A stretch of DNA of 64,000 nt, from positions 1 to 64,000 of the IMG/VR virus record IMGVR_UViG_3300021255_000152; one strand, given 5' to 3'. This DNA comes from a virus. Lineage: Duplodnaviria > Caudoviricetes. The notes beneath the pieces are model-generated. The model was not told the DNA's origin. It did not search any database and worked only from the letters and a program-made list of their open reading frames with translations. Shown here piece after piece: positions 1 through 64,000 of this stretch. How positions within the stretch are numbered: the first letter of the stretch is position 1; every line of letters begins with the position of its first letter. A program made the translations under genes and the position numbers.

Positions 1-773
1 ACATTTTCCAGAAGTGCGCATCTTGTCAATAATCCAACTCCACCAGGAACAGGAGTTACCTTCGCTTCGCTACTTGCGCCATTATAAACATCTCCAACTA
101 GTTTGCTGCCATCCCAGTTAGTCCCCACATCAATAATGACCGCATCCTTTTTCGCCATACTCGCGTCTAAGAAGTGCGCTCGCCCCACCGCGCACACAAT
201 CAAATCCGCTTTCGCCACCATTTCATCCAACGTATGTACATTAGTTCGACTATGCGCCTGCACTACCGTCCAGTTCCTATCCAAAAGTAGCTTTGCTGTT
301 GGTTTTCCAGCCAATGGTCCTCTACCAATTACTAAAGCCAGTAGTCCAGTACCATCACCCATTCCCAGACTATCTAAATACGTAATAATCCCCTGCGCCG
401 TTGCGGGATTATACGGACTATCAGGTAAAAATCCATCCACATCCCTTTCAGGAGATAACGCAGCTTGGATTGCTTTATTTACGTCTAGTTCTTTTGGAAC
501 AGGTAACTGCACAATTAACCCATTGCTTTCATCCTGATTGATAATCTGCGCTAATTGCACCGTGGTAGGACAACTGTCTTTTGGAATTCTATACAAAGTA
601 GGTCTAATTCCTACTTCATTACAGTCCTTAATCTTATTATCTACATACTTTGTACTTGCTTGATAATCTCCTACCTGAATAATCGTTAAGGTAGGAGCTT
701 TATCCATTCGCGCAATCTTACTCTTTAACTCGTCCTTCCAATTGCGGACGAAGGTCTTTACATCTAAATACAT
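1..773 (-). CDS. folD: Bifunctional methylenetetrahydrofolate dehydrogenase/cyclohydrolase (3' end runs off the window)
   Basis: Manual translation: MYLDVKTF...IIQVGDYQASTKYVDNKIKDC...GLIVQLPVP...DVDGF...PATAQGI...VIGRGPLAGKP...IIDVGTN...KLVGDV...VTPVPGGVGLLT, all FolD hallmark motifs. Not in the ORF track because there is no stop codon inside the window. Confidence 0.95.
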   Translation of the reverse strand, partial: MYLDVKTFVRNWKDELKSKIARMDKAPTLTIIQVGDYQASTKYVDNKIKDCNEVGIRPTLYRIPKDSCPTTVQLAQIINQDESNGLIVQLPVPKELDVNKAIQAALSPERDVDGFLPDSPYNPATAQGIITYLDSLGMGDGTGLLALVIGRGPLAGKPTAKLLLDRNWTVVQAHSRTNVHTLDEMVAKADLIVCAVGRAHFLDASMAKKDAVIIDVGTNWDGSKLVGDVYNGASSEAKVTPVPGGVGLLTRCALLEN

Positions 774-775
774 AA

Positions 776-958
776 TTAATCGTCTATCAACTCCTCTGCA
801 CAATCTATTTGATAAATCTTTTCTAATAAAAAATTTACTATATCTCGTTGTGGAATTCGACACCACTTAGGACTATCATTATCAACATAATCCTTAACTG
901 CCAACAGTAAATGAATAACGTCTATGCGTCTAATTACATCACTACTTTTGATCATCAT
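776..958 (-). CDS. Small hypothetical protein (60 aa)
   Basis: ORF track; tightly packed between the upstream small ORF and folD on the same strand; TAA stop. Confidence 0.6.
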   Translation of the reverse strand: MMIKSSDVIRRIDVIHLLLAVKDYVDNDSPKWCRIPQRDIVNFLLEKIYQIDCAEELIDD

Positions 959-1109
959 TAATTTGAACCTTCTGAATTGTGATCTTCATATTTGGTTCAA
1001 GATAATATTTATTAAAAAGTCCCTGGACTAAAACCATTGCAGTTTCTAATGTCATATTCTCTGCGGCAAGGACACTATCAATATAAACACTAAACTTATC
1101 TTCTGTCAT
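942..1109 (-). CDS. Small hypothetical protein (55 aa)
   Basis: AAAGGAG RBS precedes the ATG at 1109 (MTEDKFSV...); TAG stop. Confidence 0.7.
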   Translation of the reverse strand: MTEDKFSVYIDSVLAAENMTLETAMVLVQGLFNKYYLEPNMKITIQKVQINDDQK

Positions 1110-1161
1110 AATATATCTCCTTTTTTTCATAAATATTATACCAAAAATTTTTGTCTTTTGT

Positions 1162-1190
1162 TTGACTTGCGCGCAAAATTCTGTTATAAT
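1162..1190 (+). promoter_or_regulatory. Sigma-A/sigma70-type promoter for the 1218 gene
   Basis: TTGACT-17 nt-TATAAT with an extended -10 TG. A leftward TGGTATAAT extended -10 lies at about 1135-1143 (divergent arrangement). Confidence 0.85.
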
Positions 1191-1217
1191 AGTTCTATAA
1201 ATACTGGGAGGAAGAAA

Positions 1218-2318
1218 ATGATCAAATTAGATTATTCTTTAAAAACTCCTGAAGAAAGATTAGAATTAGTTAAAAAGATATTAGAAGAAAATCCACATCC
1301 GAATTCTTCTTACTTAGAAATTTTAGCGAACTACTTAATCTTCTGTATGGAGAAAGAAGAGAAAAAGGAGAAAAAAATTCTCACTGAAAACCGTATGGCG
1401 ACAGTGAATAAAAGAGAAACTTCCTATGAAGGACTTGTATCCCAGTTTGAAAATGGAGAAGATGGTGTTTATAACATCACAAATAATGACAAACACGTAA
1501 TATTCCAACCAAAAATTTCAATAACAAAAAAAGATAGAGAAGATATACCAGAATTATCACAAACAGATGAAGCTATTGCGGCCTGGAGTGAGCGTCTCAA
1601 AAGATGCGAGGGTCGTGATGCATACATCGCCAAAACAGCACAAATAGACGCAAGAAAAGATCAATATATAATTAAACAACATCGTAAGCCTCCTGTTCAA
1701 GCTATGCATTTAGTGCATTCTGAACACCACACAGTTTTACCCGATAATACATGGATTGACGAAGATGGGAATGTAGTTTCAGAAGGAGTGTCCTTAACAA
1801 ATCCTACCGTCTGCTCAATAATTCTATGCAATTATTCTAAGTTGCGCCAGAATTGTTATGGAGACTTTTTTAGTGATACCTGATACCTTATGGAGGAATT
1901 TGATAAAGTTAGTTTGCGCGCATTGCATGACAAGCCTTTATATTACCGCTTAGTAGAATGTAAGATTGATGGTATGCAAAATGTAGAAATACAGGAAGTT
2001 TTAGAAGAAGAATTTGGTATTAAACATAGTCTTGAATATATCTCATCCCTTTGACGCAATAAAATACCTATCTTAATTGCGTCTGCGGCAGAAGATGATT
2101 TTCTTGACTGATATTATTTAAACATTGAAAAAGGTGTTTATAAACGTTGTAGCAGATGCGGTCAAATAAAATTAGCTCATAATAAATATTTTAGTAAAAA
2201 TAAAACAAGCAAAGACGGCTTCTATTCTATTTGTAAGGAATGTCGTAATAAGAAAAAGCCTAAATTTGAAGAAGATGGACAAAACCCCCCAATCTCATTC
2301 TCTAATTCTAAGAAATAG
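1218..2318 (+). CDS. Putative late transcription regulator, 366 aa (HTH-like segment plus C-terminal CxxC...CxxC Zn finger); 3 in-frame TGA=Trp
   Basis: GGAGG RBS. Reading through TGA at 1881, 2052 and 2109 gives ...KIDGMQNVEIQEVLEEEFGIKHSLEYISSLWRNKIP...CSRC...CKEC, ending in TAG. Function inferred from motifs and position. Confidence 0.75.
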
Positions 2319-2335
2319 AAAAGGAGGAATAATTT

Positions 2336-3574
2336 ATGGCTGATGTAAGCAAGAAAGATTTAATATTTTGTGAAAAATGTCATAGAACTTTAAAAAGGTC
2401 AGAATTTTATAAATCAAATAATTTAGAAAAATATCCAAACGGCGGAACTATTCCTATTTGTAAGAAGTGCGCGACAATGCACGTTAATAATTGAGATCCA
2501 TCTACGTTTCTTTGGATTCTTCAAGAAGCTGATGTCCCATATATTCCAAAAGAATGGGATCAGCTTTTAATGTCGTATGGAACAGATAAATCTAAAGTTA
2601 CTGGCTTAACTATTATTGGGCGATATATTGGTAAGATGCATCTTAACCAATATAAAAAGTATCGCTGGAGAGATAGTGAAGCATTGCGCTTAAAAGATGA
2701 AAAAGAACTTACCGAAGCAATGGAACGCCAAGGCAAGAGTCAAACAGAAATAGATGAGGTTCTTGAAGCTAACCGTTTTATAATTCCAGAAGGTGAGCTT
2801 AAGGAACCTGAGACTGCGGTTGCGCCGATGCCTGCGGATAATGGTCCAGAAGCATTTGTATCAATGCCTCTAGGGGGTAATTTTGATGACACTGCGATTT
2901 CTGCAGAAGAGCTTGGATTAACTGAAGATGATGTTCGTTATTTAAAGTTGCGTTGGGGGCGTGCCTATAAGCCAGAAGAATGGATTTATTTGGAACGTTT
3001 TTACCGCAATTTTGAAGAAACATATGATATTCACACAGCAGGTCATAAAGACACTTTAATGAAACTCGCAAAGGTATCTCTTAAACTTGACCAGTTAATC
3101 GACCTCGGAGATATTGAGGGTGCGCAAAAGGCTGAAAAAATGTATGATAGTTTAATGAAGAGTGGCTCTTTTACCGCACATCAAAACAAGGAGGAAGAAA
3201 AACGTGGAATCGATTCTCTTGGAGAAGTTGTTGCTCTTTGCGAATCAAAGGGCTTTATACCTAGATATTACGTTGATAGCCCAAAAGATAAGGTTGATAG
3301 AGTATTGCAAGACTTACAAGAATATACTCGTTCTCTTATTATGGAAGAAACTAATATCGGTGACCTCATTGACAATGCGGTTCGTCAGATTGAGCTAGAA
3401 AAACAAAAAGAAGCTGAAGCTGATTTAGATGGTCAGACAGAAGAAGAGGCTTTAGAAGAATCTCTATTCTCTGAAAATAAGCAATATCTTTCTGATAATG
3501 CTTTTACTGAATTTGGAGAATTTGAAGAAGAGTTAGAAGCAGAGAATGAAAAACTATTCTCAAAAGGAGAATAG
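2336..3574 (+). CDS. Putative terminase small subunit / Zn-binding packaging protein, 412 aa; TGA=Trp at 2492
   Basis: AGGAGG RBS; N-terminal CEKC...CKKC; joins the 2570 ORF in frame; lies directly upstream of TerL. Confidence 0.65.
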
Positions 3575-3576
3575 CT

Positions 3577-5406
3577 ATGTCATTACAAGATATTTTAGAT
3601 CAACACAAACAAGAAGATTTAAATGGCGTATCTCAAACAATTTGAGATTTATTAGATATTAAAAAATCAAGAAAAGTTGGTATATCGCATGAACGTATAG
3701 ACAATATAATTCCTGTAGCTCGAGATTATATAGCATATTGGAGAGAATACCCTGATATGTTTATAGATTTCTTACAAACAGGAATAGATGGGACTATTCC
3801 TGAAACAGGTTTAAGATTCTATTTCTATCAAAGAGTATTCTTGCGTGCGGCGATGCGTTATCGTTATGTTTATGCGGTATTCCCTCGTGCGTATTCTAAA
3901 TCATTCTTGTCAGTATTGACATTAATGTGCAGATGTATTCTTTATCCAAGAGCAAAGTTATTTGTAACTTCTGGTGGTAAGGAACAGTCTGCACAAATTG
4001 TTAAAGAAAAAGTTCAAGAATTATGTACTATGATTCCAGCTCTTGATAGAGAACTTGATCGTCGTTTAGGTAAAACTAGAGAAGGTAAGGACTATGTTAT
4101 TTATATGTTTAAAAACGGTTCTTACTTTGATAATATTGCGGCAAGTGAAAAGTCAAGAGGTAAGCGTCGTCATGGTGGTCTTGTAGAGGAGTGCGTAGGT
4201 GTAGATGGAGATATTCTCCAACAGGTTATTATTCCTACCATGAATATTTCAAGACAGTGTATGGATGGAAGTACGCATAATGAGGAAGTTCTTAATAAAT
4301 CACAGTTGTATATTACTACGGCAGGATTTAAAGGAACTTTCGCATATAATAAATTAATACAGACTTTGGTTCAAATGGTAACTGAACCAGATAAAGCCTT
4401 TGTAATGGGTGGTACATTCAAGATACCAGTTATTGCGGGCTTGCTTGATAAAGATTTTATTACCGACTTAAAGAAAGATGAAACTTTTAATGAAATTTCA
4501 TTCTTACGTGAGTATGAAAGTAAATGGGCTGGTTCTTCTGAAGATGCATTCTTTAAAGGTGAAGCGTTTGATAGAAACCGAGTTCTCCAAAAGCCAGAGT
4601 ATGAAGCATCTGGTCGTGCTAATGTTCAAAGTTATTATGTTCTTGCAATGGATGTTGCGAGAAAGAATACTGGACGAGATGGATGCGATAGCGTAATTTG
4701 TGTATTTAGAGTTGCGCCACAGAGCTATGGTGAAGTTTCATTAAAATATTTAGTAAATATTTATTCTCTTACAAATATGCACTTCGAAGACCAGGCAATT
4801 TGGGCGAAACGTTTGTACTATAAATATGACGCTCGTAAAATTGTAATTGATGCCAACGGTCTTGGTATTGGTCTTGTTGATTACATGGTTAAATCACAGG
4901 TTGATCCTTTAACGGGTGATGAATATCCTGATTTTGGTGTTGATAATGATGAAGAAGGATATTATAAGAGATTTAGAACAAATAATACAGAACAAGATGC
5001 AATGTATTTAATTAAGGCAAATGCGCCACTTAATACAGAAGCACATTCAAATGTTCAAACACAGCTTACTTCTGGAAAGTTAAAATTCCTTATTGATGAT
5101 CGTGCAGCTAAAGTAAAATTGCTTGGAACGCAAAAAGGAAAACAAATGACTCCAGAGGAAAGGTCAGAATACTTAAAACCTTATAATCTAACTTCCATAT
5201 TAAAAGAAGAGATGCTGAATCTTCGTGAGGAAAATGAAGGTGTTAATATTATATTAAAGCAAGCAAATAAATCTATTCGTAAGGATAAATTTTCTGCACT
5301 TGAATATGGATTATACTATATTAAACAATACGAAGATAGCAGACGTAAGAAAAAGAAACGTTTCGTTGCATCAGAATGACGATTCAGTTCCCACATCGGA
5401 GGTTAA
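3577..5406 (+). CDS. terL: Terminase large subunit, 609 aa; TGA=Trp at 3643 and 5377
   Basis: Walker-A-like PRAYSKS, RGKRR plus Walker-B-like GLVEE, ITTAG coupling motif, RNase-H-like LAMDVAR, IDANGLG and KDKFSA. Confidence 0.93.
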
Positions 5407-5408
5407 TT

Positions 5409-5765
5409 ATGAGAGCAAGTAGAGGCGAAATTAAGATTGAAGAAATATTAGAAGAAGCAGGATTGAACTTTAAAATGGAAGTATCTTTTGAGGGTTTGAA
5501 TAGTCCAAATGGGAAACCTCTTCGTTTTGACTTTGCGGTTTTTGATGATGATGGTAATCTTGATTTTCTTATTGAATATCAAGGACGTCAGCATTATGAA
5601 GCTAGTGGTAAGTTTGGCGGCAAAAAGGGTTTATACCAACAGCAGTTCAACGATGCGAAAAAACGTAGATTTTGTCAGCTCCATGATATAAAGTTAATTG
5701 AAATCCCATATACCGATGAGTATATTTTGGATTACGATTATATTATGACTAGAGCTGGTTATTAG
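5409..5765 (+). CDS. Small PD-(D/E)XK (Vsr/DUF559-like) endonuclease
   Basis: GGAGG RBS; motifs S.GE, PLRFDF, LIEYQGRQHY, D..K...C...IKLIEIPY. Confidence 0.8.
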   Translation: MRASRGEIKIEEILEEAGLNFKMEVSFEGLNSPNGKPLRFDFAVFDDDGNLDFLIEYQGRQHYEASGKFGGKKGLYQQQFNDAKKRRFCQLHDIKLIEIPYTDEYILDYDYIMTRAGY

Positions 5766-5776
5766 GAGGTGAGACC

Positions 5777-7387
5777 TTGGCCAGTAATAAAGAAAGACAG
5801 GAACAAATTAGAGAAAAAGGTTTTTCTATGAATGGTTCTTCCCAATACGGGAGCATAAAGGTCGGAACAAAAACTCTTGAAGATGCAGTTATTAATTTAG
5901 GAGCTTATCAGAAACTAAAAGATACTTCATGTTTAAGATTTTATGATAAGATAGCGATATTGCGTGCAATTGCGGAAAATGATGTTAAAGCAATTCGCGC
6001 AATATCTGACTTCTTCTATCGTACTAATGGTATCTATCAAAGAATTGTAAATTATTATGCAACAATGTATAGATATGATTGATATACTGTTCCTACTATT
6101 TATGATGATAAAATTCTTAGTAATGAAGAAAAAAGTAAAAAGGTTACTACCGAATGATTCAAAGTAATAGACTATTTGGATAATACAAACATTAGAGAGA
6201 TTACTCAAAATATTACATTTAAAGTTATTAAATATGGCGTATGCTATGGATATATGGTTGAAGGAAAAGATGGTATTCTTTTTCAGGAATTACCAGTAGA
6301 TTATTGTCGTTGTAGATATTATGTAAATAATCTTCCAGCGATAGAATTTAATATGGCATATTTTGATCAAAAATTTCATGATGTTAATTATAGAATGAAA
6401 GTTCTTAAAATGTTTCCAAAAGATATTCAAAAAGGTTATGTTCTTTGGAAAGAGAGAAGATTAACTCCTGATTTTGAGGGAGATACAAGTGGTTGGTATT
6501 TACTTGACCCAGGTAGCGCTGTTAAATTTTCTTTGCCAGGAACTAATGAAATTCCTTTTTTCATTAATGTAATTCCATATTTATTAGATTTAGATGCGGC
6601 ACAAGATTTAGATCATCGTAAGCAATTACAGGATTTATTGAAAATAATTGTCCAAAAGTTGCCTATTGATAAAAATGGTGATTTAATTTTTGATGTAGAT
6701 GAAGCAAGAGATATTCATAACAATACAGTAGCAATGCTTCATCATACCATCAACACAGATGTTATTACAACATTTGCTGATGTTGATTCTATTGATTTAT
6801 CTGATACTACGAATGTAGATAACGATGATTTGGAGCGTGTTGAACGTTCTGTGTATAATGCCGCAGGTGTTTCTAAAAACTTATTTAATTCAGACACGAA
6901 TTTATCTATTAATAATTCTATTTTACAAGATGAAGGCTTGATGCGCAATTTAAAGTTGCAATTCGAGAAATTATTTGATACAATAATTCAGAGAAGAATG
7001 CCTAATAAAAAGAAATATACATTTAGATTTTATATTTTAGATACAACACAATATAATTATAAAGAATTATCAAAAACATACAAAGAACAGATGACTGTTG
7101 GATTTGGTAAGATGCTTGCGCAAATTGCATTAGGTCATACACAAAATTCAATTTTGGCAACAGCATTCTTTGAAAATGATGTATTATCACTTAGCACTGT
7201 TATGATTCCACCAATGATGTCTTCTACAATTGGTAGTGAAGATATTCAAACTTTGGGCAAAGGAGGTAAAACTCAACCTTCTGAAGGTCAAAATACTACA
7301 GGAAGTGATAATAAGGGTGGTAGACCAGCTAAAGAAGCAACAGAACTTTCTGATAAAACCATCCAAAATAAAGAAAGTCAGAAGTAG
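5777..7387 (+). CDS. Portal protein, 536 aa; TGA=Trp at 6080 and 6155
   Basis: AGGAGG RBS with TTG start; two track ORFs join in frame; size and position between TerL and protease fit a portal. Confidence 0.85.
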
Positions 7388-7398
7388 GAGGAAATTAA

Positions 7399-8694
7399 AT
7401 GCCACAGCACACAAGTATAGCATTAAATTCTCCAGTTGAAATTCTTCATGATTTGGTACCACTAAACCCACTTATTAGTAAATGCCAAATCAAGGTTTGT
7501 TATGTAGGAGATGAGCCAAACCGCAATGGTAGCGTTATTACAAAAGCTGTTGCGAGAGAAATGGCGAGATCCCTTCCTGGTTCTCCTATCGTTGGTTATT
7601 ACAACGAAACAAGCGAAGACTTTGAAGGACATAATCAAATTATTGATATTTCAAATGGAGAGTGGAAATTTAAGGACACCACTCAACCTTATGGTTTCGT
7701 AGATTGAAACGCTAAGGTTTGGTTCCAGAAATTCCTCGATGATGGGGTTGAACATGAATACCTCATGACTGAGGGATATTTATGGACAGGTCAATATCCA
7801 GAGGCAAAACGTGTTATTGAAAAAGGTAACAACCAGTCTATGGAACTTGATGAGAATACTTTGCAGGGATTTTGGTCAGAAGATGATAATGGAGGACCTT
7901 CTTTCTTTATTATCAATGAAGCTATAATCTCTAAACTCTGTATTCTTGGGGAAGATGTTGAACCTTGCTTCGAGGGTTCTCAGATTACCAGAGTTCAGTT
8001 CTCTTTTGAAGAGAGCATGCAGAAGAAATTATTTAGTATGATGGAACAGGTTAAAGAGATTATTAAAGAAGGAGGTAATTCCGTGGAGAATGAAGTAAAG
8101 AATCCAGAAATGGAAAATGAAGAAGTTAAGCCAGAAGAAGAAACTCCTGAAGTAGAACAGGAAGAAAAGCCTGAAAAAGAGAATCCTGAAGAACCTGAAG
8201 TAGAAGCTCCAGAGAAAGAGGACGAACCTGAAGAGGAGCAACCTGAAGAAGAAGAGGAAACTCCTGAGGAAGAGGGCGAAGTTAATAAATATAATCTTGA
8301 CGAAATTCAAGAATATATAGAATTAAAGGCTAACTATGAAGAGTTAGAAACTAAATTCAACGAAATGAAAGCTGATTATGACAAGCTTGTAGAATTCAAG
8401 AATGACGCTGACCGCAAGGAAAAGCAAGCCATGATTGACCAGTTCTATATGCTTTCTAATGAAGACAAGAAAGATGTAATTGAGAATATTGACAATTACT
8501 CTGTCGATGAAATCGAAGCAAAGCTTTCTGTAATTTGTGTTCGTAACAAGGTAAGTTTTGATCTTGACGATGATAGTGAAGACGAGGAGAAAACTCCTAC
8601 ATCTATCTTCAATCTTGAAAATGATGGAATTGAAGATGATATCACACCTGCTTGGATCAAAGCAGCTTTAGCTACGAAGAAAGAAATGGAATAA
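7399..8694 (+). CDS. Prohead protease with acidic scaffold C-terminus, 431 aa; TGA=Trp at 7705
   Basis: NRNGS, GH, EGYLW, QSMEL and LCILG.DVEPCFE motifs, then a Glu/Pro-rich linker and coiled coil; lies between portal and capsid genes. Confidence 0.85.
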
Positions 8695-8712
8695 TATAGG
8701 AGGAAGACAAGA

Positions 8713-9453
8713 ATGGCTAAAACAAGATTAAGTGAAAAAGCCACATATGTCACTCGTGGTTACGGACAAGTTGAACCTAACCATTTATCAGCTCAGAAGA
8801 CAGGTCAGATCTATGCACAGTTACCTGCTGCAGCAAACATTAACATTCTTGAGAATGGTCAGTTTGCTACTTATAACTATGCTGCAGCTGATGGTGGAGC
8901 AGTAGATTTTTCTGGTGCTGGCGAGTGGATGATGGTCTTTAATGAAATTAAGCTTTATCGTGATTTCGAACAGGATTGCGATTTTGCAATGAAGAAAGAA
9001 GATTATGTGGCTCGTGTATATAGCCCAATTGATGGCACTCAGCCATTAACAGAATGGCAGTCTCGTTTCTATGGCCAGTATGCAGGTGTAGATTCTCAGG
9101 GTAATCCTATTCTTAACCCAGAGCGTGTTACAACACCAGCTGACCCATATGAAGTTGATTCTACAGACGATCCATTCAAGACAACTCAGAATTATAAGAC
9201 ACCTAAGTATATGGCAGAAGGAACACGCATGGTTCCTCGTCTCTTTAAGATTAATGTTGGCGATATTTGGACAACAAATACTATTAAAGCAGAACCAGGC
9301 AGCCTCAAAGTTGGTCAGTTCCTTACACCAGATGCAGATGGTTATCTAAAAGTTGGACAGGGTGCAGATGCTCAGCATCCAACAATGGAGATTGTTAAGG
9401 TTTATACAATGCCTGATATGCAACCTGGCGTAAAGGTTATGCGCGTTAAGTAA
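8713..9453 (+). CDS. Putative capsid decoration/cement protein
   Basis: Intact 246-aa ORF between scaffold and MCP; codon bias typical of highly expressed genes; no TGA. Confidence 0.65.
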   Translation: MAKTRLSEKATYVTRGYGQVEPNHLSAQKTGQIYAQLPAAANINILENGQFATYNYAAADGGAVDFSGAGEWMMVFNEIKLYRDFEQDCDFAMKKEDYVARVYSPIDGTQPLTEWQSRFYGQYAGVDSQGNPILNPERVTTPADPYEVDSTDDPFKTTQNYKTPKYMAEGTRMVPRLFKINVGDIWTTNTIKAEPGSLKVGQFLTPDADGYLKVGQGADAQHPTMEIVKVYTMPDMQPGVKVMRVK

Positions 9454-9471
9454 TAGAAAGGAGTAAAGGAC

Positions 9472-10584
9472 ATGTTAGATAAGAAGAATTTCGTACAATT
9501 AGCTAAGATTGTTGCTAAAGCTGATCCTAAGGCTCCTCAGGCGTATAGCTACAACGGCGCTAATTTTAATTATGCTGAACTCAATGAAACACTTCGTAAA
9601 GAGTTCAATGAAATTGCTGGTACATACCAGTTATATCGTGAAAACAAGAATTTAGTATTCTCTATTATTGAAGAAACATTAAATGACGTTCTTCCACAGA
9701 AGGTCATTGAAAACTACGGTCAGTTTGCTGAAGTTAAGACTTTCGCACAGGGCGATAAGCCATTGTTCCGTAGAAAGATTGATGGCACAAATCGTGCTAA
9801 GCAGTTCATTACAAGAGTAGGACTTGCTGGTGATTATGAAGTATTCAAGCTCGCTAAGAGTTCTGAAAGCTTCGAAGTACCAACTAGTGCTATCGGTGGA
9901 GCTGCACAGATCGGATTCGAGGAATTCCTTGATGGTCGTGCTGACTTCGCAGAACTTACAAATATCGTAATGGAAGGTATGGATGACCTCGTTTATGAGG
10001 AAATCGGTAAGGCTCTTGAGGGTGCTATTAATCAGCTTCCAGCTATGAACCGCGTTGTTACAAATACATTCGATCCTGCATCTTTCGATGAACTCGTTCG
10101 TATGGCTGAATCTTATGGTAATGTAACAATCTACTGCACAAACGAATTTGCAGTTAAGATGATTCCACAAGAAGCTTGGAGATACACAGAAGCTATGAAG
10201 GATGAACTTTACAGAACAGGTCGTCTTTCTGGTTATCGTGATAAGAATGTTGTTATTCTTCCAAATGCTTACAAGGATATCATTTCTGGTAAGGAAAAAG
10301 TTATTGATCCTTCTTTCTGCTGGATTATTCCATCTGGCGCAGATACAAAGCCTGTTAAGGTCGCTTTCGAAGGTGACACACTTGTTGATGAGCGTGCTAA
10401 CCGCGACTGGAGTCGTGAAATCCAGGTTTATAAGAAGGTTGGCGTAACTTGCATGATGAACAATGCAATTTGCGTTTATAAGGATACATCTCTTTCTAAG
10501 AATGGTGCATTCAACCTTGCTGATACCGTTCAGAATATTGTTCATGTAGTTGATGATTCTCAATCCGGTAAAGAAGGGGACTAG
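9472..10584 (+). CDS. Major capsid protein
   Basis: 370 aa, strong RBS, synteny, strong codon bias, no TGA. Confidence 0.85.
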   Translation: MLDKKNFVQLAKIVAKADPKAPQAYSYNGANFNYAELNETLRKEFNEIAGTYQLYRENKNLVFSIIEETLNDVLPQKVIENYGQFAEVKTFAQGDKPLFRRKIDGTNRAKQFITRVGLAGDYEVFKLAKSSESFEVPTSAIGGAAQIGFEEFLDGRADFAELTNIVMEGMDDLVYEEIGKALEGAINQLPAMNRVVTNTFDPASFDELVRMAESYGNVTIYCTNEFAVKMIPQEAWRYTEAMKDELYRTGRLSGYRDKNVVILPNAYKDIISGKEKVIDPSFCWIIPSGADTKPVKVAFEGDTLVDERANRDWSREIQVYKKVGVTCMMNNAICVYKDTSLSKNGAFNLADTVQNIVHVVDDSQSGKEGD

Positions 10585-10979
10585 TGACGGCAACCGCCAG
10601 TAAGTTGGCCACTCTTCCATCTTGGGACGCACATTATGCAGACATGCAGACCAATAATGGGGCGGTTGGAGTCGAACAAAGTGGTAACACTGTTGCGCTT
10701 AGCTTTGACGATGATGCATTAGTTACATTCCCATCTTCAAATGCGGCACAGGGTGAGCATAAATGGGTTGGTCTCGATATTGCTACTAACTTAGACAGTA
10801 TCGTAGGTGCAACTTGGAATGGTTCTGAGTTAACTCAGGCAGATGCGGATGAAGCAGCAGGCGTAGGTCTTGCGGCAGGTCACATCGTATTCTGGATTAA
10901 AGCAGACGCATTACCTGTTTCTGTAACTATTGGAGCAGAAGGTAAAGAGGCTGCAACATTGACATTCCAAAAAGCTTAA
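10584..10979 (+). CDS. Small beta-rich virion protein, possibly a frameshift extension of the MCP
   Basis: GTG overlaps the MCP stop (TAGTG) in the -1 frame; followed by a terminator. Confidence 0.7.
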   Translation: MTATASKLATLPSWDAHYADMQTNNGAVGVEQSGNTVALSFDDDALVTFPSSNAAQGEHKWVGLDIATNLDSIVGATWNGSELTQADADEAAGVGLAAGHIVFWIKADALPVSVTIGAEGKEAATLTFQKA

Positions 10980-10994
10980 TTAAATACTTTAAAG

Positions 10995-11034
10995 AATAAG
11001 GGGAGTAGGGGTAAATCCCCTCTCCCCTTATTTT
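10995..11034 (+). terminator. Intrinsic terminator after the capsid genes
   Basis: AATAAGGGGAG-T-AGGGG / CCCCT-CTCCCCTTATT hairpin followed by T residues. Confidence 0.8.
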
Positions 11035-11066
11035 CATTAATAAGAGAAAAAGGAGATAATATTAAA

Positions 11067-11636
11067 ATGGCAAAGAATGATAGTGTAATTGTAGCAAATC
11101 GTACTGCGGCAAAAGTTGTTTATAATATTCCAGATAGGGGTATTCGTAGAGAATTGGCGCCAGGACAGTCAATTAGAACTACAAAAGATGAAATTGAAGC
11201 ATTATCTTATGTAAGTGGAGGCTTAGATCTCATTAGAAACCACCTCTTGGTAAAAGATGAAGAGATTCTCAATGATTTAAATATCGACAGAGAACCTGAA
11301 TATTATATGAATGCTAATGATGTTCTTAATCTTTTAAAGAATGGAACTCTTGATGAATTCCTTGATGCATTAGATTTTGCTCCAGAAGGTGTCATTACGT
11401 TAATTAAAGATCTTAGTGTTGAGCTTCCTTTGAATGACTATGCAAAACGTCAGGCTCTTAAGGAAAAGACTGGCTTTAATGTAGATGCGGCTATTGCTAA
11501 TTATCAAGCAAATAATGCTCCAGAAACAGATGAACCAGCAGCTCCTGTACAGCCTAAGAGAGTTCGTAGAACACAGCCTAAGACTAAAAAGGCGGATGCT
11601 ACACCTGTAAAAGTAATTAAAAAGACTGCTGAATAA
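11067..11636 (+). CDS. Hypothetical head-module protein
   Basis: 189-aa ORF with AGGAG RBS and a Lys/Pro-rich tail. Confidence 0.75.
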   Translation: MAKNDSVIVANRTAAKVVYNIPDRGIRRELAPGQSIRTTKDEIEALSYVSGGLDLIRNHLLVKDEEILNDLNIDREPEYYMNANDVLNLLKNGTLDEFLDALDFAPEGVITLIKDLSVELPLNDYAKRQALKEKTGFNVDAAIANYQANNAPETDEPAAPVQPKRVRRTQPKTKKADATPVKVIKKTAE

Positions 11637-11656
11637 TATTGAAGGAGGAGATATCC

Positions 11657-12247
11657 ATGGGAACTCAGTTCACAGAAGTATATAATCGCTTCCTCAGCAT
11701 GATTACGGATGATATGTACATGGAATTAACTCCAGAAGACACAGCAAGGGATCTTAGATCCCTTTTAATTAACGCTATTCCTGGATTTGAATTTCCTCGT
11801 AAAAATCTAATGGATTATTCAATAGAAACTCTTGTTATCAGAGAAGATACTGTTCAAGAAACAGATTTTATTATTGGTGTTGTTTGGGATACTCCAGATG
11901 GACCAGAAGATGAAAACATTCCTGATGTTTATATTGAGCGTTCTCATTTTACAGATGATTTAACTCCAGAAGAACAAAATATTCTTGCACTTCTTATGAT
12001 GTGCGGTTGAGTTCAAAGACAAGTTACTTCTATTGAAAATACCCGTATGAAATATAGCGGTTCAGATTTTAAAATGACCTCACAAGCCAATCATTTAGCC
12101 AAATTACTAAGTCTATTGTCTGAATGTCAAAGACAATCTTTTCACATGCAACGTTTATATAAACGCAGACGTTTAGATGATGTCGGTAAGTTTGAATCTA
12201 ATTGAGATGTTTTTAGAAATGGCGTTTATGGCGACTACAAAGTATAA
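11657..12247 (+). CDS. Putative head-tail adaptor, 196 aa; 2 TGA=Trp
   Basis: AGGAGG RBS; read-through at 12008 gives ...LLMMCGWVQRQ...DFKMTSQANHL...; synteny. Confidence 0.65.
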
Positions 12248-12530
12248 TTTTGATATACCTGATGAAAGTTGTCAATCTGACGTAAATCGACTAACAAATC
12301 AATTATGAAAGCTTATCCCAATGCGTGAAAATGAAGAGAATTGATTGGAGCAGTTAAATACCGTAATTATAGAGATTGCGGGACTTGGAGAAATTTTTAA
12401 TAAAAGTGATAAATTCTTAATTCTTTTAAGCAAGTTAGAAGGATTGAGAGTCACCGAAGTTGCTTTCTCTACATATAGAAAAACTGTGTTTGAATCAATT
12501 TCCTTATTAAGAGAGGTTATGTATGGCTAG
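12219..12530 (+). CDS. Hypothetical protein (~100 aa; start at 12219 or 12228); 2 TGA=Trp
   Basis: ...RLTNQLWKLIPMRENEENWLEQL... extends the 12345 track ORF upstream. Confidence 0.65.
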
Positions 12531-13509
12531 TTCTCAATATCATGGAATTAGTATGATGGCGAAAAGGCTCGATTGGCGAGGAGGTTTTCCTCAACAAGAT
12601 AGAATGATCAAAGATAAAAGATGAACTTTGGATCATGCAGTAAAATATTCTTATCAAGCAGCAAAGATAAGACATACAGATTCTGAAAATTTAACCGAAG
12701 CGCCTTCTTTAATAAATCCAGATAAAACAAAACAAAATTATGATGATAAGATTGTTTCTGTTGGATATGAATATGGATTTCAACCAGGAGACGTTTTTGA
12801 TTGGCTGAATACGGGTACAAAGTGAATTATTTATCTTCAAGATTTAACAGAATTGGCTTATTTTAGAGGAGAAATAAGACGATGCAATTATCAGGTTTCT
12901 TGAAAGGGTGAAGATGGTACAATATATACACAACATCTTGCGGTTCGAGGACCTGTTGAAACAAAAATTAATTTTATTCAAAAGAATGGTATTAGTGTAG
13001 ATGAACCTAACCATTCTTTAGATATTTTAATGACAAAAACCCCAGAAGCATTACAATATTTTCAACGTTATGCAAAATTTTATTTAAAAGGCATTGAACG
13101 TGCTGATAAGAAAATTTGCTGAAGAGTTGAAGCCGTTGATACTATTAGTATGCCTGGCATTATTCAAGTTGTTGCTGTAGAATACTATGCTAATGAAACT
13201 AAGGATGATATTGTTGATGGAGTAGCTAATGGTTTAGTATTAGATCCAGTAGATCCAAATGAAGAAGATGGAATTAATGATATCATTGAAGGTCCTACTT
13301 TTATTAAACCTAGAGTTGAGTATAGTTATTTCTATAGAAAGAGACAGGAATCTGCGCGTTGGTCTCTTGTAACGAAAAACAGTCCTGCGGAGGTTGTTAA
13401 GATTGATGGTCATAGAATGACCGTTAGATGGAACAGTTCTTATCATGGACAGTTTGAAATTGCTTGTAATGGTTACAAGAAAACTATCGTGGTAGAATCT
13501 TTATTTTAA
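12523..13509 (+). CDS. Putative head-closure/neck protein, 328 aa; 4 TGA=Trp
   Basis: GAGG RBS; joins the 12628 and 13150 fragments in frame; GDVFDW...KWIIY; synteny. Confidence 0.65.
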
Positions 13510-13526
13510 GGGAGAAAATGGAGTGT

Positions 13527-14111
13527 ATGATAATTAATAATTATGAGATACCGCATTCTTCTTTTATGGCTGTAGATAAAGATTTACAGCTTATAACAGA
13601 ATGAATGATGAAAAATAAAAACTTATGTAAAATGCTTTATTATACAGATAGAGATGCATTAGATAGACCAGCTCTTTCTAGTGCGCAAAAAGCTGATTTA
13701 TTTGGTAAGCAAATAAAGATAGTGCCTAAACTATATGTAGATGGGAGTGTTTTGGCATATGTAATTATTTCAATGGATAATTTCACAAGAAGTGCGAATC
13801 CGGAATTTCGTGATAATATAATATCTTTTGATATTGTCTGTCATTTTGATCAATGGCAGTTGAAAGACTTCCAGTTGCGTCCATACCGAATTGCCGCAGA
13901 GATTGATTCAATGTTTGATAATAAGCGACTAACGGGTATAGGTGAATTACATTTTGTGGGAGCGAATCAAATTATTTTAAGCGATGAATTTGCAGGACTC
14001 ACTCTTATGTATGAAGCTATTCATGGCGGAGAGGATAAAAAGAAGACGCCTAATCCTATTGATCAAAATCAATTTGAAAAAGATTTCGATGAATTATTTA
14101 ATGATAGATAA
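13527..14111 (+). CDS. Putative tail completion/terminator protein; 1 TGA=Trp
   Basis: Upstream extension of the 13605 ORF (alternative start at 13518); position in the neck module. Confidence 0.6.
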
Positions 14112-14114
14112 TTT

Positions 14115-14837
14115 ATGAAAGATATTGACCTTGCATTATTTACTGGGGTTGATATTCCTATACCAGAATGTCAATTAATCATTCATCAACCTACGATTAA
14201 AGAGATTTCAATGGTTGGCGAACGAGAATTTTTGGCTGGTATAAGAGTATTAGCCATCAGTAAAGAAGACTTGGATAAGGGCGGAAATAATTTATCAAAT
14301 ACTCCTAATTTTCAAATATTTATGACAATAATGGAGGCCGAAGAAGCAAAAGATACCAAGGAGGCTGTTAGAGAAGCTTTATCTTTAATAATTCCTAACT
14401 GTAAGGTAAATTTTACTCCTCGGTCATTATTGTTAAATTATAATGGAACAAATACCATTATAGATGAAGGAAATTTTGAATATTTCCAAGATGTTTTACG
14501 GCAAGTATTTTGTTTGAAGAAAAAAGAGGATGATTATAATCCAGTAAATGCTCAAGCTGCAAAAATTGCAGAAAAAATTAAAAAAGGCAAAGCAAGAGTA
14601 GCTCATTTAAAAGGAGAAGATGTTGGTAGTATTTATGCTAGATACATCTCAGCTTTGGCTATTGGATTACAAATACCTTTACAAGATTTATTAAATTGTA
14701 CTATATATCAAATTCAAGATCTTTTGGAAAGATTTTCTCTTTGAACAAATTGAGACATTGATATTAAGTCTAGACTTGCTGGGGCTGAGGCCAAAGGCAA
14801 GCCTGAAGACTGAATGAGAAATATCCATAAAGATTAA
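14115..14837 (+). CDS. Hypothetical tail-module protein (chaperone-like), 240 aa; 3 TGA=Trp near the C-terminus
   Basis: ...FSLWTNWDIDIKSRLAGAE...PEDWMRNIHKD-TAA closes the gap to the major tail gene RBS. Confidence 0.7.
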
Positions 14838-14858
14838 TTTAGAAGGAGGAAAAAGCCC

Positions 14859-15923
14859 ATGAAATATGGTGTTCGTGACGTCGTTGACGTTGTACTAAGA
14901 GCTAAGGGAACAATGGATCTTGGAAACAAACGTTTCTACAAGAATGAACCTGTATTATATTTCGATACGCTTACTACTTCCACATTAGAGGGTGCTTCCA
15001 CAACTGTATATGCGCAGGGTGGTAAAGGTAACGCTCGTTTAATGGCTTGGGAAGGTGAACGTACTGTTACTTTCACAATGGAAGATGCTTTGATCTCACC
15101 AGAAAGCCTTTCTATTCTTACTGGTGCAGGTTTAATTGAAGCTTCTGAAGCTGCTCCTATTTATCAGCACATTGTTGAAACTACAGATGATTATACTCTT
15201 GGCGATGGCAGTTTAACAGTTAATGTTGAAAAACTACCTTTCTTACCAAAGCCACCAGTTGCTGATAGCGATCCAGCAATTCCAGTAGAGGAAGAGAACT
15301 ATGCTTGCGTAATGTTTACTAAGGATGGCGAAATCGTTTCTGAACCTTATATCGTTAGCCAGCAAGAAGCAAATGGAATTAAGCAGACAACAGATGGCAA
15401 GTATATTATTGTTGTTAATGAACATACTTGCAACTTCGGTAAGAGATGCCATGACTCTGGTGAGGTATATACACCAGCAGACCTTGCTCTTGATGAAAGC
15501 AAAGCAAATGGTGTATTAGTAGATTACTACACACCTGTTAAGAAGGGTGCTAAGCAGATTGAAATCGATGCTGAAAAGTTCGCTGGTTCTTACTACCTTG
15601 AAGGTTCTACTCTTTGGAGAGATACTAATGGTGTAGATCACCCAGCAGAATTCATTATCCCTAACTGCAAGATTCAGTCCGCATTTACATTTACAATGGC
15701 TGCAACAGGCGATCCATCTACATTTACATTCACAATGGATGCATTCCCTGATTACACTCGTTTTGACAGAACACACAAAGTATTCGCTGTTATTCAGCTT
15801 ATGGAATCCCAGACAGCTGCTTCTGATGCCGAAAATGATCTCCATCGTGGTAGAACATGGCATGCAGACGGTGTTGCATCTCGTGTATATGAAGATGAGG
15901 GAATTGATAACCACGATAACTAA
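14859..15923 (+). CDS. Major tail (tube) protein
   Basis: 354 aa; GGKGN...TFTMEDAL and IPNCKIQSAFTFTMAATGDPSTFTF segments; strong RBS and codon bias; no TGA. Confidence 0.8.
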   Translation: MKYGVRDVVDVVLRAKGTMDLGNKRFYKNEPVLYFDTLTTSTLEGASTTVYAQGGKGNARLMAWEGERTVTFTMEDALISPESLSILTGAGLIEASEAAPIYQHIVETTDDYTLGDGSLTVNVEKLPFLPKPPVADSDPAIPVEEENYACVMFTKDGEIVSEPYIVSQQEANGIKQTTDGKYIIVVNEHTCNFGKRCHDSGEVYTPADLALDESKANGVLVDYYTPVKKGAKQIEIDAEKFAGSYYLEGSTLWRDTNGVDHPAEFIIPNCKIQSAFTFTMAATGDPSTFTFTMDAFPDYTRFDRTHKVFAVIQLMESQTAASDAENDLHRGRTWHADGVASRVYEDEGIDNHDN

Positions 15924-15940
15924 TAGCGGAGGTATAAACT

Positions 15941-16141
15941 ATGTTTTCTCGCTCTAAGAAAAAGAGCAGTTCTGTTAAGACAGTAAAAAAGCAGGCTGCT
16001 GTTTCAATCATTAAACCTGGGCAGGGAACTAAGGTAGAAGAGCCACCACTAGATTTATCTATGGCTAAAATTTCTATTATTAAACCTGAAGGTGGTTTAA
16101 TGGTTCAAGTTGATGAAACTGAAGGAGAGGAAGACGAATAG
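15941..16141 (+). CDS. Small hypothetical protein (66 aa)
   Basis: GGAGG RBS; basic N-terminus, duplicated SIIKP, acidic C-terminus. Confidence 0.6.
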   Translation: MFSRSKKKSSSVKTVKKQAAVSIIKPGQGTKVEEPPLDLSMAKISIIKPEGGLMVQVDETEGEEDE

Positions 16142-16156
16142 TCTTCCTCTTTTTTT
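16126..16156 (+). terminator. Intrinsic terminator
   Basis: AGAGGAAGAC-GAATA-GTCTTCCTCT plus T tract. Confidence 0.8.
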
Positions 16157-16177
16157 GTTTATTGAGGTGATAAAAGT

Positions 16178-17536
16178 ATGACAACTTTATTTCAATATGT
16201 GGTTGATAGCAAACTTTCTAAACACAGAGCATCTTTTTGAAATGATGTTGATGGAGACAGATACGGTGCTTTAAATAGTGCTTGGCCCCCTAAGCCAGAA
16301 GCAAAAGCTATTCATGACTATCAAATGCAGAAAATTTTTGAATTTAATAAAATAGCTATAGATAAGTCTCAGGCTGCTTATGGCCGTTTTTATGAATTAG
16401 CTGATTTATTATTAGCTAATAGAACAGCAGATCTTCCACAATTATATGAAGATGAACAAAATAAGAAAATTTCAGAAAGTATTGAAAATGTTTTAGATAC
16501 TATTGGCGAAATGCGCTCTATAAAACGACAATCTTGAGAAATTATGGATGCAAGAACTAGACATGACTTAATGTTGTCTCAATTAGTGTCTTTATCTTCT
16601 CAATTAGACACTTTAAGAGATACTTTAAAAATTAAATCTGTCGCCTATGAAGAAAATGTAGAGGCTATAGATAGGATTATTAAAAGCTTAAGTTCTACAA
16701 AAACTTTACAGACAAAGGCATTTGGTGAGTTTTGAAAAAATATTAACCAAATTCAAGGAGATTTGTTAGAAGAATTGGGTACAGGATGATTTAATGAAAG
16801 AATTCCTGCAGATTTAAATGTAAGAATGATTACAACCGGAAATGTTTCATTAAACACTTCTAGAAGCAATCGTCATGGAGGACAGATTATTCAAGATATG
16901 TTAGCTATAGATATTTCTGGGAATAATTTAGAAGATATAAAAATATCTTATAGCTTAAAAGGACAGAAACAACCTGAAATCAGTCTAGGAGAATTCATTA
17001 GAATGCTAGATAATCATAAATCAGATCAAGGTAAAATTGTTATTGACGATGAAGGATATGATACTTTATTAAAATTATCTAAATTAAATGTACAAGCAAA
17101 ATCTGGAAAAAATCAGTTACCTTGAAATGTAAATGAAAGTACAAGTGTAAGAATTAGTGAATATTCCGCAGAGCCTGCGGGCGGTTATTTATCAGCACTT
17201 GAAACATTTCAATTACTTTATCAATTAGACAATGAAAGTCCTACAGATAAATGGGTAAAAAATTCAGATCCTGATAAATATTATCAAGCTTTAGCAAATT
17301 ATGGATTAGCGACTGTTTTATATAAAGTAATGCATATTGATAATTATGAAGGAAACCAATTAATGATAACTAGACGAGGTTTTGTAACTTTCTCTCAAAG
17401 AATTAATGAAATATTTAGAAAACATCCTAACGGATATATTTCATTGAACGGACAAGTTTTTTCTAATGGTAGATTAAATTCATTAACAACACCTTATCGA
17501 GTAAGTATTCCTACATGAATTTTGCTTGCTTCATAA
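16178..17536 (+). CDS. Uncharacterised 452-aa protein, possible PD-(D/E)XK-like fold; 6 TGA=Trp
   Basis: GAGGTG RBS; four track fragments join in one frame to TAA at 17534-17536. Confidence 0.75.
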
Positions 17537-17554
17537 AAGGTTTTTTGCTATAAT
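17526..17554 (+). promoter_or_regulatory. Internal sigma-A-type promoter
   Basis: TTGCTT-17 nt-TATAAT with an extended -10 TG, upstream of the 17581 gene. Confidence 0.7.
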
Positions 17555-17580
17555 ATAGGAGAAAAAGGAGGTTTGGTTAT

Positions 17581-18105
17581 ATGGCGAAACCAACATTTAG
17601 CAAATTAAAGCTTATCGCAAATGTAGATAAAAAAGAAATTACCTGGGAAGACCAAGTAATTGAGGTTAAACAATATTTATCTATTGAAGATAAGTTAAAA
17701 CTTATTACAGAAGTATTAAATGCGTCAGCAGATGAAAATAGGTTTTATAATAAAGGTAAAATTGATATGTATTTTAAGATATACATAACTTATTTTTACA
17801 CAAATATTAGTTTTACTGATAAGCAAAAAGAAGAAATTATTAAAACCTATGATGCGCTCTATTCTTCTGGACTTTGGGATTGTATAAAGAAAGCGATTCC
17901 AGAAGAAGAATTAAATTATGTATATGACTTGGTAATTGATGCAGTAGAACAAATTTATAATTATCAAAATTCTATTTATGGAATTTTAGATGCAATTTCT
18001 ACTGATTATGAGGGATTGAATTTAGATATTCAAGAGTTATCTAAAAAACTAGGCGATAAAGAAGGAGTAAAATTCCTTGATCAAGTATTAACCAAGATGG
18101 GTTAA
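17581..18105 (+). CDS. Putative tail assembly chaperone
   Basis: 174 aa, AGGAGG RBS, immediately before the tape measure gene; no TGA. Confidence 0.6.
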   Translation: MAKPTFSKLKLIANVDKKEITWEDQVIEVKQYLSIEDKLKLITEVLNASADENRFYNKGKIDMYFKIYITYFYTNISFTDKQKEEIIKTYDALYSSGLWDCIKKAIPEEELNYVYDLVIDAVEQIYNYQNSIYGILDAISTDYEGLNLDIQELSKKLGDKEGVKFLDQVLTKMG

Positions 18106-18145
18106 TTTAGGTTAATTTGATTTAACATATTAAGAAGAATGTATG

Positions 18146-18180
18146 TACCCGTGAGGATTTTTCTTCACGGGTATTTTTTT
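18146..18180 (+). terminator. Intrinsic terminator directly before the tape measure gene
   Basis: TACCCGTGAGGA/TCTTCACGGGTA hairpin plus T7. Confidence 0.8.
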
Positions 18181-18205
18181 ATATAGGAGAGAAAGGAGCT
18201 AAAAT

Positions 18206-21200
18206 ATGCCAAAACAGTTAAATGTAAATATGGCCTTTACTGCGGATACTTCGCAAGCTAAAAGACAGTTACAGGATTTACAAAAGCAATTAACAGAACT
18301 TGGAACAAAAAATTTAGCTACTACTAAATTTATAAATCCTAAAGATATCCAAGAAGCTTCTCACGCAATAGCTCAATTAAAAACGCAATTAACTGAAGCT
18401 ACAAACACAAATACTGGTACTTTAGATTTATTTAAATTTAAAGAGCAATTAGACCAAGGTGGAATATCTCTTGCTCAATATAGAGAGCAGTTTGCTAAAT
18501 TAGGTCCTGCTGGACAGAAAGCCTTTAATGATTTAACCGATTCTATTTTAGCGGCAGAAGTTCCTTTAAAAAGAAGTCATGCGCTTTTAGATCAGTTTTG
18601 AACTGCTTTAAAAAATACTGCAAGATGGCAAATTTCTAGTAGTGCATTGCATGGTTTTATGAGTACATTGCAAGGTGCTTATGGCTATGCACAAGATTTA
18701 AATAAATCTTTAAACAGTATTAGAATAGTTACTGGTCAATCTACTGATCAAATGGCTGAACTTGCTACACAAGCAAATAAAACTGCACAAGCATTAAGCA
18801 CTAGTACTCTTGCTTATACAGATGCAGCGCTTATTTACTATCAGCAAGGTTTGTCTGATGATGAGGTTGCGGAAAGAACAGAAACAACTTTAAAAATGTC
18901 TAATGTAACTGGAGAATCTGCAGATGAAGTATCTAGTTATATGACTGCTATCTGAAACAACTTCAGAAAGGGTGGAGAATCTCTTGAATCTTTTGCAGAT
19001 AAAATCACTGCATTAGGTGCAGCAACTGCTTCAAGTTCTCGTGAAATTGCGGGTGGCTTACAACAATTTGCCGCAATTGCTGATACCGTTGGTTTAAGTT
19101 ATGACTATGCTGCGAGTGCTCTTGCGACAGTAGTTGCGCAAACTCGTCAATCTGAATCTACTGTTGGTAATGCATTTAGAACTATTTTTTCAAGATTAGA
19201 AGGATTAAAACTTGGAGAAACTCTTGAAGATGGAACAGATTTAAATAAGTATTCTGGTGCATTACAAACTATTGGTGTTAATATTAAAGATCAGAATGGT
19301 GATCTTAAACAGATGGATACCATTCTTGAAGAAATTGGTGCTAGATGACAAACTTTAAGTAGAGATCAACAGGTTGCTTTAGCTCAAACTGTTGGCGGTG
19401 TTCGTCAATATAGTAATTTAATTGCATTATTTGATAACTGGGATACTTTTCAAAGAAATCTTGCAGTATCAATGAATGCTAGTGGAACTTTAGATGAACA
19501 AGCTGAGATATATGCTGAATCTTGAGAGGCAGCTAAAAAACGTGTTAAAGCAGCAGCTCAAGAAATTTATCAAAATTTAATTGATGAGGATTTTTTTATT
19601 GGTGTATCAAATCTTACTGAAGATTTATTGCATCAAATTAATGGTATAATTGAAGCTTTCGGCGGATTAAAAGGGGTTTTATCTACTGTTGTTGCATTGG
19701 TTCTACAGTTAAAAGGTGCAGATATCGGAAGGGGTCTTTCAACCGCTTTATATAATCTTACTCCTGCATCTATTAAGCAAGAAGCTTCTATGAATATTAA
19801 AAAAGAAGCTATTGGCACAGAAAAAATTGATGCGGTAGATCAAACAGAATTTGCAAAAACACAAGCTAATAATTTAAATAATTATCGAAAATTACAAGAA
19901 GATATTCTTGCAAAATCTGAGCAATTAACTCAAGCAGATCGCAATCGTTTAACGATTTTATTAGATCAAAATAAAGCATTACAAAAAAATACTGAAGAAC
20001 TTGCTAAACAATTAGATGAAGCTAAACAACAAACAGATGATGCAATGACAAAAATGTATCGTTCTGTTAGTAAAGAACAAAGAGATAGTCTCAAAGAGGC
20101 ACTTCTTCTCGGTGCCAATGGAGAAGATTCTTTTGAAAAGCAGCTTACAGATGCATATACAAATAAAATGAACGCTTCTAATGCGAATGATTCAGCTGCT
20201 GCAGCAATGGAAATTGTTGGAATTGAAGATCAACTCAAGGAAAAATTTACTGGAAGCAAAGAGGCTGTCGAAGCATATTCTGAAGCAATTGGCAGACAAG
20301 TACTTCAGCAACAAAAATATTCGGATGCTGCTAAAATATTAGAAAGTCATACCGAAGGAATTACCGCTAAAATGGGAGCTGCCTCTGAAATTATGGCACC
20401 CGTTGGTAGCGCAATAGTTGATGTTGCAATGAGTTTTGCTTCATTGGTATCTGCAATCAATGCTTTTAAAGGAATTTGAGAAACTATTCAAAATCCAGAT
20501 TTAAGTCTTTGGCAAAAATTAGTATCTATTATTCCCGCCTTGGCGATGGCTCTTACTACATTAACTAGAGTTCAGCTTAAATCAAATCTAGCTTCTTTAA
20601 AAGATGGAATTATTAGAGCCGGAACAATTGTTGCAAAAATAAAAGATACTGGTGTTACTGTTGCTAATACTGCTGCAACAGAAGCTAATACCACTGCAAA
20701 GGGCAAAAATACTGGAGCGACAGCTGGAGCAACTGCTGGATCTATTGCTCATGCAGGAGCGCAAACTGCTGAAACGGGAACAACTATTGGTTTAACGGCA
20801 GCTTTAAGTGCGCTATGGTCTGTTTTATGGCCTATTGCTTTAGCTTTAGGTGGATTAGCTGCATTAATATGAGCAATTGATGAAGGCGTATATACTGCTA
20901 ATGAACGTATTGCTGATGCTAATAAAGAATTAGAAAAATCAGAAGAAAACTTAAATAGAGTTTCTGATGCTGTTAGTAAAGCAAAGCAAAATTATGATGA
21001 TTTATCTAGTGTTTTTGATAAATTTGAGGCTCAACAAGAAAAAATTGCTAATTTAGATGAACATACTAGAGAATGAAATCAAACTATTAATGAAACTAAT
21101 AGTGAGTTATTAGATACTTTAGAAAGACTTGGTTTATTAGATGAACTAAGTGGAAAGTTAAAAAGAGATGGCAATGGTCTTCTTTATTTATCTCCTGAAG

Positions 21201-24200
21201 ATCAAGAGGCTGCTTTGGAAGCAGCTAATCAGCAACTTGCCTTTATGCAAGCAGTTAAAACCGTATCTTCAATTAGTATGGTTGATGCTAAAAAGAATGC
21301 TGATTTAGCAAGAATTGCTCAGGGCGTTGATATTGAAGAAACTAAAACTACTAGAGATTTAAAACGAACAGCAGGTAATGGTTCTCAAGAAGGAACTTAT
21401 GAAGTTGTTGGTGAAACTACTACTACTAATAAATGAAGCGATGCGCAGGTTTATGATGCAATTACTTCTGCTGCTCAAAAAATTGCCGATAGCGAAGAAT
21501 TTGTTGGAAAATCCTCCGAAGATTTGCAGCGAATTTTAAGCGATGAAGGAGATACTTTAAATTCTCAATTAAGTGGTATTTTAAAAGATATCCCTGATAT
21601 TAAAAATAGAAAAGATATTTTAGATGCTATTGCCAATGCGGCTGATACAATTGTAAATGCTGAAAATAGCGCAGATGCTTTTGAATCAGAATTAGGTCGT
21701 CAAGGATTGGAATCTTTAGGATTAAATGAAGGTATTCCAGAGTATGCAATGAATGAAGTCTATCAAATGGTAGGCCAAAAACTTGCAGAAGCTATTAATC
21801 CTGAAGCTGTTCGAGCAGAAGCTAGCCGATTAATGACAGATCCAACGAGTGAAGACTCTAGGGCCGCATTAGATAGTTATGTTTCTAAAATAAATGCAGG
21901 TGGAGAACAAAAAGTCCATGTAGATGCTTTTGGTTCTATTATAGATGATGCCACTAATTCAAAAGTAGATTTTTCTTGAGCAGATGTTGCTCAAGTAAAA
22001 TTAGCTGAAGATGCTATTACAAATGCAGATCGTGATGAATTAGAAGGAATTATTGATACGGCTAAACAGTCAGCAAAAGAAGAAACTGAGAAAGTCGTAG
22101 CAGAAAAATTTAATGAAGTATTTGGAACAAGCTCTTCTGTTTCTTCTATGACAGACGAGGAATTAGATTCTGCGAATAAAGCTTCTAAAGAAGATCTTTC
22201 TGAATATGAAAGTGAATCTGATTATCTCAAATATGGCGCAGATCAACATTCTCATGGATTAAATATTGATGCAGATCAATTAAATCAATTTAAAGGAAAA
22301 ACTGAAGATTTAAATGCAGAAGTTCAAAAACTTTCAGGTTATTTAAGAGATAATGTTGATGATATTGCAGAACTAGATGAAAGTTTAAAATATTGTCAAG
22401 AAGGTCTTGATTCTATCGCTTATTCAATGATTCGTTTTGATGATGCTCTTCAAGATGTTGAAAAAAATTACGATGATTGAAAGTTATTATTAGATTCTGG
22501 AGATTTATACAGTAATGCTAAAGCGGTTAGTGAATTAAGAACTGCATATTCTAATTTGCTTGATATGGATGCCAGCGATTTTAATCAAGAATTCCTTACA
22601 AGCGCAGAAAATTTAGAATTATTTAATAAAGTATTAACTGGAACAGAAGAAGAAGCAACTGCTGCTTATAATGAATTAGCACGTTTAGCAGAAGTTAGTT
22701 ATCTCCAAGTTACATTAGATGTTGATAAAAGTGAAGCAGAAAGTATTGTAAATTGATTCCAAGGAATTGCAGATCAGCTTAGTAGTTATCCAATTCATAT
22801 GGAAATTGATGATGCGGACGCAATTGCGAAACTTGAAAGCTTCGTTAATAATGTAGCATCTTCTGCAGATCAGGCCGCAGCAATTCTTTCTGAAATGGGT
22901 TATGATGCTGAGGTTACTCAAGAACCTGTAACAGAGGAAGAAAGACGTAAAATCGTTGATTTAGTGCCTAAAGAACTTCCTGGTATTTCAGTAGATATTC
23001 CTGTTGCCGCCGATGATCCAAAAAATCCTATAAAGACAAAAACCGTAACTTATCCAGGAGTTGGATATAATGGAATGCCATCTGATGTAGTTGCTAAATC
23101 TCAAAAAACTGCAACTGCTTTAAAGATTAAATCTTTACGTAAGAATGGTAAAGGTGCAAGTGGAGGAAACATTAAAGTTAAAAATTCTCCAGCGCGTTCT
23201 AGTTATCAAGATAAGAGTAACAAAGGCGGAGGCGGTGGAGGAGGCGGTGGTTCTAAGAAAAAAACCGTTAAAGAGCATACCAAACCTGTTAAAAACGAAG
23301 ACCGCTATCACGATATAAAAGAGCGTATTGATGATTTAAATAAATCATTAACTCGTTTAGGAAAAACTGAAGACAGAATATACGGTAAAGCGAAACTCAA
23401 GTATATGGATATGGAAATTGAAAAACTTGAGGATCAAATTAAACTTACCGATGAATATATAAAAGAAATTAAAAAATATGCAGCTATTGACCAAGCTAAT
23501 TTACGTGGCATTGGAATGGGCGCAGAATTTGATGAGAATGGAATGCTTACTAATTATGAGCAAGTTCTTGCAAATATTACTAATTCTTATAATGCCGCTA
23601 TTGGAGCTTATAATGGAGCAGTAGATGCATTTAATGGAAGTGCGCAAGAAGAGAGCGATAATGATGCCCTTGAAGGCGCAAAGAAACAACTTGATGCTGC
23701 AAAAGAAACTTATGATGAAAATCAGAAGATTTTAAAGCAGTATGAAGATACTTTTAATTTACTTCAAGAGCAAGTAGATAAACGTATAGATCAAGTATGA
23801 GCACTATTTGATATGCGTTTAAAGAAAATTACTTTTGAAGTAGAATTTGAAATTAATTGAAACGAAAGAGAACTTAAATATCTTGATTGGCTTTTAGAAA
23901 ATATTGGTGATACTGCTGATAGGGGTGTTGATAAAATCGCAAATCTTGCTCAACAAATGAACGAATATGCCGATACTATTGAGTGAGCTAAGAAGGGTAT
24001 TCAAGGTATCTTTGGATTGCATGGTATTAACTTTGATTTTGATAATGCTGATCCAGTAGCATTAACAGATCAATTAACTGATGCAATGCATCGTTTAAAT
24101 TTTGAATCTCAATTGACTGAAGATGAAGCTAATGCGCTTCTTGATTATTGCGACACTCTCATGGAGGCTATTGATGGTATTCGTGATAAATGGAAGGCAG

Positions 24201-26368
24201 CGCATGAAGCGGTTAATGATACATGAGATAAGTGAAATGAACGTCTTGAAAGAGAAACTGATAGATTAGAAAATTATGCTAAAGAAATGGAAAGCATAAA
24301 AAATATTATTGATCTTACAGGACGTAAAATGTTAGGTCTTTCAACACAAGATATTGACAAGATGAATCAATCTCAGATTGAAAATAACTGAGCGCAAGTA
24401 GAATCTTGAAAAGCTATCATGGAAGCTCGTAAAGCATCTATGGAAGAAGCTAAATATTATATGGAAAATGCTCAAACAGAAGAAGTTCGTGAAGAATGAA
24501 GAAAGAGTTATGAACAGTTTGAGGATGATTATAATGCTGCGCATCAAAATTATTATTCAGCATGAGAAGATACTTTAAAGAAAGTCCAAGATGCGTTTGA
24601 AGAAACAATGGATAATCTTGGAAAAGATTATAACGATGCAATGGGTGATTTAACACTTCTTCAAGAGCAGTTTGCGCGAAAGCAAGAAGTAGATCATTTA
24701 TATCTTGATGATTATGAGAAATATCATGAGTTAAATAAATCTTCCGATGAACTTCGTAAGAGTCTTGAGAATACCAATAGCACAATGATGAAGTCTAAGA
24801 TGAATGACCTCTTGGATGAGATGAATGCATCTATGCGTGATGGTGTTCAAATTTCAGAAGCACAGGCTGAAATATATGCACGTAGAGTAGCATTATTACA
24901 AGCCGAAGCTGAGCTTTTGGATGCGCAAAATGCTAAGAGCGCAGTTCGCATGACTCGTGATAATGAAGGTAATTTCAGTTATACTTATACAGCAGATCAA
25001 GATCAAATTGATGATGCTGAGGGTAACTTCCAAGATAAGTTCTATGAAGTTCTAGATTATGAACGTCAATATATGGAAGATATTCAAGGTCAAATGTTAG
25101 ACATGACAGAGCAATTCTGGAGTGATTATTATGACCTTTGTGAAAGATATAAAGATGATTCAACTGCATTAGAAGAGGCTATTGAGGGTTTAGTAGATGA
25201 CTATAATTTAAAAATGGATTTCTTAGTATCTGAACAAGAGATGGATATGGGTGAAATGGCTCGTTTGAGAGATGAAGACTGAAAAGACTTTGAAACTCTT
25301 ACTGGAAAGAAACTTGCCAATCAAAATGATTTTATAACTAAGTTTAAAGAAACTATTGTCGGAAGATTGCGTCCTCAATATCAAAATGCAAATGACTATG
25401 CAACTCAATGGCAAAAGACAGTAGAGAAAACTACTCAAGAAGGAAATAAGGCTGTAGATAAATATCAGACTAACACTCAAAAAACATTTGAGAAAGCCGG
25501 AGAAAATATTACTACTTATGGAAATAAAGCTGTTGAGAAAATGAATGATATTGCCGCACAAAGTCAAACAACCAAAGACAATGTTACTACAATGGCTGGA
25601 CAAATGCAAATTGATATGGGTCAAGTTATGACTACGGCATGAAGTCTTGATAGTACATGAGCTACGGTTATGAATAATATGCGTACTCAAATTCAGCAAA
25701 CGGTAAGTGCTTTATACACATTATTACAAAGATTACAAGAAGTTCAGCGTCAAGCACAAGCTACCATTGCTGCTTGTGCAGCTGCTGCTCAGGCTCAAGC
25801 AGCCGCCGCCCTTGGTGGAGGCGGAGGTGCCGGTGGCGGCGGTGGTGGAGGAGGAACCGGTGGAGGTTCTGGCAATACTACTACAGGTAATAATGGTACT
25901 ACGTATAAGGTAGGCTTTGTTTCCGAAGATGGAAGTATGGGACAACAAACCTATACTTTTAAAGATAGACAAAGTGCTAATAATTTCTTAAGAGAAGTAG
26001 ATAAAACTAATGATATGGCTTGAAAAATTGGTTGAGCTACTGGTGGTTATACTGGAGCTTGAGGTCCAGAAGGAAAAATAGCTATGCTTCATGAGAAAGA
26101 ATTGGTTCTTAATAAAGAAGACACTTCTAATATTCTTAATGTAGTAGATAGTGTTCGTAATATGGTAAGTAATTTTGGTCGCAATGCATTAAATGATATT
26201 GCTAGTGCTATTACGAATTCTGGTTCTTTGGCGTTAGCTGGAACTGGAGTAATGGATCAAAATGTTCATATTGAAGCAAATTTTCCTAACGTACAATCTC
26301 ATACAGAGATTGAAATGGCGTTAAACAATCTTGTTAATTCTGCTGCTCAATATGTTAATCGTAAATAA
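18206..26368 (+). CDS. Tail tape measure protein, ~2720 aa; about 26 TGA=Trp
   Basis: 14 track fragments share one frame; TP901-type core (YMTAIWNNF...VGNAFRTIFSRL), hydrophobic segments, coiled coils and C-terminal ATGGYTGAWG...AMLHEKELVLN. Confidence 0.92.
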
Positions 26369-26372
26369 TTTT

Positions 26373-26405
26373 AAGGGTTCCCTTATGGGAACCCTTTTCT
26401 TTTTT
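26373..26405 (+). terminator. Intrinsic terminator after the tape measure gene
   Basis: AAGGGTTCCC-TTAT-GGGAACCCTT plus T tract. Confidence 0.85.
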
Positions 26406-26451
26406 GGCCAATTACTTGTCATAAAGCCGACGTTTTTTTTATAATAAAAGA
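26406..26451 (+). promoter_or_regulatory. Candidate phage late promoter motif
   Basis: GGCCA-N10-A-N17-TTA directly after a terminator; same spacing as the other copies. Confidence 0.5.
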
Positions 26452-26479
26452 GATATAGGAGAAAAAGGAGGAGAATGGT

Positions 26480-29400
26480 ATGGCTGATGATTTAAACTTA
26501 ACTCAAAAGTATCTTGATGCGATTAATGAAGCTATATCTGTTCATACTAAAAATGCGGTTCAAGGACTAGCATTTAATAAAACAGAAACAGCTACTATTG
26601 TTGGCGAACAAGATGCCAATGGGTTTTACCCAGTCTATAATGGTTCAGTAAGATATATGGCGAAGTCTGAAAAAACCAATTATAGAAAGGGATCAACTGT
26701 CTATGTTACAATACCAAACAATGACACTTCGCAAGAAAAGTATATTGTTGGAATGTTGCGTGACAAAGATGGAAAAGGACTTACATACGTTTCGCCTTTA
26801 CAGAAATATGCACCTGATGAAAAATTAGGAAATTTCTTAGAAAAAGAAGAATGAAAAATTGATCAAAGCGATGACTTTTGAACTTCTCTATTGCAATCCA
26901 ATGGAGCTACAAATCAATTAAATTATAATAATACGGAAGGAACAGGACTTGTTGCAAATTTTAATTTACAAAAAAATTCACAAGGACCTGAATATGTATT
27001 TTTATATCAATCTAAGAATCTCCAAGAGTGTAAAGATATTAATGAAAAGAACTTCAAATATATGGGAGTTTCTGTTGATTTCAAAACTTTGCTTAGTGCA
27101 TATCACGTAATAAAAGGAGATTATGGAATACAGATTTTTATTCAGTATTCTTATAACCAAGAAAACAGAGAATCTGAAAAAGTTTATAAAGTTTCTACAT
27201 ATAGATTAAGTACCAGAGATATGGTCGGTGCGGTTTATAATTTTAATACTTACTATAAACAAGAAGCTTTATTTGAAATTGATAATAATATTGAAGCTGG
27301 AACAAAAATACATCGAATTGGTATTATGTTCTATCAAGATGGTAATTTTATTAATTCTGATGGTCATATTGATACTAAATACAATATTAATAAATTAAAG
27401 AATATCTTATTAAGAAATCTTTCCATTGAATTCGGTGATGATCTTCCAGAAGATGTTATTGATGAAGTTAAAATTTATACCACAAATGGTCAATATTATG
27501 ATTCCGCGCAATTGAATGAACAACTTAATGAAAAGCGCATTCAATTAAAATGAAGACATCTCGATTATGATAATGCAGAAGATGAAGATGAGCCTGGTAA
27601 ATTGGTAGAAGTAACAAGTGCTACTTCTAAAATTTCTAGTGGAGCAGATGTAAATTTATATCCAAAGATAACGTGGTATAAAGACTCTCTTCATACCTTA
27701 GCGGACTTTAGAGCTGAAGAAGCAGCAGCGGCCGCGGAAAATGATGCGTTATATGAATTATTAGAAAAATATAAATCTTCTATGAGTGCGCGTGATGCAT
27801 TCTTAGACGTATGAAAACAAGAATACGATAGAATCGTTGGTGAAGAAACCTTAGAAACTATCGAACAACGTGCTCTTGAACAGCACTATGCCGCAATTAG
27901 AGATGCTTCTGGTCAAGCATATGAATATCATCCAGATGCTATTACTAGAGATGAGATGTATGATTTAATTAATGAATTAAATCTTAATCCATCCAAAGAT
28001 TATTTTTATAATATGGAAACTCAACAATATTATCTCACTCCAAGTGGAGAAGATATTGTTGATAGAACTATTACTCGTAATGCTAAGGAGGCTTTATCCC
28101 CTGCGGCAAGCAGTGAAGATGGTGGCGATCATTGAGTTCCTATTGCAGTAAATACTTTAAAAGTAGATTTTACTCCAGAGGAAGAACTCAAGCGCAATGA
28201 TTTTTCAATAAAATGTATTGTAGAATATGGTCCAAGAGATAATAATGGAAATATTATTAAAGAAAGTGATCATTATAGAAAGATAGTTTCTAATATTATT
28301 ACATTTATTAACTTGACCGCAGTACCTGATCCTAATACACAGGATGCGGCAATAGGTGTAAAGATTACATATGATGATGAATCTAATGGACAATATCCTT
28401 TATATGATGGTCAAACTGGAAAAATATTAGATAATTTTGATAGCAGTGAAGAACGTACTTTAACAATGGATTTCGTTTCTAAATATAGCGGAAAAAGTTA
28501 TCTTAATGGAAATGAAAGTATTATATGAGAAGTTCCAAAGACCAATACAATGATTGATCCTGCTGGTTATGTCAATCTTAAAGCAACCAAAGATTCTCCT
28601 GAAAATGTTGATGGAGTAACTACTCGATATATTTTAGGAGAGACTGAAGGTAAAGAATTAGCCAAGAAATATTATATTAATTATGATCCAGTAAATTATT
28701 ATTATATTAAACTAGATTGCTATAATAGTAATAATGTAAAAATTTATGCTAAATTGCACTATCAAATAAAAGAATATTATGTTCAAAGCGCAATAAGTAA
28801 TACTGTAACGTGTCATTTAATTAAGAACCAGCAAATATATACTGGTACAACGACAATGTCGTTTAGCCATAAAGGTACGAATGGAACAGATTATACATTT
28901 ACTCTTGGTTTTGGTAAGCTGGTTGATATTAATAATAATTGGGAAGAAAAAGGTCCAGCTGATTCAGCATTAACTATTGGTGAGCAGTATTGGCGTTTAA
29001 TTAACTTTGATTTATTCGACGCAGACTGCAAGCAAATAAATTTGACAGATCAACAAAAAAACGATATAATTAAATTATGGGTAGAGCATAAAGAAGATGG
29101 TTTTTATACATCAAATGTTGGAAATGCATTAGATATTCAAGGAAAAAGAAATACACAAGGTTTATATACACAAGTAGCGATTAGAGTTAAAAATAATTAT
29201 ACATCTATTGTAGAAGATTTAAAATATATAGTATTACAAGCGTCTTTGAAATCTAACGCAACATCTACTTATAATAATAGAATATATAATTTAGATAATA
29301 TTTTATTCACGCAATTTTTACAAATTCCAATAAAGACACAACAAAAATATTATCTAAATGGTTCTGGTATTATTTTTTATGACGATGATGGAGCAATAGA

Positions 29401-31291
29401 TAATGGTACTAATTCTCCAAAATACGCTTTAAAGAATAGAACTGGAGCACAGCATTTAGTAATAAGAGCGAATGGAGTAGAAATAACTCCTTCTACAGCT
29501 AATGCACAATATTATCCATCTTTTACAGCAGAGTGAGAATTAGAGCCAACTTCTATTTTCTTTTCAAATATTGCTTATGAAAGTCAATTTTCTAAGAAAG
29601 CAAGTAAGTTAGCTATTGATTGTTATGATGGAACAAGTTTAGTATATACAGTTCCATTATTAATTTTACAAAACAAATATCAAATTCCCGCGCTTAATAG
29701 ATGGAATGGTAAATTATTAGTAGATAGCGATAATAACCAGATTATGGCTGCTACTATTAGCGCAGGTCACAAAGAACAGAATAATTCTTTTACTGGAATT
29801 ATTATGGGAGATATCCGAAAGAAAGATGGCCAGCGAGAAGCATATACACCAATATCTGGATTATTTGGATATAATACTGGCGCGCAATCATTTGGATTCC
29901 AAACTGATGGTACTGGATTTATAGGTAAATCTGGAACTGGTAGAATTGAATTTAACGGAGAAAAGGGTTGGATTCAAAGTGGTAATTATAGCGCATCAGA
30001 GAACGCAGTTAATCGTTCTGGAACTAGGATAGATCTTGACGACGGATCTATTGATATGTGAGGACGAGGAGTTACTTATACTTATAACAAAGATAAGAAT
30101 AGGTATGAGGCATCAAATACTGGTGTTGGCGATGTTAGTACAAATATTCATTTAGATACTGCTGGAACTATTAGCAAACCTTATTTTAAGATAGAGGTAC
30201 CTAGATATTATACTACTAATAATAGGGGTACTGTCAGTAGCTCACAAACTAATAATCCTTCTTATGATAGAATTTCTTTAATGCAAATAGATCAAAGTAA
30301 TTTCTATTTACAAACTGCGGATTATGATGAATCTAGAAATACTGGATTAAAGATTGATTTAAGGCAAGGAATTTTTGATAGCAAAGGAAAACTTACTATT
30401 AATGGTGCTCTTGGTTCTGAAATTAATTTTGGCTCTGGTGACAATAATATTAGAATGGGTATCTATGGAAATGGTACTGCTTATTTAACCGCAACAGGTA
30501 CATTAAATATTACTGGTAATGAAAATTCTAGAATTGATTTTGGTGAGTATTTAACTATTACAGGTAGTGGTACTGGAAATAGAATTGGTGGTAGTACATT
30601 ATCTAATAGTGGTATTCATGCAGATAATGCTAATTGAGGAATTAATTCTGATGGTAGTGCTTATTTTAAAAACGTAAGTGTTACTGAAAATAGTACATTT
30701 AATTTAGGTACTCAAGGAATTGGTGGAAACGGCATTTCTTTTGGAAATGGATTCGCAAGTTTTTCTGGAGATATTTATGCAAATAATGGATATTTTACAG
30801 GAACTGTAAGCGCTGCTACGATTACTGGTGGTACCATTACTGGTGCAGCTATTACCGGTGGTACTGTTGCCGCAGAACAGCTAACAGTAGGTGGAACTCA
30901 AGTTGGAGTACAACCTGCAACTTGAATTTCAAGTATAGATTCTATAGATGTAGAATCTGATCAAATTAGTTATATACATTCTTTATCTATTGGATCTGGT
31001 GGAGCTGCTTGAGATAAAGGTTCTGCTAATACAATAAGAAAAATTACAATAAAATATACTACTGGAAGCTCTAGCGTTGTTGGAACTCCAGCAAAAGGAA
31101 ATGGATCTGCGACAAATGGTTCTAGTCATGCTGCACCTGTTGAGGGCTTAGGAGGAGAATTCTATAAATGAGAATTTGCTTCTGATAGTCATACTCATAG
31201 TTGAAGTGATACAACTTCAGTTACAATTGGGCCATTAGGTGGTACTGCTGAGATTAATGTCGGCGGAGAGACTGGAGGACCAAGAGGATAA
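26480..31291 (+). CDS. Large tail tip/spike-like protein, ~1603 aa; many TGA=Trp
   Basis: Seven fragments in one frame; Gly/Thr-rich, beta-helix-like C-terminal third (ITGG repeats); follows the tape measure gene. Confidence 0.75.
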
Positions 31292-31297
31292 TTATAT

Positions 31298-31567
31298 ATG
31301 AACAATTTTAGTATAGAATATTTTCATAAACAATTAATTGAATTAATAAATAGTAGTGGATTACCTGTTGGAATAGTCTATTATATTTTAAAAGATGCTC
31401 TCGTTGAGGTTAAAAATCTTTATAATGATTGTTTATTAACAGAATCTCAAAATGGTGAGAAAAAAGAAGTTAAAACTTTTAATATAAATGCATGTGAGGA
31501 GGAAATGGAGAATGAAGGAACAAACACAGATGCTTCAGAACATTCTGGAAGCACTAATGACAATTAG
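31298..31567 (+). CDS. Small hypothetical protein
   Basis: 89-aa ORF packed directly after the previous stop. Confidence 0.65.
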   Translation: MNNFSIEYFHKQLIELINSSGLPVGIVYYILKDALVEVKNLYNDCLLTESQNGEKKEVKTFNINACEEEMENEGTNTDASEHSGSTNDN

Positions 31568-31697
31568 TACAAAAGGTAATGATACAATTACAATGGCTAA
31601 CGTGCTTCAGGCTTTACAAAATGTAATTACAGAAGTTAAGAACATGCCTGAACCAGCTCCTGCTGTAGTTGAGCCAGAAGTTGTTGAAAATAAGTAA
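31512..31697 (+). CDS. Small hypothetical protein (61 aa)
   Basis: MKEQTQML...; GAGG/GGAG upstream; overlaps the previous gene. Confidence 0.6.
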   Translation: MKEQTQMLQNILEALMTISTKGNDTITMANVLQALQNVITEVKNMPEPAPAVVEPEVVENK

Positions 31698-31715
31698 GAG
31701 AAGGAGGAGAAAGAT

Positions 31716-34700
31716 ATGGCAAAGTTATACCCTCCATATTTAGAAGGAACATTGCCAGCTTTCTGCCTTGATGCGAGTGGGGATGGTGTTTTAACCATCC
31801 CTTTTGCGCATAATAAGGCGGTAAGTATTGATGATTTTGGAAGTATTTCTGTCAAAGTAAAAACTGTTCAAAATGATTTATTTATTGCTGATTTTAATAC
31901 AAAAGATGAAGATTGTGGATGAGAAAATAAAGCAATTACAGAATTAAAATTTACTGTTAAAAATTTTGCCATAGGTGATAAATGAACCGATATTAAGGTA
32001 GGACAGTTTTACAAAATCCAATTAGCTTATAGGGACAGAAATGACGTTGTTGGTTATTTCTCAACTGTTGGAGTAACAAAATGCACATCTTTACCAAGTG
32101 TAACGATTAAAGGTTTTGAACCTCCAAATGTAGTTAATAATAATGCTCCAGAGTTTTTAGGAGTATTCATGCAGGCTAAGGATGGAGATATTACTGAAAA
32201 AGTATATTCTAGTCGTTTTATCATAACAGATATTGCGAACAATGTTATAGAAGATACTGGTGATGTTCTACATAATATAGAAAATAATCCAAATTCATAT
32301 GAATCTGTTGATAGCTTTGAATTTAATAGAGATTTGAATTTTGGTGAGATATATAAAATACGATATATTGTAACTACTACTAATGGATGTGAAATCTCTA
32401 GTCCAGCATATTTAATGACACAGCAGAAATCTTTAGCGATGGAACTTAAAGGAGATTTGCTTGTTGATTTAAATTATGATGAAGGTTTTGTAGATGTTAG
32501 TATTAAAGGTTATGTTGATGAAAATGGAGTAGAAGAAAAGGGTAATGGAACTTTCTTGTTATCAAGAGAAGATTCTGTAAATCCAGGAGTATGAGAGAAG
32601 TTATATAAGTTTGCGCTTAAATACGAATCTCCTACTAAAACCATTTTTAGAGATTTTACTATTGAGCATGGTAAAACATATACATACTCTTTACAACAAT
32701 ATAACGAGAATAAAATTTATTCTGGAAGAAAAAAATCTAATTCTATATATGCGGATTTTGAAGACATGTTCCTATTTGATGGAGAACGTCAATTAAAGCT
32801 TCGTTTTAATCCGCAGGTTTCTAATTTTAAGACTCAGTTATCTGAATCCAGAAGTGAAACTATTGGTAGTAAGTATCCTTTTTTCTTCCGTAACGCAAAA
32901 GTTGGATATAAAACATTCCCAATCTCTGGATTGATTTCAATGTTAAGTGATGACAATGAATACTTTACTTCTTATAATAGTATTTTAAGAGAAGATAAAG
33001 AAGGAGAACGTCATGATGTTGAGTATGATAAGTTTATTCGTCCAACCGTTCAAAAAGATACTGATTTAATTTCTGAAAATATCGCATCAGAACGTTTATT
33101 TAAATTAAAGGTTCTTGACTGGGTAAATAACGGAAAGGTTAAATTATTTAGATCTCCTAATGAAGGTAACTATATTGTGCGCTTAATGGATAACTCTTTA
33201 ACTCCAGAAAACGGTCTTGGCCGCATGTTGCACAATTATAGTGGAACTGCTTATGAGTGCGCAGATTACACATATAGAAATCTTGTAGATTTTGAGATTA
33301 TTGATGATACATCTAGCGCAGATAATGAAGAACAAAAAGCATATGTTACAACTTGGAGAGAAAAGCGTTTAGAAGATTTCGCTAAGAATAATATACTTAG
33401 TTCTTCTGGATTGGATTTTGAAACTGGCGTAAATGGCGGAAAGGCTTCTAAGAATCTTCTTGAAGCGGATATTCAAGATGTATATACCAAGAATTTAAAA
33501 TTCACAGATTTCTTACCTGGAACTAGAATTAGATTAGTATTTGACTTTACTGGTGATTTTGATTCAGATGATTATGAAGAAATCACAATTGGCTCTACTG
33601 GCGCATATTTTGCAAATGATATTAGAAGAGTCTATGGCATTTATTTATTAAATGATAGTCAGACTTGAATAAGTTATCAAGATTATCTTCGTTATCAAGA
33701 TTTGAAAGAATCTAGAATCAAAGAAGCTCTTGGTGAAGATAATTATGCTGTTTATGAAGATATTAGAGATTTTACAAAAGATTTAGTTAATCAGCTTGAT
33801 AATGGTATCGACAAACAAACAGTAATGGATTCTTGGGTTAATAAAATTATTGGAACTTTGTATGAAGCAAATAATTACATTGATCCAAATACTGGCGCGA
33901 CATCAAATTGATTAGATAATGATAATACATGACAGGTCTTAAATAATTCTCCTTTGGCAAAAAGTGATGTTATAGGAATGTTAGTTTATTATCTATGGAA
34001 TGCGCAAAAAGATCCTTCTAAGAGAAATGTTTTAAATAATTTTAAAGAAGAAATCGTCAAGAAATTGCCAGAAGATGTTATTGCTGCTTACACTAAAGAA
34101 AATCCAAATTGAGCAGATAATTTTACTTTAACAACTCAAGATGAATGGAAGCAAGCTTGAGAAAAAGAATATGCTAAGGATAGAGAAACTTCTCTTAAAG
34201 AAGAGTTTTATCAGAGATATGGAGAAGATATTTCTGATGAAAGATTTAATGTCTTATGAGAAGAGGATGAGTATGAAGAAGGAATTACTTGGAAAGAAAA
34301 ATTAGAACAAGAAATTCAAGATCATACTTGAAATAAAGTCTTTATTAATAATATTACTGAATGGTGAGAATCACCTCGTTTAACCGCAAGAATGAGCGAA
34401 TTTGTTGATTGAAATACTTTTGTTTCTCTTCAGACAGTCAGATTACAACTCTCTGAATTAGAAAAGAGTTATGAATCTGCGGTAAAAAATATTGATGCGG
34501 TTAAAAAGAAAAAGAAGAGTTTTGAGAAAATATTAGAAGAACGAGTTGCTCAAAAAGAAGAAATTACTGCTGATGTTACCGCATTAGAAACTCGTTTAAC
34601 TGCTGTACAAGAATCTATTGAAGAAAAAGAAACAGCGATTGAAGAGGCAACTGCAGCAGATAGTAGTGATTTAAGTGTTTTAGAGAGCGAGCTTAAAGAA

Positions 34701-37172
34701 TTACAAAAGAATAAATCTGATTTAGAGAGAGATATTAAGGGATTGCGCAATAGTATTGTTAATATTGAAGATATTCTTGTTAATACTCAAAAATCTATTG
34801 ATGAATATGCGGAAAAGATTGAAACATATGAAAATATTATTGAACATTATGAGGAAGATAAAGCTAATTATTTGCAGCAAATCGCAGATAATAATGCAAT
34901 TTTAGCAGAACCTCCTTATAGTGAATTTAGTCTAGAATATAAATTCATAGAACCTTCTGATAGTTTAATTCTCTGGAACAATTGGAATAATGTAAAGACT
35001 TATTTACAAGAAGCTACTTTAAAAATGCCAGTTCCATGGACAAATATAAAGCCAGATGGATCCACTGAAACAAGTAATTCATATCGTTTGCCTGTTGTCT
35101 ATTCAACTGCTAAAAACGCAGTAAATTCAGCATGAGATCAGTTATATCAAACTTTAATGGATAAAACACCTTATGATGAAATTGAAGATGCTGTAAATAA
35201 AGTAGTCAGTGAATTAAAGAATATTCCTTATCCTACTGGAGAAGGAGTATATTATAATAACAATGGTAACCCCGTATATACTGATAAATATTGGTGAGAT
35301 AAATGATCTATGGCAACTGATTCTATTTATTGCGGAACGTTGCAGTCAGGAAGTGGAACCATTATTTATCAATATGATGTTCCTGTTAGAAATAATTTTG
35401 ATTCTATAGAAGCAGTACAAACAGATATTGGTTCTTATAGACAAATTGTTGGTCCAATTAAAGATATCGTTAAATCTGCTATTTCTCCCGATAATGGCGT
35501 TACTGAAAATGTGCGTGAAGAAATGACTAAGATTTGTATGTCAAATTATCACAAGCGTCCAGTTGGTTATCTTTACTCTAAAGAAGAATGAGATAATCCT
35601 ATTTATGACAATATCTTTGAAAATCGTAATGTAGATCAACAATATAGAACGGTTAGAGAAGATTTGAAACTTTATTGGGACAATAATTTTGATGAATCTA
35701 GAGTTTTTAATGACGAAGAATCTATGAAGCAATCACCATTTGCTTTATATGTAATAGCTTCTCCTATTATCGGAAATCAAAATTATTATGATCATATACA
35801 CACTTCTGCTTACAGTGATTTTACGGTAAGCAATAATAAGATATGACTTAAGTTACATCAACAAGCTAATTCATTAGATACTATTATTAGATATGGTGAA
35901 ATTAGAGATGCTGAAGCTGTTGTTATTTTGAACTATGGCATTCGAACACATTTAGACTGGGAACAACAAGATGATAAGTACAAGATAAATCATCCTTGAA
36001 AAGACTTCTCTTTAAGCTATGGAACGCAGATAGGTACAGATGAAGAAAAACTTATTTATAAAAATTCTAAGCAACTATGGGATTCTAATAACAAAAATAT
36101 TCGCACAAGAACCTGGGCTGTAATGCATTTGAATGACGAAACTTTAGCAAAGAAGATTGAAGATTTTTGAACTAATAATATTAGACGAAGAGCTGACAGC
36201 AATAAAACAGAATTCTCTATCTTATTCCCTTCTGGAGTGGTAGATTTATCTAATATAAATGATAATCAGTTAAAGTGGGTTGTAAATAATTTATCTGATT
36301 TAATGTATGAGTTAGAGAATCACCCAGATAAAGGTATTTCTTCATATTTCGCAGTTTCAGATGAACAAGTGCATGACGAGTTATTCCCTAATGTAGATGT
36401 AACAGAAGAGGTTGGCGCACATGTAGCATCACATCTCTTTGAGAAGTATTTTATAGACGCTATTATAAATCAGAGAAATGCTGAAGAGCTTATTACTAGA
36501 TTAAGTGGTTTATATACTTCTATTCAGAATTCAAAAGATAAGTGATATTCAGAATATATTAAAGAAAATTCTACAATAACATATGATGAATATTTGGAAG
36601 CATTAAATAATTTAAATGAAATTTGATTAGAGCAACCAAAAGTTTATGTGCTAGATGCTTGAAGCGGTAAGATTCATGCTATTGGAGATGATTATTTATA
36701 TGAACCAATTATTCGTTTTGATGGCAGTAGAATTGATTTAAGAGAGATTGAAAACTATTCATTAGATGATCTTGATGCTTCAATCACAACAATCGACGTG
36801 GGTAATGGCGTTTATGGTGAAATATTCTTCAGACAAGCAACAAAGACTTATGAGTTAGAGAAGATAGAAAAAGAAGTAGTTACTTTAAAAGAGAACTGAT
36901 CTACTCAAAAAGGCTTGCTTGACAATGTTCATTATTATTATCCTTTTGCTAAGGATAAGAACAATATATATAAATATACATCAAATCCTGATCAATATAA
37001 TAAAGATATTTCTACTGATCAAGAAGTAGTAGATGATTATAGTATTAAATATTTAAATGCTTTAGATGCAGAAAAAGAGGCTTATATTCTATATCTTGCC
37101 GCATTAAAGAAGGCAATAGATGAATGAGTTACTCAGAAATCAGAAGAAGTTTCTAACGCGTTGAATCAGTAA
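31716..37172 (+). CDS. Large baseplate/distal-tail-like protein with internal coiled coil, ~1818 aa; many TGA=Trp
   Basis: AGGAGG RBS; nine fragments share one frame; KVKLFRSPNEGNYIVRL-type distal-tail segment; function from synteny. Confidence 0.7.
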
Positions 37173-37189
37173 GAGAGAAAGGAGAGCAT

Positions 37190-40100
37190 ATGAGAAATCC
37201 ATTGTTAGATGAAGATTTTCTTCATGAATTAGATTTATATCATCATCATCATACTTGGGCAAAAATTATTTCATTGGATTTTAATGAATATCCATTAGAA
37301 GAGATAAGTGGAAAAGTTTCTGCTGGAAGTATAAATATTGATGGAAACTCAGCGGTTAGAAGAACATGCTCTCTAACTCTTTTGAGTGATGAAGTAAATA
37401 TTAATGATTTCTACTGAGGATTAAAAACTAAGTTTAGATTATATATTGGTTTAGAGAATCAAATTAATGATCAATATATAATTAAGAAAAAGGTAGAATT
37501 ACAAAATAGTATAGATGCGGCTATGGCTAAAGGCGAATCTACGGTAGATTTACGTTATCGCTTAGAACATATAGAGGAGTTATACAGATACCCTGATATT
37601 ATCTGATTTAATCAGGGTATCTTCCTCATATCTTCTTTCAATTGCGCCGCAGGTGTAAATAAATATACTGTATCTATTCAGGGTAAAGATAAAATGTCTT
37701 TATTGAATGGAGATATGGGCGGTGTTATCCCAGCATCATGAGATTTCGGAACTATGGATGAAAATGTCCTCGATGAAGAAGGAAAAACTGCTTATGATGC
37801 TTCTGGTTATGCAATTATTAAAAACACACAAATACCTATTAAAGATATTGTTCTCCAGGCGGTCCATGAATTCGCGCAAGAGAAATGACAGAATATTATA
37901 GTTAATGACCTAGATGACTATGGTATTGAGTTATTAGAATATGAAGGAACTACTCCTTTATATTATATCATTAAAGTAACTAATAGTGGAACGGATTCAA
38001 GAGAAGTATCCAATATGACGCTTGATGAAAATATGGAATGTATGGTGAAAATCGTCGATTGAATTGACGATAAACCTGTTTCTCTTGGATGGGCATCTAC
38101 TCGAACTAAAGTAGAGACAGACGAGAATAATAATTCTGTTTCTAAACAAGTTGCTATAAAAATTAGTGAGCTAGATTCTGATTGGATCACGGAAACTGCG
38201 ACCGCTGAGGGCGCAATAGCTGAGCATCCCCCAAAATATTCATATGAAAGACTCATAGAGGAGTTAGATCCAAGCGGCGCAGTAACTGAGTCAGTTAATT
38301 ATTATAGAACTAGAATTGCATTTCCAGATGATTTCTATTATGAAACAGCCTATGATGATGAAGGAAATGAAGTTCAAGTTAAAGTATATAATGAATATAC
38401 TGTTGCTAAGATTACTAGAGACAATGGATTAAATGTTTGCGGTTATAGAATCTGTGATATTGTTTATCCATACGATTTAATAGCCTCTCCTGGAGATACT
38501 GTTACTTCAGTCCTAGATAAGTTAGTAAAAATGCTTGGAAATTTTGAATATTTCTTCGATGAAGATGGACGTTTTATTTTCCAAAAGAAGAGAACATTCT
38601 TAGATGTTTCTTATAATAATATAATTAATGAACACTCTATCTCTCCAGAAGTATGGGCAGATAGTAGTATGTTTAATACAAAATATAGTTATACTTTTGA
38701 TAGTAATACATTAGTATCTTCTATCCAGAATAATCCAAATTTACCTCAGTTAAAAAATGATTATTCTATTTGAGGCGCGCGACAGAATGGAAATGTTACA
38801 ATTCCAATTCACATGCGCTACGCAATAGATAAAAAACCTTATGGTTATAGAACATTTGATACTGTTGATGAAAATGGCATAATAACCAAACCTGGTGCAT
38901 GATACTGAACTGAAGAGGGTTTGGGTTATAGACAAAGACGCATGGAAGTTTTAGCGCAAGAATTTAAAGGAGAAGAAGGCGGAAGTGTCGAATCTTATGA
39001 AAAATATTCTTACACTAAAACTCCAAATGAAAATGGATTGCCAGAAACTTGGTGAGATGTACAAGACTGGGCAAAATATTATGGTTTAATTGCGGCACTA
39101 CAAGATGGAAAAAATCCAGATAGAATGACGCAAGAGGAGCTAGAAGAGTATTATCCTAAAAATTACTTAATGTTTTATAAATCAGATGAAACAAAATATC
39201 CATTACCAACTTATAAAGAAGTTGCTTCTTATTTAGGGGTGGAACCAGATTATGGCTGAAATGGAACTTTACAGATGGTTATCCAACAAGAAGATGGATC
39301 TTGAGATAGTCATGGTTCTAACTGTTCTCATTCCTATTTCCAATTTATTCCTAATTATGAAGTATTAGATGAAAATGGAAAAACTAAATATTATATAGAT
39401 AAAGAACATGGCATTTCAGTCCCAATGAGAACAACTTCGGGCATTTATGAAAATACTAAGGTTTATATTTATAGACCTACCTTTCCAGGAGAATTGGATT
39501 ATTCCTATGAAGATGGTGGGGTTACAACTATTGATGTTTCTGATTATGCAAAAGATCAAACCTATATTGTCGATTGAAGAGAAGTTATTTATCAAATGGC
39601 AAATGATTATCGAAGACATTATAGAGAAGATGATTTCTTAATTAAATTAAGAGATAATAATAAGATTTTGTATTATAATAATATCCCTATTGAATCATTG
39701 TATCCTACTGGATATACTGGGTATGAAAACTATTATATAGATTTTGAAATGAATCTAAGTCAAGGAGTTGTGGCTTATTGAAGAGAACTATATAATCCAG
39801 AAACTATTAATGATAAAAAAGAAAATCATACGGGATATTATAATTCTGATGGAACTTTTGAATTAGATACAGATGTGGCGCTCTGATCTGCAGGAACTAC
39901 TTACCAAAAAGGAGATAGAGCTGCCGTTGAAGAAGATGGAGAACGAGTTATTTATAAATCTTTAAAAAATAATAATGTAGATACAGTTCCTTCTTCAACC
40001 AGTCCAAGTTGATTAGAAACTCCAGGTCAATTCACTTATAATTCAGATGGTTGAAATATTGAAATTTTAGATAATCCTGAAATGTTAAATTTCTGATTTG

Positions 40101-40567
40101 ATTTCCTTGATTCCAAGGGAGAGATGAACAAATACACTGTCCATAATATAGGAATGAGGTCAAAAGCTACAAATGATGATAAGATAAAAGCCATCTATTT
40201 TAGGGAAACGCCCAATGTAATTTTTGATGTTGAGGGAGAAACGGTTCAAAAGGATAATTGAACTAAGCCTGGATATTGTTATATCAGTATTCCAGCAGCA
40301 TTAAATGATTTATTCCATATTAGTTCGCGCGGTAAAAACTGCATGGATGTAGTAGAGGAATATTTGTATAATTATGCTTATCCGATAAGCTCAATTACAT
40401 TGAGTACAATACCTATTTACTACTTAACTCCCAATACCTTGATCTATGTAAATGATCCAGATACTGGAGTTGTAGGTGAATATATAATGACAAAATATAG
40501 TATTCAGTTAGGTTTAAATTCTAGTATGTCTATAACTGGAAATGAAACCGCAAAGAGACTATATTAA
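37190..40567 (+). CDS. Baseplate hub-like tail protein, ~1125 aa; many TGA=Trp
   Basis: GSINIDGNSAVRRTCSL, QGKDKM..LNG, FEYFFDEDGRFIFQKK and SITLSTIPIYYL motifs all in one frame. Confidence 0.75.
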
Positions 40568-40582
40568 GGAGGAAAATGAGGA

Positions 40583-40975
40583 ATGGCTAGAAAAATCAAA
40601 CAATTTCGATTGTATAATGCTCCAGTCCGCAAAAGTACAGGTGAATATGATTATACATATTGTACAAACAATTCACCTGCAGAAACTTCTGCCTCAAAGA
40701 ATATTTTAGAAATGTTTGAATCTGGAGAAGTATTTGAAAGTGTTTATCCAATTTCAGAACTAGGCATACAAGCTCCACCTGGGACAAAATTCTATTTAAA
40801 TGGAAGTGTGTATCCAATAGTGATGGGAGCTTCTGGAATTTACGATTTAGATATTAAAAATGGTGCAAGAGTCACTGGTTTAAGTTTTCATCGAGAGTCT
40901 TTGCAAGACATCGTAACTAGTGGCTCTAGTTACCTTATTGTAGATGTATTGTATGGAGAGGAGGATTTAGACTAA
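40583..40975 (+). CDS. Small baseplate-region protein
   Basis: 130 aa, AGGAGG RBS; TAATG overlap with the next gene. Confidence 0.75.
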   Translation: MARKIKQFRLYNAPVRKSTGEYDYTYCTNNSPAETSASKNILEMFESGEVFESVYPISELGIQAPPGTKFYLNGSVYPIVMGASGIYDLDIKNGARVTGLSFHRESLQDIVTSGSSYLIVDVLYGEEDLD

Positions 40976-43900
40976 TGGGTTTCTATGGCAATATAACCAA
41001 CATAAATAAATCTAGTTTTAGTTTTGATAAGATTTATGCCAATAGAAAAGAAATGGACGCAAATGCGGCCATTGATGGTGTTTATGTTGGAAGATATGTT
41101 CTTGTAGATTATGATAAAAAGAGCATACTAGCAACTCAGGCAAGTGAAGTTGCGGATTCATTTAATGTTTCCAATGATCCTCTTCGATATGCAAATATTG
41201 TAGAAGGCTTTGAGAAATACTATAATTATAATTTAGATTTATTAGAGCAAAAAACAAATTCTAACTTGCGTCCAGCTTGAATGATAATACAAACAGATGG
41301 AAGTTATGAATTTCATACAGGTCCTTCTTATGCAACTCCAGTATATGAATTTTCCGAAGACAGTGGAGAAGGATTACACGCAGGAGATTTAGTTCTTTTA
41401 TTAGGAAAGAGAAAGTGTATTTCTGAAATTCCTGATAACTTGAAATTTACAGATGCATATGAACTAGAGAATTATCAAAGTAATGAATTAGCTAGTATTA
41501 TAACACAAGATGGTGCAGTTTATTCTTACTTTATCCCTGAGATATGGTACTGCACTGGCGGCAGACCTATTGAATGGTCAAGCAATGGAATTGACTATAT
41601 TAAAACAGTTGCAACATTTGAAAAGAGTTCTATCACTTATTCCGAACAGATTGATATGAACAATGCAACCCTCTTCAATAGCAACTATTCAGAAGATGCT
41701 GTTGCTTATGGAAAGATTGGTAGAGGTTGGGATTCTACCGTTTGGCAGAAAACAACTGGCGTAAATGCAAAGGGACAGGTTGTTAATAAATATGTAATGA
41801 TCGCTGAACTTAATTCAGTAGTTCCTACATTAGATATTTCTGTTGATGCGCCTACGCAAACTCCAATCGCGCCACATTTTGGTACAGATATTTCAAATGT
41901 TTATTATAAGATGCATATCCAGCCAACTTGGGGTATGAGAGTAAAGAGTTCTTACTCTGATTACACAACAGATCAAAAGAGATATCCTTCTGATATTAGC
42001 GGAGCTTTCTTAATTGATACTTTACTTAGTGATGGTACTGTTGCTAGAATTGGTAGAAGAGTTAAGACACTACCGGACGGAACAACTCAAATTGTAGATT
42101 ATCCTCCAGTATTGGATGAATTCGGCAATGTTGTTCCAGAAGATATTGAGGATATGCCACTAGCAATTTACTTTAATAAAGATGGTTTTGATCCATATCA
42201 AGCTTCAGATGCGCTTACAACAGTTGAACATGATTATGGTTCAGAAGCATTAAAGAGTATTGCTAGAAATGTTGGAACATCAACTCGTCCAAAATGGGAA
42301 GTAAGAGATACTATCGCTATTAAGCCTACTGGAACGAGTAACCAAGAATATAATGTTCATACTGCTGAAGGTGACCTATTCAAAAAGAATTTACCAGATA
42401 CTTACGAAATGAGTATTATGTTACCATCTATTGGTAATATGGCAAACACTTTCTGGAATATGCTTTATGGTCCAAATGCTAAAGAAGATATTAAGGGCCG
42501 TAGTTTATGGCATGTAAATACTGGTGCCTTCGTTAAGAACGATGATACTTCTACTTATGTAAGAAATACTGAATTTAGATGGAATACTCGTAACGGTAGA
42601 AGAGGAATCACAAATGCGCTATTTGATTCTAGTTTCTATATTGGAAATGCTAGAAATCCAATAGCTAAAACATATGATGAAATAATGGAATTAAAGGACA
42701 CTAGTCCAGCGACATCCTTATTAGTAAAGAATAGTTTTAATGATAATTATATTAATATTGGAACTGTCGGTGACTTTGATCCTATTCATACACACTTGCT
42801 ACAAGATAGACTTCTTTATAATGTAGAGGATTTAAATACAGTAGCAGGTAGTATTAATACATTACATGATTTAACTGGTATGATTGTAAGATATACTAGC
42901 CTTGAAGATGAAAATGCTAGTGTAAAAATACCAGATGATTATATTGCTGATTTTACTAACAGCTCACAAAGAAACTTACTTTGGGAACATCGCGCAGAAA
43001 AATTATCTGATTGAGATCCAACAAAGATTTATTACGATATTTCTGATCAAAGATATTATTACAAGGATAAGACTTATACCTATAATCATTCTACTACTAC
43101 TGGTTATGAAAGAAGTGGAAGTCATTGGTACAAGCCTATTTCTGGTGATAAATTCATTGATTTAAATACTGCTAAATATTATAGAGCAGAACGCATGGAA
43201 TATCCTAGATATTCTGAAACAAACCTTACTAAAGATGTAATGAATCTTCCTTACTTTGATTATATCTTAGCTAAGACTGAAGATGATTACGTTGAAGGTG
43301 CTGTTTATTATCAGGTTTATGATGAAGATTATTTCTTGAGTAATCCAAACGTTCAAGCCGAAAAGACTCGTCTTGAAAATAAGGTTGCTTCAGAAACTGA
43401 TCCAGTTCTCATTGAAGAAGCGCAAGAAGAATTGGCGCAATTCCTCAAAGGAGAATATAAGAATAGTAATGATGAAGTGGTTCTTAGATTCCCTACACCA
43501 TTAATTCTTTACAATGTTGGATATGAGCCAGGTATTTATTCTTATGAAGATACCAATTCTTCTGGACAAAGAATTTATACATTAGACAGTGCGCCACTTC
43601 CAACAAGACCTGATGCAAGATACATTAAGATTACAGATTCAAAACAGCAGCAAGGATTTGTACTTTACACTTCTGGTGGTTTCTACAGATGGGATAATAG
43701 AGATGAAACATTAATTCTTTGTAGAAATGCTTCTCTTAAAGGCGCCCTTGATTTACCAGAAGACTTCGTTCCTGAACATCCAGATACAGAGTTAATCACA
43801 AGTAGCTATGAATGGAACGAAAAAATAAATCTTTATGACGATGATAAAAATGTTATAGGAGAAGATAATAGATTCATATTCTTCCCTAGAAATCAAGCCT

Positions 43901-46900
43901 TTGAAGAATATCTTCATATTGCAGATTCTGAAGAAGGAAAGACAATTTACGTCGCTGGAGATGAAATTCCAGATGTTATTCCTATTAATTTCCCAACAAA
44001 TTTAACTCGTTGGCAAATTGAATTAGAAGATGATAACAAGCTTTATCTTTATATCTATGCTGGATTAAATGATGAGGATCATCCTGCTGATAAATTAGTA
44101 GAACAAGGTCATGATAAAATTCCTGTTGAAAATATCTTATTTAAGAGAGAATCTTATTTACAAGAACTTAATACTAGATTAGCAGCTTATGTAGAAAATC
44201 CTGGAACAATTACCAGAGCAAATCTTGATGCTTACTTAGAATTATTAAACAATAATAATGAAAATAAGTATTTTGATCAATATCAGGCTTATTTATATCT
44301 CTGTGTTACTACTCCTGAAGAAAAAGACGAAGATGGTAATATCGTAACTCAAGAAGTTTCTGACTATCTTCCTTTCTGGACAATTATCACAGAAGGATAT
44401 GCGTTTAAGTTAGAGAATGGCAAAAAAGTTCCTAAGATGGTTATCTCTACCATTGGAAAAGAATCTTCTTCTTCTAGCATTCACTTTGATGTACAAGAAG
44501 CTAAAGAAAAAGGTCTCAATGTTCAGTTAAAAGAATTTGAAGCAAATAAATATTATTATCATCCAAACAATGACGGTAATAAATGAGCTGCTGAAATTAG
44601 AGCAAACCTTTTAACAGAATCTGGTCTTTGAAGAAATACATTAAATGGCGGATATAATGGTTATTATACTATTGAGTATGAAACACTTCCACCAGAATCT
44701 CAAGTAGATGATTTTGAAGAAGTAAATGATAATAATCATTTTAGATTCTTTACTTTGGATAGAGAACAAGCATATCGTTACCAAGATCTTGAAGGTAACT
44801 GAAGAGAAGAAATTCTTAGCAGAACATACCCAAGAGATACTAGAGATATTAATTATTACGATATTAAATTCTTGAGAGTTCCTTCTGATAAGATTGTATA
44901 TCAAAGTGGAATCTATTATGAAAAGAATGGCAATGGTGAGTTTGTTCTTACTGAAGATACAACTCCAGATGCATCTAAGACTTATTATCAGATAGAACAA
45001 AGATATGTTGAATCAGATACCAGTGGTATTTATAAGACAGGTTCTATCTGGAATGAAGAAGTTGTTCCAGTTCCTGATACTGTAACCATCGGATTCAGAG
45101 AAGAGTCTTGGAGAGCAAAACCTATTGAACATTATGCAAATAATGAGAATACTTTCAATGGATTGATTCTCCGACAGAACAATATGATGCGCGATGGTGA
45201 TGAATTAACTCGCGATCGCAGCACCGTTCAAGGAACAATTAATACTCTCAATGATATAATCGCTAAATTCTACACATTAACTCCTCGTGAATTTGTAACA
45301 GTAGATGAATATGGTCGTGTCCATAGCGCAAGCTGGGATTCAATGCAGCCAGATACTATTACAAACCTTGGATTACCTTCAGATGTTAGAACTGTTGCGA
45401 ATACAGATAAGCGTTGGATTAATTTAACATTAGATGATGATAAAGATAATCCACATTTCACAATTAAACATCAGTATAATCCAGTAGAACCTGTGAATAC
45501 ATATGCGAATAAGAATGAAAATACTACTGTTACTGGTAACGTTGGATTAAATCATTCCGCAGATGATACGTTAAAACTCTATACTCCTTTAATTGATGCT
45601 ACTGGACACGTTGTTGGACAGAATACAGAAACTGTAACTCTACCTTTCAATTATAAGGTTGTTACTATTGGTGCGCAAAGTGAAACTGTTTATGATTCTA
45701 CTAAGAATAATTTAACAGCTGGCTCTACAATAGACAAGGGTTATAGTGGAACTGGTAGTTTAATTGCAGAAAATACTAAAGATACATTTACTGTAAATAC
45801 TGGTAATAAATGGATTAGATTAATTCCAAATTCAGGAACAAAGTCTTATCAGATTAGCCATGAAGTTCATAATATAAATGTTTCCGATAACACTTCTACA
45901 AATTTAAATGCGGGAAGTGGTACAAATGTTATTAATATTCCAGATTGGGATTTTGACAATGCTGGACATATTATTGAAAAGCATAATCATGAATATACTT
46001 TACCATATGGTTATAAGTTTGTTCAAGATGAGGGTAATAGCAGCATTCAAGCTGGTAATACTCAAGATAAGTTGATTGTTGTGGGTGATAGTTATCTTAC
46101 AACTTCTGTAAATGATCATACATTAACAATAAGTCATGATAAGGTTAATCCAACAACAGCAACAACGCAGTTGAAGAGCAATGTAGAAACTCCTACTTTT
46201 GGATCAACATTTGTAATTGATGATTATAGCTTTGATAATCAGGGCCATCGTATTGTAACAAGTTCTCATACAGTACAATTCCCTAAAGGACAGCTCGCTA
46301 ATGGCACACATGTTGCAACAAGTGCAAATATCGTTACATCATTAGCCTTTGATGCAACTTCTGGAACTATTACAAAGACAGATGCTAATGTTGGCACATT
46401 ACCTTTAACAGGATATGCACAAGTAGAAAGTATTTCTGCAATGCCAACGGCAACAGATTCTATTAATACTGCTCTTGCTAAAGTAACATATATCTTAAAC
46501 AATAGTACAACTACTGTTGATAGTAGAATTTCTACTGCAATTACTGGATTATATGCAGCTGAATCTTCTGATGATTTTATTGCAAAAATTAAAGAAACAA
46601 ATGGTGTAATTTCTGCTACTACTGGTACTTTCGGAACATCTGGAACTATTGCAACAGATGCAGGCTCCAATAGAGAAGTTGTAACTTCTGTTACTATTAA
46701 TCATAGTGGTGTCATTAGTGGTACTAAATTAACGTTAGGAACTGCTGCATTGTCTGCAACAACAGATTTTGATGCAGCTGGTGCCGCAAATACAGTTAAG
46801 ACTGATTTAATTGGTACTGCTTCAGACACACAAGCCTCTGATACAATTACAGGTGCTAAAAAATATACAGATAATGCTGTAGCCACAATGGAGAGTAAAG

Positions 46901-46995
46901 AGTACGGAGCTTCTGGCTCTACACAATATACTTTTGCAGAGATGGTTGCTAAATTAAATGATTTAGAAGCTAGACTCGCGGCCTTAGAAAGTTAA
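40975..46995 (+). CDS. Large tail fibre-like protein, ~2006 aa; several TGA=Trp
   Basis: Four large fragments in one frame; D..GH repeats, Thr-rich shaft and C-terminal coiled coil (LEARLAALES). Confidence 0.75.
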
Positions 46996-46996
46996 T

Positions 46997-47030
46997 ATAA
47001 GGGAGAAGATTTTCTTCTCCCTTATTATTT
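46997..47030 (+). terminator. Intrinsic terminator
   Basis: ATAAGGGAGAAGA/TCTTCTCCCTTAT hairpin with a T-rich tail. Confidence 0.75.
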
Positions 47031-47031
47031 A

Positions 47032-47077
47032 GGGCAAGAGTTAAAAAAATACAAATGTTGTTTTTTAGATAGAATAG
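47032..47077 (+). promoter_or_regulatory. Candidate phage late promoter motif
   Basis: GGGCA-N10-A-N17-TTA-N7-TAG directly after a terminator. Confidence 0.55.
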
Positions 47078-47096
47078 AGTAAAGGAGGAACGGACA

Positions 47097-47840
47097 GTGG
47101 TAAGCTATGTTAAGTTTATGCGATGTACGCAAGCATATTTTAACAATTTAACAAAAAAAGATGTAGATACCCTATATTTCGTAGCGAATCCTACGTCTGC
47201 GGATAATGGTTTCCTCTATCTCGGTAATAGATTAATTTCAGGAACTTCAGAAAAAGAATCAAGCACTACCAATGGATATATTTCTATAAATGAGGTAAAA
47301 GATATTCTCATTAAAGAAAATCTGGCGGATAATGATATTCTTTTATATAACGAAGGAACAAAGAAGTGAGAAAATCATGCGCTCCAAGATTTGTTGGTTT
47401 ATTCTTCAATGAAAGGAGCGACAGAAACCAAAGACGGTATTGCGGGATTAGTTCCAGTTCCTATTGCAGGCGATCAGCTTAAATTTTTAAGTGGCGATGG
47501 AACATGGAAAGAAATAAATACCTATGATGCGGAATTACACGCCGTAGTTAAAACCTTAGTTGCTTATGATCCAGACATGTCTGTTAGAGAAATTGCAGAT
47601 GAAGTTGTCATGGACGTACGCTCTAGAGTAGGTAGTTTAGAAAAAATCATTCAAGGTAGTGGTTCTAGTACAGACTTGGGTCTTTCAGCCCGTGTATCAG
47701 CAATAGAAAATACAATAGGTGATTTTCAACCCGTGTCTCCAAACTACCTAGATATTGGAGAAGCAATTAGTTATTTTGACACTTCGATAACTGAACTTAA
47801 TGATCGCTTAAGATGACATACATTATCGGAAAACTTATAA
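47097..47840 (+). CDS. Tail fibre-associated protein, 247 aa; 2 TGA=Trp
   Basis: AGGAGG RBS with GTG start; GAT...G..GLVP.P.AG...KFLSGDGTW fibre motif. Confidence 0.75.
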
Positions 47841-47858
47841 TCGAAAGGAGATGTGATT

Positions 47859-49670
47859 ATGGCGGCAGCAAGCAATTTAGTTAATTTTAAACGTGGTACG
47901 TGAGATAACCTTAAAGCCTTAATAGAAGACGGCACAAGTGGCGTAGATGGTTGCTTTTATTTAAGCGTAGATGCCAATATAAAAAGTAGTCGCCTTTATG
48001 TAGGTCGTGCAGATGGTAGCATTGTCCCAGTTAATCAGGGTATTACTAGTGTTGCTAATTTCAATGCTTTACTTAGTGGAACATGGCAAGCTGGTGATTT
48101 CGCATATATTGAAGACAAAAATATTTTAGCTGTTTATGCAGGAGTTGGAGCAGAAACTCCACACTGGATTCAATTAAACCAAGATAAATATATTGAAAGA
48201 TTAGCAAGTGCGGTTAGTGTAACTAACGGTGTTGCAACTATCAATGTTAATGGTTTTTATAACTATGGTGGAGAAGAGGGTGTTCCTGACGTTACAACAT
48301 CCGTTACCATGACTGGTACAAATGGTATTGACGTTAGCGCATCTGGCACAGCAATTACAGTAGATGGTGATAAGTATAGTTTAGCCTCAGATGCTTCTAC
48401 TGCTGGACAGGCTACTATTAACTTAACCTCTACTAAAAATACTGGCGCAAATAACACTACTGCTCATGGTAGTGTAACTATTAAAGCTGGCACAAATGCT
48501 ACTCTTACAACAGCGCAGGGTGGTTCAGAAATTACTATTGGCGCGTTAGATAGATCAATTACAGATTTAGATTTCACAAATGGTACTACTTCTGGATTTG
48601 TTTTAACAGGTACTAAAGAGTATGATAATGATATTGAGGCTACTTTAGATCCAGCAGTTAGATATGGTGTTAATTCTACCGAAACAAAGAAATTCGAAGG
48701 TGGAACAGTAGTTCTTGATGTTTATTCTAAAACTGAAATTGATAACATGAAGAAGTCTCTTAACGCAATGACTTATAGAGGTACTGTTGGTACTGGTGGT
48801 TCTTTCGGTACAGACTGGACTGCGTTAGGAGGAAATATCTCCATTGGTGATACTTTTAAACTTGTTGGAATTAGTTCAGCTACAGAAGTTCAATTAGCTG
48901 CAGAGTATTCTGCAACTGGTAGTCCAGTACGAATCAAGACAGGCGATTTATTAATCGTTTCTGGTGCAGTCGATAAAGACACTCATCTTCCAGTTAATAC
49001 AGAAGGTGCTGATGGTTATGTATCTGGTACTATTAAGTTTGATGTAGTTCCATCTGGAGATGATATTGATACTACTTATAGTATTAATAATAATCAAACA
49101 CATGGAATTGATATTATCAATAATGTTAGTGGTAATCCTATTGGTGGTATTCAACTTCAGCAATTAGGCGGTACGGATGGCGACTATATCACTATGACAG
49201 ATCAAACTGTTACAGATGATGATGGCGTATCCAGAAAAATCGTTAAATTAAATCATAAAAACATTACTCAGCAGCAAACAACTGGTACTGGAATGTCTAA
49301 TAGTGGTGGTGCTACTATTACTGGACAAGTTGTTACTGGACTTACTTTTGATGATAAAGGTCACGTTGTTGGAGTAGAAAAATCTAGTTTAAGTGTTGTA
49401 AGTTCTGCTTCTAATATTACTCAATTTAAAGCAGTAGGAAGTGTAACAAATAATGTTGCAAAAGTAGAAAATCATATTGAGGTAGAGGATGCATCTTCAC
49501 AAGTTCATTCATTCTACAATGGAGCAAAATATACTTCTGACAACTTAACACTTACAGCATCAACAATCTCAAACGAACCTTTTGATTACACAGATTCTAA
49601 TTCTAATCCAGTTACTGGTACTGCAAGTGTCCCTCAGATTAGCATTAACTTTTTATGGGGTAGTTTCTAA
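47859..49670 (+). CDS. Tail fibre-like protein, 603 aa; TGA=Trp at 47901
   Basis: AAGGAG RBS; extends the 48309 ORF upstream by 150 codons; Thr/Gly-rich. Confidence 0.75.
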
Positions 49671-49675
49671 TTAGA

Positions 49676-49721
49676 GGACAGAAATCATTAAACAAGAGTG
49701 AATATCTTTCAAAATAGTTAG
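49676..49721 (+). promoter_or_regulatory. Candidate phage late promoter motif
   Basis: GGACA-N10-A-N17-TCA-N7-TAG in an intergenic region. Confidence 0.55.
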
Positions 49722-49733
49722 AAGATATTAAGG

Positions 49734-49769
49734 TAGGAGAGAAGAAATATCTTCTCTCCTATTTTTTTT
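49734..49769 (+). terminator. Terminator/attenuator hairpin in the leader of the giant gene
   Basis: TAGGAGAGAAGA/TCTTCTCTCCTA plus T8. Confidence 0.8.
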
Positions 49770-49796
49770 ATATGAAAAAGGAGAAAGGAGAAAAGT

Positions 49797-52700
49797 ATGG
49801 CTAATGAACACAAATTTTGGCCTATTCGAGGTACAGAAGATCAGATCTTAAAGCAGCCTTACTTTGATGGTAAAATTTATTTTGCTTATGATACAAATAA
49901 AATTTACCTCGACGTAAATGGTTCTAAGCATCCAATGGGTAGCGGAAGTTCTGGTATCTTATATGCAGAAGCAAATGAAGATACTTTGACAAAAGAAGTT
50001 CCAGAAGATGAAGCTGACGATAAGTATTTTATGTCTATCGAAGCCCTAGAAGAAAAAAGTCGTTCAAAGAAAGTTCTTGCCGATGATTTAATTCTCAATG
50101 CGGATGGTCGATTTTTTAGAATACTTAGTGTTGATGACGCAAATCAACAAATATACTGCCAATTACTTGCGGTTAGTGGTACCGGCGGTGGTGGCGGTGG
50201 TGGAGCCACTTACTCCAATAGAAGTAAAATATATAAAAAAGATCCAGCATCTAACTACCTTATTAACGGAAGAGCTGCTTCCATTGAGGTTTATGCAGTA
50301 TCTGGACGTGATCCAGAAGATGGCAGTCAATTAGATGAAAAGTTAATTGTTCACTGGGTTTTATCAGAAAAGACTTCTACTGGCTTGTGGAGTGAATATA
50401 AATCAGAGACATTCCCTATTGATGCTTCTACAACAGAAGATCCAATTTGGAAATCTTTTGAGTTTGGTACAAAAGCGCGTCAATCTACAACCAATAGACT
50501 CACCATGTGGGTAACTGGTAGCGCAAGTACTGAAAGTAGAAGTTTTGAATATGAATTCTATACTTCTGAATTAAGACTTGAAAAACACCCTAACTTCAGT
50601 AACGTTAATACCTACAGTTCAAATGGCGTAAATATCTACTGCACTACTGTTGGTGATTTGGAAAAAGCTATTTACTACTATTTTGAAACTGATGATGGAG
50701 AAGTTCTTTTAAATCCTGGTGGAACTATCGTTGGCGCAGGTACAAGTGAGCAAAGTTTCACCGTTCCTGCTGAATATGCAACTCATGGTTCTCATAAAGT
50801 TCGTATTGCACTTTATCAGAGTATTAATGGAGAAACTGATTTTAACGCATCTGCAGAACCTATTGAAATGGAAATTGCAGTAGTTGAAGTTGGAAATGAA
50901 AAGCCTATTATTTGGTTAGGCGATTATAAAGACGAATATTACCAGTATGATAATATTAGAATTCCTTTCAGAGTTTATGATCCAAGCGCAGTTATTGGTA
51001 CAGAAATAACTCTCTACAAAGATTCTGATAAGATTGGTAATAGAACAATCACCGATAATACTGTTTTCTCTACTTGGGAAATTATTGACGGCGATTTAAA
51101 TATGCGCAATTACTACTACATTTCTTGCGGAAAAGATGATTTAGAAACTCGTAGAGAAATTACTTTCATGATTTCTGAAGACCCTACCCGTGCAGATATG
51201 AAGATTGCTAAAGCTGGTTTAAGATATGTGTTTGATGCAAGTGGCCGTAGTAACAGTGAATCTGCTACAAATAGAGCAACTGTTGTTTATGGCGAAGGCG
51301 ATAACGCAATCAGAGCAAAATTAGATGGATTCAACTGGTATAACAACGGTTGGGTTACAGATAGTGCTACTGGTAATACTTGCTTAAGAATTAGTAATGG
51401 TGCAGTACTCTCAATTCCTTTAAAACAGACAATATTTGCTACAAGTTCTGCTTCTGAACAATCTCATACTTTTGAATTCCAGTTCAAAGTACGTAACGTT
51501 CAGGACTATAGTAGCATCGTACATAACGTAACTCGTTATCAGGGAAATACAGAAGAACAGCATCCACCAACATATCCTAACTGGACTGATGAAAACGCAT
51601 ATAATGTTTATACTCATCCAGAGCTTTATTTAGAATGGAGTAATGGTAAAGAGTTTGATAACTACGATGCGTTCTTACAATGGTACTTACCTGCTTACGC
51701 AGAACGTCATCCAGAAACAATAGCAACAATTCCTCCTTCTTATGATAACTTGGAATATAGAAAAACAGATAAGATTTTAAGCACTAACTATGCTGCTGGT
51801 CGTTATTTTGATGGACAGCATGGTATCTGCATTGGCGCACAGGATGCGTTATTCACAAATGGTGTAGATACAGTCAATGTTTCTTACGTTGAAGATAAAT
51901 TAGTAAATCTTTCTATCGTATATTCTCACGGTTCTGGTGATGAAGGTGGAAGTAACAAGTTAATGTCCATTTACTTAAATGGTATGCTAACTGGTGTTGC
52001 TCGTTCTACTGTTGATGGCTCTTGGACTATTGGTAATGATGATACAATCAACATTATCTTCGATTCTAAATATTGTGATTTTGATCTTTTCAAGATTAGA
52101 ATTTACAATCAGCCTTTAACATTGCCTGTTATTTTAACTAACTACATGGTTGATTTAAAAGACCCTGTTGGTTATGACTTAACTCGTATTGCGGCTGTAA
52201 ATAACACAATTGGAGAATCTCAGTTGAATTTCAATGATATGATTACATATAATGAAAACCATCCAGATGGTTACATTATGCCATATCTTATCATTACAAC
52301 AAATCCTAAACATGACAATAAACTCCCATGGTCTAAATCTGTAAAATTAGAGGATTATGCAACCTTTGAATTTGTAAATACTGGTCTTGAACGTGCTTAT
52401 AATACTGGCGAACTTGGTCAGCTTGCTGAGCGCGCAGGTCAGACAGTAGAAGAATATTATAAACATCACTGCCCATCTTGGACAGGTGATAATATCACTA
52501 TTCAGATTCAGGGTACTTCATCTGAATTCTATCCAAGACGTAACTATAAAGCAAAAACAAAGGATAGTAGCAAAAAGGTAAATATGTATATGAACCGCGG
52601 ACCATTTGTCCAGACATATGCAAATCCTGAAACTAAAGAACAAACCCATCTAGATTTCTTCTATATGGACAATGATACTGTTGGAACTACAAAATTCACT

Positions 52701-55700
52701 TTGAAGATTGACTTTATGGAATCTTCTGGAACTTATAACATGGGTTTTGCTAACCTTGTTAAGAATGCTTATACTCACCATCCTTTATATGATTATTATC
52801 AAAAGGGTGCTATTATGAAAGCTGATACTGAATATAAAGTATCTACTGAATATAAAGAAGGCACAACTTACTGGTATAAGAACCATAAAGGAAATATGAA
52901 AAACACTGTCGATGATGAATTAAAGATTCAGACAGCAGAAGACTATGCTATGGGTCCTGTTGCTTTTGCGCAGTCTATTGGACAAACAAAGGTTTTAACA
53001 GATCCAGCAGTTGAAGGTTATAATACTTGGTATGAAGCTACAACTGTATATAGTACAGCTCCTACTCCAGATTACCTTGATGATTACAGAACATCTGTAC
53101 AAGGTTTCCCTGTATTAACATTCCATCGTAAGACAGATGCAAACGGTAACGTTACAGGTATCAGCTATATCGGAAGATATAACATGTTACTTGATAAAGG
53201 TTCTGATGAAGCATATGGTTTTAAACCAATTGATGAAGTTTATCAGAAATTCGTTACAAAGAAGAATAAACCTGTTAAAGTTAGTAAGGTTGCAGAGTGC
53301 TGAGAAGCTGAGAACAACTCTCGTGGTTTCTGCTCATTCCGTGACGCTTCTACTAATAGAACAGATGATAAGTTCTTCGACACAGGTGCATTAACTGTAC
53401 ATGGCGCACCTATTGTTGCTGACTACTGGGAATATCGTTATCATAGTTGCGCTGATTCATTAGATATCCTTTATGAATTAGATGCAAATATTTCTGACGA
53501 AGATTCCATCGCTACAGTAGCAGATGAACTTGGAGTAGATATCCAGGATTCTACAGCAATTCCATCTCCAGATTCAAATTATAAGGGAACTTATACTCAG
53601 GGTATGAAGAATGCTGGCGATGCTTTATTAAAGACTTACTCTAACTGGGAAAGAGCAGTAAGATGGGTTTATAGTACAGACCAAGATGCTGTTCCTTCTA
53701 TGGGTGTTTATTCTAAAGTAGATTTAGGTTTAGAAGCATATGTGCCAAATCTTTATTACATCTTAAATAGTGATAGTGAATATGAATTAGATACTAGCGA
53801 AACATATGATCCACTTCTCACATATTATAAAGCATCTGGAGAAGAATATACTCCTATTAAGCTCTGCGCAGATAGTAGTTTGATTTATCAGCCAAATACT
53901 TACTACATTCCTTCTACATTAAAAGAAGGTGAGTATGTATTAGACCCTGAAACTGCATTTAATCCAAACTATACATATTACAACCTTACTGCAAATGAAG
54001 CAGAAAGTGGCGCAGTTGCACTTCCAGAGCCAGTTACATATAATGGACACGTATATTCATACGATACAAAAGAATATAGAAATGCTAAATTCACAAACGA
54101 TTTAAGCAAACACTTTAATCTTGAGTATCTCGTTACTTACTTCGTAATGACTGAAGTCTTCGAGTGCTATGACTCTCGTGGTAAGAACGCGATGTTCGCT
54201 TCTTGGGGTCCTCAGGAAGAAGGCGGAGATTATATTTGGTATCCAATATTCTACGATATTGATACTCAGTTAGGTATTAATAACACAGGTATTCCTTCTT
54301 TCGAATACTACGTAGATGCAACTGAAAATGGTACTTTCTCTACTAACGATAGCTTGCTATGGAATAACTTATATAAGAACTTCCGTGGTTTAATTATCCA
54401 AAAGTATAGACAGTTAAGAGGTACTAACTCCACATATCAGAGCTTAAAGTACGCTCCATTACAGACAGTAGATAGAATTGAAAGCTGGTATCTTGCAGAT
54501 CCAGAAGCTACTGGTAGTATGGTAATGAGAGGTGAAAAACCTTTAATCGCTCTTAACCTTGATGAATACTATAAGTACATTACTATTACTAATCCATTAA
54601 TGGGTTATCAGGATAGAAATGGCGGAACTGGTATTGATAATGGTACTTACTTCTACGCACTTCAGGGTGATAGAAGCTTATCAAGACAGCAGTTCTTAAT
54701 TAACCGTTTCAATTACATTGACTCTTGGTTAAATCAGGGTAACTACGAACGTGGTGGTACAAACATTATTCGTGGTCGTATCGCCGCAAACAGTCCTTCA
54801 AATACATCCGATAAATGGATTGAAGGTGAAACTATTAACACTGAACCAACACTTAATACAAATGTTCCTTACTGGAAAGATGCTGCCGAAACTCAAAAGA
54901 CACACCTTTTTGATGGTGAATATTGGATTAACATGGAGCCTGTTAGAAACTCTTATGTTACTGTTGGTACAGATACAGCAAACTTCCCATCTTTGAAATA
55001 TACAAACCTTGATGGTCCAGTTAAGTTCGTAACTCCAGACTTAGAGAACGGTGTTCGTAAGAGTGGTGGATATCACGAACAGCTCTACTATATCTATGGA
55101 CTTGACCAAATGAAGAGTCTTGGCGATATGAGTAGATTATATTGGACTGAATTTAATATTGAAGGTTCTGCTACAAAGATGACTGACTTATTACTTGGTT
55201 ATGACGGCTTGGATGAAGAAGGCAATTTCTATCTTAACGATAGAATCAATATGTACGGTATTCATGCAAGCAGCTCCGCAAGTGATAAGGGAGGTATGCC
55301 ACTCTTAAAGAGAGTAAATCTTTCCTATGTTAGATTCAATGATGAAGCTCCTACATATAATTTCACAAGCTGTGAAAAACTTGAAGACTTTAGAGCTATT
55401 GGTTCTAACATTACAAATGTTTCCTTCGCAAATGGTGTTGCTTTAAATACACTCTATCTCCCAGAGACAATCAAGAGATTAGACTTAACTGAAGCAACAA
55501 AACTTAATAACATTGTAACACAGTACATTCCTCGTAATGATGCTGCAGGCATTGATGTTACACGCGGATTATATATTCCTAATTTAACAGATAAGGCCGA
55601 TAACGAAGCTACTTCTCAAATTGAAACAATTAGTCTCATTGGAGATTGCTTAGGTTATGATAGTTATAAGTTATTAAGAAAATACTATAACGCACGTATG

Positions 55701-57641
55701 GGTGCGGCAATGTCTTATATTACAATGACAGATGTAAGATGGACTCCATATAAGCAATTAGATGAAGGAACTCCTTACAATGTTGATGATAATAATGCTC
55801 ATTTATATTGGGTAGATGATGGTCACTTCGGACTTAAAGAATATGTTCATGAGAACTATGATACTTGAACATTATTAATTAAGAATGGAGAACTTTACAG
55901 ACTTAATACTCAATTAGATGGCTCTACTATTAAATCTACAGATTTATTGATGCAGTTAAAGAACGCAAGTAATTTCAGAAGTGCTGCTGCTACAAGCACA
56001 CCAGTTCCTGTTATTACTGGTATCATCTACGTTGATAATGATACTCCTATCAACGAAAGAGATATTGAAGCTAACCTAGTTTCTGCTTACCCAGACTTGA
56101 AATTCTTCTTCAAGCAGGTTGAACAGGTTCCTGCTGCTAAATATATTATCCTCAATGATGATGGTACTTACGATACTCTCGTAAGAAGAACATTAGCCGC
56201 AAATGAGACATTCTTCCCTAATCCTCTAACTCTCGTTTCTTCTAGAGAATTAGATAGATATGAAACTCGCTTAAAGTACGACTTCTATGGTTGGGGTACA
56301 GTTCCACTAAGTCCTGCTGGAGTAGAAAACCTCAGAGACGATAACTGGTTTAAAGAAGAAAAAGGTAATCTTGTTGTAACAACAGATAACCCTGAATCTC
56401 CTGCCTTAACTTCCGACATGTGGTATAATAATTGAGATTCACTTTCTATTCAAGAAGGTGTAAATGATTACGTATTCTATGCTGTCTTTGGTGTGCATAA
56501 GTACATCATGACATTTAAGAATGGCGATAATACTACAGATGCTGGTATCTTGAAGATCGAAGCTGAAAGTCCAGTTCCATATCCAAAGACAATTGTTCCT
56601 TCTAAATCTGAAAAAGATTTACCTTTCGATCAGACATATTACTTCACAGGTATATGGAGATTAGAAAATGGAACAGAGTTGAAGGATGGAGTATTTAAGT
56701 CTCAAAGAAATCTTACTTTCTATCCTGAGTTTGCAACAAGAGACGTTCATTCCGCTCCAACAAACTTAGACTACTTTGAATTTAAGACATACGAATACTT
56801 GGATGGTAGTCCTAACTTTAGTACAAACTTTGCGATTCCTCAGTATGTAAGTGGTTCAACATATAACGTAAATGGTGTTTCAATTGGTATTAAACCTGGA
56901 GTTACTCTAAGTGGAAAGGTTACACTTCCTACTTATGATCCAAATGGAAGACCTGTTGTAGCATTTGATGCAAGCTGAAGTATTCCGGGCCTTACTCAGA
57001 AGCCATTACCTCAAGGCTGTGTAGGCGGACAAAACATTACACATATTTTCTGGTATCATACAGATGGTAAGGATCCAATGCTCAGAATTATTCCTGAATA
57101 CACATTTGCTGGTTCAACAGATGACAAAATGAACTTGCAGTATTTTGAATTCCCATCTTCATTACGTGTAGTTAATCACTATGCATTCTATCGTGCTCAA
57201 TCATTAACTGATATTAATCTTAGAGATGCTAACAATCTTTTATGGATTGGTAATAACGCATTTAGATTATCCACAGGTAGTACCGAAGAAGAAATTTTAA
57301 ATATGGGAGATATTTACATCCCAAGCTCTGTTGCTTCCATTGGTGCGCAAGCATTTGCCGCAATTAATGGTAACTATGGAACTGTTCAATTTGGTACTGC
57401 TCCTACTGGTTCTCGCTTATGTAGATTAGGAGAGTTAGATTTTACTGCTCAAGATGTAACAGTAACAATATTCTCTTCTATTGGAAACATTGGCGTATTT
57501 AGATTCTATGCTTCTTCAACCGCCCAAAAGAATGCTATGATGAAATTTGTTAATGATACTGGTGATGCTTTCCAGACATTCTCAATGTTTGAAAGAGCCG
57601 GAACAAAAGAGTATCTTGATGCAGGAAATCTTTCAAGTTAA
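49797..57641 (+). CDS. Giant virion-associated protein, ~2614 aa: LamG/ConA-like, CotH-kinase-like and leucine-rich repeat (BspA/LRR_5-like) regions; 4 TGA=Trp
   Basis: Five fragments in one frame; motifs SIYLNG...FKIRIYN, QGTSS..YPRRNYK, KIDFMESSG, DSRGKN, WYPIFYDIDT, IPSSVASIGAQAF. Confidence 0.8.
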
Positions 57642-57654
57642 AGGAGAATAAAAT

Positions 57655-57870
57655 ATGATTAAGACACCAATTTATACTTATTTAGGTACAAATGGAACTC
57701 TTACTACTCCAATTCATCTTGAGGGTATTTATGCTGTCGTAAAGTATCAGCTTGATGCAGAAGGAGATAAGTTCTTAACAAAGGATAATAAATCTTATGT
57801 TAAGACAGTTCTTTGTCCTGAAAGTGAAGTTGCCCTTTGGAAAGAAGTTTCCAAAAAGGCCAAAATATAA
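57655..57870 (+). CDS. Small hypothetical protein
   Basis: 71 aa, AAGGAG RBS. Confidence 0.7.
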   Translation: MIKTPIYTYLGTNGTLTTPIHLEGIYAVVKYQLDAEGDKFLTKDNKSYVKTVLCPESEVALWKEVSKKAKI

Positions 57871-57903
57871 CAATAAAACTTAATATAAAATTAAGTATAA
57901 TAG
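57858..57903 (+). promoter_or_regulatory. Candidate phage late promoter motif
   Basis: GGCCA-N10-A-N17-TTA-N7-TAG. Confidence 0.5.
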
Positions 57904-57906
57904 TTA

Positions 57907-57940
57907 AGGGGAAGGGAAACCCCCTTCCCCTATTTTTTTT
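57907..57940 (+). terminator. Terminator-like hairpin
   Basis: AGGGGAAGGG/CCCTTCCCCT plus T8. Confidence 0.8.
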
Positions 57941-57962
57941 CAAAAGTTAGGAGGAAACATAA

Positions 57963-60467
57963 ATGATCACTTATATTGACAGTGAAAATAAACAAGACTA
58001 TACCGTGTTGTTTAATAAAGCCTCTGCAAAACTAGGATTAATTCCAATTATAAAAGAAACTCTTAATCCTACTACTCTTAAAACAGAAATCACTTATCAA
58101 AAGAGTGTTTTCAAGAATGAGAAGTGGGAAGTTGTTGATTGCGAAGTCAAGAAAGACGAGCAGGGTAATCCAGTAAGAGATTCTGAAGGAAATTTAATTC
58201 AGCTCGAAGTTGATGCCGATGGTAATCTCTTAGAGCTTGAAAGAAATGGTGCCGGTGAAATTGTACTTGACACACAGGGAAATCCTACTGTTTTAAGAAC
58301 AATTCGTGGTATCGCAAGCTTAAACGAATATTTCCAACACATTGTTGAATTAGCTGGTTTAGCTATTGGCGAAGGCCGTTCAGGTTCTGATCCATATTTC
58401 TTAAGAGTTCCTCTTGATGAACCTTTCTTTGAAATTAATGCAAATACTCGTGGAATTACAGTTCCAGGAGAATTGAGTCAGGTAGGTATCATAGGCGATA
58501 AACTTGCTGAAGTAGTATTCTTCAGAATTGATAGATACTTTGATGCCGTTGATTTAAACACAAGAGATATTTATATTGAGTGGGAACTTCCTGACGGAAC
58601 AAAGGGTATCTCAAGAGATTATCTTCGTGATGTTCAATCCGAAAAAGATAAGATTATCTTCGGTTGGGTAATTGGTGACGAATTAACTCAGCAAGTTGGT
58701 ACAATCCGCTTCGCTGTTAGATTTGTTGAATGGCTTGATAAGAATTATAAAGTTAATGAAAGTACAGGCGAAAGAGAACAGATTGATGAAGCTATTACTG
58801 GAACAGAGTTACTTTATAGCTTTAGCTCTTTACCTGCAACAATTTCTGTTTCTGATAGCTTACATTATTCTTTATTTGAAGATGATGAAGCTTTAGAGAT
58901 TTATTCCAGACAGACAGAACAGAACGTTGGTACAATTTCTCTCTATCTTGAACCATCTCTTCCAGATAGCACAGATCAGACAGCTCCTATTCCAGCAGAT
59001 ACACCTAGATTCATTAGAGACTTGAATAAGACTTACTATCCTACTGCTACTGCCGCTTCCGCAGATAAGAGTTTTGACTTCATTATTAATTTAATTGATG
59101 AAAAGCTTGATCTTGATGTTGAAGCAGTTGCTGAAGATGGTGGCGCAATTAGCTACATCTTCGGTAGAAGAGAACACTCTGAAGATGAAGGTACAGGTGT
59201 TAAGCCTACTGGAACAGTTGGTCTTGTAGCGAAGACTTCTTTTGTTGCTTGGACAAAGCAGGCGATTTTAGCAGGTGCTGTAGATCAGCATGGCAAGCTT
59301 GATAGAACATTCTACAAGAAGTTAGAAAATCAGACTTATGAAGTTGTAAGTCAGGTTTATATTGAAGATAGTGATGATGACACTGTTTTCTATGAAAAGG
59401 TTGCTAAGACAGTTATTGACAAACCTGGTCATTACTATGCTATTGCAACAAATAGAGCTGGTGGTAAGAAACCTACTAAGGCATATAGTTCTACATTCTA
59501 TGTTCCTTGGGCAGCTAAACCTACTGCAACAAAGCAAATGCCTTCTAGATTCATTCCTAAAGAAGATGTTTATACTATCGCTGCAAACCCAGAAATTCCT
59601 GAATCTAACGTAGGTGAATATCAGAATCAAACTAACGTTCGTGCAACTAAGACAGCTGTACATAATAATGTTACAGTTACACTTGCACCAGAGGTTAGCG
59701 TAGATAATGATATCAATGTTCCAAACTTAACATATCAGTGGTATAGAAACCCTAATAACCACTTACAGAGTTTATCTACATTCCATCCAGAAGCTTACAC
59801 AAGACCTACTGATGGAGCTAATAAAGTAACAGATGATGTTTGGGCAGCAACAGAAGCAGCTCTTATTACTAGAGATGGTTGGACACCTATTGAGGGCGCA
59901 ACTAATGCAACATATACTACAAATGAACCTGGATGCTATGCAGTAAAGATCACTAACTCTTATAATAATAGTAGCAAAGCTACTAACTTATTAGATGCTG
60001 GCGTATGCCGTGTTACTAATATGCCTAGTGTTCCTACTGTAGATTGGGATAAGTTCATTTCTGATGCAACAGATCATGGTACTATTGATACTGAAATTGG
60101 TATCAGCCTCAATAAGCATATTTCTGAAAGAGCAGATGGTGAAGAACCAACTCCTATTGATTACGATGAGATTAAGTATATCTGGCACAAGATTACTCTT
60201 GCTAAAGATATGCCTGAAGGCTCTGAAGAAAATGCATATCTCTATGATACAGAATATGCTACAGATGCCGACATTGAGCGCCCACAGGGAATCTTAACAT
60301 TCAATGATGGCCTTACTGATAAGATTCCTTTTGGTTTTAAGAAAACTGGAAACTACTATCTTGAACTTCAGATTACATTAAATGGTGCAACACGTATCAT
60401 TAACTATGGACAGAAGGAAGATACACCAAACGGTGGAATAGTAATTGGTATTACTAGCGGAAACTAA
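57963..60467 (+). CDS. Baseplate upper (BppU-N-like) protein with Ig-like C-terminal domains
   Basis: 834 aa; GDKLAEVVFFRIDRYFD..DL...GTIRFAVRF; LTYQWY...IEGATNATY...GCYAV Ig-like motif; no TGA. Confidence 0.7.
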   Translation: MITYIDSENKQDYTVLFNKASAKLGLIPIIKETLNPTTLKTEITYQKSVFKNEKWEVVDCEVKKDEQGNPVRDSEGNLIQLEVDADGNLLELERNGAGEIVLDTQGNPTVLRTIRGIASLNEYFQHIVELAGLAIGEGRSGSDPYFLRVPLDEPFFEINANTRGITVPGELSQVGIIGDKLAEVVFFRIDRYFDAVDLNTRDIYIEWELPDGTKGISRDYLRDVQSEKDKIIFGWVIGDELTQQVGTIRFAVRFVEWLDKNYKVNESTGEREQIDEAITGTELLYSFSSLPATISVSDSLHYSLFEDDEALEIYSRQTEQNVGTISLYLEPSLPDSTDQTAPIPADTPRFIRDLNKTYYPTATAASADKSFDFIINLIDEKLDLDVEAVAEDGGAISYIFGRREHSEDEGTGVKPTGTVGLVAKTSFVAWTKQAILAGAVDQHGKLDRTFYKKLENQTYEVVSQVYIEDSDDDTVFYEKVAKTVIDKPGHYYAIATNRAGGKKPTKAYSSTFYVPWAAKPTATKQMPSRFIPKEDVYTIAANPEIPESNVGEYQNQTNVRATKTAVHNNVTVTLAPEVSVDNDINVPNLTYQWYRNPNNHLQSLSTFHPEAYTRPTDGANKVTDDVWAATEAALITRDGWTPIEGATNATYTTNEPGCYAVKITNSYNNSSKATNLLDAGVCRVTNMPSVPTVDWDKFISDATDHGTIDTEIGISLNKHISERADGEEPTPIDYDEIKYIWHKITLAKDMPEGSEENAYLYDTEYATDADIERPQGILTFNDGLTDKIPFGFKKTGNYYLELQITLNGATRIINYGQKEDTPNGGIVIGITSGN

Positions 60468-60481
60468 AGGAGGTATAAGAG

Positions 60482-61189
60482 ATGATTACAACTCCTGAAG
60501 AATATTTTAAATATCTTTGAGGTATTGAAGCTCAGGAGCCTCTTTTAGACGATGAAGGTAACGTACAATATGATGAAAATGGGGAGGTTATTATGACGGG
60601 TGTTAATCCTAATAATAACCGCCCTATCCTTTCTATCATTCTACCTTCTGATGAAAGAACTTTTGACGTCGATTTAGACAGCAGAGAGATTTCAGTACCT
60701 ACCTTTTTAAGTGTTCAAAAAGATCATCGCGCAGAAACAGTATATTTCTTAGTCGATAGATTTTACGAATATAAAGATTTAGCAACAACATCTTGTGTTA
60801 TTGAATATATCAATGCAAAAGGAGAAGGTGGATTCTACGTTGTTCCTTTCTATGATATTTCAACATATAAACATTACATGGATGATAATGATGTCCTCCA
60901 TCAAGATAAGATGTTGATTCCTTGGTGCATTGAAGGTGATGTTACCAAGGCCCCAGGCGCAGTACAATTTGCGATAAGATTCTATGAATTAGACGCAACA
61001 GGAACAGAATTTATCTATAACCTTAGAACAAATACCGCTAGTGCGCAAGTTCTTGAGGGAATGGATGAAAGCATTCTTGATAAAAGTATTGACCCAGAAT
61101 TATCTCCTAATTTAATTCACCAATTAAATGATAAGTACGACAATATCGTAACAACCATTTATTGGACTGATTTGCCTGGTTTGCATTAA
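60482..61189 (+). CDS. BppU-N-like protein, paralogue of the preceding gene, 235 aa; TGA=Trp at 60518
   Basis: AGGAGG RBS; DHRAETVYFLVDRFY..DL...GAVQFAIRF. Confidence 0.72.
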
Positions 61190-61194
61190 AAACT

Positions 61195-61223
61195 AATAGA
61201 GCCGAAAGGCTCTATTTTTTTTT
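61195..61223 (+). terminator. Intrinsic terminator
   Basis: AATAGAGCC-GAAA-GGCTCTATT plus T tract. Confidence 0.85.
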
Positions 61224-61269
61224 GGCCAGGTATTATTAAATTTCATTTTATAGCTTTTATTTCTCTTAG
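61224..61269 (+). promoter_or_regulatory. Candidate phage late promoter motif
   Basis: GGCCA-N10-A-N17-TTA-N7-TAG between two terminator-like hairpins. Confidence 0.55.
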
Positions 61270-61282
61270 AGAAAGAAATTTT

Positions 61283-61314
61283 GTTATGCTCTATATGTGA
61301 GCATAACTTTTTTT
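61283..61314 (+). terminator. Second terminator-like hairpin in the leader
   Basis: GTTATGCTC/GAGCATAAC plus T7. Confidence 0.7.
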
Positions 61315-61337
61315 ATATTAAGGAGAAAGGAGCAAGT

Positions 61338-64000
61338 ATGGCAGATACTAATGTTTTAATAAAATTAAAATATGGTGCGATATCTACTTTAGCGCAAAGA
61401 GAAGAACTAACAAATAATCCTCTTATTGCGCTAGATAGAGGTACTGTATATTTTGCTGTCGATACTACCAATCGTAAAGGTAAGATAGTTTTTGATGCTC
61501 CTGTTGGTGCTAGTGGTACAGAAAGAATCGTAATGAGTACCGATGCTGAATACGCAGAAAGGGCTGGTTATGCAACCAACGCAGGAAATGCATCAACCGC
61601 CGATTTAGCGAATGAACTTGTTGGCGCAAATATTGATGGTATATTCTTTAACGGTGCAAATGCTATTACACATTATTCTTCTTGTGCTACAGCTGGAAAT
61701 GTTGCAGAGAAAGTTGTTAGTTGCGGGAATTATAGACTAACAACAGGCTCTAGAATTGCTGTTAAATTTGGATTTGAAAATAGCGCCAACAACATGTCGT
61801 TAAATGTTAATAACACAGGAGCAAAACCTGTTTATTATAATGGCGCGCAAATTGAAGCAAATAAAATATTGGCTAATAAAGTCTATGATTTTATATATGA
61901 TGGAAATGTATATAATTTAGTAGGAGATTTAGATACTAATACTACCTATCCTGTTGCGGAGACAGGTGTTACTGGATTATTATCTGGAGATCTTTATACT
62001 AAATTACAAGGTATAGACTTTGACGCCACTTATCTTACACTACAAGGAACTTCTCCTATTTCAGTAAGTGATTCAGTAGGAGATGTTACAATTAGCCATG
62101 ATGATACTGATGTAAATGCAGGTAATTATGGAGATACTGAAGCGCAAACACCGGGATTCGGAGACACTTTTAAAGTTCCTAGTTACACAGTAAATAGTAT
62201 GGGTCACTTAACTCAAAGTGGAGAACATACTGTTACAATTCCAAATGATTTAGTTTCTATTTATACTCCTGGTTTATTTGGATCTACAGATTATAATAAT
62301 TTCTTGGACGGTATTACCATTGCTGGACATAATTTACAGTTAGGTAGTGTTGAATGGACTGCAGCTGAAGTTAGACAAGCATTGGGACTCTCTAATGCCC
62401 TTCATTTTATTGGTAAAGCTACTGCGACTATTTCAGATGGTAGTACCACTGATCCAGGTATCACTGGATATACTACAAAACAAGCTGGTGATGTAGTTAT
62501 AGATGCAGATACCTCATATGAATTTGTATGAACAAATGAAGGCAAGTGGGAAAGATTAGGCCCAGATGGAAGTTATTCTTTATCCACTCATGGTCATGGT
62601 AATATCACCAATGAAGGTGGCTTGCTTGGTGGAATTATTGGTTCTTCTGTTGTTATAGATTCAAATGGTTTAATTAATTATAGAGATTTAACCGTTCTTG
62701 ATCCAGACCCAGATGGAACTAATTCTATTACATTTATTGCGCAAATTGAACAAAACGCAGATGGACAGATCGTTCCTATTAAAAAGATTGTTCGAGATGC
62801 ATCTACTTTAGTAAGTGGCGTTGTTAATACAACTGCACAGAGTTTCGCAGGACATAAAACATTTGCTACTAATTTATCTGTTATTAATGATGCTAGTAAT
62901 GAATCTACAACAGATTCCTTGGTATATTTCCAAGTTCATAATTCAAATGATTGAGGTTTAACTATCTCCAAAGGCGGAAATAATAAAGGCTTACTCATTG
63001 ATGGTGTAGGTAGTAAATTATTACAGGTCGGCACGGATGAATTACTTGTTGTTAATTCTTCTGGTCTTACTGTTGGTACCGCTACTAAGAATGTTAATTC
63101 TACATTTGCAGGTGATATAAATCCAGTAGCTGATCAAGCCTTTAGTTTAGGCTCTTCTGGATTAAGATGAACCAACTTATATGTAGGTACTAGTGATACC
63201 TATGGTTCTGCAACCAAACCTATTTACTGAAAAGATGGTGTCCCAACAGCAACTTCTTATTCACTCGCCGCAACCGTAAATGCTGGCGTAGTAAATAGAC
63301 TTGCTTTCTATAAATCTTCAAGGTCAGTCGATGATGCTGTTGGTGCAAATTTTGAAACTACTCAAAATTCAAAAAGTAAAGAAGTTCGTGCTTTACATCT
63401 TTGAGGAACAACTGTCGGTAATACAGCAGCCGATTTAATTAGTGGAACTGCTGGTATTATTAGAATGGGCGATGGCGGTCCGCAAATTACTTTTAGTGCC
63501 TCTGAATCTGGCACACAAAATGGCGCACTTATTTTTACAGACAACGATAATGCGGGAAGTGGCGTAAGCTGGCATTTTGTCACTACAGAAGGTGATGATG
63601 ACTTTGGTGGAAACGCTACTGTTACTGCGCCAAGATTTAGAGCAAGAAAAAATTTAACCGTTGGTACAAATAATGAACAGACAGCTTATAGTCTTTATGT
63701 AGAAAATGAATCTTATCTTCATGGAGATTTAACAGTTGATGGTAGTCAAACTATTACTGGAACTTTTGAATCTACCAATGAAACCAATTCTACATCACGC
63801 ACTACTGGTTCTGCTATCTTTGCAGGCGGTGTAGGCGTTGCAAAAGAATTATGGGCTGGTGGAATTGGTGTTAGCACTAATTCAATGGTAATTAATAAAG
63901 GTAAGGTATATTCAAACCTTACTGGCACAAATGTAGCTCCGCCTATTAAAACAACTTCTTTATATGCTGATGGTATTGCTATAATTAGTCCTTCAGTTAG
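61338..64000 (+). CDS. Tail fibre / receptor-binding protein (3'-truncated by the window edge); at least 5 TGA=Trp
   Basis: AAGGAG RBS; frame open to the window end; fibre motifs C.TA..VAEKVV, LGSSGLRWTNLY, YGSATKPIYWKDGVP, STSRTTGSAIFAGGVGVAK. Confidence 0.8.

Follow-up and report, generated by a model that had tools for sequence, protein, structure and literature searches.

Evidence that UGA is read as tryptophan in the late genes of a large ruminant-gut phage that carries its own tRNA(UCA)

When they are read by the standard code, about half of the late genes of a large phage from ruminant-gut metagenomes are miscalled as fragments. Is TGA a codon in these genes, which amino acid does it specify, and how is it decoded? 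The phage contig is 138,028 bp long, AT-rich (34% GC) and 79% complete by CheckV. Its first 64 kb, termed ‘the window’ here, makes up the late half of the phage, a large one of siphovirus type that is distantly related to the Enterococcus phages EF1/VRE9, to phiCD211 and to the SPbeta-like phages. A 15-kb portion had no Megablast match among GenBank phages, and most of the structural genes have no match in Pfam. The first-pass annotation proposed that the phage as a whole uses translation table 4, in which TGA specifies tryptophan (Trp). Judged from reading frames, homologs and tRNA genes, UGA is shown to be a sense codon and to behave as one for Trp, a tRNA that would read it exists, and codon use is split between early and late genes.

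Under table 11, the plus strand of the window is split into 62 open reading frames (ORFs) of at least 100 amino acids; when TGA is taken as sense, these give way to long joined frames, and greedy coding density rises from 0.813 to 0.974. Control readings with TAG or TAA as sense reach 0.866 and 0.894, respectively, both below the value for TGA. In-frame TGAs number 124 in plus-strand window genes of at least 100 amino acids, and 232 in the whole contig. All joined frames terminate at TAA or TAG and none contains either triplet internally, in keeping with the earlier claims that the fragments join across TGA alone and that complete genes end in TAA or TAG. Late-block ORFs that seem, under table 11, to stop at TGA make up 44 of 71; in the early block there are none among 45. 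The tape-measure frame alone runs for 8.2 kb with 26 TGAs and zero TAAs or TAGs, whereas off-frame these two triplets account for several per cent of codons, and chance origin of the open frames is excluded. GGAGG-type ribosome-binding sites lie ahead of the majority of restored starts, in 68 of 99 genes versus 8.6% of random positions. The six motifs quoted for TGA (asterisk) are all present with TGA where it was placed: YRYD*Y (nt 6080), YMTAI*NNF (nt 18953), TGGYTGA*G (nt 26060), AEC*EAENN (nt 53301), LGSSGLR*TNLY (nt 63168) and KPIY*KDG (nt 63228).

At the left end of the window, on the minus strand, is a FolD-like gene (methylene-THF dehydrogenase/cyclohydrolase; 3-866; PF02882, 9e-34; PF00763, 1e-22) that is truncated by the contig end, TGA-free, and outside the recoded block. 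All genes described next are on the plus strand. The late block begins with a sigma-factor-like gene (1158-2318; phrog_5767 ‘sigma factor’, 9e-46), the real start of which may lie downstream of 1158. Three TGAs lie in frame (residues 242, 299 and 318), and at each of these sites relatives that belong to the TGA-using clade have either TGA or TGG; the C-terminal part of the protein lies behind all three. Reading TGA as sense fuses fragments into the large terminase (TerL), the portal and a 2720-amino acid tape measure, as well as several giant tail proteins, the first three as originally annotated and now backed by PHROG matches. TerL (3577-5406; phrog_15503, phrog_24618 and phrog_5909) has TGAs at nt 3643 and 5377; at residue 601, clade relatives have TGA (12) or TGG (5). 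The portal (5777-7387; phrog_2739, 2e-80) has TGAs at nt 6080 and 6155, and at its residue 102 clade relatives have TGG (14) or TGA (3), and 5 of 10 other relatives have Trp. A ‘protease’ label did not hold up: 7399-8694 matches only PHROGs of unknown function, and no gene matches a protease family in Pfam or PHROGs.

Four TGA-free head-module genes follow (8713-11636; individually 8713-9453, 9472-10584, 10584-10979 and 11067-11636), of which 9472-10584 occupies the capsid position (phrog_4088). Next come a structural gene with four TGAs (12523-13509; phrog_31155), where relatives in which TGA is not a sense codon have Trp at residues 101 (5/5), 127 (4/5) and 200 (3/4), and a TGA-free virion structural protein (14859-15923; phrog_2729). 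The tape measure (18206-26368; phrog_4211, 4.5e-68; phrog_34405) has 26 TGAs versus 9 TGGs. Behind it are three tail proteins: one of 1603 amino acids (26480-31291; 13 TGAs); one of 1818 (31716-37172; phrog_30026; 24 TGAs), with Trp at residue 293 in 20 of 21 relatives without TGA sense; and one of 1125 (37190-40567; phrog_32343; 18 TGAs), with Trp at residues 139, 528 and 969 in 38/38, 41/41 and 68/70 relatives. A giant ORF of 2006 amino acids (40975-46995) has 5 TGAs versus 21 TGGs, and relatives align across the TGAs. A 2614-amino acid protein (49797-57641; phrog_14959; Pfam LRR_5), with a BspA-type LRR close to its C-terminus, has 4 TGAs versus 37 TGGs; full-length homologs occur at 76 IMG/VR loci, and its TGA at 53301 corresponds to Trp in all 72 relatives without TGA sense. 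An 834-amino acid protein (57963-60467) has 11 TGGs and no TGA, an absence with a binomial p of 1e-3 against the late-gene mean. The last gene, for a tail or receptor-binding protein of 1311 amino acids (12 TGAs), occupies 61281-64000 and continues to 65216. Its supposed CBM5/12 module has no Pfam family match (61281-63998), so that label is not borne out; the two TGAs concerned are nevertheless Trp in 5/5 and 5/6 relatives. TGA use is strongly gene-specific, and ranges from none in the head genes to more than 70% of the Trp codons of the tape measure.

Which amino acid these TGAs specify was examined at codon level in homolog columns from 107 related loci. Opposite window TGAs, relatives of the TGA-using clade have TGA in 52% and TGG in 23% of 474 cells. 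In the TAG-recoded and standard-code relatives (1227 cells), which do not use TGA as sense, Trp is found in 43%, followed by Tyr (8%) and Phe (4%); Gly is outside the top 12 residues and hardly ever appears opposite a window TGA, and Cys is outside the leading ones. The reverse comparisons agree: window TGG faces TGA in 18% of TGA-clade cells, in-frame TGAs of relatives face window TGA (52%) or TGG (28%), and the two codons swap freely within the clade. Against cultured standard-code Bacillota phages together with phAss-1, Trp occupies 21 of 95 cells, compared with a background of 0.9%, and Gly and Cys occupy none. Composition points the same way. Late genes contain 0.74% Trp if only TGG is counted and 1.46% if TGA is included, and early genes contain 1.37% from TGG. 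The TGAs are retained, too, in independent assemblies of 92-98% identity. By site, Trp is the majority residue at 24 of 55 TGAs, and Gly or Cys at none; the Gly- or Cys-dominated columns that the first-pass annotation had named as counting against Trp did not appear. The other 31 sites lie in columns without a Trp majority among relatives, in keeping with codons that arose recently where the sequence varies; homolog columns alone do not prove Trp at every site. Taken with the Trp content and the tRNA described below, they support the assignment of TGA to Trp (table 4) on comparative grounds.

The likely decoder, a tRNA(UCA), is encoded outside the window, at 82,481-82,552 of the contig; the endolysin gene lies ~1.1 kb upstream of it. 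Located by ARAGORN and scoring 62 bits on the Rfam tRNA model, it is a type I molecule of 72 nt, whose acceptor stem has 7 bp and whose variable loop has 4 nt; a putative promoter, recognized only as a match to the consensus, precedes it. Bacterial TrpRS recognizes G73, C35 and A36, with minor contributions from A1:U72 and G5:C68, and does not require a distinction between C34 and U34 (PMC12135181). The phage tRNA(UCA) bears this full bacterial Trp identity set (A1:U72, G5:C68, G73, C35, A36), and it should therefore be charged with Trp by host TrpRS. The phage also encodes a separate tRNA-Trp(CCA). The closest phage tRNA to tRNA(UCA) is Trp(CCA). When it is compared with a Clostridia metagenome-assembled genome (MAG), that genome's own tRNA-Trp(CCA) is the best match over the full length. 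Of the decoding genes that the first-pass annotation had anticipated elsewhere in the genome (tRNA-Trp(UCA), RF1 or TrpRS), the tRNA is thus present, whereas searches for RF-1, the PCRF domain and TrpRS (tRNA-synt_1b) across the whole 79%-complete contig found none; a gene for RF1 or TrpRS could therefore sit in the missing part. The UCA tRNAs of close relatives differ in structure. One, in relative G001, is interrupted by an intron of ~178 nt, in which Rfam identifies no intron family; another has a long variable arm; and relative G002 has no tRNA(UCA) among its 22 tRNAs. The intron and the long variable arm suggest that the decoder tRNA may be regulated, or may have undergone repeated replacement. 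The phage encodes a tmRNA as well.

Recoding is not the phage-wide trait that was first proposed. It is limited to late, tail, lysis and some accessory genes, and the early/replication genes read alike under either code. In the 53-kb early block, stops are TAA (36) and TAG (9) and never TGA, and Trp is encoded by 186 TGGs and essentially no TGA. The exceptions are a few small, unassigned ORFs; a PHROGs search with the TGA-rich small ORFs of this block was empty.

Several observations bear on the host. The endolysin comprises a GH25 muramidase domain and CW_7 wall-binding repeats, and the host therefore has a peptidoglycan wall; it is probably Gram-positive. All of the cultured relatives infect Bacillota. 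Related phage contigs have been binned in MAGs of Bacillota, of Clostridia and, in one case, of Treponema; the Bacillota and Clostridia MAGs carry prfB, the gene for RF2, although phage-contig binning is weak evidence of host. From the TGA-free early genes, the endolysin, the strong and common Shine-Dalgarno (SD) sites, the cultured relatives and the prfB-containing MAGs, we infer a walled, standard-code member of the Bacillota, which lends indirect support to the host suggested by the first-pass annotation.

We consider it very probable that the late genes read UGA as Trp by means of the phage tRNA(UCA), in a standard-code host. UGA serves as a Trp codon in the genes for virion, tail and lysis and in some accessory ones, and the early/replication genes, which specify Trp by TGG only and stop at TAA or TAG only, are code-neutral. 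Early infection would proceed under the host's standard code, at which time late messages would presumably terminate at their first UGA. Charged with Trp by host TrpRS, tRNA(UCA) would then accumulate and RF2 would be out-competed, or neutralised by a putative factor, such that full-length late proteins could be made. The 26 UGAs of the tape measure demand near-complete suppression at each site (0.9^26 = 6%). This demand, together with the lack of RF1 and TrpRS genes in the contig, raises the prospect that the phage may encode an RF2 antagonist. Recoding might then amount to a timed translational gate that goes beyond the tRNA, perhaps with an unrecognised RF2 antagonist among the unassigned early genes, and this control layer could also include the UGAs of the sigma-like gene, gene-specific TGA use and the tmRNA. 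We regard such a gate as unlikely.

It is very unlikely that the host itself uses code 4, in the manner of Mycoplasmatales and Entomoplasmatales, such that phage and host have one code in common and nothing switches during infection. Mycoplasma and Spiroplasma, relatives of Bacillota, are known to use code 4 (see also bioRxiv 10.1101/2021.08.26.457843), and the phage genome is AT-rich. In such a host, however, TGA would be expected throughout, and not to be essentially absent across 53 kb that contain 186 TGGs. Nor would the phage be expected to bring its own tRNA(UCA) alongside a tRNA-Trp(CCA), or an endolysin whose GH25 and CW_7 domains imply a peptidoglycan wall, which the Mollicutes lack; and the MAGs with related contigs encode RF2. 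We attach almost no weight to the idea that TGA specifies another amino acid, be it Gly (code 25, of Absconditabacteria/Gracilibacteria and their phages), Cys or selenocysteine (Sec). Code 25 phages do exist (bioRxiv 10.1101/2021.08.26.457843), and ARAGORN labels tRNA(UCA) ‘SeC’, purely by its anticodon. The columns speak against Gly and against Cys, which is not enriched, as described above. Bacterial tRNA-Gly is identified by U73 and G1:C72, and not by the G73 and A1:U72 of tRNA(UCA). The stem and loop of this tRNA are likewise unlike the 8-bp acceptor and long arm of tRNA-Sec, and more than 230 sites per genome are incompatible with SECIS-dependent insertion. Finally, the analysis is based on a single metagenomic contig, but the notion that there is no reassignment, and that the TGAs either truly end translation, in a genome that has decayed or was mis-assembled, or are subject to ordinary low-level readthrough, can be set aside with near certainty, because frames are interrupted by TGA only and never by TAA or TAG, independent assemblies repeat the same TGAs, TGA and TGG interchange among relatives, homologs align straight over them (e.g. 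residues 1-2549 of the 2614-amino acid protein), and low-level readthrough cannot give a protein with 26 UGAs.

In practice, correct annotation of this phage needs table 4. As an example of dual coding by blocks, its genome is clean: the early block is code-neutral, the late block is recoded, and the decoder tRNA can be identified. Most of the relatives among which the small TGA branch is nested recode TAG. The lineage, with TGA-recoded, TAG-recoded and standard-code members, is a good system in which to study how often, and how, phage codes change. NCBI taxonomy holds a ‘code 15 clade’ and none for code 4.

Among known systems, the Mycoplasmatales and Entomoplasmatales likewise read UGA as Trp through a tRNA-Trp(UCA) related to tRNA-Trp(CCA). 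In these bacteria, the cell's entire genome is recoded and RF2 is lacking; here, in contrast, recoding is phage-borne and confined to one gene block, and the host probably contains RF2. The crAss-like and Lak phages resemble this phage in having recoded late genes, suppressor tRNAs and early genes compatible with the standard code, but they belong to other lineages, infect Bacteroidota, and mostly recode TAG to Gln. The cultured Bacillota phages Enterococcus EF1/VRE9, Clostridioides phiCD211, Brevibacillus Sundance and the SPbeta-like phages have the structural module in common with it, in the same PHROG order (TerL, portal, 34215, 35301, 4088, 31155, 2729, tape measure). Their genomes are of 120-140 kb and their hosts are Bacillota, but they use the standard code, have no in-frame stops in the aligned genes, and are only 25-37% identical in protein sequence. 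The phage phAss-1, of the proposed Phassvirus (OQ749652; PMC10607447), belongs to the wider lineage of the present phage; the two portals are 35% identical, and gene order is common to both. phAss-1 has a genome of ~136 kb, a very long tape measure, suppressor tRNAs, recoded late genes and, by suggestion, a Clostridia host; unlike the present phage, it comes from the human gut and recodes TAG (code 15; 70 in-frame TAGs in the aligned genes).

The nearest parallel is with the gut phages of Borges et al., in which structural and lysis genes are recoded and replication genes keep the standard code, and which include the Agate clade, whose TGA-recoded genomes measure ~127 kb and come from cattle, pig and tortoise (bioRxiv 10.1101/2021.08.26.457843). 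In those phages, as here, TGA specifies Trp and no longer ends genes, a suppressor tRNA is encoded, and a single clade contains code 4, code 15 and standard-code members. The genomes are of similar size and come likewise from animal guts, and hosts are predicted in gut phyla that use the standard code (Firmicutes or Bacteroidetes). Given this match, the phenomenon is already known in kind, and our findings add no new principle to the published work on gut phages. The phage is another case of the code switch that Borges et al. described, and is most like the Agate clade, a likeness of descriptive features only.

Under table 11 the + strand of the window is a run of short ORFs; when TGA is read as sense, these fuse, and coding density in the window rises from 0.81 to 0.97. 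The controls are lower, at 0.87 with TAG as sense and 0.89 with TAA as sense. In-frame TGAs of the joined genes number 124 within the window and 232 over the whole contig; these genes contain no in-frame TAA or TAG, and each of them terminates at TAA or TAG. TGA is thereby confirmed as a sense codon. The first-pass annotation had described fragments that join across TGA only, which the fused ORFs, the gain in density and the absence of in-frame TAA and TAG bear out, and genes that finish at TAA or TAG, which holds for all joined genes. Each of the six motifs it quoted was found at a TGA codon, and GGAGG-type ribosome sites precede most of the restored starts, again as it had said. Its labels 'protease' and 'CBM5/12' were not confirmed in family searches.

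To identify the amino acid, 107 related loci (L001-L107) were gathered from IMG/VR and GenBank and sorted by the in-frame stops inside the aligned genes, and the codon opposite each window TGA was read from tblastn alignments. Against the clade that itself uses TGA, the window's TGA lies opposite TGA in 52% of cells and TGG in 23%, and the window's TGG lies opposite TGA in 18%. Against relatives in which TGA is not a sense codon, Trp stands opposite in 43% of 1227 cells, followed by Tyr, Ile, Gln, Glu and Phe. Gly and Cys fall outside the leading residues, and neither forms the majority at any site. Some sites are nearly invariant: Trp occurs in 72/72 such relatives at the TGA at 53301, within the gene for a 2614-aa protein (49797-57641, +), in 38/38, 41/41 and 68/70 at the three TGAs of 37190-40567, and in 60/63 at that of 47097-47840. 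Against cultured standard-code phages and phAss-1, Trp accounts for 21/95 (background 0.9%), and Gly and Cys for none. A compositional test, which is independent, agrees with the alignments: late genes contain 0.74% Trp if TGG is counted alone and 1.46% if TGA is added, and early genes 1.37% from TGG. The earlier reading of TGA as tryptophan is supported by homolog residues, by Trp content and by a phage tRNA(UCA) with Trp identity elements, described below.

The recoding is restricted to part of the genome. The window covers bases 1-64,000 of a single virus contig (138,028 bp), which is linear by IMG/VR class and 79% complete by CheckV. The contig's TGAs are found in a + strand block spanning 1.2-83 kb and, on the minus strand, in an accessory cluster (72-78 kb). 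In the early and replication block (minus strand, about 84.7-137.7 kb), the identifiable genes have 186 TGG codons and no TGA, and of the 45 ORFs of 100 aa or longer, 36 stop at TAA, 9 at TAG and none at TGA. The early genes consequently read identically in both codes, and the standard code cannot complete the late ones. Small candidate ORFs with 4-7 TGAs each do occur within the otherwise TGA-free early block (contig 112,449-113,024, +; 116,405-117,034, -; 118,590-119,111, -); these have no PHROG match. Agate phages carry recoded homing endonucleases among their early genes (Borges et al., bioRxiv 10.1101/2021.08.26.457843).

Within the late block, too, genes differ in how much they use TGA (chi-square 75.8, 14 d.f., p = 2e-10). 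PHROG matches place the large terminase at 3577-5406, the portal at 5777-7387, a virion structural protein at 14859-15923 and a tape measure of 2720 aa at 18206-26368 (all +). No TGA occurs in the head genes (8713-11636) or in that structural gene, while the tape measure uses TGA for 26/35 Trp. Three very large genes on the + strand at 40975-60467 (2006, 2614 and 834 aa) use it for 9/78 Trp codons, far below their neighbours. The 2614-aa protein contains a BspA-type LRR, and has full-length homologs in 76 IMG/VR contigs. A sigma-factor-like gene (1158-2318, +; PHROG match) opens the late block; its three TGAs, at residues 242, 299 and 318, fall in the C-terminal third, ahead of an HNH/Zn-finger-like end, and these sites are TGA or TGG across the whole TGA clade. 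Suppression would be needed for its full-length product. A FolD-like folate enzyme gene (window 3-866, -), truncated by the contig start, counts as an auxiliary metabolic gene and falls in the TGA-free class. At contig 70,042-77,836 (L108 6042-13836), a YcaO gene, supported by a match, adjoins the TGA-rich minus-strand cluster.

ARAGORN places 23 tRNAs and a tmRNA at the far contig end and, apart from them, a tRNA with anticodon UCA at 82,481-82,552 (+). The latter is an ordinary 72-nt cloverleaf, with a score of 62 bits against the Rfam tRNA model. It bears A1:U72, G5:C68, G73, C35 and A36, the major and minor identity elements of bacterial tRNA-Trp according to a structural paper on E. coli TrpRS-tRNA (PMC12135181), which also indicates that TrpRS has no need to tell C34 from U34. 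Its nearest relative among the phage's own tRNAs is Trp(CCA), and its best full-length match in a Clostridia MAG is that genome's tRNA-Trp(CCA). Because of these identity elements and nearest tRNAs, it is a well-founded inference that a host enzyme charges it with Trp. Among the decoding genes that the first-pass annotation proposed seeking, this tRNA was thus found, but RF1 and TrpRS were not: no RF1, PCRF-domain or TrpRS gene occurs in the 138 kb. A predicted near-consensus sigma-70-type promoter (pattern match TTGACT-18-TATAAT; contig 81,818-81,847, +; L117 811-840) precedes the tRNA(UCA) and two TGA-free ORFs, of which one is weakly Hsp20-like; contig 83,261-83,292 holds a strong bidirectional terminator. 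The tmRNA (contig 132,745-133,054, -; L111 8742-9054; Rfam 74 bits) encodes a tag peptide ending ...QLALAL. One might speculate that it could handle ribosomes that run past the host's UGA stops when the suppressor has become active.

The evidence points to a standard-code Bacillota host, as had been proposed. The endolysin (78,891-81,368) combines a GH25 muramidase with CW_7 wall-binding repeats, so the host has a wall of the Gram-positive type, and SD sites precede 68/99 genes, versus 8.6% of random positions. In one prokaryote-genome scan, related phage contigs were binned in two ruminant Bacillota/Clostridia MAGs, both of which encode full-length RF2, and in one Treponema MAG; such binning is weak evidence. 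Cultured phages matched by the portal are Bacillota phages only, at 25-28% identity (Enterococcus EF1/VRE9, phiCD211, Sundance, SPbeta-like phages, the Lactococcus 949 group and Bacillus phages). The TAG-recoded human gut phage phAss-1 matches at 35%.

Three codes coexist in this one phage lineage: 23 of the 107 loci use TGA, 51 use TAG, 29 are standard-code and 4 are unclear. Opposite the in-frame TAGs of relatives, the commonest window residue is Gln. In a FastTree phylogeny of the 2614-aa protein, only approximate because the alignment is query-anchored and the root is the midpoint, the TGA clade is a small branch nested among TAG-recoded and standard-code ones. UCA decoders differ between relatives. 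The 176-kb TGA-recoded contig G001 has an intron-split tRNA(UCA) (L112 1271-1539), called by ARAGORN only with the intron option. Its 5' half ends ...GGTCTTCAA, its 3' half restarts ...CACCAT, and the ~178-nt intron in the anticodon loop matches no Rfam intron family. G001 also has a tmRNA with a similar tag (L123 259-608). The 95-nt tRNA(UCA) of G003, a 178-kb TGA-recoded contig (L118 1446-1540, -), combines G73 and an acceptor stem of 7 bp with a long variable arm, an architecture unlike that of the Trp-like tRNA described here; the 19 aligned in-frame TGAs of G003 each lie opposite only TGA or TGG in the window. No tRNA(UCA) was found in a third related contig, G002.

Among GenBank phages there is no close DNA relative by megablast of 15 kb. 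The head-tail module of Enterococcus phage VRE9_3 has the same order of PHROG families. The NCBI taxonomy copy searched includes a 'Caudoviricetes code 15 clade' and no code-4 clade. The closest parallels are the TGA-to-Trp and TAG-to-Gln phages of human and animal guts (Borges et al., bioRxiv 10.1101/2021.08.26.457843). In these, structural and lysis genes are recoded and replication genes are standard-code, suppressor tRNAs occur in 35-40% of genomes, standard-code relatives have lost the recoded stop, and single clades mix codes 11, 15 and 4; all of these features are also present in this phage. The Agate clade of the same study, which includes TGA-recoded genomes of about 127 kb from cattle, resembles it in its described features. 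This kind of recoding is already known, and the phage adds a further member.

Follow-up and report, generated by a model that had tools for sequence, protein, structure and literature searches.

Tryptophan codons in this phage are divided between TGA and TGG in a strongly gene-specific manner, and the ratio found in each gene is probably set by three layers: early genes, selection acting on late genes, and the mosaic history of the phage family. The data below establish the pattern and show that it is replicated, independent of base composition and accompanied by an incongruent phylogeny.

Gene-specific use of TGA in a recoded phage

The window, by which we mean the whole stretch of DNA that was analysed, covers the opening 64 kb of the genome of a ~138-kb siphophage from the ruminant gut. 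Under code 4 the ORF density reaches 0.93, versus 0.81 under code 11, TGA for the most part aligns with Trp in relatives, and the phage encodes a tRNA(UCA) (Table 1) whose nearest sequence is its own tRNA-Trp(CCA). The original prediction that the pattern fits a standard-code host is borne out by three observations: the early minus-strand genes (n = 57) contain 6 TGA and 201 TGG, the tRNA(UCA) is the phage's own, and the hosts of cultured relatives are Enterococcus, Clostridioides and Bacillus. The best explanation, which we consider likely as a whole, is a phage of a standard-code Firmicute in which TGA would be read as Trp late in infection via this tRNA. Early genes would be nearly free of TGA because they must be translated by the unmodified machinery of the host.

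Counted under table 4, the window contains 128 TGA and 158 TGG, spread very unevenly over 26 Trp-containing genes (X2 = 91.9, df 25, chi-square p = 1.4e-9; 0/20,000 permutations as extreme). Every hand count behind the original prediction was matched exactly on recount, and the gene-specific usage it described is real; its five TGA-free genes (0 TGA/24 TGG) differ sharply from the tape measure and baseplate genes (81/37; Fisher p = 6e-11). Its names for the capsid, tail tube and tape measure proteins held up when checked, while the decoration and baseplate labels are positional. The model of the capsid protein (pLDDT 70.6) has 238 Foldseek matches in the PDB at E<=1e-3, and among the matches listed (50 of 238) all are HK97-type capsids or encapsulins. 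The putative decoration protein has no Pfam match and no PDB sequence match. The large terminase gene is unremarkable among late genes: its Trp codons switch freely, from 0/6 to 5/0 in relatives, and portal counts in relatives run from 0/3 up to 3/0.

Table 1. Features discussed in the text, with Trp codon counts under table 4 (window positions unless marked as genome)
Feature	Position	Strand	Basis or remark	TGA/TGG
Large terminase	3577..5406	+	PHROG matches	2/3
Portal protein	5777..7387	+	PHROG 2739, E=2e-80	2/2
Gene	7399..8694		19-nt spacer 3' of it, before 8713-9453	1 TGA
Putative head decoration protein	8713..9453	+	position, directly 5' of capsid gene	0/3
Major capsid protein, HK97 fold	9472..10584	+	model and Foldseek	0/3
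131-aa ORF	10584..10979	+	overlaps stop of capsid gene	0/4
Gene	14115..14837		family 26/7	3/0
Tail tube (major tail) protein	14859..15923	+	Atlas YomU_Tube clusters, score 0.98; PHROG 2729	0/3
Terminator-like hairpin	16121..16155	+	15-bp stem and T run, just 3' of tube gene	
Gene	16178..17536			6/2
Tape measure protein	18206..26368	+	PHROG tape-measure matches	26/9
Putative distal-tail/baseplate-region gene, 1603 aa	26480..31291	+	position	13/6
Putative distal-tail/baseplate-region gene, 1818 aa	31716..37172	+	position	24/16
Putative distal-tail/baseplate-region gene, 1125 aa	37190..40567	+	position	18/6
2006-aa protein	40975..46995	+		5/21
605-aa protein	47853..49670	+		1/4
2614-aa family-core protein	49797..57641	+	BspA-type LRR; CotH match under Pfam's cut-off	4/37
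834-aa protein	57963..60467	+	model, tandem Ig/FN3-like beta-sandwiches	0/11
Tail-fibre-like gene	genome 65916-67061			8/0
tRNA(UCA)	genome 82481-82552			

Avoidance in decoration-like, capsid and tail-tube genes

We compared 15 dereplicated TGA-recoded (code 4) lineages and 24 TAG-recoded sisters. In all 15 code-4 lineages, TGA occupies none of the 124 Trp codons of the decoration-like (0/45), capsid (0/46) and tail-tube (0/33) families, versus 253/509 in neighbouring late genes (sign test, 6e-5). The same three families avoid TAG in 24/24 TAG-recoded lineages, with 11/757 Gln codons (3/306, 3/294 and 5/157, respectively) versus 1105/3262 in neighbouring late genes (sign test, 1e-7), and TAG share follows TGA share across 21 families (rho = 0.83, p = 2.7e-6; 0.74 minus the three major genes). 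Conserved Trp columns tell the same story: none of 9 in the major genes contains any TGA, against 30 of 34 elsewhere, 26 of the 30 being polymorphic (Fisher 1.3e-6). The major genes also have four columns that are Trp only in part, probable new Trp codons, and here TGG is the only Trp codon. These alignments support the view that selection makes the putative decoration, capsid and tail-tube genes avoid TGA. Since the same families avoid TAG, which is read by RF1, any cost would be general to suppressed stop codons, and the original idea of competition with RF2 in particular gains no support. For these three families, presumed to be abundant, the claim that high-copy proteins shun TGA is supported; for the 2614-aa gene considered below it is not. 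Not all recoded phages spare the capsid gene: under table 11 the capsid protein was identified in only 57% of table-15 genomes (PMC11210395), which counts against the preferred explanation.

Composition could in principle produce such a pattern if TGA share simply tracked local GC3 or A/G third-position bias, without TGA-specific selection. Within the window, TGA share does rise with the A-share of the other two-fold purine-ending codons (rho = 0.73, p = 2e-5) and fall with GC3 (rho = -0.60), and the small TGA-free genes are singly marginal against their own A-share (p = 0.03-0.17). However, this reading is largely refuted by the major genes, where conserved Lys/Glu/Gln columns vary (14 all-G, 89 polymorphic and 18 all-A, so that A-ending codons occur in some or all relatives at 107/121) and the Trp columns are fixed for TGG (9/9; p = 3.7e-8). 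Glu in these genes prefers GAA (85%), which argues that TGG fixation is not a G3 effect. Moreover, correction for own A-share leaves the 2006-, 2614- and 834-aa genes at p = 9e-10, 3e-17 and 5e-6, and TAG avoidance in the sister lineages is a C/T change at the first codon position, which a third-position effect cannot cause. Composition alone is therefore extremely improbable, and GC3, named at the outset as a possible full explanation, fails as one.

The major genes also stand apart in general codon usage. On the principal RSCU axis, calculated with Trp codons left out, the capsid gene ranks first, the tube gene second and the decoration gene fifth, and the loadings (CGT, CTT, CAG, AAG, TTC and GGT) are characteristic of Firmicutes genes under translational selection. 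Along this independent axis TGA share falls (rho = -0.68, p = 3e-6), which is the comparison with codon adaptation originally suggested. That capsid, decoration and tube show the strongest general adaptation points to amount rather than time, which bears on an alternative in which these proteins are made before the suppressor tRNA builds up, their genes being kept standard-code-readable like early genes. Such timing would follow the late-gene gating model of bioRxiv 10.1101/2021.08.26.457843; the three genes are wholly translatable under table 11, and the suppressor tRNA gene lies 3' of the lysis genes, at the distal end of the plus-strand block. However, the three genes lie within the late block, where only short spacers set them off (19 nt after the TGA-containing gene 7399-8694), the portal gene lies one gene upstream of the latter, TGA also occurs in genes that separate capsid from tube (11639-14837), and promoter-like sites are not in excess (69 vs 76 expected). 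Furthermore, assembly needs the portal, connector and tape measure, all TGA-containing, and we regard timing as unlikely.

In the explanation we prefer, TGA would be a costly, non-optimal codon in late genes. In most of them TGG and TGA would interconvert freely, drifting to an AT-biased equilibrium, and in what are presumably the most expressed virion genes (decoration-like, capsid and tube) purifying selection would purge every TGA. The cost may stem from incomplete suppression, by release-factor competition or a limiting suppressor tRNA, and would consist of truncated product and stalled ribosomes, growing with expression. Codon context shows no sign of release-factor pressure, which we count against this explanation. 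Bases that follow in-frame TGA and TGG show no significant difference (p = 0.08), C after in-frame TGA is rarer than after TGG, the reverse of the weak-terminator expectation, and in-frame TGA codons show no position bias (p = 0.09).

Probable tolerance, probable gene exchange and other TGA-poor genes

Tape measure and baseplate genes seem to use TGA in a near-neutral way. TGA shares are 0.60-0.75 and the A-shares of other two-fold purine-ending codons 0.75-0.83; the tape measure (0.74 vs 0.83) shows no difference (p = 0.14), and the three baseplate-region genes give p = 0.14, 0.024 (lower) and 0.43. A TGA share at or below the A-share indicates tolerance, not positive use, so of the proposal that low-copy genes tolerate or exploit TGA only the first half survives. 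The 26 TGA codons of the tape measure also imply efficient suppression, which counts against a costly-suppression view. TGA might instead be positively selected in low-copy proteins (tape measure, baseplate, lysis), limiting or delaying their output. According to a published proposal, lysis and some tail genes of Agate and crAss-like phages prefer the recoded codon (bioRxiv 10.1101/2021.08.26.457843), and very TGA-rich genes exist here too (14115-14837, 16178-17536 and the tail-fibre-like gene). However, besides the shares above, conserved Trp columns are 50% TGA versus 72-80% A for Lys/Glu/Gln, a pooled figure for the other head-to-tail late genes that leaves out the tape measure and baseplate genes. 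Trp columns are mostly polymorphic (26) rather than fixed for TGA (4), and the endolysin is TGA-poor (3/11). We find such selection improbable.

The 2614-aa gene, originally listed as TGA-poor, does not behave as a selected avoider. Its orthologues in four TGA-recoded relatives are richer in TGA (17/14, 6/21, 12/19 and 20/16 vs 4/37 here; Fisher 5e-5), and a TAG share of 0.25 in TAG-recoded lineages indicates that the family has no family-level avoidance. The window's allele shares 65% identity with its counterparts in two weakly recoded phages, G006 and G007 (1/36 and 0/20), with which it groups at 100% support, but only 31-40% with those in its capsid-clade relatives. The data reject a single common origin for the code-4 alleles (lnL difference 617, AU p = 4e-133). 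The TGA poverty of this gene thus appears lineage-specific and better explained by recent gene exchange, an origin that the original prediction had named as a competing account. The 2006-aa gene, also TGA-poor although missing from the original list, probably has a similar history. TGA-richer orthologues in four code-4 relatives (11/3, 14/13, 15/6 and 16/10; identity 30-34%) mark its TGA poverty as specific to this lineage, and no close donor-like allele was found. Even compared with the nearest strain (98% nucleotide identity), Trp codons have already changed in both directions, one in the 2614-aa gene and four in the 2006-aa gene. The former, and probably also the latter, would have come by recombination from weakly recoded relatives and would not yet have accumulated TGA.

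Could every TGA-poor late gene have been imported recently, from phages that are weakly recoded or use the standard code? This is true of the 2614-aa gene and plausible for the 2006-aa gene, and the family is a mosaic in which standard-code, TAG-recoded and TGA-recoded lineages are all present. However, in the capsid tree 19/20 code-4 rows form one group, with only L018 outside, so that the window sits with 18 others (SH-aLRT 86; next inner group, 95). The uniform absence of TGA from decoration, capsid and tube in 15/15 lineages, their TGG-only partly-Trp columns and their avoidance of TAG in 24 further lineages argue in the same direction, and the saturated Lys/Glu/Gln synonymous sites of these genes imply ample time for TGA gain. 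History as the sole cause is very improbable.

The 834-aa protein is conserved in N-terminal residues 117-360 and variable in its C-terminal part, a layout as in a fibre or adhesin. Judging from its relatives, avoidance of the recoded codon is conserved in this gene (2/43 pooled code-4 Trp codons; TAG share 0.11), while its place among high-copy proteins is an assumption. The recoded codon is scarce throughout the 605-aa family (1/16 pooled in code 4; TAG share 0.10), and in both genes TGA would be purged less strictly. Both proteins avoid the recoded codon without sign of abundance, an observation that counts against the expression reading. For the 131-aa ORF, the family has no TGA at 15 Trp codons in 4 code-4 lineages, but its few TAG-recoded homologues use TAG at 3/14 Gln codons, so the reported absence of TGA is correct without reflecting general avoidance.

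Relation to known recoded phages and to codon-usage bias

Our finding refines known phage recoding. The Agate, Jade and Sapphire clades are TGA-recoded gut phages of standard-code hosts (Borges et al., bioRxiv 10.1101/2021.08.26.457843). Features shared with these clades are structural and late genes in which in-frame TGA specifies Trp, standard-code replication genes, an encoded suppressor tRNA, a low GC content, very rare use of TGA as a stop, and a genome size near Agate's ~127 kb. A difference is that neither a release factor gene nor a TrpRS gene was found in the window's phage. Per-family TGA versus TGG preference was already scored there, the recoded codon being preferred by lysis genes, a tail protein and an intron endonuclease and avoided by integrases. 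The lysis preference contrasts with the TGA-poor endolysin here, and the sections of that study consulted make no mention of the capsid, decoration and tube avoidance seen here.

In its capsid protein the window's phage shares 47% identity with Phass-1 (OQ749652) and 38% with Enterococcus phages EF1, EF5, H1 and VRE9. PhAss-1, of the proposed Phassvirus group, has a 136-kb TAG-recoded genome with three tRNA-Sup-CTA genes; it resembles EF1-like phages and the window's phage as a large Firmicutes siphophage from gut samples with many tRNA genes, but reassigns TAG to Gln rather than TGA to Trp (PMC10607447). The same report lists interrupted phAss-1 ORFs without a per-gene avoidance analysis.

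Work on codon deoptimisation of the T7 capsid provides a phage capsid case of codon-usage bias (PMC5592923). As in classical bias, the worst-read codon would be purged from the most expressed genes and the rest would drift with mutation bias, and the main RSCU axis sets capsid and tube genes apart. Unlike in classical bias, the disfavoured codon is a reassigned stop, a failed reading would end translation instead of slowing it, and avoidance is total (0/124), not a matter of degree. Horizontally acquired genes are known to undergo amelioration, a concept of Lawrence and Ochman. The apparently imported 2614-aa allele similarly retains the codon habit of its source (few TGA), but the trait being adjusted is use of the reassigned codon instead of GC content.

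Decoding of TGA and the family of the phage

TGA is decoded as Trp in this phage. Its genome, a single viral contig of 138,028 bp with 34% GC whose initial 64 kb form the window, holds 127 ORFs and is 93% coding under table 4, versus 187 shorter ORFs and 81% coding under table 11 (ORF density 0.93 versus 0.81). TGA occurs in some or all relatives at 30 of 34 conserved Trp columns of ordinary late genes, and the majority residue of the other sequences is Trp in 13 of the 24 columns with TGA. ARAGORN finds 24 tRNA genes in the 138-kb genome, including a tRNA-Trp(CCA) and a putative suppressor, tRNA(TCA), whose closest counterpart in the tRNA set of the phage is this tRNA-Trp(CCA) (72%; three others reach 71%), with which it has the D, anticodon and T arms in common. 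The 57 early genes contain 6 TGA versus 201 TGG and are thus readable by the standard code apart from exceptions (one TGA each in a GIY-YIG homing-endonuclease-domain gene and the topoisomerase II gene, four in one ORF without known function). Judging by its in-frame TGA, its tRNA(UCA) and its standard-readable early genes, the phage probably belongs to the class of TGA-to-Trp recoded phages. Its host probably uses the standard code, as suggested by the TGA-free early genes, the hosts of cultured relatives, namely Enterococcus, Clostridioides and Bacillus, and ribosome-binding sites of the AGGAGG type. No match to release factor PF00472 or Trp-tRNA synthetase PF00579 was found in the 138-kb record (CheckV completeness 79%); such genes are a trait of some recoded clades and do not define the class. 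The layout in late and early blocks corresponds to the architecture published for TGA-recoded phages of standard-code hosts (bioRxiv 10.1101/2021.08.26.457843).

Features of the window and of the full contig (genome coordinates); counts are TGA/TGG
Feature	Coordinates	Strand	TGA/TGG	Remarks
Late block	genome 1-83 kb	+		terminase, portal, capsid, tail, giant proteins, tail fibres, endolysin
Sigma-factor-like/HNH gene	window 1158-2318			
Sigma-70-like promoter match	window 1162-1190			best of first 19 kb; 11/12, extended TG
Putative decoration gene	window 8713-9453			
Capsid gene	window 9472-10584			
131-aa ORF	window 10584-10979			
Tail tube gene	window 14859-15923			
Strong terminator-like hairpin	window 16121-16155			3' of tube gene
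452-aa gene	window 16178-17536		6/2	between tube-gene terminator and tape measure; orthologue in weakly recoded G007 7/0; without PHROG or Pfam match; absent from relatives G001-G004
Tape measure gene	window 18206-26368			
Putative baseplate genes	window 26480-40567			
2006-aa gene	window 40975-46995		5/21	
605-aa gene	window 47853-49670			
2614-aa gene	window 49797-57641		4/37	
834-aa gene	window 57963-60467			
Radical-SAM island, beyond window	genome 72119-77836 (L191:11119-16836)	-	28/6	very TGA-rich; two radical-SAM proteins, peptidase-like protein, ORFs without assignment; orthologues absent from G001-G004
Endolysin gene	genome 78891-81368		3/11	relatives 2/2, 11/9, 6/7
tRNA(TCA), putative suppressor	genome 82481-82552	+		anticodon UCA; ARAGORN
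RuvC-like resolvase	genome 83933-84436	-	4/2	relatives 4/1 three times; edge of or inside early block
Early block	genome 84.7-137.7 kb	-		replication genes, e.g. type II topoisomerase
GIY-YIG homing-endonuclease-domain protein	genome 105540-106526	-	1/3	one relative 4/2; early block
Conserved 209-aa protein	genome 116405-117034	-	4/2	relatives 5/2, 3/1, 6/0; early block
tmRNA-like gene (ARAGORN)	genome 132745-133054	-		tag ANFVKNTIAKIKNFFAPSNQLALAL; inside array of 23 tRNA genes, 124.7-138 kb

Homologous capsid and core genes suggest that the phage is related to the phAss-1 family of large Firmicute siphophages, which has already been described (PMC10607447). Its capsid protein is 47% identical to that of Phass-1 over 94% of the length and 38% identical to that of Enterococcus phage EF1; the nearest named phages by capsid are Phass-1, reported in the same source as TAG-recoded and 136 kb long, and large siphophages of Enterococcus, Clostridioides and Bacillus. 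Near-identical DNA is present in bovine and goat gut metagenomes. The capsid-protein search returned 75 viral contigs, and relatives were surveyed by capsid or by the 2614-aa gene (loci L019-L075 and L082-L152). By ORF density under three codes, the family comprises a TGA-recoded clade (capsid identity with the window of 82% or more), many TAG-recoded lineages, in which TAG aligns most often with Gln where the column has a majority residue, and a few standard-code members. In the capsid tree, the window and 18 other code-4 rows form one group, the sister being a mixed TAG-recoded/standard-code group, and the codes require at least four changes. L030, L070, L074 and L080-L087 are standard-code examples, while L018, G006 and G007 are weakly TGA-recoded intermediates. 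Two clearly TGA-recoded relatives, G002 and G003 (L162-L179; 161 and 176 kb), have no tRNA(TCA) by ARAGORN and G001 has one; G003 carries, at 96977-97003, a partial match of 27 nt to the suppressor tRNA of the window phage.

Avoidance of the reassigned codon in the major virion genes

The specificity of TGA usage in the major virion genes, i.e. those for the decoration-like, capsid and tail tube proteins, is maintained by selection. The original prediction, which proposed from hand counts that the recoded codon tunes expression gene by gene, gave numbers of TGA and TGG that we reproduced exactly, and the differences between genes are far from random (X2 = 91.9, df 25, p = 1e-9; 0 of 20,000 permutations reached this value). 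When the five TGA-free genes are set against the tape measure and baseplate region, Fisher's test gives p = 6e-11. The capsid assignment is backed by a model from an 18-sequence alignment (pLDDT 70.6) with 238 Foldseek matches at E <= 1e-3, the 50 listed being all HK97-type capsid proteins or encapsulins, and the tube protein resembles YomU/Tube clusters (score 0.98), its gene lying at the site expected in siphophages. The tape measure protein is likewise identified, while the putative decoration and baseplate genes are assigned from position only; by eye, we judge the decoration-like sequence to be unlike the helical, charge-rich scaffold type. No Pfam family matched the decoration, capsid, tube, baseplate, 2006-aa or 834-aa proteins, PDB sequence searches with the capsid profile, decoration and tube returned nothing, a fold search with the 834-aa protein gave generic tandem Ig/FN3 matches only, at low TM scores, and a pattern search for relatives of the 1603-aa baseplate-region gene led to one locus only.

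A probable link to expression emerges from principal-component analysis of RSCU in 88 genes, from which Trp codons were excluded. The first component (22.5% of variance) places the capsid gene first and the tube gene second, with an early gene and a late gene of 217 aa next and the decoration gene fifth, and it loads CGT, CTT, CAG, AAG, TTC and GGT against TTA, CAA, AGA and ATA, a pattern typical of translational selection in Firmicutes. The share of TGA in late genes falls along this component (rho = -0.68, p = 3e-6), which bears out the codon-adaptation check suggested with the original prediction: the main codon axis separates the presumed highly expressed genes and predicts TGA avoidance. 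A promoter scan showed no excess over shuffles, and there is therefore no case for separate promoters before the major genes. The best promoter match of the first 19 kb falls at the beginning of the sigma-factor-like/HNH gene, whose true start may consequently be further downstream. Metatranscriptome contigs on 3001-23000, from four runs in three studies, have ends at 16,021-16,130 in all three, beside the hairpin, and none lies on 16.3-17.7 kb. Such contigs do not allow genes to be ranked and gaps in their coverage prove nothing, so that we treat these ends as a lead and count none of this as evidence.

Base composition, named in the original prediction as a possible confounder, is indeed correlated with the TGA share in the window (rho = 0.73 with the A-ending fraction of the other two-fold purine-ending codons, hereafter A-share, and -0.60 with GC3), but a control in relatives argues against it as a full explanation. 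From the TGA-recoded clade, we aligned 13-19 distinct sequences per gene for decoration, capsid and tube. Columns conserved for Lys, Glu or Gln are all-G in 14 cases, polymorphic in 89 and all-A in 18, versus TGG in every sequence at 9 of 9 conserved Trp columns (Fisher p = 3.7e-8); four partly-Trp columns in these genes have TGG only. In the major genes, Glu favors GAA (85%) and both Lys and Gln favor the codon ending in G, so that this is a codon-specific bias and not an overall shift in G3. In neighbouring late genes, TGA appears somewhere in the same 30 of 34 conserved Trp columns mentioned above, 26 of which are polymorphic (Fisher 1.3e-6 versus the major genes), and the nearest strain (97-99% nucleotide identity) has 15 TGG/TGA differences, all outside the major genes; switching between TGG and TGA is thus rapid. 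Composition is partly correlated with TGA share but does not explain it.

The same genes avoid the reassigned codon under both reassignments. With lineages dereplicated at 95% capsid-gene identity, the recoded share is lower in decoration, capsid and tube than in other late genes in 15 of 15 TGA lineages (0/124 versus 253/509) and in 24 of 24 TAG lineages (11/757 versus 1105/3262). CAG, which alone among Gln codons can become TAG by a single mutation, is frequent in the major genes (54-60% of CAA+CAG); these genes therefore had more, not less, chance to gain TAG. Across 21 families, the TAG share in TAG-recoded phages follows the TGA share in TGA-recoded ones (rho = 0.83, p = 2.7e-6; 0.74 when the three major genes are left out), and the families of the 834-aa and 605-aa proteins take an intermediate position under both recodings. 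The 131-aa ORF avoids TGA, while its few TAG-recoded homologues use TAG. One exception to the avoidance is L029:10001-11077, the sole TAG-recoded lineage with in-frame TAG in its capsid gene (2 of 11 Gln-type codons). That two reassignments within one family have converged on the same per-gene profile, with the three presumed most abundant virion proteins essentially exempt, is a reading to which we give even odds.

Giant genes and TGA-rich genes

Not all TGA poverty in the window would reflect expression. The 2614-aa gene is a family core gene, full-length in 76 viral contigs, and its orthologues in four whole TGA-recoded relatives have counts of 17/14, 6/21, 12/19 and 20/16 (Fisher 5e-5). 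These orthologues are 31-40% identical to the window allele, versus about 90% for the capsids, and in TAG-recoded lineages TAG makes up 0.25 of the Gln codons of this family, as in other late genes. The window allele is 65% identical to those of two weakly recoded phages, G006 (1/36) and G007 (0/20), the latter having a 70% identical capsid, a tape measure gene at 7/15 and a terminase gene at 2/4. In a tree built from the N-terminal 1000 residues, the code-4 alleles are split over three positions, the window allele grouping with G006 and G007 with 100% support, and constraining them to a single group lowers the log-likelihood by 617 units (AU p = 4e-133). This incongruence indicates that the allele arrived by recombination from a weakly recoded lineage whose codon habit it retains. 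The TGA poverty of this gene, taken in the original prediction as expression tuning, is therefore lineage-specific and is better accounted for by horizontal acquisition. The 2006-aa gene probably has a similar history: its relatives stand at 11/3, 14/13, 15/6 and 16/10 (Fisher 9e-5), and exchange is a probable explanation only, as no close allele was found. Recent exchange thus sets TGA usage in at least one giant gene. GC skew in window 42000-60000 is 0.02-0.10, below the 0.11-0.26 of 2-42 kb, and this stretch coincides with the incongruent giant-gene module.

At the other extreme, the idea that low-copy genes exploit TGA did not hold. The tape measure and three baseplate-region genes have TGA shares of 0.60-0.75 versus A-shares of 0.75-0.83 (p = 0.14, 0.14, 0.024 and 0.43), and the other head-to-tail late genes aligned in the control, when pooled, have 50% TGA in conserved Trp columns versus 72-80% A for Lys, Glu and Gln. 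Shares at or slightly below the A-share speak for tolerance rather than positive use, perhaps with a slight general cost.

A proposed translational cost and known phage recoding

In the mechanism we favor, suppression by the phage tRNA would be incomplete or limiting, with a cost that grows with the amount of protein made. The original prediction had invoked competition with RF2 or a limiting tRNA, but the same families avoid TAG, which is read by RF1, and avoidance is thus not specific to RF2. In 55 late genes, the base following in-frame TGA versus TGG (chi-square p = 0.08; C is less common after TGA, opposite to what a weak terminator would predict) and the relative position of TGA in the gene (p = 0.09) show no release-factor signature. 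An alternative based on timing, in which the major proteins are needed before the suppressor accumulates, fits poorly, because TGA-bearing late genes surround the major genes, whose general codon adaptation is strong. An incomplete suppression whose cost scales with expression fits better.

These findings bear on how recoding is viewed. The usual account is that of a timer, with translation of late and lysis genes prevented as long as the suppressor tRNA is lacking. That the late proteins presumed to be most abundant essentially do without the recoded codon in every lineage, under two reassignments, points to a real translational cost, and hence to a selective price that has to be part of any model for the origin of recoding. 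If the convergence reading is true, suppression in infected cells is incomplete enough for selection to feel, the density of the reassigned codon is a gene-specific trait set by expression demand beyond the early/late gate, and a family with three codes and weakly recoded intermediates is a natural system for measuring codon spread. Intermediates sampled in this family, namely genomes with weak recoding and TGA-poor alleles of recent import, lend themselves to the study of codon capture in progress. On the practical side, table 11 leaves the capsid and tube genes of such phages seemingly intact among shattered neighbours, and both code prediction and surveys of marker genes can be misled by this. 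The exemption of the capsid is not universal: one study identified the capsid protein under table 11 in no more than 57% of table-15 genomes (PMC11210395).

Published work already covers recoded phages, the split between their early and late genes and tests of codon preference per family (bioRxiv 10.1101/2021.08.26.457843). A non-exhaustive search of the recoded-phage literature, in the portions accessible to us, found no statement of a systematic exemption of capsid, decoration and tube from the recoded codon, of convergence of TAG and TGA profiles within one family, or of TGA-poor imported alleles. For Agate and crAss-like phages, the same study describes a lysis-gating pattern in which lysis genes are preferentially recoded, whereas in the window phage the endolysin gene is TGA-poor and the 142-aa gene after it stands at 0/2, so that this pattern is not evident here. 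Our observations are an informative refinement of known phage recoding.
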